Of a stretch of DNA of 64,000 nt, positions 1-64,000 are shown one piece after another. Location: assembly GCA_016200965.1 (NCBI GenBank), contig JACQDT010000001.1, forward strand, positions 3,544 through 67,543. Direction: 5' to 3'. Below the pieces are notes generated by a model. That model had not been told where the DNA came from and ran no database searches. It saw only the letters and a program-made list of their open reading frames with translations. Each line of letters starts with the position of its first letter. Within the stretch, counting starts at the first letter, position 1. This DNA is from Candidatus Azambacteria bacterium (GTDB lineage: Bacteria > Patescibacteriota > Minisyncoccia > GWC2-36-17 > WO2-46-25). Both the position numbers and the translations under genes were made by a program.

Positions 1-107
1 GCGTTTCTGCGCTGATGCGCATCGTAGAGACCTTCCCCTTTTCATCAAGAGAAAACGCGGGAAACTCTTTATGGATAGCCTGTATTGTTGCTTGGAGTGT
101 CGGCATG

Positions 108-1049
108 TTATTTTCTCTTAGCTTTTGTTTTGGTCGTTTTTCGTTTTTTGCTTTGCATTTTTAGTTTCTGGTTGACCCATTCATGGTCGTGCCCGCTCAC
201 ATCCGCCACGCTCAAACCCTGCCGTGCCAGCAGTTTTTCGTTGAATGCGTAATCCTCGCGAAGTAACCGTGCGCCATCGGCAAGTCCCGCACTTTCCAAA
301 TGGTTTTTAAGCGCCAGCAGGTCTTTGGGCAAGCAGAACCCGCCAAAACCCCGGTAGCCGCCGTGCGCGACGTCCAGATGCGAGTCGCCGATGCGGGAGT
401 CCGCCGACATCCCCGCGCGGACGTTTTCATAATCGGCCCCCATGGTATCGGCAAGGCCGGCCAATATGTTCGCAAAATTGATCTTGCGCGCAAAATGCGC
501 GTTGCCGCCGTATTTGATGATCTCCGCTTCCGTCGCCGTGATCATGACTTGTCCGTAGGTGTTCACACCCCACGGCGACATGAACGGCGCCTTGGGCAGG
601 AGCGAAAGCACGGGATGCGCCGCATCGATGCTTTGCGCCGTAAACCCGACTATCTGGCGGTCCGGCTTCATGAAATCTTCCCACGCCTTGCATTCGGTCA
701 AAAACTCGGGATTGAACAAGACCTTATGTCGGGGATATTTTTTCTGGAAATGCTCCGTAGTCCCCGGCGGTACGGTCGATTTCAAAACGACGATCTTTTC
801 GCCTTGTATGCCCGCGAACGCGTGTTCCACCGCAGAAAGATCCGCGGAGCCGTCTGTGCCTCCGGGCGTGGGCACCGAAATGAAAATGATATCCGCTTTA
901 TTGATGTCGTCGCCGTATCCTTTTTTCTGATCGATGTCGAACAGGTGTAGTTGCTTTCCCCTGACGTATCCTTTTTCTTCGAAATAACGCTTCAGCGGCG
1001 TGCCGACCATACCGATGCCGATGATCCCGATGGTGTGTTTGTCATTCAT
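108..1049 (-). CDS. nucleotide-sugar dehydrogenase (UDP-glucose/GDP-mannose 6-dehydrogenase family), short form with Lys-rich C-terminal tail
   Basis: N-terminal Rossmann GIIGIGMVG. NPEFLTE and GGFCLPKD catalytic-Cys motifs typical of the family. Confidence 0.6.
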   Translation of the reverse strand: MNDKHTIGIIGIGMVGTPLKRYFEEKGYVRGKQLHLFDIDQKKGYGDDINKADIIFISVPTPGGTDGSADLSAVEHAFAGIQGEKIVVLKSTVPPGTTEHFQKKYPRHKVLFNPEFLTECKAWEDFMKPDRQIVGFTAQSIDAAHPVLSLLPKAPFMSPWGVNTYGQVMITATEAEIIKYGGNAHFARKINFANILAGLADTMGADYENVRAGMSADSRIGDSHLDVAHGGYRGFGGFCLPKDLLALKNHLESAGLADGARLLREDYAFNEKLLARQGLSVADVSGHDHEWVNQKLKMQSKKRKTTKTKAKRK

Positions 1050-1059
1050 GAACGATGCA

Positions 1060-2523
1060 TTATTGTAATATATTCCTGATCTGTTCGAGTAATGTGGAAA
1101 ACTCGCCGGGCAAAAATATGCCTAGTCCGACAATCACGGCGAGATTGAAAAAAATTGGCGCCACCATGAAACGATTCACTTCCCCGGGCTTTGTGCCTTC
1201 AGGCGGATCGCCAAACAACATGCGGTTCACATGATAGAAAAAACCGGCAAATACCACGACAAAAAGAAGTAATACAGATGCTGCGATCCATGCGTATGCG
1301 CCCGCAAATCCGCCGGCAAGAATTAAAAGCTCGCTGAAAAATATTGAAAACGGCGGCAAACCTACAATCGCCACAAGTCCGAAAATAAAGAGAAGTGAGG
1401 TAACTGGAATAATCCTGATCATCCCGCTCACTCGTGCAATGGCGCCGGTATGATATTTTAAAAGGATATTGCCGGCCGTGAAAAAAAGCATGGATTTAGT
1501 CATAGCGTGATTGAACACATGCCAGAGCGCGCCCAGCACCGAGAGAGGATGTCCGAATCCGATGCCGAGCGTGATAATCCCCATATGCTCAATGCTTGAA
1601 TATGCGAACAGACGCTTGTACTTGCGTGCTACAAGAATAATGAAACTCGCAATAAAAATCGATATGAATCCGAAAATAACAAACAGCGTATTCGTGAAAT
1701 GCTGGTTGCCGAGCGCATCATCCGTGATCACCTTAAATCGTAAAATGCTATACAATGCAACGTTCAGTAAAACACCGGACATCAGCGCCGAAATAGGCGT
1801 CGGTGCGCGGCCATGAGCGTCAGGAAGCCACGTATGAAAGGGAGCTAAACCGACCTTTGTTCCATAACCGACAAAAATAAAAATAAAGGCAATTTTAATC
1901 AATTCGGGATCTAAATGAGATGAGATCCCCAAAACCAACGAAGACCATAGTAATACATCGGAGACATTCGCTCCGGTCCTCAATGAAGCATAATACACCA
2001 AGATAGTCCCAAAGAGCGCAAGCGTAATGCCGACTGTGCAAATAATGAGATACTTCCACGCCGCCTCGATCGTTTTTTCGTTATTATAAAAACTAATGAG
2101 AAAAGCGGTCGCGAGCGTCGTGCCTTCTATGGCAACCCACATCACCGCAAGATTGTTAGAAAGCAGAGCGAGCAACATCGTGCAGATGAAAAGCTGGGTG
2201 AGCGCGTAATATTGCCGGACGCGACGCATACCGATAATACCGCTTTTGAACTCCTCGCCGATATAACCGACGGAATACAAAATCGCAATAAAGGCGACCA
2301 AACTTACTATACCGACAAGATATGCCGACAGGGCGTCCGCCATGAGCATTTTCCCCGGAGAAAATATCGCCCCCCCATGTTCAACCTGTGTCAACAACAC
2401 GAATGAAAGCAGAGTGACGATGCCTTGCGCAATCACATTGGACACCTCTATATTCCTTTTATTTTTCAAAAGGAACGAGGCAATCGCGGTAAGAAAAGGG
2501 ATAATAAGGATGGTAGATAACAT
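1060..2523 (-). CDS. complex I / hydrogenase-4 antiporter-like membrane subunit (NuoN/HyfF-like)
   Basis: Polytopic membrane protein. Hallmark GLAPFHTWLPDAHGRAPTPISALMSG motif of the NuoL/M/N-MrpD family. Confidence 0.7.
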   Translation of the reverse strand: MLSTILIIPFLTAIASFLLKNKRNIEVSNVIAQGIVTLLSFVLLTQVEHGGAIFSPGKMLMADALSAYLVGIVSLVAFIAILYSVGYIGEEFKSGIIGMRRVRQYYALTQLFICTMLLALLSNNLAVMWVAIEGTTLATAFLISFYNNEKTIEAAWKYLIICTVGITLALFGTILVYYASLRTGANVSDVLLWSSLVLGISSHLDPELIKIAFIFIFVGYGTKVGLAPFHTWLPDAHGRAPTPISALMSGVLLNVALYSILRFKVITDDALGNQHFTNTLFVIFGFISIFIASFIILVARKYKRLFAYSSIEHMGIITLGIGFGHPLSVLGALWHVFNHAMTKSMLFFTAGNILLKYHTGAIARVSGMIRIIPVTSLLFIFGLVAIVGLPPFSIFFSELLILAGGFAGAYAWIAASVLLLFVVVFAGFFYHVNRMLFGDPPEGTKPGEVNRFMVAPIFFNLAVIVGLGIFLPGEFSTLLEQIRNILQ

Positions 2524-2524
2524 A

Positions 2525-3196
2525 TTATTCTTTATTTTCCTGAAGCTGGCTTACGTTAATATGATGGAACGTTTGATTAATCTTGAAAAGAAAAATACCC
2601 ATAATCAGAAGCGCAACCAGTACGTCGAACGAGATACTCACTTCAATGAAAAACGGGATGCCAAATGTCGTGATGCTTGCCAGAAAAAAAAGACTGTTTT
2701 CCATGAACAAAAATCCGAGCATTTGTGTAAGCGCTTTCGTGCGGGAAATCATGATAAAAAATCCGATGAGCATCATCGCAAGCGCCATGGTAAGCGCTGC
2801 CTGAGAAAACGGCGCACCGGTCGGGAATACGCGATGCGTTATATAAAACGAGAATACGGTAAGCGCTCCCGCGATCAAAAGAGAACTGGAGGTATTGATA
2901 TAAAATTGCACCTCCCGGTTGACCTTGATCTCTTTGATAAGCCAAAAAAGCATCCCCGGTATCAAACCGACCTTTAACATCAGCGTAAGCAAAAAACCGA
3001 TGTACAGATGCGGCTCATGCATCCCAAAAGCGACAACCGCCATTACCAAACTCAGAAAAAACGAATGGATAATAAATAAATTAATGCAGGCATGCATCCC
3101 TTTTTGGGTCAACACAAGCAATGAGCTCACCAGCATAATGCCGGCGAGAATATTGACAATATGCGCGATGGAGGGGAAAAGAATGTTTGTTTCCAT
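2525..3196 (-). CDS. hydrogenase-4 component E-like small membrane subunit (HyfE/NuoK-like)
   Basis: About 220-aa hydrophobic protein lying between the NuoH-like and NuoN-like genes. Size and position match HyfE. Confidence 0.45.
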   Translation of the reverse strand: METNILFPSIAHIVNILAGIMLVSSLLVLTQKGMHACINLFIIHSFFLSLVMAVVAFGMHEPHLYIGFLLTLMLKVGLIPGMLFWLIKEIKVNREVQFYINTSSSLLIAGALTVFSFYITHRVFPTGAPFSQAALTMALAMMLIGFFIMISRTKALTQMLGFLFMENSLFFLASITTFGIPFFIEVSISFDVLVALLIMGIFLFKINQTFHHINVSQLQENKE

Positions 3197-3201
3197 AGAT
3201 A

Positions 3202-4158
3202 TTACACGAAAAAGCTTGAAATAAGCGCGATAAGCGCAAGCACGAAAGCGATGCCAAGAAAATCAGGCAAACGGAAAAGACGCAGCTTCGCGATGCTGTT
3301 TTCAATGAAAGCGATTACGCATACTGCGATAGAAACCTTGACCACAAGAAGAAATATCGCAAGCATGGCGGACGAAAACGTAAATTCCGCCATCAACCCG
3401 AACGGGAAAAAAATATTCACCAAAAGAACGAGAAAGATGGTCAGTTTGAGCGCCGCCGCCCATTCAATAAGCGCGAGCTGACGCCCGGAATATTCTAAAA
3501 TCATCGCTTCATGTACCATGGTCAGTTCAAGATGCGTTGCCGGATTGTCCACCGGTATGCGTTTATTTTCGGCAAGCAACACGATAAAAAACGCAGCAAA
3601 GGCAAATATATTACTAAGAAGGAAAAGGGAGCCCGGTTCGGCGAGCCCGTGTGAAATGATATTGCTTAAATTCGTCGATCCGCCTGCGCGCGCAACGGCA
3701 AAAATGGCAAGCATCATTGCCGGCTCGGAAAGCGAGTATATCATCACTTCCCTGCTTGACCCCATGCCTCCGAACGCCGATCCCGCATCAAGCCCCGCAA
3801 GCACCATAAAAAATGTTGCAAGCGCAAAAAGATAAATGATTAAAATAATATCGGCGGCGCTTCCAAGGGGCGAGAAGCTGAAAAGTACCGGAACAAAAAG
3901 CGCAACGCCCGCCGCCGCGCCGAAAATGATCCATGGCGCGATGCGAAATATAAATGACGTGTGTTCCGATATCACGGATTCCTTCCGGAAAAGCTTGAAT
4001 GCGTCGTAATACCCCTGCAAGAGCGGCGGACCGACCCTGTTTTGAAGGCGCGCCTTGATTTTCTTGATGGTCATACGCACCAGCGGAGCCGCGGCGATGA
4101 GCATGCCCGCCTGGAAAAAAACGATGCCCGCATATGAAAAAAGTATCGTGGTATCCAT
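3202..4158 (-). CDS. NuoH / HycD / HyfC-like membrane subunit
   Basis: 318-aa polytopic protein with complex I subunit 1 / formate hydrogenlyase subunit 4 architecture; translationally adjacent to its neighbours. Confidence 0.65.
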   Translation of the reverse strand: MDTTILFSYAGIVFFQAGMLIAAAPLVRMTIKKIKARLQNRVGPPLLQGYYDAFKLFRKESVISEHTSFIFRIAPWIIFGAAAGVALFVPVLFSFSPLGSAADIILIIYLFALATFFMVLAGLDAGSAFGGMGSSREVMIYSLSEPAMMLAIFAVARAGGSTNLSNIISHGLAEPGSLFLLSNIFAFAAFFIVLLAENKRIPVDNPATHLELTMVHEAMILEYSGRQLALIEWAAALKLTIFLVLLVNIFFPFGLMAEFTFSSAMLAIFLLVVKVSIAVCVIAFIENSIAKLRLFRLPDFLGIAFVLALIALISSFFV

Positions 4159-4164
4159 AACGAT

Positions 4165-6180
4165 CTATACAAAAACAAAAAGCAACACTAACAGAGCGAT
4201 AAAGATATAGCTCAAATACACATTAATGTTGCCGCCCTGTATTTTTCTCATACTATTGCCCAAGGCAATCATCGCGTTGATAAACGGTTCATAGAGATAC
4301 CGCTCAAAAAGCGGCTCTATTTTTTCTTCGTAGCGCACCGCGGTTACTAAATACTGCGAGCCCTTCAATGTTTCGCGTTCAATGTTGTGCGTGGGGCGAT
4401 ACAAGCCGGAAAAGATGAGTTTAAATGGCATTGCAAAACTGCTTGCGGTATATTCCATCTTTGATTCTACAACCCGACCGCACGCCCAAGTGGGCGCCGA
4501 GCGCTTTCTATGCCTACCCCATATCATAAACATCAACAGCATGCCTGTGGCGATTATGCCGCCGACAAGCGCGATGACCGTAAAAGGAGAAATACGAGTT
4601 GGAAAGGACTGTGCCGGCATAATTGAAAACCAACTTGATACAATGGGATGCCCGAGATGAAGCCCTTCAACGATCGGCATAAACAGCGAAAAACCGATTC
4701 CCGGAATCACTCCCAACGCCACGCACGCGCACGCAAGAAATGCCATGCTTACCACCATGGGCTTACCGGCCTCATGCGCCTCCGAGGCTTCTTTGCTTCG
4801 CGGGAGCGCACAAAACACAATACCATATACCTTCGCAAAACACGCAAGCGCAAGCGCTCCGGTCAGCGCGAGAAGCGCCACAGAGATGCTCACCCCTATT
4901 TTAACCGCAATACTGTCGATCATGAGATTATAAAAAAGCCCTTGGAACACAAGCCATTCGGACACAAAACCATTCAACGGCGGGAGACCGGAAATCGCCA
5001 TCGCGCCGATAAGGAAAAAAACGGCAGTAAAAGGCATATATCTCGCCAGTCCGCCCATTCGTTCCATGTCATTACTGCGCATTATTTTTTGAACCGATCC
5101 GGCGCCTAAAAAGAGCAGGGTCTTGAATATGCTGTGGTTAAGCACATGGTAGAGCGCGGCGATAAGCCCAAGTCCAACAAACGTATATAGACCAAAGGCC
5201 TGAAAAAGGAGCGCCGAACCGATACCGATTAAAATAATCCCTATGTTCTCCACGCTATGATACGCTAAAAGACGCTTAAGATTATGTTCCATGAGCGCGT
5301 ACAACACGCCCATGATGGCGGACACGACTCCCACCGCAAGCACGAGCACCCCCCACCACCATACGGTGTGCGCGCCCAACAGATCGAACGCAAACCGCAC
5401 GATGCCGTATATCGCGATTTTAATCATCGTGCCCGACATAAGCGCGGAGATATGCGTTGGAGCCGCGGGGTGCGCCTCCGGGAGCCAAATGTGGTGCGGT
5501 ACCACTCCTGCCTTCGTGCTGAAACCGATGAACGCAAGTATGAAAATAAGGTTCTGTAGCCAAGGGAACATCCCGCCGCTTTGCAGGCGGAAATCGGAAA
5601 ACTGGAACGATCCTGTTTCTCTGAATAAAAGAAGAAACGCTATCACTAAAAGCGCCGTGCCAAAATGCGTCATTACCGCATACAAAAATCCTGCCCGCAA
5701 TGAACTTTCCTTTTTATACTCGTATGTAACTAAAAAGTAGGATACCACCGACATCAATTCCCATGCCGCAAGGAATACGATCATGTTATCGGCCGCCACC
5801 ACCAGCACCATGGAACAAATGAATGTATTATAAAGAAATCCTAATAAACCCATTGGATATGTCTTCTCATATTGAGATACATATTCAACCGCATATAAGG
5901 AAACTACAAAACCCGTGCCGCATACCAATAAAATAAAAAATGCACTGAGCGCATCCACAGAAAATACTACCGATGCAATTGAAAAAAGATGCCAGGATGA
6001 AAACTGGAACGTCTGATGAGATGCAAAAACAGAAAGCGCGAAAAGAATACCCGTCAGCGAGGCGCACATCGCTATAGTATGAGCGGCTATTTTGGCAATA
6101 TGGGGCGTGCGCCAAAATACGAAGCCCGAAAGCGCTCCCAGTAAAAACAAAAAAAGTGTGGCAAAAAAAAGAATGCCCAT
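4165..6180 (-). CDS. NuoL / HyfB-like large antiporter-type membrane subunit
   Basis: 671 aa, the same size as HyfB. Contains the HHIWLPEAHPAAPTHISALMSG motif. Confidence 0.7.
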   Translation of the reverse strand: MGILFFATLFLFLLGALSGFVFWRTPHIAKIAAHTIAMCASLTGILFALSVFASHQTFQFSSWHLFSIASVVFSVDALSAFFILLVCGTGFVVSLYAVEYVSQYEKTYPMGLLGFLYNTFICSMVLVVAADNMIVFLAAWELMSVVSYFLVTYEYKKESSLRAGFLYAVMTHFGTALLVIAFLLLFRETGSFQFSDFRLQSGGMFPWLQNLIFILAFIGFSTKAGVVPHHIWLPEAHPAAPTHISALMSGTMIKIAIYGIVRFAFDLLGAHTVWWWGVLVLAVGVVSAIMGVLYALMEHNLKRLLAYHSVENIGIILIGIGSALLFQAFGLYTFVGLGLIAALYHVLNHSIFKTLLFLGAGSVQKIMRSNDMERMGGLARYMPFTAVFFLIGAMAISGLPPLNGFVSEWLVFQGLFYNLMIDSIAVKIGVSISVALLALTGALALACFAKVYGIVFCALPRSKEASEAHEAGKPMVVSMAFLACACVALGVIPGIGFSLFMPIVEGLHLGHPIVSSWFSIMPAQSFPTRISPFTVIALVGGIIATGMLLMFMIWGRHRKRSAPTWACGRVVESKMEYTASSFAMPFKLIFSGLYRPTHNIERETLKGSQYLVTAVRYEEKIEPLFERYLYEPFINAMIALGNSMRKIQGGNINVYLSYIFIALLVLLFVFV

Positions 6181-6195
6181 GATATATCCCGCGTG

Positions 6196-6738
6196 TTACG
6201 CTGTTCCTTGATTATTTTTTGATTCAAGCGCGTGCAAAATGCCGGCAAGGATTGCCCGCGGTGTCGGTGGACAACCGCGGATATACACATCTACTGGAAT
6301 CACTTTATCCACTCCGTCCAGCGTCGCATAACTTCCCTTGTAGATGCCCCCATCGCACGCGCAAGAGCCGCATGCAATAACTATTTTCGGATCGGGCGTC
6401 GCTTCGTATGTCCTGAGCACCGCGTCTTTAAGCGCGCGCGTGACCGGCCCGGTGACCAACAACGCATCCGCATGACGCGGAGAAGCAACAATGGAAATTC
6501 CGAATCGCTCCATATCATAATAGGCATTGGCTAGCGCATTGATCTCTATCTCGCACGCATTGCACGATCCCGCACTCACTTGCCGTATTGCAAGCGATCT
6601 TCCAAAAAGTTTTTTGATATGCGCATTCAATTTCTTTCCTATTATCTGAACATCCTCCGGCTGAAATAGCTTCGTGATCTTTTCAGTTTTCAGAGTTATG
6701 GCCCCTGTTTTAATAATTTTTCGGTACAAATCAAGCAT
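6196..6738 (-). CDS. group-4 [NiFe]-hydrogenase small subunit / NuoB-like 20-kDa Fe-S subunit
   Basis: GSCNACEIE (HycG/EchC-type CxxCE), GSCACDGG and IRGCPPTP motifs that ligate the proximal 4Fe-4S cluster. First gene of the minus-strand operon. Confidence 0.8.
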   Translation of the reverse strand: MLDLYRKIIKTGAITLKTEKITKLFQPEDVQIIGKKLNAHIKKLFGRSLAIRQVSAGSCNACEIEINALANAYYDMERFGISIVASPRHADALLVTGPVTRALKDAVLRTYEATPDPKIVIACGSCACDGGIYKGSYATLDGVDKVIPVDVYIRGCPPTPRAILAGILHALESKNNQGTA

Positions 6739-6820
6739 ATTTTAGAAAACGAATATCCGCATAAAAATGCGGAACGTATTGAATATATCACGAAGTATGT
6801 ATCCTACTCCTGCTGGAATT

Positions 6821-6856
6821 TGAAAGTCAAGCCAAAATAGTGGACAATTCTGAATG
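6821..6856 (+). promoter_or_regulatory. candidate sigma70 promoter for rpmE (TGGACA, 17-bp spacer, TATAAT)
   Basis: The sequence gtggacaattctgaatgtatgcgctataatgg lies about 12 nt upstream of the rpmE start codon. Confidence 0.4.
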
Positions 6857-6867
6857 TATGCGCTATA

Positions 6868-7110
6868 ATGGAAAACATGAAAAAAGACATTCATCCCCAG
6901 TATTTTCAGGCCGCGGTAACGTGTGCCTGCGGCAACACGTTCAAAACCGGCTCCACGATGAGCGAAATCAACGTGGAAATTTGCAGCAACTGCCATCCGT
7001 TTTACACCGGCAAACAGAAGCTCGTCGACACCACCGGTCGCGTGGAGAAATTCAATAAAAGAGTCGCCGCACGCGCCGCGAAAAACGCACCAAAGACCAA
7101 AAAGAAGTGA
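6868..7110 (+). CDS. rpmE: 50S ribosomal protein L31
   Basis: MKKDIHPQY ... CxxC ... [18 protein letters not shown] ... GRVEKFNKR, the canonical L31 sequence. Ends in TGA. Confidence 0.9.
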
Positions 7111-8156
7111 ATGAGCGACTTGAAGCCCTGAAAATCGAGCATCGCGATATCGGCCAACAGCTCACCGTGCGTGAAGCTGTTTTTGATTTGAAAGCCCAGC
7201 GCACGCTTGCCAAGCGCCACGCTGAACTGGGAGAGATCATAGAAAAATACGAACGGCTTGAAAACATAAAAAAAGAAATTGCCGATAATGAAGACATTTT
7301 AAAAACCGAAAAAGACGCGGCAATGATCGCGCTTGCGCAGGAAGAACTGGCAAGAAACCATAAAAAGGAAGCAACCATTGAAGAAGAGATCGCTGACTTT
7401 CTCTCTCCGAGCACCCACGGCACATACAAGCATGCCATCGTGGAAATCAGAGCGGGTACGGGCGGAGAGGAAGCGGCGTTATTCGCGGCGCAATTGTACC
7501 GTATGTACACCAGATACGCGCATAATCGCGGATGGAAAGCGGCGCTCATCGACTCCAGCCAGACCCCTCTGGGAGGATTCAAGGAAGTGGTCTTTGAACT
7601 TTCCGGAGCGCGGGTATACGCCGACATGCGCTTTGAAAGTGGCGTGCACCGCGTCCAGCGGATACCGGAAACGGAAAAACAGGGGCGTATCCATACGTCC
7701 ACCGTTTCGGTCGCCGTCCTGCCGGAAGTCGAGGAAAGCGAAATAACCATAAACCCGTCTGATTTACGAGTGGAAACCTACCGCGCCGGCGGCCCGGGCG
7801 GCCAAAATGTCAATAAAGTAGAAACGGCGGTCAGGGTCATTCACATTCCTACCGGCACCGTAGTCGCCTCCCAAGAAGAGCGCTCCCAGGCGCGCAACCG
7901 AGAAAAGGCCCTCCAGATCCTTCAATCAAAGCTCATACAGGCACAGGAAGAAAAAGCGCAAAAAGAACAAGGGCAGATGCGCAAAGAGCAGATCGGCACG
8001 GGAGACCGCTCAGAAAAAATCAGAACATATAATTACCCTCAGGACCGGGTGACGGATCACCGCATCAAGAAAAGCTGGTACAATATTCCGAGCATCATCG
8101 AAGGAAATATGGGAGAAATAATCGAGGAGCTGAAAAAACAAATAGCGGATAGCTAA
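7107..8156 (+). CDS. prfA: peptide chain release factor 1
   Basis: [20 protein letters not shown] (GGQ motif) and a [15 protein letters not shown] PxT-type tripeptide region. GTG start overlaps the rpmE stop. Confidence 0.9.
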
Positions 8157-8171
8157 TGGTAAATGGCAGTA

Positions 8172-9527
8172 TTATAAGCTATTCGCTCCGCCTGAACGCG
8201 CTCCTATTCCTTCAAGCACGTCGATCTGCCCTTGATAATATTCCGCCCAGTCCATCACATTGTTAGCATAGATCTGGGAAACCCTTTTTTTATAATTGCC
8301 TCCGCCGAGATATTTTGCGGCGGCGGTGTGTTCGTCTTTATATGCATGGCTTCCCGCGCCGTTGCCAACAAGCTTCAGGCCGGAAGCGATAAACGCATCC
8401 TCGATGCTCCATGGCGAAGGAGGATTATGCCCGGTCAGCGCCGCGACCTGATGTTCATACGCCGACCATGTGGACGGGATGAATTGCGCCGCCCCCATCG
8501 CGCCGCCCCATCCGTAATACGGGTGCTTGGATACTGGCATAGTATCGGGATCAAGACCGAGTTTCTGTGTGAGTTGTAAAAATATCGGGCGCTCCGCCGG
8601 CTTCATGTCTTTGCGCCATGATCCCCCGCCGACATAGGTGCCAAGCCGCGATTCCACCTGGAATATGGCGAGCAGAAAAGCAGGCCGCACGCCTGTTTTC
8701 TGGCCCGTAAATAATGCTTTCTCTATCGCCTCCCCAAGCGACATGGACACCCCGACGCTTTCCAAAGTGAAAAGCTGTTGGCGTATCATCACTGCATCTT
8801 TCTTTGATTTCTTCAATCCCTCCTGAAAGAGTTTTTCCTGACCTTTTGTTTGTTCAAGGAGGGTTGATTTTTCGCTTTGCTTCTTTTCAAGCGTTTGCTT
8901 CTGCAGAGTGGAGAGATTTTTCAGCCGCACCATGTCATCCTTTTTATCTTCAAGATCGGACCGATCACTTTCAAGATCTTTTCTTATGTCATCTATGTGC
9001 ATGATGAATTCATTCACGTCGCGCTGAATATTTTGAAGGCCGCGCACATGATTGAAGAGATCGGAGAGATTCCCTCCGAAAAACAATGCGCCAACCCAAT
9101 TCACGCCGTCATACTTGTTGAGCTCCTGTAATGAAGCCGCGAGGAGCATTTTCTTTTCTTTCAGCTTATTTTCCAGTCCGCCTATCTCTCCGTTCTTTTC
9201 CTTGATTTCCTGCGCGATTTCGCGCAAATTCAGATCAATCTCTCTGATCTGAAGCTTCTGCTTTTCCATTTCTTTATTCAAAATGCTGATTTCCCGCGTA
9301 AGCGATTTCTGATCCGCTTTCGCCCCTTCAATGCCGTTTTCAAGCTCGGTTATCTGATTCTGCACGTCTTGCAGTTGATTTCTCAGCTCTTCTTTCGTAA
9401 TCGCGGCATCACCGATCTGCGCGCGCGCAGAAACAGCGGGCAACGCCGCCGCATACGCAAAAAAAATAAAAACAAAAACAAAAAGCCCTTCGCACAGCAC
9501 GACAAGGACTTTTTGAGACAGGTTCAT
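8172..9527 (-). CDS. secreted coiled-coil protein with C-terminal lytic-transglycosylase (MltB/SLT-like) domain
   Basis: Signal-peptide-like N-terminus, then about 200 aa of heptad-rich coiled coil. C-terminal VESRLG ... GAAQFIPSTW motif as in MltB-type transglycosylases. Confidence 0.5.
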   Translation of the reverse strand: MNLSQKVLVVLCEGLFVFVFIFFAYAAALPAVSARAQIGDAAITKEELRNQLQDVQNQITELENGIEGAKADQKSLTREISILNKEMEKQKLQIREIDLNLREIAQEIKEKNGEIGGLENKLKEKKMLLAASLQELNKYDGVNWVGALFFGGNLSDLFNHVRGLQNIQRDVNEFIMHIDDIRKDLESDRSDLEDKKDDMVRLKNLSTLQKQTLEKKQSEKSTLLEQTKGQEKLFQEGLKKSKKDAVMIRQQLFTLESVGVSMSLGEAIEKALFTGQKTGVRPAFLLAIFQVESRLGTYVGGGSWRKDMKPAERPIFLQLTQKLGLDPDTMPVSKHPYYGWGGAMGAAQFIPSTWSAYEHQVAALTGHNPPSPWSIEDAFIASGLKLVGNGAGSHAYKDEHTAAAKYLGGGNYKKRVSQIYANNVMDWAEYYQGQIDVLEGIGARSGGANSL

Positions 9528-10228
9528 TATTTCTCCGGCTTCTTTTCTGACTTCTTTTCCGGCTCTTTTTCCGCCGCTTTGGCCACATCGCGTTCTTTCT
9601 TCTTTTCCTCGGTTTCCACCTTCACTTCATCCACCTTCATCACTACTTCCTGTTTGCGCGATTCCAGCTCTGCTTCCATGCGCGGCGGCATCGCTTTGGC
9701 GATGATTTCTTTCGGGTCGCCGAACACCTTCACGCCGTGCGGGATCTTCAGATCCCCGAGCACAATCGTATCGCTGAATGTTTTAAGCGACGAAATATCA
9801 ACTACAACCTCGCGCGGCAGATCTTTGGGTAGCGCTTCAACCTCAATTTTATGCACGTTCCTGACCAGCACTCCGCCAGACGATTTCACCGCTTCGGATT
9901 CTCCGTGAAACACCAACGGAATATGCGTCTTGATTTTCTGATCTTTTTTCACTTCGTAAAAATCAACGTGAGTGATATCACCCTTCAACGGGTCAAGCGA
10001 GACGTCATGGATCAGCACGCTCCTCTGGCCGTCTTCCCCGTTAATATGCAAATCAAGCAGGGTGGTTTCCCCGGCCGATTTATACGCCTTGGCGAACGTT
10101 TTCCCGTCAAGTTTCAAACTGACGTTTTTTATGTTATGGCCGTATAGTACCGCCGGAATGTTTCCCGCTTTTCGGACATGATTCGCTTTTTCAGCGGATG
10201 TTCTGGTATGCGCGATGAGTTTTGTCAT
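9527..10228 (-). CDS. rplY: 50S ribosomal protein L25 / general stress protein Ctc with Lys/Glu-rich tail
   Basis: KANHVRKAGNIPAVLYG ... LKLDG pattern of L25/Ctc. Long charged C-terminal extension. Confidence 0.8.
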   Translation of the reverse strand: MTKLIAHTRTSAEKANHVRKAGNIPAVLYGHNIKNVSLKLDGKTFAKAYKSAGETTLLDLHINGEDGQRSVLIHDVSLDPLKGDITHVDFYEVKKDQKIKTHIPLVFHGESEAVKSSGGVLVRNVHKIEVEALPKDLPREVVVDISSLKTFSDTIVLGDLKIPHGVKVFGDPKEIIAKAMPPRMEAELESRKQEVVMKVDEVKVETEEKKKERDVAKAAEKEPEKKSEKKPEK

Positions 10229-10241
10229 ATGCGGTTATTCG

Positions 10242-10541
10242 TTATTTGTTTTCCAAAAAGGCGTGGATGTCAAGCACATCATCATGCGTAAGCGCCGCTT
10301 TGCGCTTGACCATTTCAAGATCCTTTTCCTGGATATCCGTCAAGACGCCTACCGTGGTCACCATCCCGCCTTCAAGCGAAGATACGGTGAACATAAGCGA
10401 ACTGAGGCATGAAACGCATGTCACACAGCATAATGCGTATGCATCGTTTTTGTCAATGATTGCAAGCCCTTCGTCCCGCAGTTTTTTGCGGCATACGGGA
10501 CATACTCCCAAAAACACGGTGTGTGCGCTTTTACGCTTCAT
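10242..10541 (-). CDS. hypothetical Cys-rich small protein
   Basis: ORF with CPVC and CCVTCVSC clusters. Start trimmed to an internal Met to avoid overlap with the upstream dehydrogenase gene. No recognisable family. Confidence 0.3.
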   Translation of the reverse strand: MKRKSAHTVFLGVCPVCRKKLRDEGLAIIDKNDAYALCCVTCVSCLSSLMFTVSSLEGGMVTTVGVLTDIQEKDLEMVKRKAALTHDDVLDIHAFLENK

Positions 10542-10551
10542 ATGGGCCTGT

Positions 10552-11520
10552 TTAAAGCTTATTGGGGGGCACTCTGCCCTCCAGCGCCTCAATGATGTTC
10601 AATGCGGCAAGTTCAGCCATCTTTCCCCGCGTTTCTTCGGTCGCAGAAGCAATATGGGGCGTGAGTACCGCGTTTGGCAGATCCGCAAGTCCCGGCGCAA
10701 GCGACGGCTCGTTCTCATACACGTCCAGCGCGGCTCCTTTTATCATTCCCTCTTTCAATGCGCGCACGAGCGCTTGCTCGTCCACGATGGGTCCGCGGGA
10801 CGTGTTGACCAGATACGCGGTTTTTTTCATCATGGCAAACTCATTTGTGCCTATCAAATACTTCGTGGCGGGAAGAAGCGGCACGTGAATGGATATGAAG
10901 TCCGATTCTTTCAAAAGCGTCGGCAGATCAACGTATCGCGCCCCGTATTCTTTTTCAAATTCGGCGTTGGGCTTCGGATCGTAATACAACACCTTCATGC
11001 CGAATCCCTTCGCCGCATGATGCGCCACGCGCGACCCTATTCTGCCCAATCCCACCACGCCAAGCGTTTTGCCCGACACATCTGAACCCAAAAGAAGCAT
11101 GGGGGCCCATCCTTTGTAGTTCCCCGCGCGCGTATACGCGTCCGCTTCCGCGATCCGATGCGCGGCGGCAAGGATAAGCGCGAACGTATGCTCGGCAACG
11201 GTGTTGGTCAGCACGCCGGGCGTGTTGGTAACGGTCATGCCACGCTGTTTCGCCGCGTCCAAGTTGATATTGTCGAATCCGACCGCATAATTCGCGAATA
11301 TTTTACACTGCGCTCCCGCCGCTTCAAATACCGCGTCGTCTATCTTATCGGTTAAAAGGCACAGTACCGCGTCATAGCTTTTCCCTTTAAGCGCAACTAT
11401 AAGCTCCTCTTTTGTGAGTACGCCGTCTTTCCCGCTCACCGTCACGTTGTATCCTTTCCCTTCAAGCGCGCGTATCCCCGGTTCCGGAATGCGTCTTGTT
11501 ATAAAAATATGTTGTTGCAT
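10552..11520 (-). CDS. D-isomer-specific 2-hydroxyacid dehydrogenase (glyoxylate/hydroxypyruvate reductase-like)
   Basis: NAD-binding GVVGLGRIGSRVA and catalytic-domain architecture of the D-2-hydroxyacid dehydrogenase family. Confidence 0.8.
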   Translation of the reverse strand: MQQHIFITRRIPEPGIRALEGKGYNVTVSGKDGVLTKEELIVALKGKSYDAVLCLLTDKIDDAVFEAAGAQCKIFANYAVGFDNINLDAAKQRGMTVTNTPGVLTNTVAEHTFALILAAAHRIAEADAYTRAGNYKGWAPMLLLGSDVSGKTLGVVGLGRIGSRVAHHAAKGFGMKVLYYDPKPNAEFEKEYGARYVDLPTLLKESDFISIHVPLLPATKYLIGTNEFAMMKKTAYLVNTSRGPIVDEQALVRALKEGMIKGAALDVYENEPSLAPGLADLPNAVLTPHIASATEETRGKMAELAALNIIEALEGRVPPNKL

Positions 11521-11600
11521 ATATGCAGTGTATCATGACGCATATCATCAGGCAACATTACCCTGTTCATCTGCATTATTTATGATATGATTGCTGTACT

Positions 11601-12977
11601 ATGACGCTCGGACGAAGAAGAATGTATTTTTTTCTGCTGGTAGCCGTGTTTTTTATCGCGGCGCCGGCGGTTATTTTGTATTCCCAAGGATACACGCTTG
11701 ACCTAAACAATTTTTCGCTCAAAAAAACAGGGGCTATTTTTTTGAGCACGAGCCCGAAAGGAGTGCGGATATTCGTAGACAACCTGCTCGCCGCCTCCAC
11801 GAGCGACATCATTTTCTCGCAAGGAAAACTACTCTCTCACATGGCGCCCAAAGAATACGATGTGAGAATTGAAAAAGAAGCGTATTCCCCGTGGGATAAA
11901 AAGCTTGAAGTGAAACCGCAGCTCGTCACCGAAGCGCGTAATATATTTCTCGTGCCGCAGCGCCCCCTGCCTTTGACAATCGAAAAAAAAGTAAGCGACG
12001 TCATCATCTCCGATTCCAACGCCATGATCGCGTACGTGAAGACGGACGGCGCCGCGATTTTTGACGTATCCTCGCCAAAAATAATCCCGCTGGCCGCACA
12101 GCCGGGAGAAAAAGTGGGAAACGTGCGTTTCGGCGCGGATGAAAATTACCTCGTCGTTGAAAGTTTTTTGAACAACCGCGTGAGAAAATATCTCCTGAAC
12201 GTCGCATCGGGAGAAACCACCCAGATCAGCGAGGATAACAATGAACAATTCATAAAAATCCGCCAATATCCCGCGGGAGAACCGAAAATCATTGCCCTTT
12301 CCTCAAATCGAGAACTCTATTTCATGGATACACGCTCCCAACAAGAAAAAACAACCATTGCGACCAATATAAGCAACTTTGAGCTCTTTGGCGATAAAAT
12401 ACTGTACGCGACGGTTGCACCGACCGTATTTTATGAAAAAGATCTCGTGAGTGGAAAAACAGAACAGCTTAATCAAACCCCTGTTGTACAGTTTGATTTT
12501 TCTTCAAAAATACTGAGATCGCGCGGCGGCTTTGTAGCGTTCATTGATAACGAACAATCGCTCTTTATATACAATCAGGAAGAAAAAATATTCCATCTCA
12601 TCGCAAAGAATGTCCTGAGCGCAATTTTTTCCGACGATGATAAAAAACTAATGTGGCAGAATAAAAATGAGATCTATATATACTACCTGAAAGATATCGT
12701 AATACATCCGCAAAAAGCGGCAGGAGAGATAGAACTCATCACGCGCTTTTCAAAGCCCGTAGGCGCGATTGCGTGGTTTTCATACGACAACGAGCATATT
12801 CTCTTTGCGGCGGACGAAAAACTGAAACTCATAGAACTTGACGGAAGAGATAAAAGAAATGTATACGACATCGCTGAGGTAAAAAAGCCGGTAAAGATCA
12901 TATATAACGATTTTGACGATTTCATTTACTTCCTTGACGGACAGACATTCAAAAAAATCACGCTGATAAAAAACTGA
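11601..12977 (+). CDS. membrane-anchored hypothetical protein with PEGA-like domain and beta-propeller-like repeats
   Basis: N-terminal TM helix. A GVRIFVDN ... YDVRIEKEAY segment resembles a PEGA domain. The repetitive C-terminal region is TolB-like. Confidence 0.4.
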   Translation: MTLGRRRMYFFLLVAVFFIAAPAVILYSQGYTLDLNNFSLKKTGAIFLSTSPKGVRIFVDNLLAASTSDIIFSQGKLLSHMAPKEYDVRIEKEAYSPWDKKLEVKPQLVTEARNIFLVPQRPLPLTIEKKVSDVIISDSNAMIAYVKTDGAAIFDVSSPKIIPLAAQPGEKVGNVRFGADENYLVVESFLNNRVRKYLLNVASGETTQISEDNNEQFIKIRQYPAGEPKIIALSSNRELYFMDTRSQQEKTTIATNISNFELFGDKILYATVAPTVFYEKDLVSGKTEQLNQTPVVQFDFSSKILRSRGGFVAFIDNEQSLFIYNQEEKIFHLIAKNVLSAIFSDDDKKLMWQNKNEIYIYYLKDIVIHPQKAAGEIELITRFSKPVGAIAWFSYDNEHILFAADEKLKLIELDGRDKRNVYDIAEVKKPVKIIYNDFDDFIYFLDGQTFKKITLIKN

Positions 12978-12978
12978 A

Positions 12979-13002
12979 GAAAAGCCCCCGAGCGGGGGCT
13001 TT
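12979..13002. terminator. bidirectional rho-independent terminator (aaaaGCCCCCgagcGGGGGCtttt)
   Basis: Perfect 6-bp GC stem with A and T runs, between convergent genes. Confidence 0.55.
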
Positions 13003-13018
13003 TGACTAGATCTTAAAA

Positions 13019-13552
13019 TTACCGTTTTGACCACCGTGGGGCTTTGCGCGCTTTCTTCAAACCGTATTTCTTCGTTTCTTTCATCCTTGCATCGCGCTTC
13101 AAATAAAGCGCCCGCTTGAGCCGTTTGCGGAAATCGGGGTTGAATGCCACGAGCGCCCGTGCGATGCCGTGGCGTATCGCCTCCGCTTGCGCGTGTATTC
13201 CTCCCCCTTGAACGAACGCGGACACGCGCATCCGCTCAACGCTTTTCATTTTCACTAAAGGCGCGTTCACAATCCTCTGCAAACTTTCTCCGGGGAAATA
13301 ACTTGCGCATTCTTTGCCATTTATCGTGATGCCGGTTCCTTTTGTGTAAATCCGCACGCGTGCATGCGCGGTTTTCCTTCTTCCTATGCCTTCAAAATAA
13401 CGATCTGATTTTGTTTCTTTTACGCCCCCCGCTTCAACAACGGGCGCCGGAATCATTTCTTCCGCCACCTCATGTGCCACGCTCTCGGCAACGAGAGGCG
13501 CTTTTTGTTTTTTTATCTTTTCTCCTTTTGGTTTTGTCGTTTTTGCTGTCAT
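13019..13552 (-). CDS. rpsI: 30S ribosomal protein S9 with N-terminal extension
   Basis: GRRKTAHARVRI ... LKRDARMKETKKYGLKKARKAPRWSKR C-terminus typical of S9. Confidence 0.9.
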   Translation of the reverse strand: MTAKTTKPKGEKIKKQKAPLVAESVAHEVAEEMIPAPVVEAGGVKETKSDRYFEGIGRRKTAHARVRIYTKGTGITINGKECASYFPGESLQRIVNAPLVKMKSVERMRVSAFVQGGGIHAQAEAIRHGIARALVAFNPDFRKRLKRALYLKRDARMKETKKYGLKKARKAPRWSKR

Positions 13553-13557
13553 AAAAA

Positions 13558-13929
13558 CTATTTAATCTCTTTTCTGTGCGTAAACAATCTCTTCATGGCA
13601 AGCGGACGTAATTTATTTTTAGGCAACATGCCGTATACCGCTCTGTAGAGTGCGTCTCCTGGGTCTTTTTCCATAACATCTTCCAGCTTTGTTTCCTTCA
13701 AACCCCCGGGATAGCCGGAATAATGATAATACTTTTTCTGCGCGAGTTTGTCTCCCGTCAACTTCATTTCCCCGACGTTAAAAACATGCACGATGTCTTT
13801 ACTGTCTATATGGCGTTGAAAATCGGCGCTCGCTTTTCCGCGCAAAAGCATGGCAACCTCAGATGCCAATCTGCCCAGTGCCTTGCCGTTCGCGTCGATT
13901 TTATATACCGTTCGTTCTCTTTTGATCAT
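13558..13929 (-). CDS. rplM: 50S ribosomal protein L13
   Basis: Canonical L13 sequence (LGRLASEVA ... KLTGDKLAQKKYYHYSGYPGG). Adjacent to rpsI. Confidence 0.9.
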   Translation of the reverse strand: MIKRERTVYKIDANGKALGRLASEVAMLLRGKASADFQRHIDSKDIVHVFNVGEMKLTGDKLAQKKYYHYSGYPGGLKETKLEDVMEKDPGDALYRAVYGMLPKNKLRPLAMKRLFTHRKEIK

Positions 13930-13931
13930 AC

Positions 13932-14279
13932 CTATATGAATTCAATTTGCGCCATGTGCGAGCCGTCCGATCTGCGCTGTCCCAATTTGATAATCCGCGT
14001 ATAGCCGCCTTTTCTTTCTTTGTATTTGGGAGCGATTTCATCAAACAGCTTTTGCGCGACATGTGCCGCGAGCGTTTTTCTGATGAATCTAACCGTGGTC
14101 AGAGATTTCACTCTTGCCTTTGAAACCATTTTTTCGATGGACGGGCGAAGTTCTTTCGCCTTTGCTTCGGTCGTGCGAATGCGATCATGTAAAATAAGTG
14201 CGGTTGCGAGCGACTTCATCAGCGCCTTTCGCTGGCCGGTTTCTCTGTGAAATTTTCTTGCTTTCTTTAAATGCCTCAT
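13932..14279 (-). CDS. rplQ: 50S ribosomal protein L17
   Basis: MRHLKKARKFHRETGQRKAL ... RTTEAKAKELR, the canonical L17 N-terminus. Downstream of rpoA. Confidence 0.9.
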   Translation of the reverse strand: MRHLKKARKFHRETGQRKALMKSLATALILHDRIRTTEAKAKELRPSIEKMVSKARVKSLTTVRFIRKTLAAHVAQKLFDEIAPKYKERKGGYTRIIKLGQRRSDGSHMAQIEFI

Positions 14280-14283
14280 ACCA

Positions 14284-15231
14284 TTACTTTTCTTTCAGCG
14301 ACAATCCCGCTTTTTTCAGCGCCTTTTTTATTTCCGTGACCCCTTTTACTCCTATGCCTTCAAAGGCAAGGATTTCATCTTCTGTTTTACTCGTCAAATC
14401 CTCTGCGCCAGTTATTCCCGCCGCCGCAAGCGCATTGGCAACTCTTGCCGACAAGCCAAGATAAGAAAGCGCCGAGCCGATCTTTTCTGTCTCGCCTTCC
14501 GCTTGGCTTTTTTTAGACGCGGACAGAAATTCTTTTTCCGCATCGGAAGAAGTAAGCTCCTGGAACTGCTCCACCACTATCCGCGCGGCTTTCAAGAATG
14601 CTTCCTCCGGATCGATCGTACCATCGGTCTCAATTGAAAAACGCACGCGGTCAAAATCCGTCCTCTCGCCTACGCGCATATTTTCCACATCATAGTTTAT
14701 TTTTCTGATGGGAGTAAAAATGGCGTCCAGGGCCATCGTGCCGACTTCAAGTTTTTCTTTTTTTCTCGTTTCAACGGGCACATAGCCAAACCCCTTTTCT
14801 ACGGTCATCTCAACCTCAAATACTGATTTTTTATCGCTTAACGTCGCGATGTGCAAAGAAGGATTCACTATTTCCACCTGGCTGGGTCCTTCAACATCTT
14901 TTCCGGAAACCTTCCGCTCGCCATGCGTCTTTATATATATTTTTTGCGGCTCATCGGAGTGCACGCGAAGCCGCAACTGTTTCAAATTCAAAAGAATTTG
15001 CACCACATCTTCCATGACGCCCGGCACGGTTGAAAATTCATGCGAGACCCCCTTTATCTTCACCAAAGTGACCGCGGCGCCTTCAAGGGACGACAGTAAA
15101 ACGCGGCGAAGCGTATTCCCCACGGTCATTCCGTATCCGGGATACAGATTCTCGACTTCGATGACCGCCCTGAAACCGTTTTTTTCAACACACAGGGGCT
15201 TTTTTGGCAAAGGTATTGGCATGGTACGCAA
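14284..15231 (-). CDS. rpoA: DNA-directed RNA polymerase subunit alpha
   Basis: GYGMTVGNTLRRVLLSSLEGAA N-terminal domain and C-terminal alpha-CTD. The TTG start at 15231 may really be the ATG at 15222. Confidence 0.9.
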   Translation of the reverse strand: MRTMPIPLPKKPLCVEKNGFRAVIEVENLYPGYGMTVGNTLRRVLLSSLEGAAVTLVKIKGVSHEFSTVPGVMEDVVQILLNLKQLRLRVHSDEPQKIYIKTHGERKVSGKDVEGPSQVEIVNPSLHIATLSDKKSVFEVEMTVEKGFGYVPVETRKKEKLEVGTMALDAIFTPIRKINYDVENMRVGERTDFDRVRFSIETDGTIDPEEAFLKAARIVVEQFQELTSSDAEKEFLSASKKSQAEGETEKIGSALSYLGLSARVANALAAAGITGAEDLTSKTEDEILAFEGIGVKGVTEIKKALKKAGLSLKEK

Positions 15232-15254
15232 AAAAATTAATGGTTATGTTATTA

Positions 15255-15756
15255 TTATCGCGAATAAAATTCCACAATACGCTGCATATTGAACGGGAGA
15301 TCAAGCTCTTCGCCTTCCGGCATCCGTTTTACCGTTGCCTTCAAGGTTTCCTTATTCAATTCCAGCCATGTATGAAGGCACATTTACGCGCCGGCCGTTG
15401 ACGGTCAGATGGCCGTGGCCGACCATCTGGTGCGCCTGACTGCGCGAACTTGAAAATCCAAGCCGATACGCCGCGTTGTCAAGCCGCGTCTCCAAAAGAC
15501 GGCCAAGCACCGTCGCGGTCATGCTCTTGCTTTTTGCCGCCATGTCAAAATACTTTCTGAACTGCCGCTCGCGCAGACCGTAGGTCCGTTTCACCTTCTG
15601 CTTTTCCGCAAGCTGAAGCGCGAATTCAGATACCCCCCTGCGATACGATTTTCCGTGCTGTCCCGGCGGATACGCGCGTTTTTTCAGCGCGCACGTTACC
15701 TTGCCGCACACCGATACTCCGAGCCGCCTGCACATTTTACATGTTGATTTGACCAT
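15255..15756 (-). CDS. rpsD: 30S ribosomal protein S4, apparently frameshifted near 15352-15365
   Basis: The N-terminal 134 aa (CRRLGVS ... GHGHLTVNGRRVNVPSY) end at a TAA. The S4 C-terminus (LELNKETLKATVKRMPEGEELDLPFNMQRIVEFYSR) continues in the +1 frame to 15255. Confidence 0.7.
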
Positions 15757-15765
15757 AAGTAGCGT

Positions 15766-16215
15766 TTAGACCCTTCTTACTTTAGGCGGACGACAGCCGT
15801 TATGCGGAATAGGAGTCACATCGGAAACAGAAAGCACGTTCAGCGCGTTGGCGATCGTGCGTACCGCGGATTCGCGCCCCGACCCGATTCCTTTCACATA
15901 CACCACCACGTCCTGCAATCCTGATTTTTTCACCTTTTCCATCACCGTTTCCACTACGCGCGTCGCGGCATACGGAGTCGCTTTTTTCGCTCCCTTGAAT
16001 CCGAGCGCACCCGCCGACGCCCAGGCAAGCACATTGCCATGATCATCGGCGACAGAAACAATGGTATTGTTATAGGTCGCCTGCACATGCGCCTGCCCCG
16101 CCTTTGTGGAACGCTTCGCCGAAGAAACGGAAATCTTTTTTTCCGCGGTTTCTTGTTCGGTGGTTTCCCGAATCATTTCCTCATCCTTTTGTGTAAGCAC
16201 CTTTTTCTTTCCCAT
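15766..16215 (-). CDS. rpsK: 30S ribosomal protein S11
   Basis: ATYNNTIVSVADDHGNVLAWASAG ... NGCRPPKVRRV, the canonical S11 sequence. Confidence 0.9.
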   Translation of the reverse strand: MGKKKVLTQKDEEMIRETTEQETAEKKISVSSAKRSTKAGQAHVQATYNNTIVSVADDHGNVLAWASAGALGFKGAKKATPYAATRVVETVMEKVKKSGLQDVVVYVKGIGSGRESAVRTIANALNVLSVSDVTPIPHNGCRPPKVRRV

Positions 16216-16217
16216 GC

Positions 16218-16555
16218 CAATGTGATTTAAGATTTATGAGCTCAATGCGAAGTAAATCTTAAATCACATTGAGCACCCCGCTCCATTTTTGCCTTTGCAT
16301 ATCGCGCGAAGTGCGCATGCCGGACCCCGAAGCAGAACCTGCGGTTCGCTACAGGGCAGGTAGGTATGAACTGCGCAATGGGGTGCCTGCCCCGTAGTGA
16401 GCTGTGCTCTACTACCGGGGAAGCGCTTCGCCCAAAACGGAGTGTGGCTATTCGCCACTCGCGCTTCGCTTGTTATTCTGTTGCAAAAATGGGGCGGGGT
16501 AAGGTTTTCTAGTCCCAATCAGAACGCTCAAAGCAATAAGCATTCTGATTGGGAC
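16218..16555. other. GC-rich structured non-coding insert between rpsM and rpsK, bracketed by perfect hairpins (possible ncRNA, regulatory leader or MITE)
   Basis: A 19-bp perfect inverted repeat at 16218-16236 / 16253-16271 lies 2 nt from the rpsK start codon. A 13-bp perfect inverted repeat sits at 16512-16524 / 16543-16555. Several internal stems such as gggcagg/cctgccc and gaagcgc/gcgcttc. Confidence 0.45.
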
Positions 16556-16563
16556 GAAAGCCC

Positions 16564-16950
16564 TTATTTCTTATCCAGCGCCCTTCTTCCCGATCCGGCG
16601 GTTTTGCGCACATTACCTCTGCGCGTGCGTGAATTGGTCTTTGTCCGCTGGCCGCGCACGGGCAGGCCTTTCATGTGCCGAATGCCCCGATATGATTTGA
16701 TGTCTTTCAACCGCTTGATATGAAACATCACGTCCCGTTTCAAATCGCCTTCTATCTTATAATTTTTTTCTATCACTTCCTTGATACGGTTGATCTCGTC
16801 GGAGGTAAGCTGCGCAGCTCGTTTGTTGACATCCACCCGCGCCTGCCCGAGCACAAATTTCGCGCGCGAAGGACCGATGCCGTATATATACGTCAGTGCA
16901 ATCTCGGCTCTTTTTTTATCAGGAATATTTACTCCCACGATGCGTGCCAT
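16564..16950 (-). CDS. rpsM: 30S ribosomal protein S13
   Basis: MARIVGVNIP ... IYGIG ... RGIRH ... LPVRGQRTKTN, the canonical S13 sequence. Confidence 0.9.
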   Translation of the reverse strand: MARIVGVNIPDKKRAEIALTYIYGIGPSRAKFVLGQARVDVNKRAAQLTSDEINRIKEVIEKNYKIEGDLKRDVMFHIKRLKDIKSYRGIRHMKGLPVRGQRTKTNSRTRRGNVRKTAGSGRRALDKK

Positions 16951-16951
16951 A

Positions 16952-17065
16952 TTATTTCTGCCGCTGTTTATGTTTTGGATTCTCGCACGTCACAAGAATA
17001 CGTCCGCGCCTGCGGACGGTCTTGCATTTCATACATATCTTTTTTACCGACGACCTGATTTTCAT
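16952..17065 (-). CDS. rpmJ: 50S ribosomal protein L36 (38 aa; not in supplied ORF track)
   Basis: Translates as [37 protein letters not shown]. Sits between infA and rpsM as expected. Confidence 0.85.
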
Positions 17066-17141
17066 TACAGACAAAATCCAGAAGCAAAAAAGCAAAGGCG
17101 AAATCCGCTCCGGATTCTGCTTTCTCGCTTCTGGATTCTAT

Positions 17142-17363
17142 TTATTGTTTAGTCCTTAACACGATCCTTCCTTTCGTGTGATCGTACGGAGTCATCTCCA
17201 CCACCACCTTGTCTCCCGGCAGTACCTTGATAAAATGAAGCCGCATTTTTCCCGCCAAGTGAGCGAAAATCAGGGTCCCGTCGTCGTCAAGTTTCACGCG
17301 AAACGTAGCATTGGGCAAATTTTCCTGAACTATCCCTTCCCTCCGAAGATTCTCATTTGGCAT
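17142..17363 (-). CDS. infA: translation initiation factor IF-1
   Basis: [33 protein letters not shown] ... [16 protein letters not shown], the canonical S1-like IF-1 sequence. Confidence 0.9.
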
Positions 17364-17406
17364 AACTATCCTCTATTTGTAACAAAATAATAAAAAGAAG
17401 TCAATA

Positions 17407-19026
17407 CTACATCCCCTGGACTGTCACGGTGATTCTCTTGGGGTTATCGGGCGCAAGCGAGATCCAAAAAGGCCAAAAAGTGACTTCCGCGCTTTCTACC
17501 GCCTCATTTTCACGCAATATTCGCTTTATTTCGTCTTCCCCTTTGCCCGCAAGCTGCGCCTGTATTTGTTCTTGCTTGACCGCGCCCGCCGCAAGTTCAT
17601 TGACCTTCACCGTGAAACTCAACGCGGTTTTTCCCGAATTCATCGTTTCATCCGCATACGAAACGACTCTGGTGCCCGGCACCGTTTTTTGCGTATCAAG
17701 CAATCTGCGGACTAAGTGATCCTCCGCCAGCGCGGCGACGTCGCTCTCCGAAAACGCGAACACTTCATATGCCGCCTTCAGGCGCGCTTTGAATTTTCCG
17801 CCCGCGTCGGGAGTGTCGGCGGAAAAATCAGGCGTTCCCTGCGTGCGCGCCCCTGCAAGCACCACGAGTCCTTTGCCGATGTTCGCATTGATATATTCCT
17901 GCGTCTGGGCGGCAAGCTTTTCCGAAAGCGCCGCTTTTGCTTTTTCCAAATCATCCGCCGTCGCCGCGAAACTTCCTCCCGTTCCCCCGCCCGTCATCGG
18001 CTTTGACGATTTCGCGCGAAATCCGGTGAACTTCGGCGTACCTGCAAATCCCGGAATGGTAAAATCGGACGGGCCGATGTTGTGCGCCGCGCCCGCCTGA
18101 TCCGCGATTATTGCCGCCGTGACCATGCCCGGGGAAACAACTTTACCGTCTTTGATCGTCGCGCCCGGTACGACGACGCCGTTTTTCAGACGAAATACGT
18201 TACCGTCTTTCGCCGTAAAGCGCGTGCTTTTCACCAGCGTCTGGGAGTTGCTTGAAAACTCGTTGTATACGGTCAGCTCACCCTCCGCTTTTGTCTCTTG
18301 ATTGTTTTTGCTCGATGCGGTGAATTCGCCCTCCGCCGTTTTTTCCGTTTGTATGCTTTGTCCGGGGATGCGCGCCTTGCCGACATCAATAGCCGAAAGC
18401 TTGCTGTCGGCAACGGCTTGAAAATCAAACCGCACGGTCTCTTTTTTGGGCACGATGACAACCGACAAACGCGGAGAAAGCGCATAAAAACCGGCGCCTG
18501 CCGCCACCCCGGCGGCGATGAAGGAAAGGGTGATGAATTTCCAACTGAATGCAATGCCGCTGTGCGGCTCAATCTCCTCGCCGCGCAGCATGTTCCGTTC
18601 CGTGAGCGTGACACGCGACGCTTCAGGAGCAATGGTTTTCCGGAATACCGTAGGCGCATGAGCGTCGCGTCGCATCACCCGCACATTGATCTCCTCCGGC
18701 TCGTCCTCCGCCGGCGCATCTTCTATAACCGACACCGGCGCGGCGGCGTGCTCTTCTTCGGCTTCCAGTTCCTCAACGCTTATCTCAAGTGAATCCATGC
18801 TTGCGTTTTTTGCGGCATCAAGCACGTTCCGGTCAAGAGATGCAATGACGATATTCTTCCCAAGCGCGACCGCTTCGCGGCGCAAAAGCTTGATATTGAC
18901 CGCGTCGATAAAAAGCGCGGGATTGCGGTCGGCGGCAATGTAAATTGTATTCTCCTCCGTATTTTCCATCCTGTCGATCAAATACGCGATACTCTCGTCG
19001 GGATGGATGTATAAAATTTTTCTCAT
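17407..19026 (-). CDS. hypothetical membrane-anchored protein (lineage-specific)
   Basis: Long ORF with an internal TM segment and an Ala/Gly-rich extracytoplasmic region. Start placed at the MRKILYIHPDE Met to minimise overlap. Confidence 0.4.
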   Translation of the reverse strand: MRKILYIHPDESIAYLIDRMENTEENTIYIAADRNPALFIDAVNIKLLRREAVALGKNIVIASLDRNVLDAAKNASMDSLEISVEELEAEEEHAAAPVSVIEDAPAEDEPEEINVRVMRRDAHAPTVFRKTIAPEASRVTLTERNMLRGEEIEPHSGIAFSWKFITLSFIAAGVAAGAGFYALSPRLSVVIVPKKETVRFDFQAVADSKLSAIDVGKARIPGQSIQTEKTAEGEFTASSKNNQETKAEGELTVYNEFSSNSQTLVKSTRFTAKDGNVFRLKNGVVVPGATIKDGKVVSPGMVTAAIIADQAGAAHNIGPSDFTIPGFAGTPKFTGFRAKSSKPMTGGGTGGSFAATADDLEKAKAALSEKLAAQTQEYINANIGKGLVVLAGARTQGTPDFSADTPDAGGKFKARLKAAYEVFAFSESDVAALAEDHLVRRLLDTQKTVPGTRVVSYADETMNSGKTALSFTVKVNELAAGAVKQEQIQAQLAGKGEDEIKRILRENEAVESAEVTFWPFWISLAPDNPKRITVTVQGM

Positions 19027-20171
19027 GAAGAAAGGTATTCCAATATGCAATCGTCAAAAACCGTTTCGCGGCGTTCTCTTTTATCATCTGCTACAATGCG
19101 TACGCGTACATTGCCGTCATACGACGACTGCTCCGCTCTCTGCGTTCGCGGGTTGCGTTCAAGGGGCAGTCCGGCAAGCCATGTTTCGTCGCGAAGCGCG
19201 TCGTATGCCTCCGGAGCATATTCCGACGCCACTACCCACACGTTGCCCGGCAATAAATTCGTTTTGTCTATCTGTGAAATCGCCGTAACCACTCCTTGCG
19301 CTATGTTGCGCGCCGCCGCAACGATCGTTTCTTTTATTTTTTCCGCTATCCAGGCATTAAGCGCGCCGCCTCGAAACGCATCAAGCATGCTCCGCGCTTC
19401 TTCTTTACCCACTGCGTGCGCCCGTGCCAGTTCTTCAATAAGTATACCATAACCGGCGCGAACAACGCCAATCCCCGCAATTTTTTTTGCGCGCACAACA
19501 ATAATATCGGTTTCATTTTCAAAAATTGCGGCCAATATCGCGCTGTCATTTCCCGTGAAAACCGTTTTCCATTCCGCTAAAGCACAGCGCACGTCCGTCA
19601 TTCCCGCGCATCGCATGCCTAAAGCGGAAGCGAATTCATCAAAAGCGCGTACCAGCGACTTTCCACACGCGATGCTCACTATATCCGCGGTTACTTCTTT
19701 TCCATTTAAACCAACCGCGTCGGGAACCGCAAAACCGTCTACCCAAAAACGCTGGGGGATATTGCGGAATTCGGACGCGGACGCTTCGTTTTCCTTTCCG
19801 TACCATTTTGAAGTGACCGCCTCCACTTCTTCTTTGGTTATTTTCTTTTCCTTATCCTGGCGTATTCCCTTCGCCTGCGCGAATGAAAACATCCCCGTGC
19901 CCCCCGAAAGCGCGACGATAAAATCTTTCGCCCCACTTTTTGATTCCTTGGAAAGCGCCTGCAGGGCCTTTTCGCAATTGAGTATTATTTTTTCTGCGGC
20001 AAAATCCCCTTCGGACACCTCGCTCTCCTGTTTTTCGCTCCCGCGCTCCACTACCACCACCCGGTCGCCTTCCTTTTTCACCACCATGGCGACAATGTTG
20101 TCCGTATACACGACAAACACCACCGCCCGTGAGTAGTCCTTAAAAAAATCTCCTTTCACAAGAAATGACAT
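19023..20171 (-). CDS. hypothetical protein, possibly actin-like ATPase fold (FtsA/PilM-like); carries one 42-bp repeat insertion
   Basis: N-terminal VVFVVYTDNIVAMVV and IVALSGGTG segments resemble ASKHA-fold proteins. A 14-aa NPRTQRAEQSSYDG insert sits near the C-terminus. Confidence 0.35.
   Translation of the reverse strand: MSFLVKGDFFKDYSRAVVFVVYTDNIVAMVVKKEGDRVVVVERGSEKQESEVSEGDFAAEKIILNCEKALQALSKESKSGAKDFIVALSGGTGMFSFAQAKGIRQDKEKKITKEEVEAVTSKWYGKENEASASEFRNIPQRFWVDGFAVPDAVGLNGKEVTADIVSIACGKSLVRAFDEFASALGMRCAGMTDVRCALAEWKTVFTGNDSAILAAIFENETDIIVVRAKKIAGIGVVRAGYGILIEELARAHAVGKEEARSMLDAFRGGALNAWIAEKIKETIVAAARNIAQGVVTAISQIDKTNLLPGNVWVVASEYAPEAYDALRDETWLAGLPLERNPRTQRAEQSSYDGNVRVRIVADDKRERRETVFDDCILEYLSS
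19116..19157 (+). repeat. 42-bp intragenic repeat unit, copy 1
   Basis: gtcatacgacgactgctccgctctctgcgttcgcgggttgc, in frame within the 19023..20171 ORF. Confidence 0.9.
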
Positions 20172-20239
20172 GATATCAGTATATCACGAGGAATAAAAAA
20201 GACGCCATAGAAAACCATAATGGTGCATAAAAACAATAA

Positions 20240-20275
20240 TTTGTCATTTTACCCCGATCGGGGTAAAATGACAAA
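20240..20275. repeat. 36-bp perfect palindrome tttgtcattttaccccgatcggggtaaaatgacaaa
   Basis: Exact self-complementary sequence in an intergenic region. Could be a terminator or an operator. Confidence 0.6.
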
Positions 20276-20332
20276 ATTGTAATACACGAAAAAAAACGAA
20301 AAATAACCAAAAAGAAATAACCGGAAAAATGA

Positions 20333-20363
20333 AAAGCCGGTTACTCGTTCGAGCAACCGGCTT
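20333..20363 (-). terminator. rho-independent terminator downstream of the 20396..21793 gene
   Basis: On the minus strand, the stem aagccggttgctcgaacgagtaaccggctt is followed by a T-rich run. Confidence 0.5.
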
Positions 20364-20395
20364 TCACCATTCAATTCAGCGGTTTGACCGCCACA

Positions 20396-21793
20396 TCACT
20401 TTTTAGGAGGAGCGGGAACCGCCTCCGGCGGTTTGTTGATGTGCAACGTAAAGTGCGGAAAAACAGAACGCGCTTCGGCGTCAAGAAAAAAACGGAGAGC
20501 GTCTTCAAGCGCAACGCGCTGTTTTGCCACCAGATCCGCATCAAAAAGCAGATCGGCGGTGCTGTGCTTGACGTTCAGCTTGCCGTTAAGCTGGCCAAAA
20601 CGCTCGTTCAGCTTCGGGCCCAGCGCGGCATCAAGGGCTTTATCAATCCCCCGATCAAGCTGTTCTTTATCTTTCCACGCCTGCCACACGGAGATGAAAT
20701 CCTCCTTTTTTTTCATCATCCGATAATCCACCGTGACGGGCAGTGCAATTCTCCGCGCTCCGTCAATGAACGTGAACGTTTTTGGAAAAGAACCGTCAAC
20801 AGGCACGCCCGGCACGACCCGATACCGGAAGTGATTGATAGTGTTTTTCTCCCAGGTGAGAAAGTGGTCGCCTATTTTAAGCGGCAAGCGGGCCACAAAC
20901 TCCCCCGACTTCCGGTCAACAAGCACCGCATGGTCTTCTACGGGATTCTTTTCGTAGACACTTAAAGGAATCCAGAACGAAAGCGAAGCATACAGCACCA
21001 TCACTGCAATCACGCAAGCGCTTGTCCGCCAATAAAGGTTCCTCCTGCTATTTGCCCGCAAGCCAAACATGAGGAAGCACGCGACCACCACAGAAGCAAG
21101 AGTGGAAAGAAACAAACCGATCGCGCCCGAGATTCGCCAGTTGAAAATCCAATACCAGACGATCTCGGCAAGGCATCCGATGAGCAGAGTGAAATCGCGC
21201 GCCGTTTCAATCCTGTTTTGGTTTCTTTGTATCCACGGAGCAAGAAACCGAAGCATCCTTGATCCTTGACGCCAGAACGCGCCGACTGCCCGGCCTATTG
21301 CTCCCCCTATCTGGCTCACCGCTCTCCGCATTGATTTTTGCGCTTCCTTTGCCCAGCTTGTCGCTTCGTTGAACTCTCGTTCAACCTGCACAATACTGCA
21401 TGCGTTTCCCGAAAGCAGAAGCGACATCACCGGCCACAGCTTTGTTTGAAGCGGTTTCTGGGCATAGCCGTCAATGCGAAAGCTCTCTTTACAATACTCG
21501 GACTCGCCGGAAGCCAAATGATAGAGCGTCACGCCGAGCCGCCGGAACGATTCCCGCAAATCGGGGACCCCGTTTTTTGCCTCAAAGCGGATCTTCCTTC
21601 CGCGATGAATCTCAATGCGGTTCGGCGGAAACGATACGTATTCCCCCTTCTGGGCACCTTTGGCGCATTCATTCAGAAGAACCTTTGCTACGGCAATCAG
21701 CTCTTTCTCGTCCATCACGAGTTGTTTCCTCTGTTCGGCCATTGTGTAACCCCCTTTCCTTTGAGTGTAGTGCATGAAATTCTCAACGTGCAT
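20396..21793 (-). CDS. membrane protein with C-terminal SPFH/band-7-like region (hypothetical)
   Basis: Central TM segments. C-terminal VTVDYRMMKKKEDFISVW region with a charged coiled-coil tail, reminiscent of SPFH proteins. Confidence 0.35.
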   Translation of the reverse strand: MHVENFMHYTQRKGGYTMAEQRKQLVMDEKELIAVAKVLLNECAKGAQKGEYVSFPPNRIEIHRGRKIRFEAKNGVPDLRESFRRLGVTLYHLASGESEYCKESFRIDGYAQKPLQTKLWPVMSLLLSGNACSIVQVEREFNEATSWAKEAQKSMRRAVSQIGGAIGRAVGAFWRQGSRMLRFLAPWIQRNQNRIETARDFTLLIGCLAEIVWYWIFNWRISGAIGLFLSTLASVVVACFLMFGLRANSRRNLYWRTSACVIAVMVLYASLSFWIPLSVYEKNPVEDHAVLVDRKSGEFVARLPLKIGDHFLTWEKNTINHFRYRVVPGVPVDGSFPKTFTFIDGARRIALPVTVDYRMMKKKEDFISVWQAWKDKEQLDRGIDKALDAALGPKLNERFGQLNGKLNVKHSTADLLFDADLVAKQRVALEDALRFFLDAEARSVFPHFTLHINKPPEAVPAPPKK

Positions 21794-21805
21794 TCCTTCT
21801 CGCTC

Positions 21806-21915
21806 CGTCTGTCCCTTCCGAGATCGGATCTCGGAAAACGACAGGCGGACTGAAAAGGAGACAGCGGAGCGAGGGGCGTTTAGCCGGACGCTCCGCTGTC
21901 CCAGATGTTAGGCGT
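21806..21915 (-). terminator. nested hairpins downstream of the AAA+ operon (probable terminator)
   Basis: Inverted repeats ctcgctccgtctgtc / gacagcggagcgag and the palindrome ccgagatcggatctcgg, followed on the minus strand by a T-rich tract. Confidence 0.4.
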
Positions 21916-21922
21916 GTGTTAC

Positions 21923-24346
21923 TTACGCCTCGTGCTTTGGTGTTTTATGCGCAAACTGCAAGTCGGGAAAGACCGCCGGCTGATTGGGAACGCTCCCCCT
22001 CAACCGCGTCTCTGCGGCAGAAAGAATATCCCGCCAGTGCGGGGGCCGCAATCGCTTTGAGCTCCCCTTGATGGCAAGAATGATCTGCCGGTCAATCTCC
22101 GCATGGCTGTTTCCTTCCCAATCGTCAAGCGCCTGCAAAAGGTGGGCTTTTTTGACTTGTTCGGCGCCTTCCCGGCCGGCGTATTTATCGGCCTCAAGCA
22201 CCATCCACTCAATGTCCGCGCCCGTACAGTATACTTTCTCCGCCGCACTTTTGGCATACGGCGAGAAGTCGGCAATGTCGGTCGGTATCTCGTACCGCTT
22301 AAACATCACCTCAAAGATGCTCCGCAACTCTTCTTCCGAAGGGAGCACGAACGGAATGTTGTCGTCCGTACGGCCTTTGCGTTTGTAGGCGGCGTCAATG
22401 AGGTCGTCGCGGTTTGATATCCGCACCCAGACGACTTTCCCTCTGCGCTTGGGGTCCGAGCAGAATTGAAATTTCATCTGCCGCAGACGGTTGGAAACCC
22501 CGGAATCGCCGTTGGGTACGTCGCGCGGACTTTCGGACTGATCCGCTTCATCCTCCACGACAATCACCGGCGCAAGATCGTCCAGCGCGGCAAGCATTGC
22601 CGCCATGGTCCGTTCCGACTCCCCCACCCACATGGTGCGCGGGTTTGCAATCTCCACGAAATTGAACCCGCACTCATAGGCCCAACACTCAAAGAGAAAG
22701 GTCTTGCCTGTCCCCGGAGGCCCCGCGGCAAGCATTCCCATCGGCACGCGGCGCGTCATTCCTTTGAGCAGGTAATCGCGTACTTCGTGTAAATACGCTT
22801 TCACATTCTCTTTGCCGCCGAAATACCGAAAGCCGAACTGGGGCGTCTTTACCTTGATCCGCTCGCCGAATTCCGCTTCAAGCGCTTCCTGTTTGCGTCT
22901 TTTGACAAGCGAGAGGTCAAGCGTGGTGTTGCGCGCTTTTGCAAGCGCGTACACCCCGTCAATCTGGCGCAACGATAAGCCGCCGGTGATTCTCCCAAGC
23001 GACTCTGCGTCAAGCCCCTGATCAAGCGATACCCCGTTGCCCTCAATCAGCGTGTGCCAGCGCAGGGTGCGCTCCGTATCTTTTGGTTTGGAAATCCGAA
23101 TGGCAACGGCGCCCGACTGTGCCGAGCGTATGCTTTCGGCCACATCGGCAAGGTGAGGAGTCACTAAGATCACAGTGTTCCCGGCCTCCTTGATTCTCTT
23201 ATCCCGCGCCCATCGCTCAAGCGTTTCAATCTGCGCGCGCTCTCCCGCGGCAAGTCCGCTTGAGAACGCAGGCGCGATGTTGTGCGCAAAATCAATCACC
23301 AGCGCTTTTTTCAAACTGCCGTCCTTTCCGGTATCATCGGTCAATACCTGTTCCAGTAAAGGGAGCATCTTGTCCGGCGTTTTGCCGCCGGTAAGCTGGT
23401 CAAGCGGCGCAGTCATCATTGACTGTTGAAATCCTTGCGCCGCCTTCTGGACCGCGCTTGTTTGTGCTGTTTGAGAAGCGGCGGCAGGAACTCCGGCGCC
23501 GCAATACTGTTGGCGGAACTGTTTTTCCTTTTCCGCGTCGGCAAACTGCACGCCCGCGGAGATGGAATAAAACAACACCATTCTCTGCTCAAACACCTCG
23601 GCGAGGTATTGATACAAAGAAAGATGCGTTCCTTTCTGGCTCCTCTGGAGGTCGTACACGTTCCCCCACAGAATGAACAGATGGGCAACGCCTGCCTGAT
23701 ATCGCAGGACAAGCTCTTTGAGCCACTCCGGCATCTCGTCGTTCACGGCTATCACCTCCTCCTTTGTTGAAGCGATTGGTTTTTCCGGCTCTTGCGAGAT
23801 CGCGGACGCCTCTGGGTTAACCCCTGCGGTCTGAACCCCTCCTATGAGCTCAAGATCATCCATAGCGCACCACCATCGGGCATTGGACTCGGTCTTACAG
23901 CTTTGCGGATACCATGGTTTTGCCCACGTATTTGCACCACTGGTACCGTCACCGTCGTGACCATCTCTGAAATCCTCAAACTCCGCAAGAAAAATCTGCG
24001 AAGTTAGAGTGTCTGATGGATTTAACACCACAACCGTTCCTGTCTTGCCTTTTGGTTCGCTCGCGACAGCTCTCACTCGGTCGCCCACTTTGAACTTCAA
24101 GCCGGGCCGCTCAAGAAGAATGAGGTTGTCGGAGTTGGTAGCGTGCAGAGAATTTGATTTTCCAATCACCGTTCCCCACAGTTTGTTGTTTTCAAACCCC
24201 TCCACGCGCACCCGTTCTGCATGCCATCGACTAGAAGAGGGATTCTGTTGATCATCAGTAATCACATCACCCGATCTGAACCCCCACAGCTCGCCTTCTG
24301 TTTCAACTACATATTCACCGTCAGTGGCAACAATTTTTTTCTTCAT
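21923..24346 (-). CDS. large AAA+ ATPase: unknown N-terminal domains plus a classic-clade AAA module
   Basis: Walker A GPPGTGKT, Walker B IVVEDEAD, and sensor SNRDDLIDAAYKRKGRTD. A degenerate AAA-like segment lies upstream. AGGAGG SD; start overlaps the preceding ORF (ATGA). Confidence 0.7.
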   Translation of the reverse strand: MKKKIVATDGEYVVETEGELWGFRSGDVITDDQQNPSSSRWHAERVRVEGFENNKLWGTVIGKSNSLHATNSDNLILLERPGLKFKVGDRVRAVASEPKGKTGTVVVLNPSDTLTSQIFLAEFEDFRDGHDGDGTSGANTWAKPWYPQSCKTESNARWWCAMDDLELIGGVQTAGVNPEASAISQEPEKPIASTKEEVIAVNDEMPEWLKELVLRYQAGVAHLFILWGNVYDLQRSQKGTHLSLYQYLAEVFEQRMVLFYSISAGVQFADAEKEKQFRQQYCGAGVPAAASQTAQTSAVQKAAQGFQQSMMTAPLDQLTGGKTPDKMLPLLEQVLTDDTGKDGSLKKALVIDFAHNIAPAFSSGLAAGERAQIETLERWARDKRIKEAGNTVILVTPHLADVAESIRSAQSGAVAIRISKPKDTERTLRWHTLIEGNGVSLDQGLDAESLGRITGGLSLRQIDGVYALAKARNTTLDLSLVKRRKQEALEAEFGERIKVKTPQFGFRYFGGKENVKAYLHEVRDYLLKGMTRRVPMGMLAAGPPGTGKTFLFECWAYECGFNFVEIANPRTMWVGESERTMAAMLAALDDLAPVIVVEDEADQSESPRDVPNGDSGVSNRLRQMKFQFCSDPKRRGKVVWVRISNRDDLIDAAYKRKGRTDDNIPFVLPSEEELRSIFEVMFKRYEIPTDIADFSPYAKSAAEKVYCTGADIEWMVLEADKYAGREGAEQVKKAHLLQALDDWEGNSHAEIDRQIILAIKGSSKRLRPPHWRDILSAAETRLRGSVPNQPAVFPDLQFAHKTPKHEA

Positions 24347-24645
24347 TTATCTTCCTCCTTTGCTGTGTGCTGGCGGTGGGCAATGGGAGAGCAATGGTAG
24401 CACTCATGTTCCTGCTTCATCTCTTTATCCCATCCGCCTTCTCCCTTTTTCACCGCGCCTGCGCCAAGCGCTCCTAAAAGAAGCGCCATGATCATGTGGT
24501 CGTCGCTTTTTTCATCCGGCGAGTCGTTGACTACGGTCACCTCACCGCCAAACACCACAAGACCCACATATTTAGGCGCGGTGCTTTTCTCTTTCCGCAT
24601 GGCTTTGAACTTCCGCTTCGCTTTTGCTATCGCTCTGCTGGACAT
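24343..24645 (-). CDS. hypothetical small protein (operon member, translationally coupled to the AAA+ gene)
   Basis: Its stop overlaps the AAA+ start. A GGGGGTGAG SD-like sequence precedes the start. Overlaps the preceding 68-aa ORF by 74 nt, so the true start is uncertain. Confidence 0.3.
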   Translation of the reverse strand: MSSRAIAKAKRKFKAMRKEKSTAPKYVGLVVFGGEVTVVNDSPDEKSDDHMIMALLLGALGAGAVKKGEGGWDKEMKQEHECYHCSPIAHRQHTAKEEDK

Positions 24646-24778
24646 CGGTTCTCACCCCCATTTTCGCCAAAAGCAACCGGATGACTTCTTCTTCATCCGA
24701 ACAGGTATCCCCCGGAAAGCCCTCAAAAAAGTCAACCGAGAGCTTTCCCTTCTCAACGCTCACCACTATTTTTCTCAT
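24572..24778 (-). CDS. small protein with DUF2997-like pattern (M-KIVV-V-G-V-FEGF-G-C)
   Basis: The pattern MRKIVVSVEKGKLSVDFFEGFPGDTCSDEEEVIRLLLAKMG resembles that family from memory. Start overlaps the stop of the upstream ORF. Confidence 0.3.
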   Translation of the reverse strand: MRKIVVSVEKGKLSVDFFEGFPGDTCSDEEEVIRLLLAKMGVRTDVQQSDSKSEAEVQSHAEREKHRA

Positions 24779-25302
24779 TGGGCCACCCCCACTATGTTCA
24801 CCACCTGCTTTTTTTCGCCGGTTTCCGGATCGTCAACCACGCTCGTATGCGTGTCTACTTTGTAGCCGATGATGGAAAGAATCGTTTTTGCGGTCTCCTG
24901 CAGGAATACATCCTGAAACAGCCCTTGCAGACGCTTGATCTCCGCTTGCCACCCCGAACGATACTCGTCGGCGATGAATTTCACCGTGCCCTTTGCATCA
25001 ACCGCAATACCCATGCCGTTTGGAAGCGCATCGGTTTTTATCGCGCCGATGATGTCCAAGCCCTCATGGCTTTTGTACTGGGTCTTGCCGTAATAGTCGG
25101 TGATGGTCTTGTCCATCCGTATCCCGCCATCGGCTTTGAGCTTCTCAATCGCGTTTTGGACGCACTCCTTGATGATGGGAACAGTGTCCATGTCTTTGAT
25201 CCACTTGGCAAGCGCGGGATTGCGTCCGGCCAGTTTTTCGAGCATATCACTCAAGATATGCGGCACCACCAGTTGAGTCGTCAATACCACTACTTTGCAC
25301 AT
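24775..25302 (-). CDS. hypothetical protein, first gene of the AAA+ operon (DUF1257-like N-terminus?)
   Basis: Perfect AGGAGG SD 5 nt upstream of the MCKVVVLTTQ start. Confidence 0.4.
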   Translation of the reverse strand: MCKVVVLTTQLVVPHILSDMLEKLAGRNPALAKWIKDMDTVPIIKECVQNAIEKLKADGGIRMDKTITDYYGKTQYKSHEGLDIIGAIKTDALPNGMGIAVDAKGTVKFIADEYRSGWQAEIKRLQGLFQDVFLQETAKTILSIIGYKVDTHTSVVDDPETGEKKQVVNIVGVAQ

Positions 25303-25477
25303 GAGTGCCTCCTTCTGTGTGTGTTGCGTTGGTTTTTGGCTTAGATGAGCCCTTTTTTTCTGGTCATAAAACACCAATTTTCAAGGAACTATCCCCAATT
25401 TTTCTCCTTTTTCTATTCGTTCACAGCGTCTCAATCCTTGTGAGAATATATATCACATTGGCCATTATCTGTCAACC

Positions 25478-25586
25478 CCGTTAGAAGCTTTAAAATTGTT
25501 CATTGAATAACTTGAGAGTAAGCCGTTAAGGCGGCTTCGCCTTACATTGAATCTTAAAAATTGCTTTTCTATGAGCTTCTAACTGG
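25478..25586. repeat. imperfect long inverted repeat with central hairpin aaggcggcttcgcctt, spanning the alaS 3' end
   Basis: ttagaagct at 25481-25489 pairs with agcttctaa at 25575-25583. Internal ttaaaattg / caatttttaa pairing and a central GC hairpin. Confidence 0.4.
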
Positions 25587-27458
25587 GTCAACCGTCGCGC
25601 GGATGCGGCGGACGCCTGCGGAAGACGCTTCTTCTTTAAGAATCTTAAATGTACCGACTTCTTTTGTGTTGGAAACATGCGGGCCGCCGCAGAGTTCTTT
25701 TGAAAAATCTCCCGCGGAGTACACTTTTACCGTTTTCCCGTATTTTTCCTTTTGGAACATAAGCGCGCCGACTTTTTCGGCTTCATCTATCGGCATTTCT
25801 CTGCACACCATCGGCAGTTCTTTTTGTATCTGTTCATTTACGATATCTTCCGTTTTTTTCTTCTCTTCGTCCGTCATTTTCTGCGGATGAGAGAAGTCAA
25901 ACCGCAAACGCTCCGCCGTGATGTCGGACCCTTTCTGATGCACGTGGTCACCCAGCACCTTGCGCAGCGCCGCCTGCAGAAGATGCGTCGCCGTATGCAG
26001 GCGCGTGACCTTCTTTAATTCTTCCTCATCGGCCGCCTTCAACTCTCCCGTCTGCAACATCAACCCATGCCTGCCGAACTTTTTTTCTGAACCTACGCGA
26101 GAAATCTCTTGATGTTTTTTGTATTCTTCCTGAAATTCCTGTTCATTTATGATATTTCCTTTTTCTTTTGCGAGATCCTGAAGAATCTCAAAAGGAAAAC
26201 CTTGACTTTGGTATAAATAAAATGCTTCTTTCCCGGAGATCTCCCATCGTCCCTCAAACTCCTTAAGACCTTTTTCTAAAACAACATTAAAACTATCAAA
26301 TTCTGATTTAAGTTCTGCTATAATAATTGATTGGTGTCTATTAAGCTCTGAATAATAGTTGCCGTAATAATGAATAAGATTGGAAACAAAATTATTAAGT
26401 TGTTTTTGAGAGATGGACAATTTTTTCATGTGTACCCCCAACCTTCTTATTAAACGCCGCAATATATAACCTGCGTCTTTATTAGAGGGCTTTATTCCTG
26501 CGGCAAGTAAAAACACGGATGCCCTGAGATGGTCGGCAATAATACGTCCGCTCCGCGTAGTTAACACTACTGAATCGGACTCAAATACAGGTTCTGGAGT
26601 TAATTGAGAAAAGGATCTCAATACAGAGGATTCAAGAGGCACTCCCGGAAAAGATGTTTTAAACACATCCGTATCAAACACCGTTGCAACGCCTTGCAAG
26701 ACCATCGCGATGCGCTCAAGCCCCATGCCGGTATCTACGTTTTTCTGCGCAAGCGGCGTATACGCATAGCCACCCTTACCATCTGGTTTCTTCTCGTATT
26801 CCATGAACACGTTGTTCCAAATCTCCACAAATCGCCCGCACTCGCAGTTCACATGGCATTGCTTGCCAAATGCCGTATCGTGTTCTTTCCCCGTGTCATA
26901 AAAAATCTCCGTGTCTGGCCCGCACGGTCCCGCTCCGGCAAGCTCCCACCAGTTCTTTTTTTTCGGATAGGTTGCAATGCGTCCGTTCGCCACGCTTGCC
27001 TCCATGCCCGCGCTTTTAAACGCACGCACCCAATGCCCGATGGATTCATCGTCGCGTGGAATATCCATTCCCTTATCCTCAAACACCGTCACATAGAGTT
27101 TTTTAGGATCAATGCCAAACCATTTTTTTGAAGTCAAAAGTTCAAAACTCCACTCAATCGCCTCTTTTTTGAAATAATCCCCGAGCGACCAATTACCGAG
27201 CATTTCAAAAAAAGTGAGGTGACGGTTGTCGCCTACTTCCAAAATATCGTCCGTGCGGAGGCATTTTTGGGAATCGGCAAGCCGCGTGCCTTGCGAGTGC
27301 TTTTTTTCCCCCATCAGATACGGCACGAGCGGCTGCATGCCGGCAGTCACGAACAGCACCGTTTTATCGTCGGGAATAAGCGACGCCGAAGGAATGATCG
27401 CGTGCCCCTTTTCCCTGAAAAAATCCAGAAATTTCTGCCTGACTTCGTTCAATGTCAT
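25569..27458 (-). CDS. alaS: alanine--tRNA ligase, short form lacking the C-terminal C-Ala/DHHA1 domain
   Basis: N-terminal catalytic-domain motifs (FLDFFREKGH, FVTAGMQPL, FEMLGNWSLGDY) and the editing-domain HTATHLL ... GGPHVSNT motif. Start placed at MTLNEVRQKF. Confidence 0.85.
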   Translation of the reverse strand: MTLNEVRQKFLDFFREKGHAIIPSASLIPDDKTVLFVTAGMQPLVPYLMGEKKHSQGTRLADSQKCLRTDDILEVGDNRHLTFFEMLGNWSLGDYFKKEAIEWSFELLTSKKWFGIDPKKLYVTVFEDKGMDIPRDDESIGHWVRAFKSAGMEASVANGRIATYPKKKNWWELAGAGPCGPDTEIFYDTGKEHDTAFGKQCHVNCECGRFVEIWNNVFMEYEKKPDGKGGYAYTPLAQKNVDTGMGLERIAMVLQGVATVFDTDVFKTSFPGVPLESSVLRSFSQLTPEPVFESDSVVLTTRSGRIIADHLRASVFLLAAGIKPSNKDAGYILRRLIRRLGVHMKKLSISQKQLNNFVSNLIHYYGNYYSELNRHQSIIIAELKSEFDSFNVVLEKGLKEFEGRWEISGKEAFYLYQSQGFPFEILQDLAKEKGNIINEQEFQEEYKKHQEISRVGSEKKFGRHGLMLQTGELKAADEEELKKVTRLHTATHLLQAALRKVLGDHVHQKGSDITAERLRFDFSHPQKMTDEEKKKTEDIVNEQIQKELPMVCREMPIDEAEKVGALMFQKEKYGKTVKVYSAGDFSKELCGGPHVSNTKEVGTFKILKEEASSAGVRRIRATVDPVRSS

Positions 27459-27550
27459 TTCTCTATAGTAGTAAACTCTGTGCGTTATTGCAATGAAAAA
27501 ACCGCCGCAACACATGTTCTGTTGCGGCGATTTTTCATTGTGACCGCCTC

Positions 27551-27799
27551 TTAAAAGTGCAGCCTCCAATTCGAGAGGTGAATCACCTTACATGATTTGC
27601 ATGAAGCGATTGCCTCGCGAATGCGCTGGAGCTCCTTTTCATCCTCCGCCAGTATGCCGACCTGCGGCACCCCGTAATCCCTTTCAAGCTTTGCAAGTGT
27701 CGCACAATCCTGTTCGGTGATACATACATGCCGCTGCTCCTGCTGGGCCTGGCTTGCCATGATTACCACCCCCCTTCCTGATTGTTTCAGTTGTACCAC
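27551..27799 (-). CDS. hypothetical small protein
   Basis: 82-aa ORF between mnmA and alaS on the same strand. No recognisable motif. Confidence 0.25.
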   Translation of the reverse strand: MVQLKQSGRGVVIMASQAQQEQRHVCITEQDCATLAKLERDYGVPQVGILAEDEKELQRIREAIASCKSCKVIHLSNWRLHF

Positions 27800-27814
27800 C
27801 TACAGCCATAATTA

Positions 27815-28969
27815 TCAATGGCTTTCATCATGAACGATTACGCCTCCGCCAAGCACTGCATCGTCGTCATACGACGACTGCTCCGCTCTCTGCGTTCGCG
27901 GGTTGCCGTCATACGACGACTGCTCCGCTCTCTGCGTTCGCGGGTTGCCGTCATAAAACACAATGGACTGGCCGGGGGTCACCGCGCGCTGGGGTTCGTC
28001 AAATATCACGTGAAGCGCGGCGTCAACGAAGCATTTCTGCAACGGCTGGCGATATCGGATGCGCGCTTCACAACGTAATGGAAACTGCGGCGCGGTTCCC
28101 GATATCCAACTTACACCCCGCGCAATCAATTCGGTCTTATACAAATCGCCTTCTTTTATGTTTTCCGCAACATACAGCGTGTTATGCGCGAGATCTTTTT
28201 GGGCGACGTAATACGCCGTGCCTCCGCCGGGAGAGCCGATGCCATGACGCTGGCCAATGGTGTAAAACACCGCTCCCTGATGCTTGCCCACCTGCTTTCC
28301 CGCCGCAGTCAGCACCGGCCCCGGCTGGGCGGCGATTTGGCTTTTTAGAAAATCAAACACCTCCAGTTCACCCACGAAGCATACCCCCTGGCTTTCCTTT
28401 CTGTTGGCGTTTGACAAGCCGAATTCCCGCGCGAGCTCGCGCACATGCGACTTAATAAAACCGCCTATGGGAAAAAGCACATGCGCTAATTTTTTTTGTG
28501 TCAGTGTCCACAAAAAATATGACTGGTCTTTGTTCTTGTCCATGCCGGCAAATAACGAGTAGCCGCCAGCAAGTAGTTGAGTGCGCGCATAGTGCCCCGT
28601 TGCAATAAAATCCGCTCCCATTGAAAGCGCGCGGTCAAGAAAAATACCGAACTTGATTTCTTTATTGCACATCACATCGGGATTGGGCGTGATTCCTTCA
28701 CGGTACGAAGAGACCATGTAGTCCACGACTTTCTTTTTGTATTCCTCCTGGACATCCCATGTATAAAAAGGAATGCCAAGCACGGCGGCCGCCTTGCGCG
28801 CCTCTTCCTGGTCCGCGACCCACGGGCACATCGTCTTGTCCTTGAAGAACCGGCTGTCAGACCAGCCCTTCATGAATACGCCCGTAACGTCATATCCTTC
28901 TTTTTTCAGCAATGCCGCCGCGACGGAACTGTCCACGCCGCCGGACATCGCAACGAATATTTTTTGCAT
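27815..28969 (-). CDS. mnmA: tRNA-specific 2-thiouridylase MnmA, carrying two tandem 14-aa repeat insertions near the C-terminus
   Basis: PP-loop AMSGGVDSSVAA, plus the MnmA core and C-terminal beta-barrel. The sequence IVFYDG-[NPRTQRAEQSSYDG x2]-D-AVLGGGVI shows the insert. Confidence 0.85.
   Translation of the reverse strand: MQKIFVAMSGGVDSSVAAALLKKEGYDVTGVFMKGWSDSRFFKDKTMCPWVADQEEARKAAAVLGIPFYTWDVQEEYKKKVVDYMVSSYREGITPNPDVMCNKEIKFGIFLDRALSMGADFIATGHYARTQLLAGGYSLFAGMDKNKDQSYFLWTLTQKKLAHVLFPIGGFIKSHVRELAREFGLSNANRKESQGVCFVGELEVFDFLKSQIAAQPGPVLTAAGKQVGKHQGAVFYTIGQRHGIGSPGGGTAYYVAQKDLAHNTLYVAENIKEGDLYKTELIARGVSWISGTAPQFPLRCEARIRYRQPLQKCFVDAALHVIFDEPQRAVTPGQSIVFYDGNPRTQRAEQSSYDGNPRTQRAEQSSYDDDAVLGGGVIVHDESH
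27866..27949 (+). repeat. two tandem 42-bp intragenic repeat units, copies 2 and 3
   Basis: Two exact consecutive units, followed by a partial gtcata. In frame in mnmA. Confidence 0.9.
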
Positions 28970-29742
28970 ACCAAGTATATCAACTTCCAGAGCTCAACGC
29001 TTTCCGGCTGGATTTTGCGAAGCGTATGCTAATGATTTTGTGACTGTGTAGTGTTTTCATAAGGTATATAAGGCGTTGGGCGGCATGCGGTGTTCTTCTC
29101 TGTATTGCCATGACGAGCAACACGCGAACATACTGCTTTTTTGTTTTCAGTATGCGCTGCGCGGCATGGAGAGAAGAACACGCTGGAAGTTGTATTACTG
29201 GGCATAATCTTTTTATAAACCGAATGGCGTGAAAAGTCAAAAGCCATAAGGCAAAAAGAAGACCGGGAACTTTTTAGTCCCCGGCCTCTTTAAAATAATG
29301 TACTGCTATAAGTACGGGTTCCTCTGAGTGCTATCCGAGATCATCGGGGCTACGTCAGAGAGCCGCCATTGATATCCCAGCAATGATGTCCTATCGCCGG
29401 AAGATCCGCAAAGCTGATCGTCGCAAGCGCTATTTCCCTTCCGCCACGCCACACTGGCTATTGGCAGTTAGGACTATTACTCGGCTTATCCCATCGCCCC
29501 GGCCCCTTCATCAGGAACCGTTACGAAAGCAAAGTATCTCGCAAGGATCGAACTACCGGCTATGGCTGTACGCTCAATGTGCCTTTTGCAAAACAACCAG
29601 CGTTTCAGCCCACAGCTATATGAAGTAAAACCATTTTACCCAATGGCAAAAAAGTGTCAACGGCATAGTTTTCCACAGATGTGGATAACTACATTCTCCA
29701 CCCGCTAACATATTGCAAAAAAGCTGATAATCATGTAACATT

Positions 29743-30285
29743 TTGATGATTTTGGCGTCTTTACTAGCGCATGGAACCATGGCACATGACCCGAAGGAAT
29801 TCATCGACCTGTACGACCGTCACAGCGACGCGGTGTATCGCTTCATATTGTTTAAAGTGAGCGACCGCGAAGCCGCCTGGGATTTGACGCAGGATTGTTT
29901 TACAAAAACGTGGGAATACTGGCGCAGCGAAAAAGGAAGCGTATCCAATCAAAAGGCGTTCCTGTTCACTGTCGCCCGTAATCTTGTCATCGATCACTGG
30001 CGCGCCAGAGCGCGGACGCAGACCGTCAGTTTGGACGTGGACACGATAGATATTGCCGAGAAAGGTAACGGCACGCACGACCGGCTCGTCTTGAAAGATG
30101 AAACGCAATCGGTCATGAAACTCATCGGGAATCTGCCCGAAAGCGACCGCGAGATGCTGACGCTCCGCTACACCGAAGAACTTTCCTTTAAAGAGATCGC
30201 AAAGGTCACGGGAAAAAGCATTATCGCGGCGCGGGTGCACGCCCATCGCGCGCTTGGAAAGCTCAAACGAATGATCACGCCGTAA
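29743..30285 (+). CDS. RNA polymerase sigma factor, ECF (sigma-70 group 4) family
   Basis: Region 2 (DLTQDCFTKTWEYW) and region 4 (LTLRYTEELSFKEIAKVTGKSIIAARVHAHRALGKL). The real start may be the internal MAHDPKEF. Confidence 0.8.
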   Translation: MMILASLLAHGTMAHDPKEFIDLYDRHSDAVYRFILFKVSDREAAWDLTQDCFTKTWEYWRSEKGSVSNQKAFLFTVARNLVIDHWRARARTQTVSLDVDTIDIAEKGNGTHDRLVLKDETQSVMKLIGNLPESDREMLTLRYTEELSFKEIAKVTGKSIIAARVHAHRALGKLKRMITP

Positions 30286-30291
30286 ATAAAA

Positions 30292-31317
30292 ATGAAACAC
30301 CATCTTATCCGCATCCTGCATATCCTCCGCCACATCACGCCCGACGCAAAACAAAAGGCGGAATTTCGCCATGCGCTTGTGTTGCGCGTGCACGCAGATA
30401 CCGCGCACGAAAGAATGTCGCGGCGCGCAAAACCCTCATCCGTATTCTCGTTTTTCCGTCTTGCGCCCACTACGGCGGGCGTGATCGCCGCGGCTGTTAT
30501 CCTCGGAACCGGCGGCGTATCGTTTGCGGCCCAGAACGCGCTCCCGGGAGAACGCCTCTATCCCGTAAAGCTCGCGACGGAAAGAGCGCGCCTTGCCATG
30601 GTTGGCGACAAAGCAGAAAAAACAAAATTACGCCTCACTTTTGCTTCCCGCCGCCTTGATGAGGTGGATAAACTCATAGAAAAAAACGGAAACCAAAACG
30701 TAAACGCCGATGCCGCGCTCGCGCAATACGAGAAGGCGCTCAGCGAGAGCGAAAGCGCGCTTGAAGAAAATCAAGAAAAAGCATCCGAGATAGCGATAGC
30801 GATCAATGATGCCGCGGAGATACACCAGCGCGTCATCCAAAAACTCTCCGATAAGATAGAAAAACTGCCCTCCGCGGCGTCGCTTAAAGAACCCCTTGAA
30901 AATGCGCGGGAAAAAACGGAGGAAAGGGAAAACAGCGCGCTTATCGCCATTGTGTCTGCGACCTCCACGCAACCGGATCTTATTCCGGAAAGATTCGTGA
31001 AAAAATCCCGTGAGAAAGTACAAAAACGGGAACGGAACCTGCGCGAGGCGGCTCTTTCCGTTGAAAAAGCGATGTTAGAAGGCCGGGATGTGAAAGGTGC
31101 TGATGAAAAAATCAAAAACGCTCAATCCATCATCGACCGCGCGAGAGAAGATCTTGATAGAGGGGAAATCCGCGCCTCGCTGGAACAATCAATGGAAGCG
31201 GAGAAAATTACAAAAGAAATAAGAAGGTTTGAACGCAAGCGAGAGAGAGAAAAGGAGCGGGAAGAAAAAGAGACGGAATCTCGACGCAACGAAGATGCTC
31301 TTGATGAGAAGCATTAG
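30292..31317 (+). CDS. putative anti-sigma factor: membrane-spanning, with long charged coiled-coil extracytoplasmic domain (DUF5667-like)
   Basis: Immediately downstream of the ECF sigma gene. One TM helix (VIAAAVILGTGGVSFAA), then about 250 aa rich in E, K and R. Confidence 0.45.
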   Translation: MKHHLIRILHILRHITPDAKQKAEFRHALVLRVHADTAHERMSRRAKPSSVFSFFRLAPTTAGVIAAAVILGTGGVSFAAQNALPGERLYPVKLATERARLAMVGDKAEKTKLRLTFASRRLDEVDKLIEKNGNQNVNADAALAQYEKALSESESALEENQEKASEIAIAINDAAEIHQRVIQKLSDKIEKLPSAASLKEPLENAREKTEERENSALIAIVSATSTQPDLIPERFVKKSREKVQKRERNLREAALSVEKAMLEGRDVKGADEKIKNAQSIIDRAREDLDRGEIRASLEQSMEAEKITKEIRRFERKREREKEREEKETESRRNEDALDEKH

Positions 31318-32414
31318 CCGAATGTGAATGTAAACGCTTCAAGGCCGGGACTTTCCACAATCATTTCGAGTGTGTGCTCACCGTATTCCATATCCGCAAC
31401 GAGCTGATACAGTTCCTCGCCTTGCACAAATTTTGTGCCTTGAGATGTGCCGTCTTTAAAAATCTCAACCGTCACCCCGCCCTTCGCGTTCGCCACGAAA
31501 TAGACATTCTTTGCCTGATAGCGAAAGATAATTTTTGCGCCTGCGCTCCGGTTCTTCGCAAATTCATCCAAAAACTCCCACTCCCCCGTCAGGTACAGAG
31601 TATTCGTTTTGACGCGCTGCGGCTGCTCGAGCGTCTGCACGCCCTGCGTACCCGAATCCCCATTCCCAAGATAGGTGTTGCGCGCGGCGCCGAAATAGAT
31701 TTCGGGACTGCGCTCAAGCGAAAAGTCAACGTCCGCAACGCCCGTCGGTTTTGAAACATCTTTTGCAATTTCTCCCTCTACGCCGAGTACCGTCATGCGC
31801 TCTTCTAAAAGTTTTTGAATTTTCTGCTCCGTCTCTTCGTACGCTCCCTCGCCGGCGTGATCATACACAATATAGCCATCTATATCGATCAAATACTTTC
31901 TCGGCCAGAATCGGTTTTGATACGCATTCCATGTGGAAAAATCGTTATCAAGTACCACCGGATATTTGATTCCCAATCTCTTTGTCGCATCGAGAACATT
32001 TTGATAATTCTTTTCAAACTCAAACTCCGGCGTATGCATGCCGATAATAACGAAACCCTTGTCCTTATATTTTTCGTACCACGCGTTGAGATACGGCGTG
32101 GTCCTTTGGCAATTGATACAACTGTATGTCCAGAAGTCAACGAGAACCACTTTCTTTCCGATGAACTCCCCGATCGTAATCGGCTTTCCATCTGTGTTAA
32201 TAAAGCCATCGGGTGTCGTGATCTCTTTTGCAACCGGATAGCGATTTTGCTTTTCCTGCCTGCCGGCAGATAGGTCTTCTTTATGCACGGCTGTTTTTAC
32301 CTCTACCGTTCCCCCGATTATGGCGCGGGGAGGTTTTTGCGCGTTCAAATACACAATCGCGGCAATAACGACGCCGACAAGAGCGAATAACATTAACGTC
32401 TTTTTCGAAGTCAT
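31314..32414 (-). CDS. TlpA/ResA-like thiol-disulfide oxidoreductase with C-terminal extension
   Basis: N-terminal signal anchor. Thioredoxin fold with WTYSCINCQ (CxxC). Confidence 0.6.
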   Translation of the reverse strand: MTSKKTLMLFALVGVVIAAIVYLNAQKPPRAIIGGTVEVKTAVHKEDLSAGRQEKQNRYPVAKEITTPDGFINTDGKPITIGEFIGKKVVLVDFWTYSCINCQRTTPYLNAWYEKYKDKGFVIIGMHTPEFEFEKNYQNVLDATKRLGIKYPVVLDNDFSTWNAYQNRFWPRKYLIDIDGYIVYDHAGEGAYEETEQKIQKLLEERMTVLGVEGEIAKDVSKPTGVADVDFSLERSPEIYFGAARNTYLGNGDSGTQGVQTLEQPQRVKTNTLYLTGEWEFLDEFAKNRSAGAKIIFRYQAKNVYFVANAKGGVTVEIFKDGTSQGTKFVQGEELYQLVADMEYGEHTLEMIVESPGLEAFTFTFG

Positions 32415-32427
32415 CGGATTAAATGGT

Positions 32428-32500
32428 TTCTTTCTTTACCCCGTTAGTGATCCGCCCTGCCAAAGGCACGGCGTCAGCCGCCTCGGGGCGGCTTATCACT
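32428..32500. repeat. long hairpin overlapping the ccdA 3' end and the ccdA-tlpA intergenic gap
   Basis: ccccgttagtgatccgcc pairs with ggcggcttatcactaacgggg: a 13-bp perfect stem plus a 5-bp extension. Confidence 0.5.
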
Positions 32501-33271
32501 AACGGGGTTTACCGCGGTGGAAGCAAGATAGGAAAGAAACCCGGGGATAAGCGGCAACATACAGGGACTTAAGAATGATCCAACCCCGGCAAGAAACGAA
32601 ACTATGAAGTTAAAAATCGTCAGCGAGCTGATACCCTCGCCGATTGAGGTTACTAAATTCAGAGAAAGAAGAATATCGGTAAGAAACTGAAGATTTGCGA
32701 TACGGGAGAGAGTTCCTGTAAAAACAAACACGCCCATTGCGATGAGCACTGCCCCGAAAAAATACTGAAAGTAGAGAAGCTTCTTGCCCAAACGATTGAT
32801 GAGCGCCTGGGCCTGGTTCGTGAAAAGCCCGACCAAAAGGAATGGAATGCCGATTCCGAGCGTATAGGCGAAAAGCAGGAAAAACGCGCTCGATGCCGCT
32901 GTACTCGCAAGCGCCAAAATTGCGCCGAGCGCCACAGAAACGCACGGCGTCCAGCCAACGGCAAAGGCCGCGCCGAACACAAACGACGTCAGGTAGTGCG
33001 AATGGAACCGGCGCTTGACCGTGACGGTATGGCCGCGCTTCAGAAACGCCGGCGTAAAAAATCCAAGCAGAAAAAATCCGAACAGAATAATGATCACGCC
33101 GCCGATTCGGCCCAGCCATTCCTGAACCGTGTAGGAAGCGCTTGAAAGGACCGTCTGTAGCAGAACGCCGACCAGCGAGAATACGAGTGAAAAGCCCAGC
33201 ACAAAGAAAACGCTTGAGAGGAAAATGCTCCAATCGCGGCCGGGTTTTTCAGAAGACACTATTTGATCCAT
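32474..33271 (-). CDS. ccdA: cytochrome c-type biogenesis protein CcdA (DsbD transmembrane domain)
   Basis: FLAGVGSFLSPCMLPLIPGFLS and a second Cys-containing TM motif. Six or more TM helices. Confidence 0.8.
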   Translation of the reverse strand: MDQIVSSEKPGRDWSIFLSSVFFVLGFSLVFSLVGVLLQTVLSSASYTVQEWLGRIGGVIIILFGFFLLGFFTPAFLKRGHTVTVKRRFHSHYLTSFVFGAAFAVGWTPCVSVALGAILALASTAASSAFFLLFAYTLGIGIPFLLVGLFTNQAQALINRLGKKLLYFQYFFGAVLIAMGVFVFTGTLSRIANLQFLTDILLSLNLVTSIGEGISSLTIFNFIVSFLAGVGSFLSPCMLPLIPGFLSYLASTAVNPVSDKPPRGG

Positions 33272-33280
33272 GGGCTTGGT

Positions 33281-33880
33281 TTATCGAGCAATTGCTTTGT
33301 TAATTTCAGAAAGATACCGATCCTTTGACCATGAATCAGGCGCTTTTAGAATCTGCGTTCCTTTTTTCAGAAACACTTTCGTGTGCTGATAAGGAATGCC
33401 AAACGCCCGCGCAAGATTTTTTTCGTCGGCATCGGTGTCCGAATCGTTGTAGTTGACACGAAAGCCAATCACCTTGTCTGTGGTCAGCTCATTGAACGCA
33501 GACTGCATGACGGGAAACTCAAGCCGGCAAATCGGGCACCAGTTGGCATAGAAATACAGGACGATGAGCTTATCCGACGCTTTTGCCACGTCATAGTCCG
33601 GCTTGTTAAAATCAAGCACAAGCGCAGAAACTCCAGCCAAGATTTCTCCGGAGTATTTCACCATTGTCTCGTTCTTGCTCTCCAACGCTAAAGCTGTGGG
33701 GGACTTCTTTTCCATAGCTTCTCTGGCCATCCGGGCTTTCTCTTGCAAGGTGAAGGCTTTTTGGGATTGGAGAGCATAGAAGGCGGCACCCGCTATCACG
33801 AAGATCAAAACGATAATCGCAAGGTGTGCCAACAGCGCTATCCCCTGTGACGCATTATTCTTTTGCAATTTATTGACCAA
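33281..33880 (-). CDS. membrane-anchored thioredoxin-like protein (WCPIC active site)
   Basis: YFYANWCPICRLEFP thioredoxin motif. Paralogue of the upstream gene. Confidence 0.65.
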   Translation of the reverse strand: MVNKLQKNNASQGIALLAHLAIIVLIFVIAGAAFYALQSQKAFTLQEKARMAREAMEKKSPTALALESKNETMVKYSGEILAGVSALVLDFNKPDYDVAKASDKLIVLYFYANWCPICRLEFPVMQSAFNELTTDKVIGFRVNYNDSDTDADEKNLARAFGIPYQHTKVFLKKGTQILKAPDSWSKDRYLSEINKAIAR

Positions 33881-34619
33881 TCGCTTTGTTTATCTCCGTA
33901 AGGTAGCGTGCCTTATCCCATCCGTCGGGCGCTTTCAGAATTTGCTTTCCACTCTTCAGAAACACTTTCGTGTGCTGATAAGGAACGCCGAACTCGCGCG
34001 CGAGGTCTTTCTCATTGCTGTCGGTTTCGTTGTCGTTGTAACTGACCCGGAAAGCCACCACTTTATCCGTCGTCAGTTCGTTAAACGCCGCCTGCATCTG
34101 TGGGAATTCCGCTTTACAAATCGGGCACCAGTTGGCGTAGAAGTAAAGCACCACCAACTTGTCAGACGCTTTTGCGGCGTCGTAGTCCGGCTTGTTGAAA
34201 TCAAGAAGCGGCGCGGACTTTCCCGCAAGCACCGTGCCGGAGAACTTCAGCATCGCGGCTTCTGGCTTGACCATAGTTCCGTCGGGCTTAATCATTGTTC
34301 CATCGGGTTTGATCATCGTCCCATCAGGTTTCACCATGGTTCCATCTGGCTTAACAATGGTTCCGTCTGGTTTGACCATCGTGCCGTCTGTCTTAACCAT
34401 AGTGCCGTCGGGCTTAACCATTGTGCCGTCGGCTTTGACCACGGTGCCATCCGATAATGTCTTCTCACCTGTGGGCGCTTGCGGCGCTTGCGTGGTTGGG
34501 GCCGGTGACGGCTGTGTACGCGTGGCGAAATATCCGACTCCGGCAATGACCGCTAGAAGAGCAACTATTGCGATAATGATAGGCATCGCAAACCCTTTTT
34601 CTGCATTATTATTTTTCAT
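33870..34619 (-). CDS. membrane-anchored thioredoxin-like protein with nine PDGTMVK heptad repeats
   Basis: YFYANWCPICKAEFP motif. N-terminal signal anchor, then nine consecutive DGT(M/V/I)(V/I)K(P/A/T) heptads. Confidence 0.65.
   Translation of the reverse strand: MKNNNAEKGFAMPIIIAIVALLAVIAGVGYFATRTQPSPAPTTQAPQAPTGEKTLSDGTVVKADGTMVKPDGTMVKTDGTMVKPDGTIVKPDGTMVKPDGTMIKPDGTMIKPDGTMVKPEAAMLKFSGTVLAGKSAPLLDFNKPDYDAAKASDKLVVLYFYANWCPICKAEFPQMQAAFNELTTDKVVAFRVSYNDNETDSNEKDLAREFGVPYQHTKVFLKSGKQILKAPDGWDKARYLTEINKAIGQ
34263..34451 (-). repeat. nine 21-bp tandem repeats encoding the DGTMVKP heptads
   Basis: Direct repeats of ggcttaaccat(a/t)gtgccgtc-like units, visible in the DNA. Confidence 0.8.
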
Positions 34620-34681
34620 AAATGATATGAGTTAATCTTTAATCTGTGACCTTTACTCCAATATACACCGCGCAACAATAA

Positions 34682-34701
34682 ATGTAAAACTTACTTTACA
34701 T
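34682..34701. promoter_or_regulatory. palindromic operator ATGTAAAACTTACTTTACAT overlapping a TTTACA -35 element (minus-strand promoter of the thioredoxin-ccdA operon)
   Basis: Inverted repeat ATGTAAA/TTTACAT. On the minus strand, TTTACA, a 17-nt spacer and TATATT follow. The same architecture recurs at 35382-35401. Confidence 0.5.
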
Positions 34702-34786
34702 ATGCCTGTGGACAAAGCGGTTTCAAGGAAGGAGAAAGAGGCGGCGCGCGCCGCCTCTTCAATCTCCCCGCAATACTTTGTCAGAG

Positions 34787-35311
34787 TTAAAAAGCTCCGG
34801 CAACTGCAATTGCGGCAGGAAGCCCGCCGACCGGAGACGGCGTCAGGCCATTGATAGTGTCTTCAACCAACACCACGACAAGGTTTACACCCGCAGGCCC
34901 GAGGGTTATCGGGGATCCAGCGTTTGGACCCGTGGTAAATCCCGTGGCGCGAAACCGCATCTCGCCGTTGCCGCCATCGGAAAAGATAATACTGCCCTCG
35001 TTCGCCAGCGCCCCCAAAAAGGCCTTATCGCCGGTATCTGTGCGCACGAACCAAACACCGTAGAAGTGTCCCGAACCAAACAGTTGCGGAGGCAACTTTT
35101 CCGCTTTCACTTTCCCGGTCAATACCGTTCCTTCAAGCGCAATTTTTGCTTCTCCTGTTGCAGCCGGAGCAGCACCTCCCGGGACTGAAGCAAGATCCAC
35201 ATGAATCCCTGCCGCATAGGTGATCCCGAAAAGCAATCCAAACAGCGCGATCGAGGTTCCAAGAAATATCACTCCATAGGACGAATTCTTTATTTGTTGC
35301 GTCAAGTACAT
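34787..35311 (-). CDS. secreted hypothetical protein (Gly/Ala-rich, beta-rich)
   Basis: Signal-anchor N-terminus. No recognisable catalytic motif. Preceded by the duplicated operator/promoter. Confidence 0.4.
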   Translation of the reverse strand: MYLTQQIKNSSYGVIFLGTSIALFGLLFGITYAAGIHVDLASVPGGAAPAATGEAKIALEGTVLTGKVKAEKLPPQLFGSGHFYGVWFVRTDTGDKAFLGALANEGSIIFSDGGNGEMRFRATGFTTGPNAGSPITLGPAGVNLVVVLVEDTINGLTPSPVGGLPAAIAVAGAF

Positions 35312-35381
35312 AGCCTATAGTGTTTTAGTAAGTTACCAATACTCGACCTTTACTAAAACAGTGTATACACAACCACAACAA

Positions 35382-35401
35382 ATGTAAAGTTGACTTTACA
35401 T
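35382..35401. promoter_or_regulatory. second copy of the palindromic operator ATGTAAAGTTGACTTTACAT, with downstream conserved CCTTGTGGATAA box
   Basis: Shares a roughly 70-nt conserved architecture with 34650-34720: cctttact ... tatacac ... ATGTAAAG..CTTTACAT ... CCTGTGGA.AA. Confidence 0.5.
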
Positions 35402-35423
35402 TCCTTGTGGATAACTTTACACT

Positions 35424-35669
35424 TTATTCTGCCAGGGCACTGTCCAATTTCTGTTTATCAAATCCCAGGATAGTAACTCTTGATCCATCGTCTTTGGTCA
35501 TGACCGTAAACGGCACTCCCATTTGTCCTGACTCGGCTATCATTTCTTCAATGGCTTTCGGATCCTTGTCAACATAGATTTCCTCAAACGGTATTCCCTT
35601 GGACCCTAGGTATTCCGCTTCCATTTTGCAGTACGGACGGGTTGTTGTTTTGTATATTTTTATTGTCAT
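35424..35669 (-). CDS. glutaredoxin-fold small protein with single active-site Cys (RPYC)
   Basis: 81 aa. KIYKTTTRPYCKMEAEYL ... GVPFTV glutaredoxin/NrdH-like fold, with the first Cys of CPYC replaced by Arg. Confidence 0.55.
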   Translation of the reverse strand: MTIKIYKTTTRPYCKMEAEYLGSKGIPFEEIYVDKDPKAIEEMIAESGQMGVPFTVMTKDDGSRVTILGFDKQKLDSALAE

Positions 35670-35691
35670 ATAAAAAGGTTGGTTCTTTTTG

Positions 35692-36057
35692 TTAATATTT
35701 CACTCGACCGTAAAGTAACCCGACAATTTTTGCCAAAATCATTACCCCTAATGTAACCGCGAGCCAAGCATCAAGTTCGTGTCTAAAGCTTTGAATGATA
35801 ATAGCGGTTACCAGCGTAGCCGTGCCGGCCAGAAAAGCAATGCGACCCGCCATCATTTTATGAAGACCTTCTCTCTCGTCTTTTGCGTTCTCTCTCCAAA
35901 TGAAGCTTGCAAACAGACTGAAGAGCACCACCAATCCCAGCACCATCATCATCAATAAAATGGGGGGCATCCAAAGCTCAAAGGGATTGAGGAATAAAAC
36001 GAGCAATGCGATCAGTACCCCAGACACAATGATTTCTTGCAAAAAGTTATTTTTCAT
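35692..36057 (-). CDS. small 3-4 TM membrane protein, co-transcribed with the XRE regulator
   Basis: Hydrophobic 121-aa ORF overlapping the stop of the upstream HTH gene. Classic pairing of an XRE regulator with a small membrane protein. Confidence 0.4.
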
Positions 36058-36295
36058 ATTTGATAGAGAAAATTTCTTCTACAGATATTGGTTTTTTTCC
36101 ACCGGAGGCGGATCCGCCTTCGGCGGAGAAAAACTTTGCCATTTTAAGCGCCAAAAGCACCAAGGGAGTGTAATTCCCCTTCTCAATCGCGATAATTGTC
36201 TGGCGCGTTACGCCAACCGCATGGGCCAACTCTTCTTGGGTGATGCCGGTTTTTGTTCGTAATTCGTACACCTGATTCTTGATAATTTCTTTCAT
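36047..36295 (-). CDS. XRE-family helix-turn-helix transcriptional regulator
   Basis: [45 protein letters not shown] is a YozG/Cro-C1-type HTH. The C-terminus contains the in-frame palindromic element that encodes [10 protein letters not shown]. Confidence 0.75.
36099..36126. repeat. 28-bp GC-rich near-perfect palindrome ccaccggaggcggatccgccttcggcgg, in frame inside the XRE regulator gene
   Basis: Self-complementary around a central GGATCC. Second copy at 38018-38045. Confidence 0.8.
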
Positions 36296-36358
36296 ACATA
36301 TACTGATATGGTGCAGTATACATACTGAATGGTCAGAATGTCAAACATGCTTTACATC

Positions 36359-36387
36359 TTGACAGCAGATATTGGCAAAACTATACT
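36359..36387 (+). promoter_or_regulatory. sigma70-type promoter for arsR (TTGACA, 17-bp spacer, TATACT) embedded in the inverted repeat TGTCAA-N14-TTGACA
   Basis: Consensus -35 and near-consensus -10 about 35 nt upstream of the ArsR start. The -35 forms an inverted repeat with TGTCAA at 36339. Confidence 0.5.
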
Positions 36388-36420
36388 ATTAAGTAGTTTC
36401 ATAATTACTTAAGTATCACT

Positions 36421-36744
36421 ATGTTAACCAAAAAGCAAATAACCGAAGTCAAAGCGGGGCTGGGGACCAACACCGCCGGCTTTCCCTTGGTATTTGCGGC
36501 GCTCGGCGATTCCCGCCGATTCCATATCTTCAGATTACTTATGAAACATCATGATATCTGTGTGACCGATGTCGCCCGCGTGTTTGGCATGAGCGTCTCC
36601 GCCGCCTCGCAACAGCTGCGCGTGCTTGAACGGGTCGGCCTCGTGCTAAAAACGCGGATGGGCCAGATGGTGTGCTATGAGATCAATCAAGAAAATATCA
36701 TCGCGAAACAATTGGTCGCATTATTAAAAAAGTCAGATAAATGA
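36421..36744 (+). CDS. ArsR/SmtB-family metalloregulatory transcriptional repressor
   Basis: HIFRLLMKHHDICVTDVARVFGMSVSAASQQLRVLERVGLV winged-helix HTH typical of ArsR. Confidence 0.8.
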   Translation: MLTKKQITEVKAGLGTNTAGFPLVFAALGDSRRFHIFRLLMKHHDICVTDVARVFGMSVSAASQQLRVLERVGLVLKTRMGQMVCYEINQENIIAKQLVALLKKSDK

Positions 36745-37121
36745 ATAATTTTTTCAAAAAGACGGCAATAAGGTTCGCGCCGATTTTAGGCGCAGGAGCC
36801 ATAGGGGTCTGCCCGCTTTGTTGGATTGGCTCGGCATCGCTTCTCACCTATCTGGGGCTCGGTGCGCTTATCCCGTATTGGCGCTGGATCGGTTTTAGCC
36901 TCATCGCCCTGGGAGCGGCCGGGTTCCTCCTTGATTATCGCTCCCACAGAAATCCTTACCCGCTTATATCTCTTGCCCTCGGGGCGATGCTTCTCTATGT
37001 CGGCCGGTATGTATTTTTGAGCACGTGGGGCGCATGGCAAATTTGGGGGCCAGGTGCAGCGCTGATCATTGCAGCCGTTGTGTATAACAAATGGCTCTTT
37101 AGAAAACCGAGGACGATATGA
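36741..37121 (+). CDS. small membrane protein with CPLC motif in first TM helix (MerT/MerF-like metal-binding?)
   Basis: 4-TM 126-aa ORF overlapping the arsR stop. GVCPLCW motif at the TM1 entrance. Confidence 0.35.
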   Translation: MNNFFKKTAIRFAPILGAGAIGVCPLCWIGSASLLTYLGLGALIPYWRWIGFSLIALGAAGFLLDYRSHRNPYPLISLALGAMLLYVGRYVFLSTWGAWQIWGPGAALIIAAVVYNKWLFRKPRTI

Positions 37122-38143
37122 ATCTCCCAAAGCCAGCATCCATAATCATAGGGGGATTGTTCATTGCAGTCTTGGGATATTCCGTTTTGTCGCGCACTCT
37201 GTTCCAGAACGACTTTCCCATGCCGCAAGGCGGAGAAACCAAAAAAGAAACAAAGGGAATTATGATAACGGACGGCGTGAAACATAGCGTGCCGCTTGAT
37301 GAAATCATCGGAGGCGGCCCTTCAAAAGACGGCATACCGTCCATTGATAAGCCAAAGTTTGTTGTTCTTGCGGAAGCCAACTCGTTCTTGAAGGACTCCG
37401 AGCCGGGCATTGCGTTAGAGATGGGCGGCGTGAGCCGATTTTATCCGTTCCAAATTCTCGTGTGGCATGAAATTGTGAATGACACGATTGGCGGCACGCG
37501 CGTGCTGGTAACCTATTGCCCTTTGTGTCTTTCGGGAATTGTCTTTGATCCGGCAGTAAATGGCGAGCGCGTCGAATTCGGCACTTCGGGTAAATTATGG
37601 AATTCCAATTTAGTCATGTATGACCGCAAGACCGATTCGTTATGGTCGCAAATTTTGGGTGAAGCGATTGTCGGAGAGATGACGGGCATGAAGCTCGCGG
37701 TTCTCCCGTCCGACATGATCCGCTTCGGAGATTTCAAAAAATTGCATCCTGAGGGCAGCGTTCTTTCCCGCGACACGGGTACAACGCGCTTCTACGGCCA
37801 AGACCCGTACGGCGATTACTACACGACCCCGGGAACTTATTTCCCGGTCGGCAAAAAGGATGCCCGTCTTAATGAAAAAGATTTTGTCCTTGGCGTTGTC
37901 GTCAATGGAAAAGCAAAAGCATATTGGCCGGAAGCGGTGAAAAAAGCCGGCGAGGTAACGGATCGGTTTGAAGGAAAAGATATCGTTGCGCGATACGAAA
38001 AAGAGGTTGACGCGGTGCGTCTTTTTTCCGCCGAAGGCGGATCCGCCTCTGGCGGAGAGAAGAAATTAGTACGCATCAATTCATTCGGCGCGTTCTGGTT
38101 TTCCTGGGTTGCCGCGCATCCGGAGACGGAGTTGTACAAATGA
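37118..38143 (+). CDS. DUF3179-family secreted protein
   Basis: N-terminal signal anchor. YCPLC ... WNSNLVMYDRKTDSLWSQ pattern characteristic of DUF3179. The C-terminus contains the in-frame palindromic element encoding [10 protein letters not shown]. Confidence 0.55.
   Translation: MNLPKPASIIIGGLFIAVLGYSVLSRTLFQNDFPMPQGGETKKETKGIMITDGVKHSVPLDEIIGGGPSKDGIPSIDKPKFVVLAEANSFLKDSEPGIALEMGGVSRFYPFQILVWHEIVNDTIGGTRVLVTYCPLCLSGIVFDPAVNGERVEFGTSGKLWNSNLVMYDRKTDSLWSQILGEAIVGEMTGMKLAVLPSDMIRFGDFKKLHPEGSVLSRDTGTTRFYGQDPYGDYYTTPGTYFPVGKKDARLNEKDFVLGVVVNGKAKAYWPEAVKKAGEVTDRFEGKDIVARYEKEVDAVRLFSAEGGSASGGEKKLVRINSFGAFWFSWVAAHPETELYK
38018..38045. repeat. 28-bp GC-rich palindrome ccgccgaaggcggatccgcctctggcgg, in frame inside the DUF3179 gene
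   Basis: Near-identical to the element at 36099-36126 in reverse-complement-equivalent form. Encodes the same [10 protein letters not shown] peptide. Confidence 0.8.
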
Positions 38144-38147
38144 GAAT

Positions 38148-38393
38148 ATGAGAATCATCATTTACACAAAAACGGGGTGTCCGTGGGCGCGAGAGGTGAT
38201 GGATTTTCTGACGAAGCGTGGCATCGTGTTCGAAGAGCGGAACATGCTTGAACATCCGGAGTATCAAAAAGAAGCGCTGGATAAGTCGGGTCAATGGAAA
38301 TCCCCCACGTTGGACATTGACGGGCACATCCTTCCCGATTCGGATGCGGCGCAGGTTGAGGAATATCTTGATAAAAAGGTCGAAAAAAATTAA
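38148..38393 (+). CDS. glutaredoxin-fold small protein with single active-site Cys (CPWA)
   Basis: MRIIIYTKTGCPWAREVMDFL ... GQWKSPTLDIDG glutaredoxin fold, with the second Cys of CPYC replaced by Ala. Start trimmed to the internal Met. Confidence 0.55.
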   Translation: MRIIIYTKTGCPWAREVMDFLTKRGIVFEERNMLEHPEYQKEALDKSGQWKSPTLDIDGHILPDSDAAQVEEYLDKKVEKN

Positions 38394-38420
38394 TAAAATA
38401 ACTTAATCAAACAATACAAT

Positions 38421-38582
38421 ATGGATCAAAAAGACAGCAAAACAACCTGCATGGCATGTGCCTGCCCATGCGAAATGCATAAAGAGCACAATCATCCGGT
38501 TGAAAAGAAAGAGGCAAAGGTGTGCACAATGTGCGGTCACGAGCACAAAGCCGATGGCTCGTGCGATTGCGGCTGCAAGTAA
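38421..38582 (+). CDS. 53-aa Cys/His-rich metallothionein-like peptide (not in ORF track)
   Basis: MDQKDSKTTCMACACPCEMHKEHNHPVEKKEAKVCTMCGHEHKADGSCDCGCK has 9 Cys and 5 His in CxC/CxxC clusters. Sits in the metal/redox island. Confidence 0.5.
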   Translation: MDQKDSKTTCMACACPCEMHKEHNHPVEKKEAKVCTMCGHEHKADGSCDCGCK

Positions 38583-38591
38583 TCACCGATC

Positions 38592-39116
38592 ATGAATAGG
38601 GTTTTACCCATCATTATCGGAGTTTTGATTGTCGGGGGCGTGGGTTGGCTGGTAGTTTCCAGCCGCAACGCCCCCGAACGATCAAACCAGCAAGCGGAGT
38701 CAGAGAAAGCGCCGGATTTTAATCTCAAAGATTATAGTGGCAATACAGTGAGGATTGCGGATTTTCAGGGCAAACCGCTGGTGATAAACTCCTGGGCGGC
38801 ATGGTGCTCATTCTGCCGCAAAGAGCTCGTTGATTTTGTAACGGTTCAGAAAGAATTCGGCGACCGAGTCATTATTATTGCGGTTGACCGCGCCGAATCG
38901 CTCACCGTGGCAAAAAAATACACCGATGAACTCGGCGTAACCAATGGAATGTTGTTCTTGCTTGACCCTACCGATCCTTTTTTTCAATCTATCGGCGGGT
39001 TTTCAATGCCGGAAACAATTTTTGCTGATGCGAAAGGCACTATCGTATTCCATAAAAGAGGACCGATGAATGTTCAGGAAATGCGCGAGAAAATTCAACA
39101 GCTTTTATCGCGATAG
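38592..39116 (+). CDS. TlpA/ResA-like thiol-disulfide oxidoreductase
   Basis: Signal anchor plus thioredoxin fold with WAAWCSFCRKE (CxxC). Confidence 0.7.
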   Translation: MNRVLPIIIGVLIVGGVGWLVVSSRNAPERSNQQAESEKAPDFNLKDYSGNTVRIADFQGKPLVINSWAAWCSFCRKELVDFVTVQKEFGDRVIIIAVDRAESLTVAKKYTDELGVTNGMLFLLDPTDPFFQSIGGFSMPETIFADAKGTIVFHKRGPMNVQEMREKIQQLLSR

Positions 39117-39120
39117 ATAA

Positions 39121-39876
39121 ATGGACATTTCTCTCATCATCCCCGCGTTCATTGCCGGCGTTCTCACATTCCTTGCGCCATGCACACTTCCCTTGGTGCC
39201 GGGTTATCTGGGATTTATCAGCGGCGTTTCCATCAATGACCTCGAAGATCCGCAAAAATCCGCATCAGCTCGCAGAAAAATTTTTTTGAATGGACTTTTG
39301 TTTGTTGTCGGTTTCAGTTTTATTTTTATACTGCTTGGCAGCCTTTTTGGTCTGGGCGGCTCCGCTCTTGTTCACTATCGGATTTGGCTCTCGCGAATCG
39401 GCGGTATTTTCGTAATACTTTTTGGGCTTTTTATGATCGGAGTTTTGCGGCTGCCATTTTTGAATGTTGAAAAAAATATCAGAGCAATTATGGCGTTGAA
39501 GCCGGGCAATCCGGCAAGTTCTCTCATTTTCGGAGCAACATTTGCTTTTGGCTGGACCCCCTGCGTGGGACCTATTCTTGGTTCAATCCTGACGCTTGCC
39601 GCGGCGTCTGCAACAGTCGGCCAAGGAGCCTTTCTTCTTTCTATTTTCTCATTTGGCCTTGCGGCGCCCTTTCTCCTTATCGCCGCGGGTATCGGTTCCG
39701 CGTCTTCCTACATCACGAAGTTGAGCGGGTACCTTACTGTTGTTTCGGTGATCGGAGGGATATTCCTCATTTTCCTCGGCACTTTGCTTCTGACCAATAA
39801 GTTTGGCGTATGGATTGCATACTTCTACCAATGGTTCAGTTTTATAAACTATGATAGTTTGTTATATTACTTGTAA
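39121..39876 (+). CDS. ccdA: cytochrome c-type biogenesis protein CcdA, second copy
   Basis: FLAPCTLPLVPGYLGFISG and GWTPCVGPILGSIL motifs. Paired with the upstream TlpA-like gene. Confidence 0.8.
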   Translation: MDISLIIPAFIAGVLTFLAPCTLPLVPGYLGFISGVSINDLEDPQKSASARRKIFLNGLLFVVGFSFIFILLGSLFGLGGSALVHYRIWLSRIGGIFVILFGLFMIGVLRLPFLNVEKNIRAIMALKPGNPASSLIFGATFAFGWTPCVGPILGSILTLAAASATVGQGAFLLSIFSFGLAAPFLLIAAGIGSASSYITKLSGYLTVVSVIGGIFLIFLGTLLLTNKFGVWIAYFYQWFSFINYDSLLYYL

Positions 39877-39878
39877 TT

Positions 39879-40052
39879 ATGGTTAGGGTCATACAACAAA
39901 ACGAAAAAATACTATACCAGTGTGGGGAGTGTGGTTTCCACTATAAAGATCAAACACAAGCGGAAAAATGTGAGGCGTGGTGCAAAGAGCATCACAGTTG
40001 CAACATTGAGATCATCGCTCACGCAGTAGAAAATACGAAAAACAAGCAGTAG
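39879..40052 (+). CDS. 57-aa putative zinc-ribbon protein
   Basis: MVRVIQQNEKILYQCGECGFHYKDQTQAEKCEAWCKEHHSC has a CxxC...CxxxC arrangement. Starts 2 nt after the ccdA stop. Confidence 0.35.
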   Translation: MVRVIQQNEKILYQCGECGFHYKDQTQAEKCEAWCKEHHSCNIEIIAHAVENTKNKQ

Positions 40053-40064
40053 GTTCTCCTAAAA

Positions 40065-40574
40065 CTATTCAACGACGAGCTTCCCCACCATCCCCTGCTG
40101 GCGATGCTGGCCGACACTGCAATAATATTCGAAGGTGCCCGCCTTATCGGCGGTGAATTCCACGCTTGAGGACTTCCCTGCCTCAACCTGCGGTGCCTGC
40201 GCGTTGAACCCGTCCACCACCCAATCATGCGGCCATCCGCCCGCGTTGGTGAAATTAATCCTCACTTTATCGCCTTTTTTTACCCTGATCTCCGACGGGG
40301 TGAACGAGAAATTCTGCCCGCTGACACTGAACGTCTTCACTGCTCCCATCATACCCGCGCCCATCATCATTGAACCATCCGGCATCATGTGCGTGCCGAC
40401 GCCGCTTTCTTTCATCATATTCCCCATATCATGCGCAACGCTTCCTGGCTCAACGGCACCGCCTGATGTTATCGGCTTTTGAACGGGCTGCGGCAATGCC
40501 GCGGAACTAAAGTAATATATCCCTCCGGCAACTATCACCCCCGACATAACAAGCGCAAAAATCCCTTTTGACAT
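40065..40574 (-). CDS. cupredoxin (plastocyanin/azurin-like blue copper protein) with Met/His-rich N-terminal region
   Basis: Type-1 Cu ligands: H in GWPHDW, and C/H/M in YYCSVGQHRQQGM. Met-rich HDMGNMMKESGVGTHMMPDGSMMMGAGMMG segment. Signal anchor. Confidence 0.7.
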   Translation of the reverse strand: MSKGIFALVMSGVIVAGGIYYFSSAALPQPVQKPITSGGAVEPGSVAHDMGNMMKESGVGTHMMPDGSMMMGAGMMGAVKTFSVSGQNFSFTPSEIRVKKGDKVRINFTNAGGWPHDWVVDGFNAQAPQVEAGKSSSVEFTADKAGTFEYYCSVGQHRQQGMVGKLVVE

Positions 40575-40593
40575 AATAATGTTGTTTTAATAA

Positions 40594-41625
40594 TTACTTG
40601 AAATACGCGGTGAAATCCAATACCAGTAGCACAAACCAGCCGATGAGCAATATCAGCCAGCCAAAAATCAGCACGATCTCCATCCGCTTATTGAACGACA
40701 GCGCAAAATTTTCCGACGCCATATTATAGATATCCTCAAGCGTTTCGAACTTCTCCTTGATATTGCGCCGCCATTCGTCAAGATGGAACTTTTTTTCAAC
40801 CAGATCAAACACTTTCGCCGAATACCAGTCGCCGATGAGCTTCACGTTCCGATCAACCGCTTCAAACTCGATGATGGAACGGGAGCGCGCGTAGATCATC
40901 TTCCGCACGACTTCTTTCATTTCGCCGCCTTTAAATACGCTGAATCGCTGTTTGTGATGCGTGTGCAATAATCTGGATAATTTGTTCAGCCGACGGTCAA
41001 GCTCAAAATCCAATATGCGATAGCGCAGGAGCTGATAATTCCCGATTTCCAGAAGCTCGATCGTTTCTTCAAACGCCCCGCTTGAGTCAAAGATGAACGC
41101 GCCGTCCCAGTCCACCATCAGCAAGTCATTCTTGCCATATTTAATGCTCGCCTCCAGGGTGCGCGCGATCTCCTTTTCGTCCAGCGGCTCTTTTTCGCTC
41201 TTCACCAGCGCGGCGATGAGCGGCGCGTGCGTAAAGAATTTCTCCGGCTCGCCCGCATACTGCGACACGCAAAACATCCCGTATTCTTCCTCAAAATCCT
41301 TATAGGTATCGTAGCGCTTCAGTATCTCGCGCGAAGCGACTATCATCTTTTCTTTTAGATCAAGCATGTCCCATTGGAACATGTCCCCCGTGTCTGCCGT
41401 GCCTTCCACGAAAATGATGTTCTGCGGATAGCCCTTGGTCACGAATGTTATTTCTCTCCCGTCAATGATCTGCTTTGTCTGCCCTATCATCTTCTGTTCG
41501 GGAATAGCGCCCACGTACGCGGGCGCGCTGCGCACTTCCTTCACCTCTCCCGGCGCAACAACGCCGCCAAAGCTTTCTTTGGTTTCGGTCATCAGCATCG
41601 TCACGATTTTCCCGGGGATTGGCAT
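40594..41625 (-). CDS. hypothetical protein with C-terminal TM anchor
   Basis: 343-aa ORF upstream of, and co-oriented with, the cupredoxin gene. No recognisable motif. Confidence 0.35.
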   Translation of the reverse strand: MPIPGKIVTMLMTETKESFGGVVAPGEVKEVRSAPAYVGAIPEQKMIGQTKQIIDGREITFVTKGYPQNIIFVEGTADTGDMFQWDMLDLKEKMIVASREILKRYDTYKDFEEEYGMFCVSQYAGEPEKFFTHAPLIAALVKSEKEPLDEKEIARTLEASIKYGKNDLLMVDWDGAFIFDSSGAFEETIELLEIGNYQLLRYRILDFELDRRLNKLSRLLHTHHKQRFSVFKGGEMKEVVRKMIYARSRSIIEFEAVDRNVKLIGDWYSAKVFDLVEKKFHLDEWRRNIKEKFETLEDIYNMASENFALSFNKRMEIVLIFGWLILLIGWFVLLVLDFTAYFK

Positions 41626-41652
41626 ATTTTTATCTGCGCCTATCTATGTATA

Positions 41653-43227
41653 TTAAACTGTTCTTTTGATGTAACGCAACCCCACGAAAAAAATACCGAT
41701 GATTCCTAAAATAAAAAGGTACGTGTTCCACGGAAACGCGTGTGCCGCAAGCGCCACGGGCGCCTGTTTTTCGTCTCGCGCTTCTTTGGCGGTGGATGCG
41801 ACCGTTGTCTCGCTTCCTTCGCTTTTTGCCTCCGCCGGCGCCACAACATCTTGAAACTGCGGCGCGGGCGCCACGGTCGGTTTTTTGATTTCTATCGCGG
41901 AAACCGGAGAAGAAGAAATTCCGCCGGCTGGCTCTTGCGCGGAAAGAAACATATTTGTTCCGCCCGGCGTGGGGCTTTGTGTCCATACGAATCGTTCGTC
42001 ATACGACGACTGCTCCGCTCTCTGCGTTCGCGGGTTGCCGTCATCGGCGCGCGCGACCGACCAGCACATCTTTGCATTTTCATATGTAACCTCATGCGCC
42101 GTCTGGCCTGTCGGATATGATAATACAACATGCCCCGACAAAGGAAATGTTATCTTGAGCGTGTCTCCGGAAAACACGAGAAATCCGCCGCCCGCGATGA
42201 ATGTATGTTCCGGAACACGAAACATCGCGGCGGACCCGCCTATTCCTATGCTCCATCCGGATAAATCCGCAAACGAATCGCTTGTATTATACAATTCAAG
42301 CCACTGCCCGCCGCTTTCAGATGAAGGAAGAAATTCGGAAATAACGACGCTCTGCGCGTATATGGTCGCCTCTATTTGATCCTGACTTGAGTGCGAGCCG
42401 TCCGATACCGTCAGCACCGCGACATACTTCCCCGGAAACTGATACCGATGCATGGTCGTTTTTCCTTCGGCAACATTCCCGTCGCCGAAATTCCATGAAA
42501 ACGCGAGTAAACCGGCGCCCGTTGATCGTGAGGCGTCAAATGAAACCGCATCTCCCGCAACAGCGACGATATTGGCGCCCGCATCAGCAACAATGGTATT
42601 TTGGGAAGCGGCGGAAGCACCCGACGGTTGCGCCGTCGTCTGGGACGAAGAAGACGGAGAAACACCTGCCCCGCTGTTTGGCGCGCGAGGCGTGCCATGT
42701 ATCGGATTGCCTTTCACATCCATCCCGTTTTGTGCCGTTCCGTCATTCGTATGCCATCCTTGCGCGTCTTTTTCCATTGACGCGTAATCGGGCGAAGCGG
42801 ACCCCGCGGGCCAACCGGAGGAAAAATCTATATTGTCCACAACGTTTCCCGCGTTATCTTTCAGCACTACATGCTCTCCGGAATTATTCAATCCGCTCCC
42901 CCCAAATGAGCCCGTCTCATCGGCGGGAACATCTGCGATGACGGTGTCATCGGTCCGTTCAATAAGATAATATCCGTTCGCGGATATTTTTTTCGTCAAC
43001 GCAATGACAAGCGTGCTCCCGCCCGCCTCGTACAGTCCCCAACCCGCAAGATCAATTTCGGCGTTCGTCGCATTTTTCAGTTCCACCCATTCATCGGCGC
43101 TGTTGGCTTTTGTCCCCATCCACCCAACTTCGTTTATCACCACATCGCCCGCGCCCGCGGCAAACACATATAAAGGGATGCTCCACACAACAAGCAACGC
43201 CTGAAAAAGAATTCTTGCGATTCGCAT
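41653..43227 (-). CDS. secreted protein with two lamin-tail domains and a PKD domain; carries one 42-bp repeat insertion
   Basis: Lamin-tail-domain signatures VVINEVGWMG ... DEWVELKN ... DLAGWGL and VVISEFLPS ... QWLELYN ... DLSGWSI. PKD-like FSWNFGDGNVAEG. DDG-NPRTQRAEQSSYD-ERF insert. Confidence 0.6.
   Translation of the reverse strand: MRIARILFQALLVVWSIPLYVFAAGAGDVVINEVGWMGTKANSADEWVELKNATNAEIDLAGWGLYEAGGSTLVIALTKKISANGYYLIERTDDTVIADVPADETGSFGGSGLNNSGEHVVLKDNAGNVVDNIDFSSGWPAGSASPDYASMEKDAQGWHTNDGTAQNGMDVKGNPIHGTPRAPNSGAGVSPSSSSQTTAQPSGASAASQNTIVADAGANIVAVAGDAVSFDASRSTGAGLLAFSWNFGDGNVAEGKTTMHRYQFPGKYVAVLTVSDGSHSSQDQIEATIYAQSVVISEFLPSSESGGQWLELYNTSDSFADLSGWSIGIGGSAAMFRVPEHTFIAGGGFLVFSGDTLKITFPLSGHVVLSYPTGQTAHEVTYENAKMCWSVARADDGNPRTQRAEQSSYDERFVWTQSPTPGGTNMFLSAQEPAGGISSSPVSAIEIKKPTVAPAPQFQDVVAPAEAKSEGSETTVASTAKEARDEKQAPVALAAHAFPWNTYLFILGIIGIFFVGLRYIKRTV
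41998..42039 (+). repeat. 42-bp intragenic repeat unit, copy 4
   Basis: Exact unit followed by a partial gtcatc. In frame in the lamin-tail-domain gene. Confidence 0.9.
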
Positions 43228-43308
43228 ATCGCCAATGTTACCACAAAAGGAAAACGAAAGACCAGAGCGCCGCGGCGCTCTGGTCTTTCACCGGAATATC
43301 AGCTCCGT

Positions 43309-44040
43309 TCAGGAATCTTTGGATGCTAATTTCTTTACTGCAACGTAGAGTCCTCCACCCACAAGAAGCATGATAGCAAACCCAACAACTATCGCAACAA
43401 GGGTGCTGTCGGTGCCGAGAGTCAGAACGCTTGCAGCCAGAAACAGCGCGGGGCGCTGTGGCAGTTCCGGAGCCGGCTCGCCTGCCGTTACTGCCACGAC
43501 GGGTAGTGGCTTTTCGGTCACGACGACGCCTGGTTGCGACTCCCCACTTCCCACAACAGGCAATTCCGCGCTTGCCCCTGCCTCTCCGCTCGTGGCAAGA
43601 GGGGAAAACAGTGCGGGTGATGTTTCGGCGGGCTGAGAAGAAGCGGGGGCTTGTACCGCAGGCGGCGCCGGAGTAACTTCCGTCACGGGAGCAGGTTGCG
43701 TAACGAAACTATACTCTGAAGCGTCGAGAATCTCGTTTGAGATAAGCCGGAAGTAATAGAGCATCGCCGGCGTAAGCCCATTGACAGTCACGCTGTGATG
43801 CGTCACCCCGCTCGGGTCAAATGTTGAAGTGGAAAACGCATAGCCGTAATTCGGGCCAACCGAGCTTGTGCTATGCGCCGCGGTGTCGTACACCACGCGG
43901 CTGGTGGAATTGTAGTTCGTGCTCCATGTTACGGTCGCAGTATTATCTGTGGTCGTCGCGGAATCCTCAATGGTTGAAAACGCATAGCCATAATTGGGCG
44001 CGTCGCCTAAAACCGGATGTGAAACAATATCATAAATCAC
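43309..44040 (-). CDS. cell-surface protein fragment (C-terminal part of adhesin-like gene; FN3-like repeats, TM anchor)
   Basis: Repeated SRV(I/V)YD ... GPNYGYAFST modules and a C-terminal TM helix. Same reading frame as 44068..45018, separated from it only by one TGA. Confidence 0.5.
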   Translation of the reverse strand: MIYDIVSHPVLGDAPNYGYAFSTIEDSATTTDNTATVTWSTNYNSTSRVVYDTAAHSTSSVGPNYGYAFSTSTFDPSGVTHHSVTVNGLTPAMLYYFRLISNEILDASEYSFVTQPAPVTEVTPAPPAVQAPASSQPAETSPALFSPLATSGEAGASAELPVVGSGESQPGVVVTEKPLPVVAVTAGEPAPELPQRPALFLAASVLTLGTDSTLVAIVVGFAIMLLVGGGLYVAVKKLASKDS

Positions 44041-44067
44041 ACGGCTTGTATCGGAAAAGTCCGTTGT

Positions 44068-45018
44068 TCACGTAATAACGGTTGAGGTTTGCTCCGCTCC
44101 CGCCGCCGCCTCTTGGCTGATGACGAGCAGTTTATGATTGCCGAAGTCAACGCCGTTGATTACATCTCCCAGATGGACAGTAATGGGGTCCGAGCTAGAC
44201 GCCGTTTGTGTCCAGCCACTTTGCGGGACCTCACGAACATTATACGTTCCCACCGATAAACCGGAAAATGTATAATTACCGCTTTCGTCCGTCGTGGTTG
44301 CTGTTTCGCCTTCGGTGAATATTCCATCGTCATTAGCATCAAAATAAATAGTCCACCCCGCAATCCCCGGATCACTTTCATCCTTAACGCCATCACCATC
44401 TTGGTCGTTGAACTTCGTACCAGAAATTGTTCCCGGCTGATCATCATTGGTAATAGTGCAAAGAGCCGTCTGGCCAAGCGCGAGAGCAACCGTACTGGTT
44501 GCAGTTTGTGTACCCGTACCGGTACAAACCCAATCGCTTGCCGCGTAGCCGGCGGGGCCTGATTCGGAAAGCGTGTACGTGCCAGCGGAAAACGTCGCAT
44601 CGCTGGAAGTCGCGCCCGCTCCTGAAATTGAAGTCGGACCGGTTGCCGTCAGCGTCCAGTCGGTGGTCGTTGCCGCGCCGCCGTTGTCGTTCACCACGAC
44701 TTTATTAAGCGTAAGCGAAGGCGTGATGTCGTCGTTGGTGATAGTGCAGGTTTTATTTTGACCAGCCGTCAGTGTGATAGTGCCATTGGCGGCGCAATCA
44801 CCGCTGATGGTTCCCGTGTAGCCAGCTTGTGAGGTCTCGGAGACGGTGTGAAGGTCTGCCGATGTCGTGCTCGCCACGCCGCTTGTGACGGAGAAGCCGT
44901 CAATGAAAAGAGGAAAGTCGGCAACGACTTTCGTGCCGCCGTTGTCGTTGACAACAATTTTGGTGACGGTAAGCGTGGCGGTGGTTGGAGCCGCTTTAAG
45001 AGCAACCTGCTGCGCCAC
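44068..45018 (-). CDS. cell-surface adhesin-like protein fragment (central part; DUF11 and SdrD-B/Cna-B-like repeats)
   Basis: Repeated TLT(V)TK(I/V)VVNDNGG ... CTITNDD modules. KFNDQDGDGVKDESDPGIAGWTIY SdrD-B-like segment. The ORF stays open upstream to 45345 with no start codon. Confidence 0.5.
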   Translation of the reverse strand: MAQQVALKAAPTTATLTVTKIVVNDNGGTKVVADFPLFIDGFSVTSGVASTTSADLHTVSETSQAGYTGTISGDCAANGTITLTAGQNKTCTITNDDITPSLTLNKVVVNDNGGAATTTDWTLTATGPTSISGAGATSSDATFSAGTYTLSESGPAGYAASDWVCTGTGTQTATSTVALALGQTALCTITNDDQPGTISGTKFNDQDGDGVKDESDPGIAGWTIYFDANDDGIFTEGETATTTDESGNYTFSGLSVGTYNVREVPQSGWTQTASSSDPITVHLGDVINGVDFGNHKLLVISQEAAAGAEQTSTVIT

Positions 45019-45295
45019 CCACTTATCAACGCCACCGCTGGTTAGAGAACTTTTTGTACCAGTCGCGCCAACGACTGCTTGTGTGTAGTCATCTGCAGTT
45101 GTGGCTGGCTTACCACCAGCATTCGCAAGATCATAACGTTCAGAGGCTCCAGCGACTATAGCGAATGTATCAGAACTTTCCTCCGCAAAAAATACAACTA
45201 CAAGATCATTAGCTTGAGTCGTTGTTATTGAAGGAGCTAAGGGAGTATCAGTATTACCAGTATTTCCATCATCAGCATCAATGGGACTAGAAGTA

Positions 45296-45670
45296 TCAAC
45301 TCCAGCGTAACGGATAATGCCTCCTGCCGGCTGGCGGAGTAATGGTCACATCGCTACCTTTATCGACAGCAATGCCAGCAATTAGAAAGTCACCAGAAAC
45401 GGTTAAAGAAGGTTTACTAATGACAAGAGTGGTCGCTCCGCCAGACGCGTTTGCGGCTGATTCAACTGAACCGAAACTTATCGCCGCAAAAACAGGCGAA
45501 ACAGAAGCCGGCAAAAAAGCCATGGTGGACAACACCATCGCCGCGATAACCCATGCCGAAAGGAGCGGGGTCAGCAACGCGCTTTGTTGCTTCGCGTATC
45601 CACGCAGACCTCCGGAAAAAATCCGCAAGAATTTTCCCTGCCTATGCTTTTTGTATACTCTTTTTGGCAT
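45296..45670 (-). CDS. cell-surface adhesin-like protein fragment (N-terminal signal-anchor part)
   Basis: Signal anchor LLTPLLSAWVIAAMVLSTMAF. The C-terminal 17 codons overlap the -1 frame that continues into 44068..45018. Confidence 0.45.
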   Translation of the reverse strand: MPKRVYKKHRQGKFLRIFSGGLRGYAKQQSALLTPLLSAWVIAAMVLSTMAFLPASVSPVFAAISFGSVESAANASGGATTLVISKPSLTVSGDFLIAGIAVDKGSDVTITPPAGRRHYPLRWS

Positions 45671-45723
45671 ATAATCTATTTAATTAAACATTAAAAACGT
45701 GAAAAAGTCAACATTACAGGGTA

Positions 45724-46527
45724 TTGACAAGATTATTGCTATGGTGTATAATTTGTTTTGTTACAATGTTTTTTGACAAACCAATAACCACACTCACAAA
45801 GGAGGGAACTGTGAAAAACGCCAAGAAAACAGCGAGAAAAAGCGTTATCGGAATACTGCTTTTCCTGATCGTCTTTTCGTCCGGATCGGTCACGGCCCTG
45901 CTCATGTCGGAACGGCTGGCTAAAACCTCCATCCCGACAATCGCTCCGAGCGTCATTCCCAACGCCTCCCCCATTCCCGGGGCGCTAGTGGCGGAGAGGG
46001 TAACTCCTCTTCCAACACCGCCGGCCGCCGAAGAAAAGTCCGAGGTGAAGACCGTGAAAGTAAAAACGTACTACATGGTTCAACCGTACGATTCCATCAA
46101 TGGGATCGCCGCGAAGTACGGCGTACTCCCCTGGCAACTGCGGGAGGTAAACGGGATGAAGCCGGGAGTGATCATTCACCCCCTGCAGAAGCTTGTTATC
46201 CCCGATGTGAAATGGAAATCGCGCAAGTACATCGGAAAAGCATCCTGGTACGGAGGCCGAGACAACGGAAAGCCGATGGCAAATGCTGAAATATTCAACC
46301 AGCATGAGATCTTGATTGCCCATCGCACGCTACCGTTCGGAACAAAAGTACGCGTGACGAATTTGATAAACAGCACATCAATCGTCACGATCGTGAAAGA
46401 CCGCGGCCCCTACCCGCAAAAAAACGAAAAGTACACGCGGGAAATCGACCTCTCCTACGGCGCCGCCAAAGCGCTCGGCGCAGTGAAAGCGGGAGTGATT
46501 CCCGTTGAGATCACAATCCTTTCGTGA
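45724..46527 (+). CDS. LysM-domain / RlpA-like (double-psi beta-barrel) peptidoglycan-binding lytic transglycosylase-like protein
   Basis: LysM: YMVQPYDSINGIAAKYGV ... LREVNG. RlpA/3D DPBB: GKASWYGG ... IAHRTLPFGTKVRVTN ... VKDRGPY. Confidence 0.7.
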   Translation: MTRLLLWCIICFVTMFFDKPITTLTKEGTVKNAKKTARKSVIGILLFLIVFSSGSVTALLMSERLAKTSIPTIAPSVIPNASPIPGALVAERVTPLPTPPAAEEKSEVKTVKVKTYYMVQPYDSINGIAAKYGVLPWQLREVNGMKPGVIIHPLQKLVIPDVKWKSRKYIGKASWYGGRDNGKPMANAEIFNQHEILIAHRTLPFGTKVRVTNLINSTSIVTIVKDRGPYPQKNEKYTREIDLSYGAAKALGAVKAGVIPVEITILS

Positions 46528-46549
46528 GTGTGGAGAATGAATAAAAAGA

Positions 46550-46587
46550 AAACTGCGACCCCACAACATCGGGCCGCAGTTTTTTTA
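46550..46587. terminator. bidirectional rho-independent terminator (aaaaCTGCGACCCC..GGGCCGCAGttttttt)
   Basis: 9-bp stem with one mismatch, flanked by A and T runs, between convergent genes. Confidence 0.55.
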
Positions 46588-46607
46588 TTATCGTTTTATT
46601 ATTACTA

Positions 46608-47024
46608 TTATCTCCTTACTTTTGATTCAACAAGGACAAGCCGCCGTTCAAGTGCGGCAAATTCATCGTAGTCGACTTTTTTCTTGAGACCGCCCTTGAT
46701 AAATTCAACATCGGTTTTAATGATTTCAACATCGGTTTTGGTAGTCGCGATATCCACCTTCATCACTTCAATGTCTTCTTTCATTGATCCGATCATTTCA
46801 GTATGTGCATTGAGGGTCTCCGTGTGCGAATCAAGGGTCTCCGTGTGCGAATCAAGGGTCTCTTTGATCCTTCCAATGTCTTTTTTTATGTCCACGTATT
46901 GTTCAGCGACAATTTTGACTTGATTTTTAAAGTCCTCGCTTAAAGTGCTTATGTGTCTTTTCACATCTTTGTTGTATTCCTTCAGTATGGTTTTTATTTT
47001 CGGATCGCTTGTCTGTTTCTTCAT
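46608..47024 (-). CDS. hypothetical coiled-coil protein with ETLDSHT repeats
   Basis: 138-aa charged, heptad-rich ORF. Direct repeat ETLDSHTETLDSHTETLNAHTE. Confidence 0.35.
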   Translation of the reverse strand: MKKQTSDPKIKTILKEYNKDVKRHISTLSEDFKNQVKIVAEQYVDIKKDIGRIKETLDSHTETLDSHTETLNAHTEMIGSMKEDIEVMKVDIATTKTDVEIIKTDVEFIKGGLKKKVDYDEFAALERRLVLVESKVRR

Positions 47025-47083
47025 GTGCCTATTTTATCACGCTGAAAAATCGGAAGTCAAATTCAAATGTGTATATCAGATTT

Positions 47084-48337
47084 TTACCTCCCGAACGGAC
47101 GGTGGGCGCGGGGTTGGAAGCGCCAGCCGCCGCCGCGAGTTGACCCGCGGTGGGCGCGGGGCGCGGGGCGCGAAAATTCCGAAAGCGACACATGCGGCAG
47201 ATCCGGGTGCTTGGCCACCGGCAATGATTTGCGGATGAGGCGTTCTATGGCGTGCACTTCACTGCCTTCGTCTGGCATGGCGAACGTGATGGCGTGGCCT
47301 TCCGCGCCGGCGCGCGCCGTGCGGCCGATGCGGTGCACGTAATCATCCGAGGATGAGGGAAGATCGTAGTTCAGCACGAGCTCAATGCCCTTCACATCAA
47401 TGCCGCGCGAGGCGATGTCTGTCGCAACCAGCACGCGGTACTTTCCGAATTTGAATCCGTCCAGCGCTTCTCTGCGCTGAGAAAGCGAGCGGTTGGAATG
47501 GATCTCCGCGACGCGGATGTTCAGCCCTCTGATGTACTGCGTCACTTTCCGCGCGCCGTGTTTTGTGCGCGTGAATACGAGCGTCGGACCCTGATACGTT
47601 TCAAGGAGTTTTGCGAGCAGGGTTGCCTTCTGGTCGCGCGAGACGATGAAAAGCTCCTGCGTAACGCGCTCGGCGGTCGTGCCCGTCGGCGCGATTTCCA
47701 CCCGCGTGGGCAGTTTCATGTGCGTTGCCGCCATCTTCATGATCTCCGAAGGCATCGTGGCGGAAAAAAGCATGGTCTGGCGTTCTCTGGGAAGCGCGTT
47801 TAAAATTCTTTGGATCTGGGGCATAAAACCCATATCAAGCATGCGGTCCGCCTCGTCAAGAACAAGGATGGACACGCCGTCCAAACGCACATTCCTTTGT
47901 TCCATATGATCAATAAGCCGTCCGGGAGTCGCGACGATAACGTGCGGCCTCCGCGCAAGCGCCTGTTTCTGCGGCCACAAAGAAGTGCCGCCGATGAGCA
48001 CCGCCGTGCGAAGCCCGAGGGTCCCGCCGACTTTCCGCAAGGCCTCTTCCACCTGCAAAGCAAGCTCGCGCGTGGGGAGCACCACAAGCCCCTGCCCTTT
48101 CCCGCGCGACAAATGCTGGATCATGGGAATGCCGAACGCGAGCGTTTTTCCCGTACCCGTTTGCGCGATGCCCACCACGTCTTTCCCCTGAATCGCCGAA
48201 GGGATCGCCTGCGCCTGAATGGGAGTGGGCGTTTTAAAGCGAAGCTTCTCCAAAATTTCCAAAATCGCCGGGGCGATGCCCAGACCGTAAAAACCATTAG
48301 CGATATTTTGTTCGGGATGTTGCTGTCCGGTTATCAT
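47084..48337 (-). CDS. DEAD-box ATP-dependent RNA helicase with Arg/Gly-rich C-terminal tail
   Basis: Q-motif. AQTGTGKT (motif I), DEAD (VLDEADRMLDMGF), SAT, and HRIGRTARAG (motif VI). Confidence 0.85.
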   Translation of the reverse strand: MITGQQHPEQNIANGFYGLGIAPAILEILEKLRFKTPTPIQAQAIPSAIQGKDVVGIAQTGTGKTLAFGIPMIQHLSRGKGQGLVVLPTRELALQVEEALRKVGGTLGLRTAVLIGGTSLWPQKQALARRPHVIVATPGRLIDHMEQRNVRLDGVSILVLDEADRMLDMGFMPQIQRILNALPRERQTMLFSATMPSEIMKMAATHMKLPTRVEIAPTGTTAERVTQELFIVSRDQKATLLAKLLETYQGPTLVFTRTKHGARKVTQYIRGLNIRVAEIHSNRSLSQRREALDGFKFGKYRVLVATDIASRGIDVKGIELVLNYDLPSSSDDYVHRIGRTARAGAEGHAITFAMPDEGSEVHAIERLIRKSLPVAKHPDLPHVSLSEFSRPAPRAHRGSTRGGGWRFQPRAHRPFGR

Positions 48338-48387
48338 AATGAAGCACTATGACAGCAATGCCTGAAAAAGTAAAGCGAAAACAAGTA

Positions 48388-50517
48388 TTATTTGCTTAAT
48401 AATGGCTCAACGCGCTTCAACAGCGTCGCGTTCGTTGCCACAATAATAGAAGAAGCCGACATAAGGAGCGCGGAGATCTCCGGCCGAAGCGACCAGCCCA
48501 GCGAGGTGTAAAATACGCCCGCCGCGACGGGGATCGCGAGCACGTTGTAGATCGTCGCCCAAAAGAGGTTCTGTTTCATTTTGGCGACCGTGGCTTTGCT
48601 TAGGCGGATTGCCGCCACGATGTCGTACGGGTCCGACTTCATCAGCACGATATTTGCCGTTTCTATGGCGACGTCGGTGCCCGCGCCGATGGCGATGCCG
48701 ATGTCGGCCTGGGCAAGCGCGGGCGCGTCATTAATGCCGTCGCCCACCATCGCGGTGAATTTTCCTTCTTGCTGCAATTTCTTCACGTAATCCGCCTTGT
48801 CGTGCGGAAGCACCTGCGCGAAAAATCTAGTGATACCCAGCTCGTCGGCGACCGCGCGCGCCACCTGTTCGTGGTCGCCGGTGATCATCGCGACTTCAGG
48901 TCCAAGCGCTTGTAACGCCGCAATGGTCTTTTTCGCGCTTGGACGCAAGGCATCGCGTATCGCGATTACTCCCACCGCTTTTCCGTCAATCGCGACGATG
49001 CTGAGCGGGTTGCCGTCATACGACGACTGCTCCGCTCTCTGGGTTCGCGGGTTGCCGTCATACGACGACTGCTCCGCTCTCTGGGTTCGCGGGTTGCCCT
49101 CAAGAAGCGCACGATCAATCTCCGCCTGGACGGGCGCGGTGTCAATCCTGTTTTGCGCCATCAGCTTTGTTGTGCCGACGATCACCGTCCTGCCGTCAAC
49201 TTTGGCGCGGATGCCGAGCCCGCCGAGCGCCTCAAATTTTTCCACGCGCCCGAGGGTCTTTATGTTTCTTTTTTTGGCTTCCTTTAAAATCGCGGCGCTG
49301 ACGGGATGATTCGAGCCCAGCGAAGCGGAGGCGGCGTGCGCGAGCACGGCCTCGTCCGAAAACCTTCGCGTGCCGCTCACCCGAGTAATCGCCGGCTTTC
49401 CCTCGGTAAGCGTGCCGGTTTTATCCAGCACGATCGCGGTAAGCCGCGACGTATTTTCAAGCGTTGCGGCATCTTTAATGAGAATATTATGCCTCGCGCC
49501 GATGCCGGTCCCGACCGCGACGGCGGTGGGAGTAGCAAGCCCCAGCGCGTCGGGACACGCGATGACAACGGTAGAAATGGCAAGGGTGAGCGACGCGATC
49601 AGCGTTGCGCCGGCAATGACATACCAGCCCAAAAAGGTCGCGATGCCGGCGCCCACGGCAAGCACGACAAGCCATGCCGCCGCCCGATCGGCGATGCGCT
49701 GGCCGGGCGCTTTTGAGTTCTGCGCCGTTTCCACGAGCTTAATGATCTGCGCGAGCACCGTTTCCGAGCCGACAGCCATCGCCCGGAATTTCACCATACC
49801 TGTCAGATTAACCGACCCGCCGACGACTTTCGCGGCTATGGTTTTCACAACCGGCATGGACTCTCCCGTCACGAGGGATTCATCGATTGAAGATTCTCCT
49901 TCAGTAATCTCGCCGTCCACCGGTACTTTATCGCCCGGTCGGAGCACCACAATATCACCGCGGATGATTTCCGCGCTTGCGATGCCCGTCTCTTTCCCGC
50001 CGCGGATAACATTGGCCTTCGATGGCACGAGGTCAAAAAGCGCGCGCAGGGCGTCGGACGTACCGCGCCGCGACTTCATCTCCATCCAGTGGCCGAATAG
50101 CACGAATGTCACCAGCATCGCCGCCGCTTCATAAAATGCTTCCCCGTTGCCTTTAAAAGCAAGCGCGATACTGCCCGCATATGCGGCCAAAACGCCGGTG
50201 GCGATAAGCACCGCCATATTGAGCGTGCGCGCCTTGAGCGAATAATATGTCCCCGTGATGAAAATGGAACCGGTCCAGAACACGATCGGCGTCGTCAAAA
50301 GAAAAAGAAGCCAGTTTTTCGGAATCGGCGATGGGAGCGAAACGCCAAAAAGCATTTCCCCCATCTGCGAATACAACACGATGGGAACGGTGAGCGCGAA
50401 CGAAATGAAAAATCGCCGGCGCATATCCGTTTCCATTTCCTTTGCCATCTGCGGGTTCGTCATCGCCGCTTCATGATCGCGATGGCTCACTGTATGCATA
50501 TGATGCTCGTGTTCCAT
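48388..50517 (-). CDS. heavy-metal-translocating P1B-type ATPase with His-rich N-terminus; carries two tandem 14-aa repeat insertions
   Basis: DKTGTLT, TGDHE and GDGINDAP motifs. TM metal site reads IACPDALGLATP (CPD rather than CPC). N-terminus MEHEHHMHTVSHRDHE. ALLEG-[NPRTQRAEQSSYDG x2]-NPLSIVAIDG shows the insert. Confidence 0.85.
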   Translation of the reverse strand: MEHEHHMHTVSHRDHEAAMTNPQMAKEMETDMRRRFFISFALTVPIVLYSQMGEMLFGVSLPSPIPKNWLLFLLTTPIVFWTGSIFITGTYYSLKARTLNMAVLIATGVLAAYAGSIALAFKGNGEAFYEAAAMLVTFVLFGHWMEMKSRRGTSDALRALFDLVPSKANVIRGGKETGIASAEIIRGDIVVLRPGDKVPVDGEITEGESSIDESLVTGESMPVVKTIAAKVVGGSVNLTGMVKFRAMAVGSETVLAQIIKLVETAQNSKAPGQRIADRAAAWLVVLAVGAGIATFLGWYVIAGATLIASLTLAISTVVIACPDALGLATPTAVAVGTGIGARHNILIKDAATLENTSRLTAIVLDKTGTLTEGKPAITRVSGTRRFSDEAVLAHAASASLGSNHPVSAAILKEAKKRNIKTLGRVEKFEALGGLGIRAKVDGRTVIVGTTKLMAQNRIDTAPVQAEIDRALLEGNPRTQRAEQSSYDGNPRTQRAEQSSYDGNPLSIVAIDGKAVGVIAIRDALRPSAKKTIAALQALGPEVAMITGDHEQVARAVADELGITRFFAQVLPHDKADYVKKLQQEGKFTAMVGDGINDAPALAQADIGIAIGAGTDVAIETANIVLMKSDPYDIVAAIRLSKATVAKMKQNLFWATIYNVLAIPVAAGVFYTSLGWSLRPEISALLMSASSIIVATNATLLKRVEPLLSK
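49015..49098 (+). repeat. two tandem 42-bp intragenic repeat units, copies 5 and 6 (ctctgGgttcgc variant)
   Basis: Two consecutive units in frame in the P-type ATPase gene. Preceded by gagcgggttgcc, which resembles a partial unit end. Confidence 0.9.
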
Positions 50518-50595
50518 GCCTCAATTTTAGCAAAGATATAAAAAATATGACACAGAATAGACAATAAAAACCCTTTATGGGAATATGCTATCAGA

Positions 50596-53500
50596 ATGCC
50601 CACCTTTGAAGAACGGTTCAATAAACTGAATGAGGGGCAACGAAAGGCCGTCCAAGCCATCGAGGGGCCTGTCCTTGTCATCGCCGGCCCGGGAAGCGGC
50701 AAGACGGAAATACTCGGCCTTCGCGTGGCCAATATCCTGAAAAAAACGGACACCCATCCGGGCAGCATCTTGTGCCTCACCTTCACGGATTCCGCCGCGG
50801 CAAACATGCGCGAGCGGCTTTCCGGCCTCATCGGGAGCGACGCCTACCGCGTCGTCATTGCCACGTTCCACAGTTTCAGTACCGACATCATCAACCGCTT
50901 CCCTGAATATTTTTACAACGGCGCGGCGTTCTCTCCCGCCGACGAGCTTACGCAAATGGAAATCCTTGAAGGCATATTCAAGGAATTGCCGTACGACAAT
51001 CCCTTGCGCACACAACACCCCGTGCAAGGATTCACCTATCTGGGAAGCGCGCGCAAATCGATCAGCCAGCTTAAAAAAGCCGGCATCGGCCTGGATGCGT
51101 TCGCGCGCGTTTTGAAATCAAACGCGCACGCCATCGGCGGAATAAACAAAAAGATGGAAATATTTGACGCGCGCATGAGCATGAAACAGATTGCCGCCAT
51201 CCGCGAATGCGCGGCGCAGCTTGACGTGTCTGCGCAAGAATCCGCGCTGAAAGAATACGCGCCGCTTGCGCACGCGGTCGCGCGCTCTCTTGAAGAAGCC
51301 GTTTCTTTAGCAGGAGAACAAGATACAATCGCGCCGCTATCCAGGTGGAAATCCGACTGGGTAAAAAAGAATGATGATATGCGTGTCTTTAAAGATACGA
51401 TGTACATGGAGAAGCTTTCCGCGCTTGCTGACGTTTATAACACATACCTGACCCGTATGCATGAGCGCGGGTATTACGATTTCGACGACATGCTTTTGAA
51501 CGTCCTTGAAGCGCTTGAACGCAACAGCGCGCTTCGCTATGAACTGCAGGAGCGGTATCAATACATTCTTGTGGATGAATTTCAGGACACCAACGATGCC
51601 CAGATGAAGCTGATCTCTTTTTTGACCGACGCCCGGGTGCACGAAGGGCGGCCCAACATCATGGTGGTGGGAGACGACGACCAGGCGGTGTATAAATTCC
51701 AGGGGGCTGAAATTTCAAACATCCTTGAGTTTCAAAGGCGATATCGCGACCCCGAGATCATCACGCTCACGCATAATTACCGCTCGCGCCAGGATATTTT
51801 AGACCTTGCCCGCCATATCATCCTGAAAGGAACGGAGCGGCTTGAACGGCGCATCGCCGGCCTTCGCAAAGATCTCGTCGCGGCGGGAAACAATATAAAA
51901 GAGGGTGCGATTGCAAGCCGCGTGTTCCCCTCAAGCGCGCACGAACGCCACTTTATAGGAAAAGAAATAAAAAAACTCATTGAAGGCGGCGCCAAGCCCG
52001 ACCACATAGTCGTTATCGCGCGACACCACCGCGACCTTGAAGCGCTTCTGCCGTACTTCGCCGCATCGGGCATTCCCGTCGCCTATGAACGCCAGCGCAA
52101 CGTGCTTCACGAGCCGCATGTGTACCAGATAATCCAAATCGCCAGATTCATATCTTCGCTCGCGCGGAAAAATCGCGCCGAAGCGGACGAATATCTTCCC
52201 GAAATTTTGAGCTTTCCTTTCTGGGGACTTGAGCGCAACACCATATGGGAGCTTTCCGCTTCGGCGGGGGCGCGAGGGGCGTTGTGGCTTGAAACGATGA
52301 TGCATCACACGGACGCGCGTTTGCGAAGCATAGCCGATCTTTTCCTTAACCTTGCTTTGCGCGCACAACACGAACCGGCCGAATACGTGCTTGACGCGAT
52401 CATCGGCTCGCCGTCATACGACGACCGCTCCGCTCTCTGGGTTCGCGGGTCGCATGAGAACGCCATGGAGGGCGGGGCCGTAAGCCCGTTTCGCGAATAT
52501 TACTTCGGCAAAGAGAAATTCGCGCGCGACAAAGCGACGTATCTTTCGTTCCTTTCCGGCCTGCACGCGTTCGTGCGGGCGCTTCGCGAATACAAGCAGG
52601 GACGATTTTTGAAGATAGACGATCTCGTTGCGTTCGTGGATATGCACGAAAAAAATAACATGCCCATCACCGACCAGAGCCCGTTCGTCGCCGCCGACAA
52701 GGCAGTGCATCTGCTTTCCGCCCATAAGGCAAAGGGGCTTGAATTTGAAACGGTGTTTGTCCTTTCCTGCCAAGACAACATATGGGCGGGGTCGCCGCGT
52801 GGATCCATGCTTCCCTTCCCCATGAACCTGCCCATCGCCCCCGCCGGCGACACCATGGACGACCAGCTCCGGCTTTTTTACGTCGCGCTCACGCGGGCGA
52901 AACACAACCTATACCTCACTTCATTTGAAAAAATGGAAAACGGAAAAAGCTCGGCGCGACTGCGCTTCCTTATAGAGGAGGAAGGCGGCCACATGAAAAC
53001 AAACGTCAAAGCGGCATTGGCGCCTGCGCCCGAAGAAAAAGAAGATACGCCCGAGCCGACCGACATCTTTTCGGCAGGGTGGGAACAGTACAACCGCGGC
53101 CCTCGTATCGCCGACGAAGAAGCGCTTTTGCGCGCGCTCGTGAAGGACTATCAAATGAGCGTGACACATCTGAATAATTTCCTGAACGTGAAAAAAGGCG
53201 GTCCGCAGGCATTTTTGGAACAAAATCTTCTGCGGTTCCCTCAGGCAAAAACGCCGTCTTTATCCTACGGCTCGGCGATGCACAAAGCGATCGAGCTTTT
53301 GTATCTCCGCTTCAAAAAAGAAGGAGTGCTTCCACCGCCGGAGCATCTGACGCAAGCATTTGAACGCGCGCTTGAAATGCAGCGCCTCGCCAAAGATGAC
53401 TTTATGAAATATCTCGCTCAGGGAAAAAACGCTCTTACGAAATTTTACGAAATGAAAAAAGAACGATTTTCCCAAAGCGACCTGGTGGAAGTCAATTTCA

Positions 53501-53940
53501 AAAATCAGGGCGTGCTGGTGGGCGAGGCGCACTTGACGGGCAAACTTGATAAGATGGTATTTAAAAGCGCGAATGAAATAGTGGTACACGATTTCAAAAC
53601 AGGAAACCCCGCCGACGAATGGGAGGGCGAGGGCGTGTACGAAAAAATAAAACTGCACAATTACAAGCGGCAGCTGGTATTTTACAAACTGCTTGTGGAA
53701 TACTCGCGCGATTTTTCGGAGAGATACGCCGTCCATAGAGGCGTGCTGGAATTTTTGGAACCCTATCATGGGAAAATCATCGACCTGCCGCTTGAGATAA
53801 GCGGCGAGGACGTGAAACGAACGACCGCGCTTATCGGGGTCGTCTACAAAAAGATCCTGTCGCTTGATTTCCACGATATCTCAAAATACTCCAAGGACCT
53901 CGCCGGCACGCTTGAGTTCGAAGAAGATTTGTTGAAATAA
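50596..53940 (+). CDS. UvrD/PcrA-family ATP-dependent DNA helicase fused to C-terminal PD-(D/E)xK RecB-like nuclease domain; carries one repeat insertion
   Basis: Helicase motif I VIAGPGSGKTE and UvrD motifs through VDEFQDTN. C-terminal GKLDKM ... VVHDFKTG nuclease motif. SPSYDDRSALWVRGS insert, which is the repeat unit read in the opposite orientation. Confidence 0.8.
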   Translation: MPTFEERFNKLNEGQRKAVQAIEGPVLVIAGPGSGKTEILGLRVANILKKTDTHPGSILCLTFTDSAAANMRERLSGLIGSDAYRVVIATFHSFSTDIINRFPEYFYNGAAFSPADELTQMEILEGIFKELPYDNPLRTQHPVQGFTYLGSARKSISQLKKAGIGLDAFARVLKSNAHAIGGINKKMEIFDARMSMKQIAAIRECAAQLDVSAQESALKEYAPLAHAVARSLEEAVSLAGEQDTIAPLSRWKSDWVKKNDDMRVFKDTMYMEKLSALADVYNTYLTRMHERGYYDFDDMLLNVLEALERNSALRYELQERYQYILVDEFQDTNDAQMKLISFLTDARVHEGRPNIMVVGDDDQAVYKFQGAEISNILEFQRRYRDPEIITLTHNYRSRQDILDLARHIILKGTERLERRIAGLRKDLVAAGNNIKEGAIASRVFPSSAHERHFIGKEIKKLIEGGAKPDHIVVIARHHRDLEALLPYFAASGIPVAYERQRNVLHEPHVYQIIQIARFISSLARKNRAEADEYLPEILSFPFWGLERNTIWELSASAGARGALWLETMMHHTDARLRSIADLFLNLALRAQHEPAEYVLDAIIGSPSYDDRSALWVRGSHENAMEGGAVSPFREYYFGKEKFARDKATYLSFLSGLHAFVRALREYKQGRFLKIDDLVAFVDMHEKNNMPITDQSPFVAADKAVHLLSAHKAKGLEFETVFVLSCQDNIWAGSPRGSMLPFPMNLPIAPAGDTMDDQLRLFYVALTRAKHNLYLTSFEKMENGKSSARLRFLIEEEGGHMKTNVKAALAPAPEEKEDTPEPTDIFSAGWEQYNRGPRIADEEALLRALVKDYQMSVTHLNNFLNVKKGGPQAFLEQNLLRFPQAKTPSLSYGSAMHKAIELLYLRFKKEGVLPPPEHLTQAFERALEMQRLAKDDFMKYLAQGKNALTKFYEMKKERFSQSDLVEVNFKNQGVLVGEAHLTGKLDKMVFKSANEIVVHDFKTGNPADEWEGEGVYEKIKLHNYKRQLVFYKLLVEYSRDFSERYAVHRGVLEFLEPYHGKIIDLPLEISGEDVKRTTALIGVVYKKILSLDFHDISKYSKDLAGTLEFEEDLLK
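52413..52453 (+). repeat. 42-bp intragenic repeat unit, copy 7 (diverged: gaccgctcc, gggtcgc)
   Basis: In frame in the UvrD-like gene. This is the only copy whose unit orientation matches the host gene strand. Confidence 0.85.
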
Positions 53941-53944
53941 AACG

Positions 53945-53969
53945 CGAGCCCCTTTTGTTAAGGGGCTCG
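53945..53969. terminator. rho-independent terminator hairpin GAGCCCCTTttgttAAGGGGCTC
   Basis: Perfect 9-bp stem immediately after the helicase stop. Also serves the convergent 53974 gene. Confidence 0.55.
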
Positions 53970-53973
53970 TTAT

Positions 53974-54255
53974 TCAGAAAAGGGATCTTTTTCTGAACGG
54001 GGGGAGAACCGTGCGGACTATATTGTGCAAAGTGTCGTATAGAATCCGGACGGTGACGTTATCCAAACTCACTTCCCATTCGGTAATCCGCCTGCTGCGC
54101 CGGCGGATAAAATTTCCATCGCCGCGCTGGATCTTCCGCGAAAAATTCTTTATTTGTTCTTTTGTGAATGTGAGACCATACCGAAGGATCCCTCTTTTTG
54201 CGATATGCCGCATGACTCTTCTTGCCCCGAAAGTTCTATTTCTCCGCATGCTCAC
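53974..54255 (-). CDS. hypothetical basic protein (weak RelE/YoeB-like C-terminal motif)
   Basis: 93-aa ORF, very Arg/Lys-rich. RRITEWEVSLDNVTVRILYDT resembles the RRITEEHRLVY core of YoeB/RelE toxins. No antitoxin partner evident. Confidence 0.25.
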   Translation of the reverse strand: MSMRRNRTFGARRVMRHIAKRGILRYGLTFTKEQIKNFSRKIQRGDGNFIRRRSRRITEWEVSLDNVTVRILYDTLHNIVRTVLPPFRKRSLF

Positions 54256-54332
54256 ACCTCCTCTCCAATTCTCTAATGTAATGACTGATCCATATTACCA
54301 TGTGCGCATTCATAAATCAATGGACATAATAT

Positions 54333-55295
54333 TTATTTTTCACTCTGTATCTTGTTCAGGATTTTCTTGACCTCTTCCAAGCTGTCCGAATCGTGAATAG
54401 AAATGGCAATGGCTTTTTTGTTCAATTTTTTCAAAATGGCGATCTTTCTTTTCAATTCTTTCGGTGCCACCATATCGCTTTTGGTAAAAAATACGTATTC
54501 GGACTTCTCTCCCAATTCCTTGCTATACGTTTCCAGCTCTTTTCTGATGATGCGCCAGTCGCGCGCGCAATCTTCCGATTCCGCAGACACAAGATGAAAG
54601 ATGATTTTCGTCCGCTCAATGTGCTTGAGGAATTTTATCCCAAGGCCCTTGCCGCCCGACGCTCCTTCAATGAGTCCAGGAATATCGGCTAAAATCAATT
54701 CAAAATACGCGCCCAGAGACGGCTCAAGCGTCGTAAAAGGATAATTGGCGACTTTACTCTGCGCGCCGGTCAGCTCATTGAGCAAACTGGATTTCCCCGC
54801 GTTGGGCAAGCCGACAAGACCGACATCGGCGATGAGTTTTAACTCAAGCCGCAGAACGTATTCTTCCCCAGGTGTGCCCCTCTGAAACTGCATCGGAGTG
54901 GTGTTTCTCGGCGATCTGAATTTAAAATTCCCTTTGCCGCCAAACCCCCCGCTCGCCGCCAAGATACGCTCTTTCGTTTTTACTATTTCTTTTTGCTCGC
55001 CTGTATCTGTGTTGCGTATGACAGTCCCCACCGGAATTTTCAAAATAAGGTCCGGCACATCCGCGCCGTCCATGAACTGACCCCTCCCATCCGCGCCGTT
55101 TTTTGTGAGAAACTCTTTTTTATGTTTGAACTGCGAAAGAGCGCTGAGATCGGAAACCCCTTCAAAATAAATATCGCCGCCTTTGCCGCCATCACCGCCG
55201 CACGGACCTAAGCTCATTTTATTCTTGTTGAACGCGGCTTTTCCCGCCCCTCCGTCCCCCGCCTTTATCCTGATGGTGATATCGTCGATAAGCAT
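54333..55295 (-). CDS. obg: GTPase Obg (N-terminal Obg fold plus G domain; no C-terminal TGS/OCT domain)
   Basis: Obg glycine-rich N-domain (GDGGAGKAAF, GGDGGKGGDIY). G1 GLPNAGKSSL, G3 DIPG, and NKxD-like motifs. Confidence 0.85.
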   Translation of the reverse strand: MLIDDITIRIKAGDGGAGKAAFNKNKMSLGPCGGDGGKGGDIYFEGVSDLSALSQFKHKKEFLTKNGADGRGQFMDGADVPDLILKIPVGTVIRNTDTGEQKEIVKTKERILAASGGFGGKGNFKFRSPRNTTPMQFQRGTPGEEYVLRLELKLIADVGLVGLPNAGKSSLLNELTGAQSKVANYPFTTLEPSLGAYFELILADIPGLIEGASGGKGLGIKFLKHIERTKIIFHLVSAESEDCARDWRIIRKELETYSKELGEKSEYVFFTKSDMVAPKELKRKIAILKKLNKKAIAISIHDSDSLEEVKKILNKIQSEK

Positions 55296-55389
55296 AGTTG
55301 TTGTTTAACGGCAGGCACATATGCACCAAATCGCTTGTATGGCGCGTAACATACAGTATAATGATATCGTCTACATAAGCAAGCAACCT

Positions 55390-55938
55390 ATGAGAAAATT
55401 TTTCCTGTCATCTTCTGTCATCGCGCTTTTTGCCTTGTACGTGTTATTTCCGCGTCCGCGGGCCGAAGATACGCACGCCATCATACCTTCTCTTGCAAAT
55501 GAAAATAAAAAACAAAGCCGCCCTGTCGCCGGCATACCGGCGACAATAACGCCCCCGAACATTCTTGCGCCGACCCAGGTTCCCGTGCAGGCGCCAAAAC
55601 CAAAACCGGCACCGACTCCTGCGCGTGTGATAGCAAAAAATAAACCGCTTTTTAAAGACGGGGAATATGTCGGCAATGTCGCCGACGCCTATTACGGATA
55701 CATACAAGTGAAAGCCGTCATTGAAAACGGGAAAATCACCGATGTGCAGTTTCTGGAATATCCCAACGACAGAAGGACCTCCATCGCGATCAATACCGAG
55801 GCGATGCCGCTTCTGAAAATGGAAGCGATCCGCGCGCAAAACGCGCAGGTAAATATTATTTCTGGAGCGACCGACAGCAGTATTGCCTTCAGAGAATCAT
55901 TGGCATATGCGCTGACACAAGCAAAAAACCAAACATGA
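55390..55938 (+). CDS. FMN-binding domain lipoprotein/secreted protein (PplA/NqrC/RnfG-type flavinylation substrate)
   Basis: Signal anchor. FMN_bind-type domain (YVGNVADAYYGYIQVKAVIENGKITDVQFLEYP ... ISGATDSS, with the flavinylated S/T motif). Confidence 0.6.
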   Translation: MRKFFLSSSVIALFALYVLFPRPRAEDTHAIIPSLANENKKQSRPVAGIPATITPPNILAPTQVPVQAPKPKPAPTPARVIAKNKPLFKDGEYVGNVADAYYGYIQVKAVIENGKITDVQFLEYPNDRRTSIAINTEAMPLLKMEAIRAQNAQVNIISGATDSSIAFRESLAYALTQAKNQT

Positions 55939-56687
55939 CTGAAACAAGAACGCTTATGGGAATGACGATAACCGTAGAGATTGCGGACACCTCCGCAAGT
56001 AAAGACATCTTGGACGAGGTGTTTGCTTTTTTTGAATATGTGGACGCAACATTCAGCACCTATAAAGACACAAGCGAGATAACGCGCATAAATAAAAAAG
56101 AGTTGCGGCCGGCCGATTACGGCGAAGACATGAAAACGGTCCTTGCATTGTCCGAACAGACAAAAAAAGAAACAAACGGATATTTTGACATCATCGCCCC
56201 AGACGGCACCTACGACCCTTCCGGCCTGGTGAAAGGATGGGCGATATATCGCGCGGCGCAGTTGCTCGAACAACGCGGCATGAAACATTTTTATGTGAAT
56301 GCGGGAGGAGACATCCAGACCCGCGGGAAAAACAATGCGGGAGAAAAATGGAGCGTGGGCATTAAAAATCCGTTCAATACAAAAGAAATAGTAAAAACGG
56401 TCTTTCTGCAAAACGAGGGGGTAGCGACATCGGGAACTTACCTGCGCGGACAGCATATTTGGAATCCGAAAAAAAGGAGCGAGGCGCTTACGGAAATCGT
56501 GAGCATCACCGTCATCGGGCCGAATGTATATGAAGCCGACCGGTTTGCAACCGCTGCGTTCGCGATGGGCAAAGACGGCATCGGCTTCATCGAAAAATTA
56601 AGCGGCTTTGAAGGATATCAAATTGATAAAAACGGCATGGCCACGATGACAAGCGGCTTTGAAGAATACACCAACGCACATGCTTAA
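55935..56687 (+). CDS. apbE: FAD:protein FMN transferase (ApbE family)
   Basis: ApbE fold motifs: LMGMTITVEI, DPSGLVKGWAIYRAA, GGDIQTRG, SGTY. Overlaps the upstream stop (ATGA). Confidence 0.8.
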   Translation: MTETRTLMGMTITVEIADTSASKDILDEVFAFFEYVDATFSTYKDTSEITRINKKELRPADYGEDMKTVLALSEQTKKETNGYFDIIAPDGTYDPSGLVKGWAIYRAAQLLEQRGMKHFYVNAGGDIQTRGKNNAGEKWSVGIKNPFNTKEIVKTVFLQNEGVATSGTYLRGQHIWNPKKRSEALTEIVSITVIGPNVYEADRFATAAFAMGKDGIGFIEKLSGFEGYQIDKNGMATMTSGFEEYTNAHA

Positions 56688-58209
56688 TATGGCAGACAAT
56701 TTCCTGAATCAGATAACGATGTATCGGCTGGTCCTGTATTATTTGGCGTTTCTTTTAATCGTCGCCATAGCGCTTGGCACGGTGGGATGGTTGCCGTATC
56801 ATCCTATTTCTCTTGCCGGTTCAGCGCTCATCCTGCTTGCCGCATGCTGGATCACCAATATGATCTTTGCACATGTATTTGAAGCGCAAACGAACGTGGA
56901 ATCGGCATACATCACCGCGCTCATTTTGGCGCTCATCATCACGCCGCCGCTGTTCACCAATTTTTCGGGAAGCATTCCGTTTCTCATATGGGTATCGGTA
57001 TGGGCGATGGCGTCAAAATACATGTTCGCGATAGGCAAAAAACACATCTTCAACCCCGCCGCATTCGCAGTGGCGCTGACCGCCGCTTCCATCGACCAGT
57101 CCGCAAGCTGGTGGATCGGCACTCTTTCCATGATGCCTTTTGTCATCATAGGCGGACTGCTTGTGGTGAAAAAAATATTGCGAAGCGGTCTTGTGTTCGG
57201 ATTTTTAACCGGCGCGATGGTTTCCATTTTGGGATTTGCAATGCTACGAGGATCGAATCTGTTAGCAATCGCCGGAAAATCGCTTTTTGAATCTCCCCTG
57301 CTATTTTTTGCTTTCATCATGATCACCGAACCGCTCACCACGCCGCCGACAAAAAAGCTCCAAGTCCTTTACGGCACCCTGGTGGGACTGCTCTTTGCTC
57401 CCGCAGTACATGTCGGATCGCTTTATTTTACCCCTGAACTTGCATTGCTTGCGGGAAATATTTTTTCATATGCGGTAAGTCCGAAAAGAAAGCATGTATT
57501 GCGACTCAAAGAAAAAATAAATACCGCGACAGATACATGGGATTTTATATTTCACCCCGATAAAAAAGTGGCATTCCGTCCCGGACAGTATATGGAATGG
57601 ACGCTCGGGCACGCCCGCCCCGACAACAGGGGTAACCGGCGGTACTTCACCGTCGCGTCTTCTCCCACGGAAAAAGAAGTGCGGCTTGGAATCAAGTTTT
57701 ACCCTCACTCAAGCAGTTTCAAAAAATCGCTGATGGCTCTGGACCCCGGCGACACCATATCCGCCTCTCAGCTTGCGGGTGACTTCGTCCTGCCCACAGA
57801 CAAAACGAAAAAACTGGTTTTTATCGCAGGGGGGATCGGCGTCACACCCTTTCGGAGCATAGTGAAATATCTTCTGGACGCCAATGAAAAAAGACAGATA
57901 ACCGTACTGTATTCAAATAAAACACCCGCAGACATCGCGTATAAAGACGTGTTTGACGAGGCAGAAAAACAGCTTGCGATAAAAACGGTCTATGCAATCA
58001 CCGATGGCGGAACGGTTCCACCTTCATGGCGGGCGCGATTGGGTTTTATCACGCCACGCATGATAGCCGAAGAAGTCCCCGACTACAAAGAAAGATTCTT
58101 CTATATATCCGGTCCCCACGCAATGGTGGTTGCGTTCAAAAAAACGTTACGAAACATGGGAATTCCCCGAAAACGGATCAAAACGGATTTCTTCCCCGGA
58201 TTCGTTTAA
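56659..58209 (+). CDS. polytopic membrane protein fused to C-terminal FNR-like FAD/NAD(P)H oxidoreductase domain
   Basis: About 280 aa with 7-8 TM helices, then RPGQYMEW ... RRYFTVASSP (FAD RxYS motif) and VFIAGGIGVTPFRSIV (NAD-binding). Confidence 0.6.
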   Translation: MKNTPTHMLNMADNFLNQITMYRLVLYYLAFLLIVAIALGTVGWLPYHPISLAGSALILLAACWITNMIFAHVFEAQTNVESAYITALILALIITPPLFTNFSGSIPFLIWVSVWAMASKYMFAIGKKHIFNPAAFAVALTAASIDQSASWWIGTLSMMPFVIIGGLLVVKKILRSGLVFGFLTGAMVSILGFAMLRGSNLLAIAGKSLFESPLLFFAFIMITEPLTTPPTKKLQVLYGTLVGLLFAPAVHVGSLYFTPELALLAGNIFSYAVSPKRKHVLRLKEKINTATDTWDFIFHPDKKVAFRPGQYMEWTLGHARPDNRGNRRYFTVASSPTEKEVRLGIKFYPHSSSFKKSLMALDPGDTISASQLAGDFVLPTDKTKKLVFIAGGIGVTPFRSIVKYLLDANEKRQITVLYSNKTPADIAYKDVFDEAEKQLAIKTVYAITDGGTVPPSWRARLGFITPRMIAEEVPDYKERFFYISGPHAMVVAFKKTLRNMGIPRKRIKTDFFPGFV

Positions 58210-58573
58210 ACCCCATTCTCATTTTTATATTCCGAATTTTTGAACACGGGCGCCAAAGAGATTCTTTTACGTATGTTACCTTCCTATCAAGGGGCGTATC
58301 GGCGGAGGTGTTGATGACATTGTGCGTACTGCCCGCCGGCACAATGACGGCATCGCCATCTCCGATCACATGATCCGTGCCGTCGACAATCACCTTACCC
58401 TCTCCTGACTCAAAACGGAAGAATTGATCCACCGTATGCGCTTCTGTGCCGATCTCTTCCCCGGGCTTTAAGCGCATGGCAACCAGCTGGCTATGCCGTG
58501 CCGTATACAATACCCGCCGATAATCCGTATTTTTTCTCGTCTCATCTTCGATGTGTCCGAAATATCCTTTCAT
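58178..58573 (-). CDS. cupin-domain protein
   Basis: Cupin_2-type motifs GEEIGTEAHTVDQFFRFESGEG ... GDGDAVIVPAGSTHNVIN. Confidence 0.6.
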   Translation of the reverse strand: MKGYFGHIEDETRKNTDYRRVLYTARHSQLVAMRLKPGEEIGTEAHTVDQFFRFESGEGKVIVDGTDHVIGDGDAVIVPAGSTHNVINTSADTPLDRKVTYVKESLWRPCSKIRNIKMRMGFKRIRGRNPF

Positions 58574-58640
58574 ATGATTAAAGCGGATTTAATGATATTA
58601 TTTTTGTGGTCTTTCTTTTTGTTATATTAGCATTTATTGC

Positions 58641-59491
58641 ATGAAACAGGAAACTAAAAACACGCCTCCGCAGAACATATGGGACCTGGCGGTCATCGGC
58701 GGAGGGCCGGCTGGCATGATGGCGGCCTCGCGCGCGGCCGAGTGTGGCGCGAAAGTCGTTTTGCTCGAAAAAAACGATACGCTCGGCAAAAAGCTTCTCA
58801 TCACCGGCGGAGGCAGGTGCAACGTCACCAACGCGGAATTCGACACGCGAAAATTTCTCTCAAAATTCAAGGGAAACGATAAATTCCTCTTCTCGGCGTT
58901 TTCGCAACGGGGCGTCAAAGAAACGCTGGATTTTTTCCACGCGCACGATATGCCCACCAAAGTGGAAGCGGAAAACCGCGTATTCCCCAAAAGCAACAGC
59001 GCCAAATCGGTGTGGGACGTGCTCGCGCGCTCCATGAAAGACAACGGCGTAACACTCCTTTCGCGTTCCCCTGTCGCTGGATTTGTTAAAAAAGGAAACG
59101 AGATACTGGCCGTGCGTTGTGCGGATGGAAAAGAAATAAAAGCCAAAGCGTTCGTGCTGGCAACCGGCGGCATGTCGCGCCCCGAAACCGGCTCCACGGG
59201 CGACGGATTCGTGTGGCTGAAAAAATCGGGCATACCGTCATTGCGTCGGACCCGGCTTTGGTGCCTGTTGCGGTCAAAGACGCCTGGGTCAAAAAACTCC
59301 AGGGCGTCAGCGTGCCCCGCGTCAAAATAACCCTGTTTCAAAACGGTCAAAAGCAAGACGTAAGTGAAGGCAACCCGCGAGCCCGGAGAGCGGAGCAGTC
59401 GTCGTATGACGACAAAATATTGTCCTTGTCCCAATTTCCTGTCCCGATTTCCGCGCCAAACCTTGGCCGGGCGGACTCTCAATTCGTATGA
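58641..59491 (+). pseudogene. HI0933-like FAD-dependent oxidoreductase (aminoacetone oxidase family), frameshifted near 59230 and truncated after a degenerate repeat copy
   Basis: GGGPAGMMAA Rossmann fold, GGGRCNVTN, and GSTGDGF-VW-AEKIGHTVIASDPALVPV. The family consensus is recovered only by joining two frames (one G missing in gtgtggctg). Ends about 115 aa short of family length. Confidence 0.55.
59369..59410 (-). repeat. 42-bp repeat unit, copy 8, reverse orientation and degenerate (encodes GNPRARRAEQSSYD)
   Basis: ggcaacccgcgagcccggagagcggagcagtcgtcgtatgac. Lies just before the premature stop of the HI0933-like gene. Confidence 0.8.
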
Positions 59492-59595
59492 GCCGAAAGG
59501 GTCTTGAAAAGCCGTAGTCGTTCAATGCAACCGATCTGAAATCAGTATACCAAAACCTCCTTTATTAAAAAATGAATTTTTGCTAAAGTAAGGTC

Positions 59596-61524
59596 ATGGA
59601 AAAGTATCCGTTACACCTCAAAAATCCCGAATTGCAAACATCACCTGAAGTGCAACGGGCCGTTGAGCGTGAGGAGCAGAAAACGGGGGAAAAGGTGCCC
59701 AATGACCCGGCCGAGCGCATTGAGGCCTATCTTAAACGACTCGAAAAGTTGGTTCTTGATCCAAAAAAAGAACAAGAGAGCAAAGCCATGCGAGATGTTG
59801 AACATACAGAGCGTCCGCGAGCACTGTCGCTTTTACGCGAGATGATTTTAAACGAATATGTGCGCCCAAATAAAGAACAGATGGCACAAGGCGCAGCTCG
59901 GGTTGAACAACGTGCCGCTCGACAAATGGGTATTCAGGCCGAATACAACGACGAAACGCTTGAACATCGAGGCGAGATAGCCGTCGGCGATCTTGAAAGC
60001 TCGCTCGATGAATGGATAAAGTATCTTTCTGACCCAAACGAGCCATACCCGACATGGTTCCGTTATTACGCCTTTAGGAACATTCTTAACCTTGGAGAAT
60101 ACGACAAAGACAAACAGGAATTTCCGAAGCGTTCAAAAGGCACCTTCAAACTCTTTCCGGATATTGACCGCGGGGCGTTAGCTTATGTGGAGGAGATAAT
60201 GACTGCCACACAGGACGATACAGTCTTGGCGCGAGTGCGTGAATCTCAAAAAGAATTTGGTACACCTGAAGCTGACATGTGGACACCTCAAAAAGCACAG
60301 AATTTTGTAAAAATGTCTTTTGCAAAGCAATATGCGAAAGGTATCGAAGCACAGGGAACGATTACGCCGGAACTTCGCGCAGAAACACAAGGTGAGTGGG
60401 TGCATTTTCACCAAAACGACAACCCAAAAATCCTCTGGAAATCACTTCAAAATAAAGGAACAGCATGGTGCACAAGGGGATATCCAACCGCAGAAACACA
60501 GCTCAAGGGCGGAGACTTTTATGTATATTACACACTAGATGCTACGGGAAAGCCAACAATTCCTCGTATTGCTATCCGTATGGAGGGTCAAAATAAAATC
60601 GCCGAGGATCCTCGGGGTGTATTTGACTCTCAACAGAATCTTGAACCAAACATGGTAGATATTTTAGACGAGAAACTCAAAGAATTCGGAGGAGAGGCGG
60701 ACGCATACCGCAAGAAAAGCGAGGACATGCGAATGCTCACCGCTCTTGAGAAAAAGCGTGAGAACGAGGAAGCGTTCACCAAGGATGATCTTATTTTGCT
60801 GTATGAAATCAATGGAACTATCGAAGGATTCGGATATCAGAAAGACCCTCGCATCGCGGAACTCCGACAAGGCAGAAATGCCGAGGAGGATATGCTCGTC
60901 ATATTTGAATGCGCGAGAGACGAGATCGCTCACGTGCCGAGCCAAATACAGTCAAACACCAAAGCGTATGTCGGCCAACTCGAGCCGGGCATATTCCGGA
61001 GACTGCCGGAAAATCTTGAGCACGTTTATACCTCGTTTCCCGATAAGAAAATTCGCAGAGAAAATGTTGAGATAGGAGGCAAGTCGGCCGAGCAGTTGAT
61101 ATCTGAAATGCAAGCGGCTGGCATCAACATTTCCGACTACGCAAAATCAATGCTCAAAAATAGGGAGTTCGTGCCGGGAAAAAATCCGGAGGAAGCGACA
61201 CTCATCAGACTTACCGTAGCCGATCTCGGATTCAAGAGCAGCGCCACGACTGACCAAATTTATGAACGCGCTCAAATTCTCGGACTGGAACTGTGTCCTG
61301 CCGATACTGGTCCAAACTATCGTTTGAGGTATCGAAACCAACCCTTAAATGAATGGATTTATATGAGCATGAAGCAAATCGCCGGCTCTGACGGCGGCCC
61401 GAGCGTCTTCGAGCTGGTTCGCAACGACGGCGGTTTGTGGCTGGACGGCCATTGGGCGGGACCCGACGGCGAGTGGGGTCCGGGCCGCGAGTTCGTGTTC
61501 CGTCTCCGCAAGTCTGAATCTTAA
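59596..61524 (+). CDS. hypothetical 642-aa protein (orphan; no recognisable domain)
   Basis: Long uninterrupted ORF with coding-like composition. GC-rich Gly/Pro/Trp-rich C-terminus (GPDGEWGPGREF). Confidence 0.45.
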   Translation: MEKYPLHLKNPELQTSPEVQRAVEREEQKTGEKVPNDPAERIEAYLKRLEKLVLDPKKEQESKAMRDVEHTERPRALSLLREMILNEYVRPNKEQMAQGAARVEQRAARQMGIQAEYNDETLEHRGEIAVGDLESSLDEWIKYLSDPNEPYPTWFRYYAFRNILNLGEYDKDKQEFPKRSKGTFKLFPDIDRGALAYVEEIMTATQDDTVLARVRESQKEFGTPEADMWTPQKAQNFVKMSFAKQYAKGIEAQGTITPELRAETQGEWVHFHQNDNPKILWKSLQNKGTAWCTRGYPTAETQLKGGDFYVYYTLDATGKPTIPRIAIRMEGQNKIAEDPRGVFDSQQNLEPNMVDILDEKLKEFGGEADAYRKKSEDMRMLTALEKKRENEEAFTKDDLILLYEINGTIEGFGYQKDPRIAELRQGRNAEEDMLVIFECARDEIAHVPSQIQSNTKAYVGQLEPGIFRRLPENLEHVYTSFPDKKIRRENVEIGGKSAEQLISEMQAAGINISDYAKSMLKNREFVPGKNPEEATLIRLTVADLGFKSSATTDQIYERAQILGLELCPADTGPNYRLRYRNQPLNEWIYMSMKQIAGSDGGPSVFELVRNDGGLWLDGHWAGPDGEWGPGREFVFRLRKSES

Positions 61525-61701
61525 ATCTTTTGTCTCTTTATAATTATAGAGAATCGTTGTATCGATGGCTTTTCTATCTTTCGGAGAGAGAATAACGATA
61601 GGACACACTTCGATGACGTCGCCCTTTTTGAACGGTTGCGCCGCAAAAACTCCGCGCCCTTTTTGAGAAACTTTTTGAATGAGGAGCTTGGATTGCGGCA
61701 T
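61525..61701 (-). CDS. SET-domain-like N-terminal fragment (possible gene remnant)
   Basis: KVSQKGRGVFAAQPFKKGDVIEVCPIVIL matches the G-x-G-VFA ... KGD-I SET N-terminal signature. The rest of ORF 61345..61701 overlaps the plus-strand gene and lacks NHS/ELxFDY motifs. Confidence 0.25.
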
Positions 61702-61879
61702 TTGTATTTGAAGCTTTACTGTAAAGAATTTACTTGACTAGGACTCCTTGGTCTGGTAGTATGTCACTATCACCAACGGAAAAGATCACCCCTTAAGGTT
61801 TTGTCCTTACGGGGCCTTTTCTTTTTTATGAAAATCTTTTTGCATGGCTCTATCTTAACACTATTCACTTTTTTATACA

Positions 61880-63331
61880 TTATTTCTCCAGATCAAGCAC
61901 TTCGTCAATGCGGATTTTTTTCACAAATTCGGGAACGTGGCTGACCAGAATCATCGCGCCCTGATACGCGTTCAGCGCGTCGGCGATGAGCGGAATATGG
62001 CGAAAATTGATATGGTTGGTCGGCTCGTCCAAGATAAGAAGCCCCGGCTTTTGCAAAACGAGCCGCGTGAAGGCGACCAATCCCTTTTGCCCTTCCGAGA
62101 GCGCCCCGATTTTCGTGCCCATACTCTCCGCGCCGATAAGAAACCCCGCGGCCGTGGACCGCAGGTTGTGTTCATTTTGCTTATCCATCGCAGAAAAAAG
62201 AGAATCATACACCGTATCGTCAAAATTAAGCGTTGAGAAATCCTGGCGGTAATATCCAATGCGCACGCCTTCGGCTATCGTAGCCCCACTTGCGTGTCCC
62301 GAAGCCAGTGCTTCCAAAAGCGTGCTTTTGCCTATGCCGTTGGGACCGGAAAGCAGAAGATGCGTATTTTTCTTCAGCGAAATCTTCGCCGCGTGCGTTA
62401 CCGATTTATAGTTTTTCAGCGTGGTATAGGAAGTAATGCGCACGATTTCTCCCGTCAAATCCTCCTGAACGGGTATCGTGAAAGGGCGGATGGTTTTGTC
62501 TTCTTTTCGCACGTCGACTTTCGCCGCTTCAAGCTCCTCGGCTTTGTCGCGCATGCGCTTTGCCACCATCCGCATCTTTCCGCCTTTGTGCGCGAAAAAA
62601 TTCGCCTTGTCTTTGTTTTCCTGTATCTCTTTTGCGAGCTGTGCGTTCTTGCTGTTTTCTTTTTCTATGCGCAACGTTATGTCTTTCACCACATCAAAAT
62701 AATTCCCCGCGTATTGCTCTATCTTTTTAGTGAACACGTCAAGATACAGCACGCCGTCGGTGAATGCATTCAGAAAACCCGCGTCATGGGAAATGACAAT
62801 GACCGTCTTTTCGTATTTCTTGAGAAAATCAGTCAGATGCGCGATCCCCGCCTTGTCCAGATTATTCGTCGGCTCGTCAAGAAGTAAAATATCCGGATTT
62901 TGGATAAGCGCGGACGCGAGTAAAAGCCGCGCCTGCTGGCCGCCCGAAAACGACTTGATGACTTTATCGTACGGCGCCGAGAGATGCACCACTTCCAACA
63001 CCGCCTCTATCCTCGGGTCTATGTCATACACTTTCGCCGCAAAGCATTTCTCAAAAAATGCTCTCACTGTCAGATGCATTTGATCGCGCGGGATCGCCTG
63101 GCGCGCCGTCGCAACGGAAAAATCGTCATCAATACTCGCCTTGCCCGAGTCGGGATGAATCGCTTTCGTGATTAAGGAAAATAGCGTGCTTTTCCCAGCG
63201 CCGTTTTGCCCCATGAGCGCGATCTTCATCCCGCCGCGCACCGAAAAACTCACCTCATGCAAAATGGGCTTGGTGTGTCCGTATTCAAAAGACACTTCAT
63301 CAAATCGTATGACGATTTCGTCGCGCGACAT
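61880..63331 (-). CDS. ABC-F family ATPase (tandem ABC domains, no TM domain; EttA/Uup/YheS-like)
   Basis: Two Walker A motifs (GQNGAGKST, GPNGIGKST). Two signature motifs (LSGGQQARLLLA, LSEGQKGLVAF). Two Walker B motifs (ILLLDEPTN, LLILDEPTN). Start set at MSRDEIVIRFDEV. Confidence 0.8.
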   Translation of the reverse strand: MSRDEIVIRFDEVSFEYGHTKPILHEVSFSVRGGMKIALMGQNGAGKSTLFSLITKAIHPDSGKASIDDDFSVATARQAIPRDQMHLTVRAFFEKCFAAKVYDIDPRIEAVLEVVHLSAPYDKVIKSFSGGQQARLLLASALIQNPDILLLDEPTNNLDKAGIAHLTDFLKKYEKTVIVISHDAGFLNAFTDGVLYLDVFTKKIEQYAGNYFDVVKDITLRIEKENSKNAQLAKEIQENKDKANFFAHKGGKMRMVAKRMRDKAEELEAAKVDVRKEDKTIRPFTIPVQEDLTGEIVRITSYTTLKNYKSVTHAAKISLKKNTHLLLSGPNGIGKSTLLEALASGHASGATIAEGVRIGYYRQDFSTLNFDDTVYDSLFSAMDKQNEHNLRSTAAGFLIGAESMGTKIGALSEGQKGLVAFTRLVLQKPGLLILDEPTNHINFRHIPLIADALNAYQGAMILVSHVPEFVKKIRIDEVLDLEK

Positions 63332-63380
63332 CTCCACACAGTACCTTATCTCATCAAAAATGGGAAGTGGTCCGCTTGCC

Positions 63381-63422
63381 GTCATACGACGACTGCTCCG
63401 CTCTCTGCGTTCGCGGGTTGCG
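63381..63422 (+). repeat. 42-bp repeat unit, copy 9, in the 5' leader of the ABC-F gene and abutting the palindromic element
   Basis: An exact unit, preceded by tccgcttgcc. Confidence 0.9.
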
Positions 63423-63425
63423 CAC

Positions 63426-63727
63426 ACGCAAACGGCGGTTTCACTTTCTCAAAGAAAAGCGTCGCGAGGCCGAAGCGGGCAGGGTGCTCCCGCGCTCCCT
63501 TCGGTCCGTCAACCCGCTCGGGCGTTCCAGCGACACCCTCGCTTTTCTCCGCTGACGGCGAGGTTTTGGCAGGCGGATTATACCAAAACCACCCAGCTCG
63601 CCTGCTTAAGAAGATTTCCTGACCGAAGGGAGCGCGGGAGCGAGCGGAGGCCGACGCCGAGCATTGATTTTCTCGCTGGGAAAATCAATGCGTCTTTTCG
63701 TGGGAAAGTGAAACCGCCGTTTGCGTT
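63426..63727. repeat. ~300-bp MITE-like palindromic element with 23-bp perfect terminal inverted repeats
   Basis: acgcaaacggcggtttcactttc at 63426-63448 pairs with gaaagtgaaaccgccgtttgcgt at 63705-63727. Nested internal inverted repeat ctcccgcgctcccttcggtc / gaccgaagggagcgcgggag. Confidence 0.6.
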
Positions 63728-63730
63728 TAT

Positions 63731-63991
63731 CTAAAACATCTTCTTACCTGCTCGCGCCAAACTGAGTTTTTTCTCCCTGCGCCAGCTCTTGATTTCGGCT
63801 TCCCGCCGCCGCGCCGCCGAGAATGTTTTCGCCGTTTCCGAATAGACAAGCTTCACCGGACGTCTGATTTTCGTGTAATGCGCCCCCGCCTTCGCGCTAT
63901 TGTGCTGTGCAATTCTCTTTGCCAGATCGTTCGTGGAGCCGACATACAAAGTCCCGTCGGCGCATTTGAGCATATAGACGAAGTGGGTCAT
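63731..63991 (-). CDS. GIY-YIG nuclease superfamily protein (UPF0213/YhbQ-like)
   Basis: [28 protein letters not shown] carries the GIY ... YIG motifs, with a conserved Arg and Glu (REAEIK). Confidence 0.75.
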
Positions 63992-64000
63992 TGCTAATTG

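What the first reader, a model, noticed from the sequence alone, without database searches (positions are those of the whole stretch)
1060..6738. Hyf/complex-I-like membrane module led by a [NiFe]-hydrogenase-type small subunit but without large catalytic subunit, NuoC or NuoI genes
The minus-strand operon order is HycG/NuoB-like (CxxCE, GSCA, GCPP cluster ligands), HyfB-like (671 aa), HyfC/NuoH-like, HyfE-like, HyfF/NuoN-like, then a Ugd-like dehydrogenase.

In Hyf/Hyc/Ech/Mbh systems the small subunit is adjacent to the large [NiFe] subunit and a 2x[4Fe-4S] subunit, by established knowledge. Here the upstream neighbour is divergent rpmE and the downstream gene is unrelated. No NuoD/HycE, NuoC or NuoI homologue lies within the operon inside this window. 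This suggests a reduced module (Q-module remnant plus antiporter arm), as proposed for Ehr/Mbx-like complexes in reduced genomes, or a partner encoded elsewhere.
Basis: partly seen in the sequence, partly recalled or inferred. Interest (0 to 1): 0.55.

Follow-up and report, generated by a model that had tools for sequence, protein, structure and literature searches.

The report
Hydrogenase-related (Ehr) membrane complex operon
This is an ordinary operon for an "Ehr" complex, a hydrogenase-derived membrane ion-pump module of unknown function already reported in these tiny bacteria; the large subunit that looked missing simply runs off the edge of the window.

Summary
The five genes are real and correctly identified. 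They are a NuoB/HyfI-like small subunit, HyfB, HyfC/NuoH-like, HyfE-like and HyfF, followed by a Ugd-like gene.

The headline claim of no large subunit and no NuoC is a window-edge artefact. Window bases 106-1 (minus strand) encode the first 35 residues of a 537-aa fused NuoC+NuoD/HyfG-like large subunit. Near-identical contigs carry the rest of that gene.

The large subunit lacks all four [NiFe]-ligand cysteines, as do its 120 nearest relatives. That places the operon in the known Ehr class (energy-converting hydrogenase-related), already reported in CPR bacteria, Nitrospira, Geobacter and M. tuberculosis. Its function is unknown.

The absence of a separate NuoI/HycF subunit is real, and it holds in most of the 80 other species examined. 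The N-terminus of the small subunit appears to be a remnant of a once-fused NuoI-like domain.

The Ugd-like gene is a relocated sugar-metabolism gene found only in some Azambacteria lineages. The small subunit keeps its [4Fe-4S] ligands, and the ion-translocation residues of the membrane subunits are intact.

Best guess: a minimal ion-translocating module linked to redox chemistry. The gene identities are secure; the mechanism is inferred.

The parts
6196..6738 (-). ehrS: NuoB/HyfI/HycG-like small subunit, 180 aa. It keeps all four [4Fe-4S] ligands (Cys59, Cys62, Cys126, Cys156).
   Evidence: Pfam PF01058 E=4.5e-34. NCBIfam NuoB subfamily NF005012, 142.6 bits against a cutoff of 116. 46.6% identical to E. 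coli HyfI. Ligand columns read CCCC. AF2 model has pLDDT 81, and the best PDB fold matches are HycG 7z0t_G and MbhJ 6cfw_J.
6667..6738 (-). N-terminal ~24 residues of ehrS (MLDLYRKIIKTGAITLKTEKITKL). Probable remnant of a once-fused HyfH/NuoI-type subunit whose 2x[4Fe-4S] core has been deleted.
   Evidence: Alignment with long fused forms and with E. coli HyfH. Profile built from HyfH-type N-termini: the window scores 6.4 bits (reached by 10 of 5000 shuffles), Azambacteria relatives score about 6-15 bits, and P0259 scores 37 bits. The similarity is short, so this is suggestive and not proven.
4165..6180 (-). hyfB/ehrA-type antiporter-like subunit (NuoL-like), 671 aa.
   Evidence: NF005086 hydrogenase 4 subunit B, 699 bits against a cutoff of 667. 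39.5% identical to E. coli HyfB. Keeps E141 (TM5), K223 (TM7), K254 (TM8) and E408 (TM12).
3202..4158 (-). hyfC/ehrB-type NuoH-like subunit, 318 aa.
   Evidence: Pfam NADHdh E=4.6e-47. 32% identical to E. coli HyfC. Charges that are invariant in the family match NuoH R46, K70, R148, E157, R209, D213, E220, E228, K274, R291 and R293.
2525..3196 (-). hyfE/ehrC-type small membrane subunit, 223 aa.
   Evidence: NF008556 hydrogenase 4 membrane subunit, E=9e-28 (97.6 bits, below the 136 cutoff). tblastn with E. coli HyfE E=6e-14. Conserved at this operon position in nearly all 80 loci.
1060..2523 (-). hyfF/ehrD-type antiporter-like subunit (NuoM/N-like), 487 aa.
   Evidence: NF005044 HyfF E=3e-146 (below cutoff). 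39.6% identical to E. coli HyfF. E133, K223, N254 and E398 match the E. coli HyfF pattern.
108..1049 (-). Short Ugd-like NAD-dependent sugar-nucleotide dehydrogenase, 313 aa, with no C-terminal UDP-binding domain. A lineage-specific passenger gene inserted between hyfF and ehrL; not a core subunit.
   Evidence: Pfam PF03721 and PF00984 only. PDB UGDH matches cover residues ~45-270. Absent from all 80 species' loci and from sibling Azambacteria-like loci L088 and L089; present in L086, L087 and L091. Elsewhere in CPR the family sits in NeuB/epimerase/glycosyltransferase clusters. The catalytic GGxCxPKD motif is kept in all 120 relatives.
1..106 (-). 5' end (first 35 codons) of ehrL, the fused NuoC+NuoD/HyfG-like large subunit (537 aa in full). 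It lacks all four NiFe-ligand Cys, and the gene runs off the window edge.
   Evidence: Translation. Continuation in L001 and L002. HyfG tblastn E=3e-76. Motif alignment: RVCGICGFAH aligns to HISGDTSFGH, and DPCYSCTDR to NMSYAGNDL. Best PDB sequence match is FHL HycE 7z0s_E, E=3.4e-76.
6739..6867 (.). Divergent intergenic region between ehrS and rpmE; presumed promoter region of the operon.
   Evidence: Gene layout. Only a weak 9/12 sigma-70-like match on the minus strand at 6830-6801, not above the shuffle expectation. This is inference only.

Best explanation
What it is (about 0.95 confident). The region holds the first five genes and an inserted sixth gene of a seven-gene operon, ehrS-hyfB-hyfC-hyfE-hyfF-[ugd-like]-ehrL, from a Candidatus Azambacteria (Patescibacteria/CPR) genome. 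It encodes a six-subunit Ehr complex (energy-converting hydrogenase-related). The membrane arm has two antiporter-like subunits, a NuoH-like subunit and a HyfE-like subunit. The two-protein peripheral arm is a NuoB-like small subunit with one [4Fe-4S] site and a fused NuoC+NuoD-like large subunit whose [NiFe] site has been replaced by conserved SGD[ST]S..H and N[LM]SY[SA]GNDL motifs. It is neither a hydrogenase nor a complex-I-type quinone reductase.

How it most likely works (inferred, about 0.4 confident). A soluble low-potential donor such as ferredoxin, or an unidentified partner, exchanges electrons directly with the single cluster in EhrS, since there is no NuoI-type relay. A chemical event then occurs in the remodelled pocket at the EhrL/EhrS/HyfC interface. 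That event is coupled, through the conserved NuoH-type E-channel and the Lys/Glu chains of HyfB and HyfF, to H+ or Na+ movement across the membrane, in either direction.

Shown here: gene identities, operon continuity, loss of the NiFe ligands, retention of the Fe-S ligands and retention of the ion-translocation residues. Inferred: the donor, the chemistry in the pocket and the direction of coupling.
For: - Operon continuity and the large subunit.
- NiFe ligands lost in the window protein and in all 120 nearest relatives, with conserved replacement motifs.
- The six-gene block is conserved across phyla in two orders.
- The EhrS [4Fe-4S] ligands are kept here, in all close Azambacteria relatives, and in 103 of the 120 nearest homologues.
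- The antiporter residues match E. coli HyfB and HyfF.
- The NuoH-type charged residues are invariant.
- The closest solved structures are FHL HycE/HycG and Mbh.
- Literature defining Ehr and reporting it in CPR, Nitrospira, Geobacter, M. tuberculosis and AOA, with function unknown: PMC6349859, PMC7304191, PMC10284858, PMC12342949, PMC7894505, PMC6728331, PMC10432482.
Against: - No electron donor, acceptor or partner gene is conserved next to the module. The only recurrent neighbour is an ArsR-type regulator.
- There is no NuoI-type relay.
- The sister CPR clade has lost the EhrS cluster ligands yet keeps the operon and the EhrL motifs. This argues that the core function may not need electron transfer.
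- No biochemical data exist for any Ehr complex in the literature I could reach.
- The rest of the genome could not be searched for ferredoxin, PFOR or quinone genes.
Confidence: 0.5

Rival explanations
1. Non-redox ion transporter. The complex acts as an Mrp-like cation/proton antiporter, or as a ligand- or pH-gated ion translocator. The peripheral arm is a structural or regulatory cap, and the remaining [4Fe-4S] cluster is structural or a redox sensor, not an electron conduit.
For: - Most other Patescibacteria-type loci (L007, L008, L013, L015, L018, L064, L070), and 17 of the 120 nearest EhrS homologues, have replaced the cluster ligands (TCDD, DCGD, SEGD, TEGD). They still keep the whole operon and the EhrL motifs.
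- The ferredoxin domain shows a series of decay states across the family: fused, then degenerate, then deleted.
- No redox partner is conserved nearby.
- All seven group-4f-hydrogenase-related genes were strongly induced by acid stress in a Methylocystis species (preprint 10.1101/2025.08.29.672306).
Against: In the window's own lineage all four Cys ligands are strictly kept across roughly 75-80% identical relatives, and they are kept in most of the family. The former active-site pocket of EhrL is among the most conserved parts of the protein, which suggests chemistry or specific binding and not a passive cap.
Confidence: 0.3
2. One reading: a truly reduced module (small subunit plus membrane arm) that works without any large subunit or NuoC, or with a partner encoded elsewhere in the genome.
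For: Within the 64-kb window no complete NuoD/HycE/NuoC gene exists.
Against: The large-subunit gene starts at window base 106, one base after the Ugd-like stop. It is complete on contigs L001 and L002 and in relatives L086-L092.
Confidence: 0.01
3. A genuine H2-evolving group 4 [NiFe]-hydrogenase (Hyf/FHL-2-like) whose accessory genes lie elsewhere.
For: Best family and structure matches are Hyf and FHL subunits. A sister clade with the same gene order does keep all four NiFe cysteines (L020, L034, L035, L040, L061, L073, L080).
Against: All four metal-ligand Cys are replaced (Ser, Thr, Ser, Gly). There is also no C-terminal extension for endopeptidase maturation.
Confidence: 0.02
4. In this Azambacteria lineage the Ugd-like protein has been recruited as an NAD(H)-binding input module of the complex, taking the place of NuoEFG or HycB.
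For: It is embedded between hyfF and ehrL with gaps of 10 and 1 nt. It is kept in at least three lineages whose EhrL proteins are only ~75% identical. It has a Rossmann fold, lacks the C-terminal sugar-nucleotide domain, and its subclade has a more basic C-terminal tail.
Against: It is absent from sibling Azambacteria-like operons with the same flanking genes and from all 80 other species. The short form without the C-terminal domain is the norm for a large CPR family that sits in surface-sugar clusters. It keeps the catalytic Cys of sugar dehydrogenases. It has no flavin or Fe-S site that could pass single electrons to EhrS.
Confidence: 0.05

Closest known systems
Ehr (Ech/energy-converting hydrogenase-related) complexes. 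Examples: Geobacter sulfurreducens GSU0739-45 (EhrA NuoL-like, EhrC HyfE-like, EhrL, EhrS), Nitrospira Ehr, the M. tuberculosis Rv0081-Rv0087 locus, and the CPR Ehr clade of Jaffe et al. 2020.
   Same: A group-4-hydrogenase-like large subunit without the NiFe CxxC motifs, a NuoB-like small subunit, a NuoH-like subunit, a HyfE-like subunit and two antiporter-like subunits, all in one operon (PMC7894505, PMC7304191, PMC12342949, PMC6728331). Function is unknown in all of them.
   Different: This operon carries a lineage-specific Ugd-like gene inserted before ehrL. Unlike the main CPR clade, its small subunit keeps the [4Fe-4S] ligands.
E. coli hydrogenase 4 (HyfABCDEFGHIJ) and formate hydrogenlyase FHL-1 (Hyc; PDB 7Z0S/7Z0T).
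   Same: HyfB, C, E, F, G and I all have orthologue-like counterparts, 24-47% identical. The antiporter residue pattern is the same. These are the best solved-structure matches.
   Different: No NiFe ligands and no C-terminal maturation extension on the large subunit. No HyfA, HyfD, HyfH or HyfJ. NuoI/HyfH is reduced to a putative ~24-residue N-terminal remnant on the small subunit.
Respiratory complex I (NuoA-N).
   Same: Homologous NuoB, NuoC, NuoD, NuoH and NuoL/M/N modules, with conserved E-channel and antiporter charges.
   Different: The quinone ligands NuoCD His224 and Tyr273 are replaced by an invariant Ile and Gly. NuoB has a CxxC motif where complex I has CC. The window contains no NuoI, NuoA, NuoJ or NuoEFG.
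Pyrococcus Mbh (PDB 6CFW) and Mbx/MBS (PDB 6U8Y) Mrp-linked complexes.
   Same: The peripheral-arm folds are the same. MbhJ is 51% identical to EhrS in the fold alignment, and MbhL matches EhrL at E=1e-44. Like the Ehr complexes, MBS is a non-hydrogenase descendant (from the literature; PMC6349859 calls Mbx a hydrogenase-related complex).
   Different: Mbh and MBS have a NuoI-like 2x[4Fe-4S] subunit and a multi-subunit Mrp module (established knowledge). None of these is present here.

Membership tests
Ehr (energy-converting hydrogenase-related) complex | Large subunit homologous to group 4 [NiFe]-hydrogenase large subunits but lacking the CxxC metal-binding motifs | tested here: met
   HyfG E=3e-76. 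The four Cys positions read Ser, Thr, Ser, Gly. The same holds in all 120 nearest relatives.
Ehr (energy-converting hydrogenase-related) complex | NuoB-like small subunit encoded in the same cluster | tested here: met
   PF01058 E=4.5e-34; first gene of the operon.
Ehr (energy-converting hydrogenase-related) complex | NuoH-like, HyfE-like and Mrp/NuoL-type antiporter-like membrane subunits in the same cluster | tested here: met
   The block is conserved in 80 species.
Group 4 [NiFe]-hydrogenase (Hyf/Hyc/Ech/Mbh) | L1 (RxCGxCxxxH) and L2 (DPCxxCxxR/H) NiFe-ligand motifs in the large subunit | tested here: not met
   HISGDTSFGH and NMSYAGNDL at those positions.
Group 4 [NiFe]-hydrogenase (Hyf/Hyc/Ech/Mbh) | C-terminal extension on the large subunit that is removed by a maturation endopeptidase (HycE/HyfG type) | tested here: not met
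   The protein ends at ...GNDL, where HyfG continues for 32 more residues.
Group 4 [NiFe]-hydrogenase (Hyf/Hyc/Ech/Mbh) | Separate 2x[4Fe-4S] subunit (HycF/HyfH/EchF/MbhN) | tested here: not met
   No tblastn hit and no CxxCxxCxxxC motif in the window, L001 or L002.
Group 4 [NiFe]-hydrogenase (Hyf/Hyc/Ech/Mbh) | Hyp maturation genes in the genome | not testable with these tools
   Only 64 kb plus flanking contigs could be read. None was seen among the 30 largest other ORFs of the window.
Respiratory complex I (NADH:quinone oxidoreductase) | Quinone head-group ligands in NuoD (E. coli NuoCD His224 and Tyr273) | tested here: not met
   Invariant Ile and Gly at those columns in 93 family members.
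Respiratory complex I (NADH:quinone oxidoreductase) | NuoI, NuoA, NuoJ and the NuoEFG input module | tested here: not met
   Not in the operon or the window. The rest of the genome was not searchable.
Mrp-type cation/proton antiporter | Full MrpA-G set (including MrpB, E, F, G) without a peripheral arm | tested here: inconclusive
   HyfB and HyfF hit MrpA/MrpD models only below cutoff. The operon has a peripheral arm and no other ORFs. I ran no explicit search with MrpE/F/G probes.

The most novel reading that the evidence does not exclude
The Azambacteria complex is an intermediate in a stepwise loss of cofactors within one conserved six-gene machine. The sequence runs:
1. NiFe site lost.
2. 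NuoI-type 2x[4Fe-4S] domain fused to the small subunit.
3. That domain degenerates.
4. The domain is deleted, leaving only its N-terminal segment (the state seen here).
5. The last [4Fe-4S] cluster is lost (the main CPR clade).

Throughout, the ion-translocation residues stay intact (tested in the window's subunits), and the SGD[ST]S..H / NLSYSGNDL pocket stays conserved across the family. If this is right, the conserved job of Ehr complexes is not electron transfer. It would be non-redox chemistry or ligand/proton sensing in the old active-site pocket that gates ion translocation. That would be a new functional class of complex-I-like machines.
Probability: 0.2. Interest if true: 0.7.

Novelty: new member of a known kind. 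Interest (0 to 1): 0.3.

Why it matters
As posed, the finding does not matter much. The missing catalytic subunit is a window-edge artefact, and the operon belongs to the Ehr class, which has already been reported in CPR bacteria.

The class itself is a standing puzzle. It is widespread: about half of Nitrospirales genomes carry it, and it also occurs in M. tuberculosis, Geobacter, ammonia-oxidising archaea and many candidate phyla. It has had no known function since it was first named.

Three by-products of this check could help design experiments on how complex-I-like machines couple chemistry to ion pumping. Most of the family lacks a separate NuoI-type subunit. The small subunit seems to retain only the N-terminal stub of a once-fused NuoI-type domain. 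Many CPR members have also lost the last Fe-S cluster. Together these sharpen the question of whether Ehr complexes are redox enzymes at all.

Tried and rejected
- An exact-sequence look-up of the reconstructed large subunit (P0001) found no contig. The contexts came from the small-subunit look-up and from relatives.
- The tRNA scan of the window found none.
- Promoter and terminator scans gave nothing above the shuffle expectation that bears on the operon boundaries.
- Clustering of flanking ORFs across 80 loci, to find a conserved redox partner, returned only an ArsR-type regulator, an ABC-F ATPase and sensor kinases. No formate dehydrogenase, NuoEF or ferredoxin turned up, so the FDH-Ehr idea of PMC6349859 has no support from synteny here.
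- Aligning HyfE to NuoK to test for the NuoK glutamates was unreliable, and I did not use it.
- I considered and rejected a recruited NAD(H) input role for the Ugd-like protein.
- I considered and rejected a complex-I-type quinone site.
- The NJ tree has no support values, so I used it only as a rough guide.
- I did not run the search of protein representatives, a metagenome scan or a large-subunit structure prediction, because they would not change the verdict.
Full report
**Observation.** The minus strand of window 1-6738 carries six tightly packed ORFs, with gaps of 15, 6, 5, 1 and 10 nt. Family scans identify them as follows:
- A NuoB/HyfI-like small subunit, 6738-6196, 180 aa, PF01058 E=4.5e-34.
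- HyfB, 6180-4165, 671 aa, NF005086 at 699 bits, above the curated cutoff.
- A NuoH/HyfC-like subunit, 4158-3202.
- A HyfE-like subunit, 3196-2525, sub-threshold in NCBIfam. It is matched by E. coli HyfE in tblastn (E=6e-14) and is positionally conserved.
- HyfF, 2523-1060.
- A 313-aa UDP-glucose/GDP-mannose-dehydrogenase-family protein, 1049-108, that lacks the C-terminal domain.

tblastn with the E. coli Hyf proteins (locus L005) confirms 24-47% identity to HyfB, C, E, F and I. It finds no HyfA, HyfH or HyfJ, and no third antiporter-like (HyfD-type) gene.

**The missing large subunit is a window-edge artefact.** An exact-sequence look-up of the small subunit returned four contigs. In L002 (GCA_016178885.1), the gene directly after the Ugd-like gene carries Complex1_30kDa and Complex1_49kDa domains. 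L001 is 99.9% identical to window 1-10800 and extends 1.45 kb beyond window base 1.

Window 106-1 (minus strand) translates to MPTLQATIQAIHKEFPAFSLDEKGKVSTMRISAET. This is the N-terminus of that gene, starting one base after the Ugd-like stop. The reconstructed 537-aa protein matches E. coli HyfG at E=3e-76 and FHL HycE (7z0s_E) at E=3.4e-76. It is identical to an NCBI protein from Candidatus Azambacteria (P0001).

It is met for the large subunit and NuoC, but not for a 2x[4Fe-4S] subunit.

**It is not a hydrogenase; it is an Ehr complex.** Aligned to HyfG, the N-terminal ligand motif RVCGICGFAH reads HISGDTSFGH, and the C-terminal DPCYSCTDR reads NMSYAGNDL. The protein ends there, with no maturation extension.

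All 120 nearest relatives lack the four cysteines as well. In their place they share strongly conserved [RK][IV]SGD[ST]SFxH and N[LM]SY[SA]GNDL motifs. The complex-I quinone ligands (E. coli NuoCD His224 and Tyr273) are an invariant Ile and Gly.

This is the defining signature of Ehr complexes (energy-converting hydrogenase-related). They are described in:
- Geobacter, with EhrA/EhrC/EhrL/EhrS at GSU0739-45 (PMC7894505).
- Margulisbacteria, Saganbacteria and Melainabacteria (PMC6349859).
- Comammox and other Nitrospirales, where about half of genomes have it (PMC10284858, PMC12342949).
- Ammonia-oxidising archaea (PMC10432482).
- M. tuberculosis Rv0081-87 (PMC6728331).
- CPR bacteria as a monophyletic, Cys-less clade (Jaffe et al. 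2020, PMC7304191).

All of these sources state that the function is unknown.

**Comparative anatomy.** A scan of one genome per GTDB species returned 80 loci. I annotated them with the window's proteins and the E. coli Hyf probes. Wherever the contig is long enough, the six genes form one block. The order is either S-B-C-E-F-L (Patescibacteria, Rokubacteria, Chloroflexi, Actinomycetes) or B-C-E-F-L-S (Nitrospirota, Acidobacteria, Firmicutes, Verrucomicrobia, Thaumarchaeota). Small and large subunits at opposite ends of the operon is therefore normal for this family.

Only seven loci keep all four NiFe cysteines. They form a basal group in a rough NJ tree.

A separate HyfH/NuoI-like gene occurs in only four loci. 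In nine others a 2x[4Fe-4S] domain is fused to the N-terminus of the small subunit. The window type has neither, and no CxxCxxCxxxC motif exists in any ORF of at least 40 aa in the 64 kb. The absence of NuoI is thus real and holds for most of the family.

**A remnant of NuoI.** The long, fused small subunits begin MF[DE][IV]LK.G.LKKGVVT..YP, as E. coli HyfH does ([20 protein letters not shown]). Short forms, including the window's (MLDLYRKIIKTGAITLK...), align to that same N-terminal segment. They then skip the ferredoxin core and continue into the NuoB-like domain. Thaumarchaeal-type forms keep the length but have lost the first-cluster cysteines.

A profile of the long-form N-termini scores the window's N-terminus at 6.4 bits, reached by 10 of 5000 shuffles. 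Its Azambacteria relatives score about 6-15 bits, against a maximum of 10.5 in 1070 shuffles. One short form, P0259, scores 37 bits.

I read the first ~24 residues of EhrS as a stub left by fusion and then deletion of the NuoI-type domain. The segment is short, so this is suggestive only. An AF2 model of EhrS (pLDDT 81) gives a confident HycG/MbhJ-like core and a low-confidence N-terminal helix.

**Cofactors and coupling elements.** The window's EhrS keeps all four [4Fe-4S] ligands (Cys59, 62, 126, 156). So do its close relatives and 103 of the 120 nearest homologues.

The main CPR clade is different. Daviesbacteria, Saccharibacteria and others (L007, L008, L013, L015, L018, L064, L070) have replaced these ligands (TCDD, DCGD, SEGD, TEGD) while keeping the operon and the EhrL motifs.

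HyfB and HyfF keep the TM5 Glu, TM7 Lys, TM8 Lys (Asn in HyfF) and TM12 Glu, exactly as in E. coli HyfB and HyfF. The NuoH-like subunit keeps the charged residues it shares with NuoH: R46, K70, R148, E157, R209, D213, E220, E228, K274, R291 and R293. The ion-translocation hardware therefore looks functional.

**The Ugd-like gene.** It is present between hyfF and ehrL in the window lineage, in Azambacteria RIFCSPLOWO2_01_FULL_46_25 (L086/L087) and in a 941-kb scaffold (L091). It is absent from two sibling lineages with the same flanking genes (L088, L089) and from all 80 other species.

The short form (about 300-320 aa, no C-terminal domain, catalytic GGxCxPKD kept) is a large and highly conserved CPR family. 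Elsewhere it sits in NeuB/epimerase/glycosyltransferase clusters, next to an epimerase/dehydratase. It is best explained as a relocated sugar-metabolism gene that is co-transcribed with the operon, not as a subunit of the complex.

**Mechanism.** Shown here: a six-subunit, hydrogenase-derived membrane complex with one probable [4Fe-4S] cluster, no NiFe site, no complex-I quinone ligands, no NuoI relay, and intact antiporter and E-channel residues.

Inferred (about 0.4): a low-potential donor exchanges electrons directly with the EhrS cluster. A reaction in the remodelled EhrL pocket is then coupled to H+/Na+ translocation.

The main rival (about 0.3) is a non-redox ion translocator. It is supported by the cluster-less CPR clade, the decay series of the ferredoxin domain, the lack of any conserved redox neighbour and acid-stress induction of related genes in a methanotroph. 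No Ehr complex has been characterised biochemically in the literature I could search.

**Verdict.** The gene calls are right, but the headline interpretation is an edge artefact. The system is an ordinary member of a known but functionally unsolved class. Its minor peculiarities are the Ugd-like insert and the retained Fe-S ligands within a CPR context.

Noticed in passing
window 56659-58209 (+): A 516-aa protein. An N-terminal membrane region has weak RnfD/NqrB similarity (PF03116, residues 153-270, E=1.4e-6). It is fused to a complete FNR-type FAD/NAD(P)-binding module (residues ~276-514; best PDB matches are cytochrome b5 reductase and NqrF). This looks like a stand-alone membrane NAD(P)H-flavin oxidoreductase in a CPR genome, with no Rnf or Nqr operon nearby.
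   Followed up: partly
L007 4305-4895, L008 4202-4798, L013, L015, L018, L064, L070 (small-subunit genes): In the main Patescibacteria Ehr clade the NuoB-like subunit has lost the [4Fe-4S] ligands (TCDD, DCGD, SEGD, TEGD), although the operon and the large-subunit motifs are conserved. 17 of the 120 nearest homologues of the window's EhrS show the same TCDD-type pattern. These complexes would then have no recognisable redox cofactor at all. This is not mentioned in the main text of Jaffe et al. 2020.
   Followed up: partly
P0298, P0305, P0352, P0353 (Nitrosotalea/Thaumarchaeota-type small subunits); L037, L059, L062, L079: The fused ferredoxin-like domain is kept in length but has lost the cysteines of the first cluster. 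It is an intermediate between the full 2x[4Fe-4S] fusion and the deleted form in the window.
   Followed up: partly
L002 5282-6664 and 7618-9084 (GCA_016178885.1) versus window and L001: The deposited MAG contig has in-frame deletions relative to the window and L001. One removes 27 codons in hyfF. The other removes 49 codons in ehrL, taking out the conserved PVGPIHAGVIEPGHFRF region. These are either assembly errors or population variants.
   Followed up: no
L020, L034, L035, L040, L061, L073, L080: A sister group has the same B-C-E-F-L-S order but keeps all four NiFe cysteines (RICGxC...H / ELCYxCxDR), so these are presumably true group-4 hydrogenases. In L073 the large subunit keeps the Cys while the small subunit shows ECED at the cluster positions, an odd combination.
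   Followed up: no
L043 4682-12040 and 12115-19769; also L016, L022: Two complete Ehr-type operons sit back-to-back in a Nitrospirota genome, and second partial copies occur in two other loci. This indicates paralogous Ehr systems within one genome.
   Followed up: no
L002 9207-9800; L086/L087 ~11883-12488; L088 11878-12519; L091 11853-12458: A ~200-aa protein with no Pfam or NCBIfam hit follows ehrL in most Azambacteria loci, ahead of a conserved LemA and M48 peptidase pair. It is absent in L089. Its function is unknown, and it is probably not part of the complex.
   Followed up: partly
16 loci, e.g. L072 ~3022-3954, L026, L067, L069, L084, L085: An ArsR-type HTH regulator is the only recurrent neighbour of the Ehr block. 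It is found mainly in the Actinomycete and Rokubacteria S-first operons. This matches the Rv0081 regulator upstream of the M. tuberculosis locus (that equivalence is from memory plus PMC6728331). The window's operon has no such regulator.
   Followed up: no
window 31314-34619 and 37118-39876: A cluster of thiol-redox genes: a thioredoxin-like/AhpC-TSA protein with a Thioredoxin_10 domain, two DsbD_TM proteins, a DUF6799-thioredoxin fusion and a DUF3179 protein. It suggests an extracytoplasmic disulfide-reduction system.
   Followed up: no

Follow-up and report, generated by a model that had tools for sequence, protein, structure and literature searches.

The DNA analysed here is a 64,000-nucleotide stretch of a Candidatus Azambacteria contig, hereafter the window, which carries on its minus strand an operon in the order infA, rpmJ, rpsM, rpsK, rpsD and rpoA. 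The assignment to Candidatus Azambacteria is borne out by a 136-aa S11 protein at NCBI, to which the S11 of the window is 100% identical over the length of that protein. We find that rpsM and rpsK are separated by a spacer of 348 bp (16216-16563), and that this spacer is abnormally long, as an initial annotation had claimed: it is mostly 1-60 nt in 80 distant genomes, with a maximum of about 173, and about 4-72 nt at eight related loci. The same annotation had called the insert GC-rich, which holds for the core in the middle of the spacer (59% GC) but not for the whole spacer (52%, like the 50-53% of the flanks), nor for the AT-rich hairpins at its two ends, hairpin A beside rpsK (34%) and hairpin B beside rpsM (44%). 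The core also has a GC skew opposite in sign to that of the flanks. A scan of the 64-kb window for tRNA and tmRNA genes returned none.

A spacer of this size in a metagenome-assembled contig could be an assembly artefact or a chimera, and there is a probable assembly or variant defect nearby, with 100 bp missing in rpsD. However, the 348 bp recur with three substitutions in contig L081, an independent Logan contig of another run that extends from infA through rpsM, the spacer and rpsK to rpsD, and three further contigs of other runs include hairpin A together with part of the core. Since the sequence is shared by independent contigs of four sequencing runs, we conclude that the spacer is not an assembly artefact, an explanation to which we assign a vanishingly small probability.

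The spacer is predicted to be strongly folded on either strand, with folding energies of -170.8 kcal/mol on the minus strand and -178 on the plus strand, compared to about -105 and -111 for shuffled sequences (z = -11.1 and -13.2, respectively). The fold consists of three independent self-closing modules: hairpin B at the rpsM end (module B), a multi-branched core, and hairpin A at the rpsK end (module A). The middle part is closed by an 18-bp long-range stem, P1, that was absent from the initial annotation; its single C-A mismatch on the minus strand reads as a G.U pair on the plus strand. The stems that had been reported, i.e., the perfect inverted repeats of 19 and 13 bp and the gggcagg/cctgccc and gaagcgc/gcgcttc stems, are all present. 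Hairpin A, at -27 kcal/mol, indeed ends 2 nt ahead of the rpsK ATG, and all 20 nt upstream of this start codon are paired, which is the case for rpsK alone among 56 genes in the window. The features of the locus are compiled in the table.

Features of the rpsM-rpsK region, in window coordinates and listed 5' to 3' along the minus (mRNA) strand
Feature	Position	Strand	Remarks
infA	17142-17363	-	
rpmJ	16952-17065	-	
rpsM (S13), upstream gene	16564-16950	-	stop codon abuts module B
Whole mosaic insertion	16216-16563	-	first base past the rpsM stop through last base ahead of the rpsK ATG; the entire spacer
Module B, 5' accessory hairpin on the mRNA strand	16501-16565	-	begins at the rpsM stop codon
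Module B outer stem, AAGGGCTTTC / GAAAACCTT	16556-16565 / 16501-16509	-	
Module B inner stem, 17-20 bp	16512-16555	-	13-bp perfect repeat 16512-16524 / 16543-16555, extending to 17 nt at 94%
Core, 226 bp, long-form family copy	16275-16500	-	blastn and nhmmer homology to L089-L110 bounded exactly here
P1 closing stem, 5' arm ACCCCGCCCCATTTTTGC	16483-16500	-	
P1 closing stem, 3' arm GCAAAAATGGAGCGGGGT	16275-16292	-	
Invariant box 1 GCGAAGCGCG and hairpin H1 (GTGGC-GAATA-GCCAC)	16444-16469	-	(nearly) invariant in 16/16 short-form copies and 3/3 long forms
Central palindrome GGGCGAAGCGCTTCCCC	16417-16433	-	
Long-form-specific inner domain, three hairpins including gggcagg/cctgccc	16316-16416	-	takes the place of short-form H2; also in L108 and L090/L091 at 68-71% identity
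3' box CGCACTTCGCGC	16304-16315	-	pairs with box 1 to form P2
Module A, 3' accessory hairpin	16216-16274	-	19-bp perfect stem 16218-16236 / 16253-16271
rpsK (S11), downstream gene	15766-16215	-	start codon abuts module A

A comparison of the spacer with that of relatives, set beforehand as a test, was made on eight related loci whose S11 is 71-86% identical to that of the window (L085-L088, L111, L113-L116). In the five closest relatives (S11 81-86% identical), only 4-18 nt lie between the rpsM stop codon and the rpsK ATG, e.g., TAA-TAGT-ATG, and in the more distant ones (S11 71-75% identical) the spacer is about 20-72 nt. The core is absent from all eight, as an insertion predicts, and R1, a covariance model of the repeat family described below, finds no match in the related loci and 80 other genomes, about 520 kb in total. 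Because none of the eight related loci, with their spacers of about 4-72 nt, contains the core, the 348 bp are an insertion, and one that is specific to this Candidatus Azambacteria lineage. In the window, this operon harbors another lineage-specific hairpin: 76 nt long, it separates infA from rpmJ at a junction that reads TAAATG in relatives. In the relatives, other palindromes fill other spacers of this operon. Colonization of intercistronic spacers by palindromic units is thus a general habit of these genomes.

We then find that the core belongs to a dispersed family of repeats. A scan of a metagenome collection with a translation of the longest spurious ORF of the core identifies 22 metagenome loci that carry it, on groundwater and sediment contigs; the hosts of two loci are traceable and both are Parcubacteria. 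At the DNA level, homology by blastn and nhmmer stops at positions 16275 and 16500, which are precisely the outer base pairs of the closing stem. The family comes in two sizes, the short form measuring about 150 bp and the long form about 230 bp, the latter present in three loci besides the window and 68-71% identical to the window copy. Where the window copy has its inner ~100 nt (16316-16416), the short form has a single hairpin, H2; the first hairpin of the long-form inner domain is retained among the long forms despite an entirely different sequence. Every copy is closed by a covarying stem of 16-18 bp and has an invariant interior made up of three GCGAAGCGC-type boxes and two opposed hairpins with GAATA and TATTC loops. 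An alignment of 16 short forms contains about 57 invariant columns, which lie in GCGAAGCGCG-A-GTGGC-GAATA-GCCAC, GGGCGCAGCGCTTCGCCC, the TATTC loop and CGCACTGCGC. R1 scores 138-168 bits on the short forms and 100-110 bits on the long forms, with the window copy at 108.8 bits (E 4e-28). The copies are 60-82% identical to one another, even inside one contig, which argues for an old family under constraint and not for a recent burst.

The covariance analysis, proposed by the initial annotation in case homologous inserts existed, supports the structure strongly. Changes on both sides of a pair occur in 10 of the 16 pairs of P1 across the family, and P1 and the inner hairpin H2 are the covarying elements; in all, 18 pairs and 65 cells show both-sided changes, a level reached by 0 of 500 column shuffles, and 97.5% of the pair cells are paired, compared to 34-48% in partner-slid controls. 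These data establish that the structure of the family is upheld by compensatory change. The reverse strand of the family folds equally well, and the counts of G.U pairs (9) and A.C mismatches (6) reveal no strand asymmetry and permit no strand call; with both about equally rare, the pairing is essentially Watson-Crick whichever strand is read, as one would expect of a DNA palindrome or of a hairpin that is used in either orientation. Kissing of the GAATA and TATTC loops was considered and rejected, as the loops do not covary and single-sided loop changes occur in L110b, L106 and L102.

Searches for further copies or known relatives of the element were negative. No second copy was found in the 64-kb window by blastn, nhmmer or the covariance model; a 14-bit match at 27981-28097 falls within a 384-aa ORF and was taken as spurious. 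Blastn against phage and plasmid collections gives no match, and a search of viral contigs with the pseudo-protein and an invariant 26-mer finds no family copy; a six-frame concatenated translation has no match in a set of 5.8 billion proteins, a search that is underpowered for such short conserved blocks. Rfam, which the initial annotation had suggested might hold a known element, returns only noise at gathering and permissive thresholds for the spacer, the window, 20 related loci and a short-form copy: miRNA-like hairpin matches, and ncS011 at 17 bits versus a cutoff of 48. A group I or II intron or a self-cleaving ribozyme was rejected on the same grounds, with no Rfam match at E <= 1 in the spacer or E <= 10 in the short-form copy. 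We likewise reject an IS200/IS605-derived PATE or a remnant of a TnpB/IscB omega-RNA: hairpins A and B are dissimilar, the core is inverted and not a direct repeat, no tnpA, tnpB or iscB lies nearby, and neither the HEARO nor the IS605-orfB motif of Rfam matches. In the literature, we found no description of a palindromic repeat family in CPR genomes, nor of such insertions tied to intergenic repeats. The core family is thus a previously undescribed, structure-conserved mosaic palindromic repeat of Parcubacteria.

Copies of this family are dispersed, in either orientation, over housekeeping intercistronic spacers, sites bordering tRNA or tmRNA genes, and the ends of hairpins in 16S and 23S rRNA. 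Intercistronic copies lie between rpsD and rpoA, with a second, cut copy between rpsK and rpsD (L092); between rpsP and a KH-protein gene in two genomes and in opposite orientations (L098, L093); between nusB and rnc (L098), rpsF and ssb (L106), and prfB and ftsE (L094); upstream of rpsL (L089); at ligA/pilin (L101); after a hisS-like gene (L102-104); and as a tandem pair after a Xer-type recombinase gene (L105). One copy directly follows the tmRNA gene ssrA on its 3' side, 5 nt before infC (L090/L091), and another comes directly after tRNAs (L109). In rRNA, a copy occupies a 16S hairpin loop at about 206-216 of the Rfam model (L100), and three different 23S hairpins are filled in L110 (twice) and L095, each of these three sites being occupied in one genome and empty in the other; by position, two of the three look like the sites where intervening sequences classically occur, helices 25 and 45. 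Mimicry of rRNA was rejected, as the short form resembles no other part of the 16S or 23S sequences.

Up to two copies are present per contig, and 15 of 20 copies are in the sense orientation relative to host transcription (5 antisense). Translation or RNA-metabolism genes are neighbors of about 12 of the 17 non-rRNA copies. We find no transposase or other mobilizing enzyme linked to a copy, the neighboring ORFs being housekeeping genes except for the Xer-type recombinase at L105, and the flanks show no consistent target-site duplication: short repeats are TG or TTG at some copies, CAG in L102 and CCACCT in L090, with none in the window. The sequence TTGACA is found at copy ends in L105, L097 and L099, where it could supply a -35 box. 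In L094, the upstream ORF extends 8 codons into module B; otherwise no copy was seen within a coding frame.

This distribution bears directly on the candidate functions put forward by the initial annotation. One was an r-protein autoregulatory leader, in which hairpin A and the core would mimic the rRNA site for S11, S13 or S4 and repress translation of rpsK. The location in the alpha operon (rpsM-rpsK-rpsD-rpoA) and the full sequestration of the rpsK start region speak for such a leader, as does a weak, sub-threshold Alpha_RBS match at 16918-17005, though this match lies inside rpsM and outside the spacer. However, the core is missing from all eight related loci examined, the same core is found in both orientations in unrelated settings, upstream of ftsE, ssb, infC and the KH-protein gene as well as inside rRNA genes, and it shows no similarity to rRNA outside the inserted copies. 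The distribution of the family effectively refutes the leader, which we consider highly improbable.

Another candidate was a small structured RNA, of which the structure proves real and conserved, while signs of an independent RNA gene are lacking. Such a gene would encode a trans-acting structured ncRNA within the spacer, made from one strand or the other or else cut out of the transcript of the operon, and would account for the very strong folding z-scores, the multi-stem fold backed by covariation, the several G.U pairs on the mRNA-sense strand of the long forms, and the opposite GC skew of the core. Against it, the spacer has no sigma-70-like promoter on the minus strand and no strong terminator; copies of the same sequence reside within rRNA helices and run both with and against host transcription; throughout the family, one strand folds as well as the other; and Rfam contains no match. 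We therefore regard an ncRNA gene as improbable, if less so than a leader.

Modules A and B were considered together with the core. Alone, neither module has a significant match outside the same organism by nhmmer or blastn. Their relation to L089, L094 and L101 is based on position-anchored global alignments, evaluated against 500 shuffles: module A aligns to the core-to-ATG segments of L089 (rpsL) and L094 (ftsE) with z of 7-8, and module B aligns with z of 4.4-6.3 to the segment 5' of the core in L089 and L094 and, in L101, to the 3' flank in inverted form, with 0 of 500 shuffles reaching these scores in either case. The window, L089 and L094 share the pattern GGGCTTT...CCAA...TTGG...AAACCTT on the B side, 5' of the core, and the pattern GCTCAAT...GCTCATAAAT...ATTGGC on the A side, 3' of the core; in all three, ATTGGC is directly followed by the ATG, that of rpsK in the window, rpsL in L089 and ftsE in L094. 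The recurrence of a B-core-A order with similar flanks in L089 and L094 identifies the whole 348 bp as one BIME-like mosaic and not as a core inserted between hairpins that already existed. In another Azambacteria genome (L115), a B-type hairpin alone fills the rpsM-rpsK spacer.

Taken together, these findings are best explained by the 348-bp spacer being a single non-autonomous, hairpin-dependent mobile mosaic element that is co-transcribed with its host genes and tolerated since it folds on itself, and we hold this to be probable. That the element is mobile and depends on a hairpin is suggested by the both-strand Watson-Crick covariation, the invariant internal boxes and the lack of coding capacity. 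To propagate, it would have to fold into the hairpin and be served by an enzyme acting in trans on the invariant interior, whose boxes are candidate recognition sites. As the minus strand of the spacer offers no promoter or convincing terminator, the element is probably transcribed as part of the infA-rpmJ-rpsM-rpsK-rpsD-rpoA operon. Within each module the two ends pair with each other, which would leave the flanking host RNA juxtaposed, and this closure of every module on itself may be why the element is tolerated: a copy in rRNA would merely lengthen a helix, and a copy in mRNA would still bring the stop codon and the next start codon together.

Analogy with the intervening sequences that rRNA carries at these 23S sites makes the long stems probable substrates of RNase III; in the window, the candidate stems are 18 bp (P1), 19-21 bp (A) and 17-20 bp (B). 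Speaking against this step, hairpin A measures just 9-10 bp at other copies, which is not long enough for RNase III. By the same analogy, RNase III cleavage would part the rpsM from the rpsK mRNA and free the sequestered start region of rpsK. A Shine-Dalgarno-like motif precedes 9 of 54 genes in the window, and the tiny spacer of the relatives suggests that their rpsK depends on translational coupling. Weighing against a mobile element are the absence of a linked enzyme and of a consistent target-site duplication, the single copy in 64 kb, and the age and divergence of the copies; the invariant interior, the sense bias and the preference for translation loci could equally well reflect a host function.

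Such a function might be that of an exapted module for operon punctuation, which the host would retain for its own use, however the element arose. Here, RNase III or a box-binding protein would process or stabilize polycistronic mRNAs and rRNA precursors, and thereby uncouple or balance the expression of translation genes. Consistent with this, the interior is invariant while the stems covary among copies that are only 60-82% identical, about 12 of the 17 non-rRNA copies sit beside translation or RNA-metabolism genes, sense copies outnumber antisense copies 15:5, module A is flush with a start codon at three loci, and copies are found at hairpins that resemble the classical RNase III sites H25 and H45 of 23S rRNA (PMC11270868). 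On the other hand, eight related loci do without the element in the same spacer, copies occur in both orientations even in the same rpsP-KH spacer, the counts of G.U pairs (9) and A.C mismatches (6) favor neither strand, and copy density is low, and on balance we judge punctuation to be the less likely explanation, at perhaps one chance in several.

Somewhat more speculative is the proposal that the core is a sequence-specific structured module, of RNA or single-stranded DNA, that a conserved factor of Parcubacteria recognizes. The core would in that case serve as a processing or punctuation signal shared across rRNA precursors, tmRNA and tRNA loci, and operons for r-proteins and translation factors, and co-ordinate how the translation apparatus matures in streamlined genomes, where Shine-Dalgarno-like motifs are few. 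As a portable start-codon context, module A would permit downstream expression once translational coupling is broken.

The favored reading, a hairpin-dependent mobile element, invites comparison with known systems. A MITE-like insertion comes closest of the three candidates of the initial annotation, in that the insert is dispersed, lineage-specific and palindromic, with filled and empty sites (22 loci; rpsM-rpsK empty in relatives; the three 23S sites). MITEs, however, have sequence-conserved terminal inverted repeats and a target-site duplication of fixed length, whereas the ends of this family pair as P1 with 10 of 16 pairs covarying, the invariance is in the interior, and no fixed duplication is found among the copies. 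The family cannot be classed as a MITE because it has no fixed target duplication and its ends covary.

Correia elements (CREE/NEMIS) of Neisseria have conserved 26-bp terminal inverted repeats, a TA target duplication, an IHF site and hundreds of copies. They are similar to the family in that both are non-coding intergenic palindromic repeats that fold into long hairpins, but they share no sequence similarity with it, and the family differs in its covarying terminal stem, invariant interior, low copy number and lack of any fixed duplication seen. Correia repeats are reported to be about 100-155 bp long, to be co-transcribed with neighboring genes, and to be capable of being bound or cut by RNase III and of altering the expression of adjacent genes (PMC2649163). 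Like the REP/BIME repeats and RAYT-mobilized REPINs of proteobacteria and the ERIC/IRU repeats, the family joins palindromic units as mosaics in transcribed intergenic spacers; its two inverted half-sites, each a box and a small hairpin with a GAATA loop, are reminiscent of a REPIN doublet, and accessory palindromic units that occur alone or beside the core (L115, L101) are reminiscent of BIMEs. REPs are 20-40 nt in length, with a conserved 5' tetranucleotide, hundreds of copies and linkage to a RAYT gene. The family has units of 150-230 nt and a multi-branched fold, and cannot be filed with REPs or REPINs on account of this difference in size and fold.

Rickettsia palindromic elements (RPEs) occupy a reduced genome and insert into tmRNA and essential genes without destroying them, and they insert in frame into protein-coding sequence. 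The family is like RPEs in being made up of palindromic repeats of a reduced genome inside functional RNA genes, and differs in that no in-frame coding copy was seen. The intervening sequences of 23S helices 25 and 45 and of 16S rRNA are removed by RNase III, and their classical families are not known to us to recur as intercistronic elements in the same genomes. Like intervening sequences, the rRNA copies (L100, L110 twice, and L095) are extended stem-loops of about 150 nt at helix tips that replace the loops of 16S and 23S hairpins, but the window copy is in an mRNA spacer between protein genes and not in rRNA. Many rRNA insertions of CPR bacteria are short, ORF-less and unclassified, and cluster at known RNase III intervening-sequence sites (Tsurumaki et al. 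2024, PMC11270868). In kind, the family resembles the transcribed palindromic repeats of the Correia, ERIC and BIME types together with rRNA intervening sequences.

Although CPR/Patescibacteria genomes rank with the most streamlined known, insertions abound in their rRNA genes, and the short, non-intron class of these is described as uncharacterised (PMC11270868). Our analysis ties at least some of these short rRNA insertions to one definable, structure-conserved repeat family, which also colonizes the very short spacers between genes of essential operons. For mystery rRNA insertions and over-long spacers in CPR MAGs, an annotation handle is provided by model R1 together with the invariant motif GCGAAGCGCGAGTGGCGAATAGCCAC, and the window spacer itself should be annotated neither as a regulatory leader nor as a gene. 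Genes that probably rely on translational coupling have here survived a 348-nt structured insert, a natural experiment that makes the family a test case for distinguishing parasites from processing signals.

We find that the window differs from L081, an independent contig of the same organism, by strain-level variants at three positions within the core of the dispersed palindromic repeat in the rpsM-rpsK spacer. One of them affects the gggcagg/cctgccc stem, turning G-C into a G.U pair when read on the mRNA-sense strand. The same operon carries a second lineage-specific hairpin insert, in the infA-rpmJ spacer; these two genes abut directly in relatives, with the junction TAAATG. Three related loci without the family core in the rpsM-rpsK spacer have palindromic inserts of their own, unrelated ones, in spacers of this operon. 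Comparison of the window with three independent same-organism contigs (L081, L082 and L083) also reveals that 100 bp are missing from rpsD, and the gene is therefore split, with an ORF of 134 rather than 200 aa; the gap reflects a mistake in the assembly or else a variant with a deletion. The window has 54 ORFs that begin with ATG and span 120 aa or more. A Shine-Dalgarno-like motif, even loosely defined, lies upstream of only nine of them, and the upstream regions of the 54 are mostly A/T-rich and unstructured, with a median fold energy of -8 kcal/mol over 60 nt.

Positions of the palindromic, repeat-family and rpsD features
Feature	Locus	Position	Properties
Strain-level core variants	window	16353-16365	
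rpsD ORF	window	15352-15756	gap near ~15371
Segment missing from window rpsD	L081	2015-2114	
infA-rpmJ insert	window	17066-17141	76 nt, 20-bp stem, -40 kcal/mol
rpmJ/rpsM insert	L087	~1990-2100	~88 nt
rpsK/rpsD insert	L111	1951-2033	83 nt, -32 kcal/mol
rpsM/rpsK insert	L115	1390-1461	72 nt, B-type (accessory) hairpin
Intercistronic hairpin	window	32438-32508	71 nt, -50 kcal/mol
Palindromic unit TTTTTTCCGCCGAAGGCGGATCCGCCTCTGGCGGAGA..., two copies	window	36091-36134; 38020-38063	
Spacerless perfect palindrome	window	20240-20275	36 bp, arms adjoining
Spacerless perfect palindrome	window	43256-43289	34 bp, arms adjoining
Tandem short-form family copies	L105	1086-1394	TTGAC overlap
Long-form family copy	L091 (= L090)	1020-1265	
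Truncated or half family copy	L107	3001-3149	
Truncated or half family copy	L099	813-862	

Elsewhere in the window, the intercistronic hairpin has ends (ACCCCGTTAG...CTAACGGGGT) matching those of P1, the closing stem of the repeat family, around an unrelated interior; the family covariance model finds no match at this hairpin, which may be related to the family, either distantly or as a minimal form. The two-copy palindromic unit looks like a bidirectional terminator or REP, and two spacerless perfect palindromes are also present.

Two short-form family copies lie in tandem in L105, where the 3' end of the element, GGGGTTGACA, is followed by CATAAT 18 nt further on, a combination that resembles an outward-facing promoter; TTGACA is the terminal sequence also of copies in L097 and L099. 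The long-form copy in L091/L090 begins at the extreme 3' terminus of the tmRNA gene, with the direct repeat CCACCT on both sides of it; this repeat may have arisen by target duplication or by duplication of the 3' end of tmRNA. In the partial copies of L107 and L099, the box pairing shows a compensatory variant, with GCGAGGCGC / GCGCCTCGC replacing GCGAAGCGC / GCGCTTCGC, a hint that box 1, an invariant interior box, could instead pair with the central palindrome.

What the first reader, a model, noticed from the sequence alone, without database searches (positions are those of the whole stretch)
19116..63422. 42-bp repeat family inserted in frame into at least six unrelated genes; five of its six reading frames are stop-free
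The unit GTCATACGACGACTGCTCCGCTCTCTGCGTTCGCGGGTTGCC is 42 bp (14 codons) and occurs nine times.
- Single copies: 19116, 41998, 52413, 63381, and a degenerate reverse copy at 59369.
- Exact tandem pairs: 27866-27949 and 49015-49098.

Every copy that lies inside a gene keeps the host reading frame. Reading the reverse strand of the unit gives GNPRTQRAEQSSYD. That peptide appears as 14- or 28-aa inserts in MnmA (between VFYDG and AVLGGG), in the P1B ATPase (between ALLEG and NPLSIVAIDG), in the lamin-tail protein, in the 19023 hypothetical protein and in the HI0933-like gene. In the UvrD-family helicase the unit is read in forward frame 2 (PSYDDRSALWVRG).

Translating the unit shows that five of six frames have no stop. 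The only stop, a TGA in reverse frame 3, is in a frame never used by a host gene. Several copies are preceded by TTGCC, the same pentamer that ends the unit. This could be a target-site duplication or an insertion-site preference.

This behaviour is known for Rickettsia palindromic elements (established knowledge). A 42-bp, non-palindromic, tandemly duplicating element has not been described, and it looks like a small selfish element adapted to coding DNA. Copy 9 sits in a 5' leader and directly abuts a 300-bp palindromic element.
Basis: seen in the sequence. Interest (0 to 1): 0.9.

Follow-up and report, generated by a model that had tools for sequence, protein, structure and literature searches.

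The report
42-bp in-frame mini-insertion element family
A 42-base piece of selfish DNA has inserted itself, always next to the same five bases and mostly in one harmless reading frame, into surface loops of many unrelated genes of tiny groundwater bacteria (Patescibacteria).

Summary
The window (Candidatus Azambacteria) holds nine copies of the 42-mer at seven sites. Five sit in frame in intact genes, one in a broken HI0933-like pseudogene and one in a 5' leader.

About 60 MnmA orthologues and the closest helicase orthologues lack the insert. A 99.7%-identical sister assembly has the same inserts, but three MnmA copies instead of two.

Collection scans found about 96 independent insertion sites, all in Patescibacteria contigs. 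Each copy follows (T)TGCC, with C at -1 in 94 of 94 non-tandem copies. The element's own TTGCC end stays constant whatever the flank. A filled/empty pair (CCTTTCC|GAATTTT) shows exactly 42 nt added with no target duplication, so TTGCC is a target preference, not a duplication.

Frame use is strongly skewed: antisense frame -1 (GNPRTQRAEQSSYD) takes 56 of 80 sites against 26 expected. The stop frame and the hydrophobic sense frame are depleted, which points to selection on the encoded peptide.

Best reading: a non-autonomous, site-specific mobile mini-element, like Rickettsia palindromic elements in outcome but non-palindromic, without inverted ends, and tandem-forming. The insertion enzyme is unknown; an IS200/IS605-like single-strand mechanism is my inferred favourite. 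I rate it a new variant of a known kind.

The parts
19116..19157 (+). Single copy (1 mismatch, ends TTGCG), preceded by TTGCC. Read antisense in frame -1 as RNPRTQRAEQSSYD near the C-terminus of hypothetical protein 19023-20171(-).
   Evidence: The identical insert is present in the independent assembly GCA_016178885.1 (L126, 99.7% identical over 7149 nt).
27866..27949 (+). Exact tandem pair, followed by GTCATA. It forms a 28-aa insert (GNPRTQRAEQSSYD x2) in MnmA 27815-28969(-), between VFYD and DDAVLGGG.
   Evidence: All 59 closest orthologues lack it. In the AF2 model pLDDT is 51-60 over residues 341-370, between strands E335-339 and E371-379, with flanks at 96. The sister strain has three copies (398 aa).
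41998..42039 (+). Single exact copy, followed by GTCAT. It forms a 14-aa insert in the lamin-tail/PKD protein 41653-43227(-).
   Evidence: The sister-strain protein MBI1754662.1 has the same insert. Orthologues without the insert were not examined.
49015..49098 (+). Tandem pair (both C28G), preceded by GCGGGTTGCC, a 10-nt match to the unit's end. It forms a 28-aa insert in the P1B ATPase 48388-50517(-), between ...RALLE and GNPLSIVAIDG.
   Evidence: The alignment to L. pneumophila CopA (3rfu) breaks into two blocks exactly around the insert.
52413..52454 (+). Degenerate copy (4 mismatches), preceded by TCGCC. Read in sense frame +2 (SYDDRSALWVRG) in the UvrD/PD-(D/E)XK helicase 50596-53940(+).
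   Evidence: The site is a length-variable linker between EPAEYVLDAIIGS and SPFR. The closest orthologues (66-72% identity) are about 14 aa shorter there.
59369..59410 (-). Degenerate reverse copy (3 mismatches) in a frameshifted, truncated HI0933-like flavoprotein pseudogene (58641-59491, +).
63381..63422 (+). Single copy (1 mismatch), preceded by TTGCC, in the 5' leader of the ABC-F gene (ORF 61880-63427(-); the likely start is MSRDEIV at about 63330).

Best explanation
The 42-mer is a non-autonomous mobile mini-element: selfish DNA 14 codons long.

**Shown**
- It adds exactly 42 nt immediately 3' of the pentamer (T)TGCC and duplicates no target bases.
- Its own 3' end is also TTGCC, so a resident copy recreates a target. 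This explains the exact head-to-tail tandems.
- It has no terminal inverted repeats and no overall palindrome.
- Copies are inherited vertically, and arrays change copy number between close strains.
- It persists in gene-dense Patescibacteria genomes because its length is a multiple of three and five of six frames are open.

**Inferred**
- Selection removes most insertions other than antisense frame -1. That frame encodes the hydrophilic peptide GNPRTQRAEQSSYD.
- In frame -1 the preferred target TTGCC^GTC reads Asp^Gly-Asn/Lys, a typical turn, so insertions land in surface loops.
- Insertion is catalysed in trans by an enzyme that cuts at defined ends. The only well-known mechanism with this anatomy is HUH/Y1 single-strand 'peel and paste' transposition, as in IS200/IS605 and their mini-derivatives. 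I give that specific mechanism about 35%.
- A top-strand hairpin spanning the left junction, GCC|GTC-ATAC-GACGAC, could be the recognition structure.
For: **Insertion is real**
- All 59 closest MnmA orthologues lack the insert, and so do the helicase orthologues.
- The CopA alignment splits around it.
- The insert is a low-confidence loop in an otherwise confident AF2 model.
- The same inserts are present in an independent assembly that is 99.7% identical.

**Defined ends and target**
- Across 94 non-tandem copies the left flank is C at -1 in 100%, C at -2 in 91%, G at -3 in 87%, T at -4 in 59% and T at -5 in 69%.
- The unit keeps TTGCC at its 3' end regardless of the flank.
- A filled/empty pair reads CCTTTCC[42]GAATTTT against CCTTTCC|GAATTTT, in L108 and L071.
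- Every copy has the same boundaries.

**Tandems and dynamics**
- 14 arrays have two copies and one has four.
- Related populations differ, with one against two copies, and the sister strain has three MnmA copies against two.

**Spread**
- About 96 independent sites, all on Patescibacteria contigs from several groundwater projects.
- No hits in viral contigs.

**Selection on frame**
- Frame -1: 56 observed against 26.3 expected (p = 1e-11).
- Frame +1: 4 against 21.3 (p = 8e-7).
- Stop frame -3: 1 against 7.2. That single copy has lost the TGA (GACAT).
- Orientation follows the host gene strand, not the chromosome strand, in multi-copy loci.

**Hairpin hint**
- Pair 1-10 reads G-C in 130 copies, A-T in 5 and G.T in 2.
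- Pair 2-9 reads T-A in 122 and T.G in 11.
- The G.T wobbles are valid only on the top strand.
Against: - No transposase of any kind was found near copies. The window ORFs scanned show none. A tblastn with an IS608 TnpA sequence recalled from memory found nothing in 0.86 Mb of loci.
- The unit folds no better than shuffles as single-stranded DNA (z = 0.0 and -0.4), and there is no right-end hairpin. IS200/IS605 and REP elements depend on hairpins.
- Orientation tracks gene strand rather than a replication strand, unlike the lagging-strand bias of IS608-type elements.
- Weak similarity of targets to the unit-unit junction extends to -7/-8 (G about 42%) and +1 to +3 (GTC 42-50%). An annealing mechanism would also predict this.
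- The A1-T10 'compensatory' copies all come from one genome and may be a single inherited lineage.
- Once the positions fixed by my search pattern are set aside, units diverge about as fast as their flanks. No sequence constraint is therefore shown.
Confidence: 0.7

Rival explanations
1. There is no dedicated enzyme. Copies arise by microhomology-primed template switching or slippage during replication or repair. A nascent strand ending in ...TTGCC mis-anneals to the TTGCC just upstream of a unit in a donor copy or tandem array, copies one unit, and returns to its own template.
For: Target sites resemble the unit-unit junction on both sides (GGnTTGCC^GTC), in a graded way. The CopA site shares 10 nt with the unit end. 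Tandem copy number varies between close strains, as slippage predicts. No transposase was found.
Against: All of roughly 130 arrays have identical boundaries. Annealing at other microhomologies should yield other phases, partial units and variable lengths, and none were seen. A 3-5 nt homology is very short for about 96 independent long-range events. C at -1 is invariant (94/94), which looks like a cleavage or recognition rule.
Confidence: 0.18
2. The insert is kept, or even spread, because it is useful. Either the 14-aa peptide acts as a functional motif in proteins, or the 42-nt sequence acts as an RNA/DNA signal, for example a pairing site for a transcript that carries the same 42-mer.
For: There is a strong bias to a single frame and peptide. 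Orthologous inserts are retained across populations that are 5-12% diverged. A conserved non-coding block carries the same 42-mer in 14 sequence variants.
Against: Host proteins are functionally unrelated. Copies also sit in a pseudogene and a leader. Residues 5-6 of the peptide vary freely. The unit does not evolve clearly more slowly than its flanks. Genomes with the block carry no dispersed copy and genomes with many copies show no block. The block also exists without the 42-mer. The insert is a low-confidence loop.
Confidence: 0.07
3. It is an artefact, either repeat-induced misassembly or contamination, or else an ancient conserved part of each protein.
For: Short-read MAG assemblies can mis-join at repeats. 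Exact MnmA and CopA proteins were not found in the Logan assemblies of the same population.
Against: An independent NCBI assembly (99.7% identical, no gaps over 7149 nt) has the same inserts at three sites. The same sites carry the insert in several metagenomes with diverged flanks. Hits come from at least five unrelated projects. Orthologues lack the segment.
Confidence: 0.02

Closest known systems
Rickettsia palindromic elements (RPE; Ogata et al. 2000, 2002, as summarised in PMC10969869)
   Same: Both are short repeats inserted in frame into many unrelated housekeeping genes of a reduced genome. Both encode a peptide segment that the fold tolerates, and neither has a coding capacity of its own.
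   Different: RPEs are about 100-150 bp and palindromic. This element is 42 bp, folds no better than shuffles, has a strict pentamer target without duplication, forms exact head-to-tail tandems, and occurs in Patescibacteria. Sequence relatedness to RPEs was not tested.
IS200/IS605-family single-strand (HUH/Y1) transposition and its mini-derivatives (PATEs, REP/RAYT). Established knowledge, recalled from memory and not read here.
   Same: Insertion occurs 3' of a specific tetra- or pentanucleotide. There is no target duplication and there are no terminal inverted repeats. The ends are defined and the sites can be emptied precisely. Very small non-autonomous derivatives are mobilised in trans.
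   Different: Those elements rely on subterminal hairpins at both ends, are mostly extragenic, and show lagging-strand bias. Here only a small left-junction hairpin is suggested, orientation follows the gene strand, and no Y1 enzyme was found in the DNA sampled.
PARCEL, the palindromic amphipathic repeat coding elements of Mollicutes (PMC2996958; title and abstract only)
   Same: Both are repeat coding sequences found inside genes of minimal-genome bacteria, with signs of horizontal distribution.
   Different: PARCELs are palindromic and build repeat proteins. This element is a single 14-codon unit dropped into loops of ordinary enzymes. I did not read the paper beyond its abstract.
Intragenic MITEs (ERIC, Correia, QMITE; review PMC10969869)
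   Same: Both are non-autonomous elements that can create in-frame fusions.
   Different: MITEs have terminal inverted repeats and target-site duplications and are 100-400 bp. Neither feature is present here.

Membership tests
Rickettsia palindromic elements (RPE) | In-frame insertion into unrelated protein genes | tested here: met
Rickettsia palindromic elements (RPE) | Palindromic sequence forming a stable hairpin, about 100-150 bp long | tested here: not met
   The unit is 42 bp. The single-stranded DNA fold has z-scores of 0.0 and -0.4 against shuffles.
Rickettsia palindromic elements (RPE) | Sequence homology to RPE-1 to RPE-10, and occurrence in Rickettsia | not tested
   No RPE sequences were at hand. 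All hits here are on Patescibacteria contigs.
MITE | Terminal inverted repeats | tested here: not met
   The ends GTCATACG and GGGTTGCC are not complementary.
MITE | Target-site duplication | tested here: not met
   The empty site CCTTTCC|GAATTTT compares with the filled site CCTTTCC[42]GAATTTT. The unit's 3' end stays TTGCC whatever the flank.
IS200/IS605-type (HUH/Y1) single-strand elements and mini-derivatives | Insertion 3' of a specific tetra- or pentanucleotide, with no target duplication and no inverted ends | tested here: met
IS200/IS605-type (HUH/Y1) single-strand elements and mini-derivatives | Subterminal hairpins on the active strand | tested here: inconclusive
   A left-junction hairpin shows wobble and compensatory changes valid only on the top strand. 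There is no right-end hairpin and no overall fold signal.
IS200/IS605-type (HUH/Y1) single-strand elements and mini-derivatives | A Y1 transposase (TnpA or RAYT) encoded in the same genome | not testable with these tools
   Only 64 kb of the genome plus scattered loci could be read, and none was seen there.
IS200/IS605-type (HUH/Y1) single-strand elements and mini-derivatives | Orientation bias tied to the replication strand | tested here: inconclusive
   Eight of nine window copies lie on the + strand, where GC skew is uniformly negative. In multi-copy loci, however, orientation follows the host gene strand.
REP/REPIN | Extragenic imperfect palindromes of 20-40 nt | tested here: not met
   80 of 96 sites lie inside ORFs of at least 150 codons. 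The unit is not palindromic.
Diversity-generating retroelement variable/template repeats | Adenine-specific differences between repeats, and a reverse transcriptase nearby | tested here: not met
   Variation is concentrated at unit positions 25-30 and is not adenine-specific. No reverse transcriptase was found among the window ORFs scanned.
Known structured RNA (tmRNA, RNase P RNA and others) as the source of the 42-mer | A match of the conserved block to a curated RNA family | tested here: not met
   Rfam gave nothing at gathering score or at E up to 10, and ARAGORN gave nothing. The block also exists without the 42-mer.

The most novel reading that the evidence does not exclude
This is the smallest known trans-mobilised single-strand (HUH-type, or an as yet unknown enzyme) transposon, 42 nt long. 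Its left end base-pairs with the target GCC. Its target, read antisense, is an Asp-Gly turn codon pair, so it is mechanistically steered into protein loops. It would then be a mobile element specialised for life inside coding sequence, spreading horizontally among Patescibacteria.
Probability: 0.3. Interest if true: 0.85.

Novelty: new variant of a known kind. Interest (0 to 1): 0.66.

Why it matters
- It shows that ultra-small, gene-dense genomes of the Candidate Phyla Radiation can still be colonised by mobile DNA, if the element is built to be read through.
- It gives a natural catalogue of positions in essential enzymes (MnmA, CopA, helicases) that tolerate 14-42 extra residues.
- It explains some lineage-specific 'insertions' in Patescibacteria proteins, and contig breaks in their short-read assemblies.
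- If the insertion enzyme is found, a 42-nt cargo with a 5-nt target and scarless insertion would interest people who study HUH transposases and those who build insertion tools.

Tried and rejected
1. **tmRNA idea.** Reverse frame 3 reads ANAESGAVVV*, which looks like a tag, and the 42-mer sits in a conserved non-coding block in five Parcubacteria MAGs. I rejected it: ARAGORN and Rfam find nothing, one variant has lost the stop, and the block exists without the 42-mer.
2. **RNase P RNA idea** (GAGGAAAGUCC-like motif in L055). Rfam gives no hit, even on 471 nt at E up to 10.
3. **Block as 'master copy' or donor.** Genomes with the block have no other copy, and copy-rich genomes show no block.
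4. **Covariation structure of the block.** It is too conserved: 0 compensatory pairs. The strand remains unresolved.
5. **'The unit evolves more slowly than its flanks'.** This is not supported once the 22 positions fixed by my search pattern are excluded.
6. **Peptide census.** A search with a 3x peptide query returned only 2 scored hits among 170 candidates, so it gives a rough upper scale only.
7. **Exact-protein look-ups.** Several window proteins were not on record.
8. **Search for a Y1 transposase.** Nothing was found. The query sequence was recalled from memory, so this negative result is weak.
Full report

A search with up to 3 mismatches finds eight copies of GTCATACGACGACTGCTCCGCTCTCTGCGTTCGCGGGTTGCC, against none in 100 shuffles. 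A Hamming scan adds the ninth at 52413, with 4 mismatches. TRF reports both tandem pairs, 27865-27955 at 100% and 49005-49102 at 98%. Translation confirms that five of six frames are open and that reverse frame 3 ends in TGA. No other dispersed repeat family of comparable strength exists in the window.

**2. Hosts in the window**

Pfam identifies four of the hosts: MnmA, a lamin-tail/PKD protein, a P1B-type ATPase and a UvrD/PD-(D/E)XK helicase. The fifth, 19023-20171, has no family.

- In these five the copy keeps the frame. Four read antisense frame -1 (GNPRTQRAEQSSYD) and the helicase reads sense frame +2.
- The HI0933-like gene is different. Its Rossmann part ends at 59330. The insert lies in a second, overlapping ORF whose residues 21-63 weakly continue the same fold (3v76 residues 188-230). 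The gene stops about 130 residues short, so it is a frameshifted, truncated pseudogene.
- Copy 9 lies upstream of the probable ABC-F start. It abuts an element of about 300 bp bounded by 26-nt inverted arms, for which Rfam has no match.

**3. Are they insertions?**

- The window's MnmA is 100% identical to an NCBI protein of Candidatus Azambacteria on an 88,565-bp contig.
- All 59 next-best orthologues (52-73% identity) read VFY-D(G/D)-D-xVLGGG and have no insert.
- An AlphaFold2 model built with 52 sequences has a mean pLDDT of 89.4. The value drops to 51-60 over residues 341-370, which lie between two strands of a beta-hairpin whose flanks score 96.
- The alignment of the ATPase to L. pneumophila CopA splits into two blocks around the insert, at the junction of the nucleotide-binding and phosphorylation domains.
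- In the helicase the copy lies in a length-variable linker, and the closest relatives are about 14 residues shorter there.

**4. Not an assembly artefact**

- A second NCBI assembly (GCA_016178885.1) matches window 16023-23171 at 99.7% identity without gaps and has the same copy at the same place.
- Its lamin-tail protein has the same insert.
- Its MnmA has three tandem peptide units, against two in the window.

The insertions therefore replicate between assemblies, and array length differs between strains that are 0.3% apart. A collapse of the array in one assembly cannot be excluded without reads.

**5. Distribution elsewhere**

An exact 22-of-23-nt pattern found 21 stretches in one-genome-per-species bacterial and archaeal genomes. 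All were Patescibacteria MAGs except one 1.5-kb contig labelled Gammaproteobacteria. The same pattern found 102 stretches in metagenome contigs and none in viral contigs. None overlaps the window.

After merging tandems and orthologous sites, there are about 96 independent insertion sites, 80 of them inside ORFs of at least 150 codons. Some host proteins are 65-85% identical to window proteins, so several of these contigs are Azambacteria relatives whatever their database label.

**6. Anatomy of insertion**

In 94 non-tandem copies the base before the unit is C in 100%. The preceding positions are C 91%, G 87%, T 59% and T 69%. After the unit, GTC is only mildly enriched, at 42-50%. The unit's own last five bases stay TTGCC whatever the flank, so this is not a duplication.

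The clearest case came from a side trail. In five Parcubacteria MAGs and nine metagenome variants the 42-mer sits in a conserved non-coding block. Searching with the block's two halves found copies of the block that lack the 42-mer. They read ...CCGCCGCCTTTCC|GAATTTTCGCGG..., against ...CCTTTCC[42-mer]GAATTTT... in the filled form. Exactly 42 nt are added after TTTCC and nothing is duplicated. Because the element ends in its own target, a second insertion after a resident copy gives an exact head-to-tail pair. That fits the 14 two-copy arrays and one four-copy array.

**7. What the block is**

The block is not tmRNA, RNase P RNA or any Rfam family. Its first 24-27 nt equal the codons AAKEKLEIV of a resolvase N-terminal fragment lying about 900 nt away in two loci (Pfam PF00239, 29.2 bits). 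In one locus the block body lies inverted inside that fragment. It looks like a remnant of a recombinase-associated mobile region next to tRNA genes.

Genomes holding the block show no other copy of the 42-mer, and copy-rich genomes show no block. I therefore treat the block as one more host, possibly a vehicle for horizontal spread (inference), and not as the donor.

**8. Why one frame dominates**

I counted TTGCC and GGCAA sites by codon phase in ORFs of the fetched loci to get the expectation from target availability alone. Observed counts at the 80 independent intragenic sites are.

| Frame | Expected share | Expected count | Observed count | p |
|---|---|---|---|---|
| -1 | 33% | 26.3 | 56 | 1e-11 |
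| -2 | 13% | 10.5 | 10 | not tested |
| -3 (stop) | 9% | 7.2 | 1 | 0.01 |
| +1 | 27% | 21.3 | 4 | 8e-7 |
| +2 | 16% | 12.7 | 7 | not tested |
| +3 | 2.5% | 2.0 | 2 | not tested |

- The single -3 copy has lost its TGA.
- In multi-copy loci the unit's orientation follows the host gene, not the DNA strand.
- Target phase therefore explains part of the bias. The rest is best explained by selection against the stop frame and against the basic-hydrophobic peptide VIRRLLRSLRSRVA.
- In frame -1 the preferred site TTGCC^GTC reads Asp^Gly-Asn/Lys, a typical turn, which by itself steers surviving insertions into loops. This is inference from sequence.

**9. Evolution of copies**

The same insertion persists in orthologous genes whose flanks differ by 5-12%, with one copy in two lineages and two in a third. 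All loci were selected by a pattern covering unit positions 3-25, so only the other 19 positions are unbiased. On those, units diverge roughly like their flanks. I claim no sequence constraint.

**10. Mechanism**

*Shown:* fixed ends, a strict 3-5-nt target, no duplication, no inverted ends, no overall fold (z about 0), and tandem formation.

*Suggestive:* a hairpin across the left junction, GCC|GTC-ATAC-GACGAC. Its variants are mostly T.G or G.T wobbles, or the double change A1-T10, and these are valid only on the top strand. The A1-T10 copies come from a single genome and may be one lineage.

*Inferred:* an enzyme that cleaves at defined sites on single-stranded DNA, as in IS200/IS605 'peel and paste' transposition, fits this anatomy best (established knowledge, recalled from memory). 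Against it: no such enzyme was seen in the window or in 0.86 Mb of loci, there is no right-end hairpin, and there is no replication-strand bias.

The main rival is microhomology-primed template switching. It explains the graded junction-like targets and the slippage, but not the invariant boundaries.

**11. Comparison and novelty**

In outcome this is the Rickettsia palindromic element story: selfish DNA read through inside housekeeping genes (PMC10969869). It fails the defining RPE and MITE features of palindrome, size, inverted ends and duplication.

Full-text searches for such repeats in Patescibacteria or Parcubacteria found nothing. That library is incomplete, so absence of prior description is not proven. 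I rate it a new variant of a known kind.

Noticed in passing
L108 1480-1780(-) and 2660-2798(-); L071 4260-4480(-) and 5000-5225(+); also L007, L009, L010, L014, L017, L045, L055, L081, L088, L122: A conserved non-coding block of about 190-330 nt in Parcubacteria occurs both with and without the 42-mer. It has variable hairpin expansions whose lengths are often multiples of three. Its first 24-27 nt equal the codons AAKEKLEIV of a resolvase N-terminal fragment nearby, and it often lies next to tRNA genes. It matches no Rfam family. Its nature is unresolved; it may be a mobile-element remnant or an unknown RNA.
   Followed up: partly
window 63426-63726: An element of about 300 bp is bounded by 26-nt inverted arms (96% complementary), with an inner 21-nt perfect inverted pair (63486-63506 and 63621-63641). 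It lies between the ABC-F leader and a small GIY-YIG-like ORF (63731-63991, -). Rfam gives no match, and it is present once in the window.
   Followed up: partly
window 58641-59491: The HI0933-like flavoprotein gene is frameshifted and lacks about 130 C-terminal residues. It is a pseudogene, and it carries the most degenerate copy of the element.
   Followed up: partly
window 34261-34451 (ORF 33870-34619, -), and 33280-33664 against 33869-34253: A 21-nt (7-codon) tandem repeat of about 8-9 units at 74-79% identity lies inside a thioredoxin-like paralogue. The two neighbouring genes are about 75% identical duplicates.
   Followed up: no
window 46813-46862: An exact 21-nt tandem repeat of 2.4 copies lies inside ORF 46608-47024(-).
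   Followed up: no
window 36091-36134 and 38020-38063: Two copies (88% identical) of a 40-nt perfect-type palindrome, TTTTTTCCnCCGnAGGCGGATCCGCCTnnGGCGGAGA, bracket an ArsR/MerC-like gene cluster. They are probably bidirectional terminators.
   Followed up: no
L097 5799-5840 and 5914-5955; L029 2839-2880: A related subfamily shares the 3' two-thirds of the unit (CTGCTCCGCTCTC...TTCGCGGGTTGCC) but has a different 5' part (TTGCCCCATTGGGTGCGACGAC...). This suggests several element families with a common right end.
   Followed up: no
L055 2584-2608(+) and 1676-1700(-): A 25-nt GC-rich module, AGCGGTGCGGCTCCGCCGCCTTTCC, occurs in both orientations. In one of them it lies in frame inside a resolvase-like fragment, where a 14-nt palindromic insert (GTCCGCCAGCTGGC) occupies the very site the 42-mer uses elsewhere.
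   Followed up: no
L012 (contig CAYHPU010000168.1, 1550 bp): A tandem pair of the element sits on a short contig binned as 'uncultured Gammaproteobacteria'. This is most likely a mis-binned Patescibacteria fragment.
   Followed up: no
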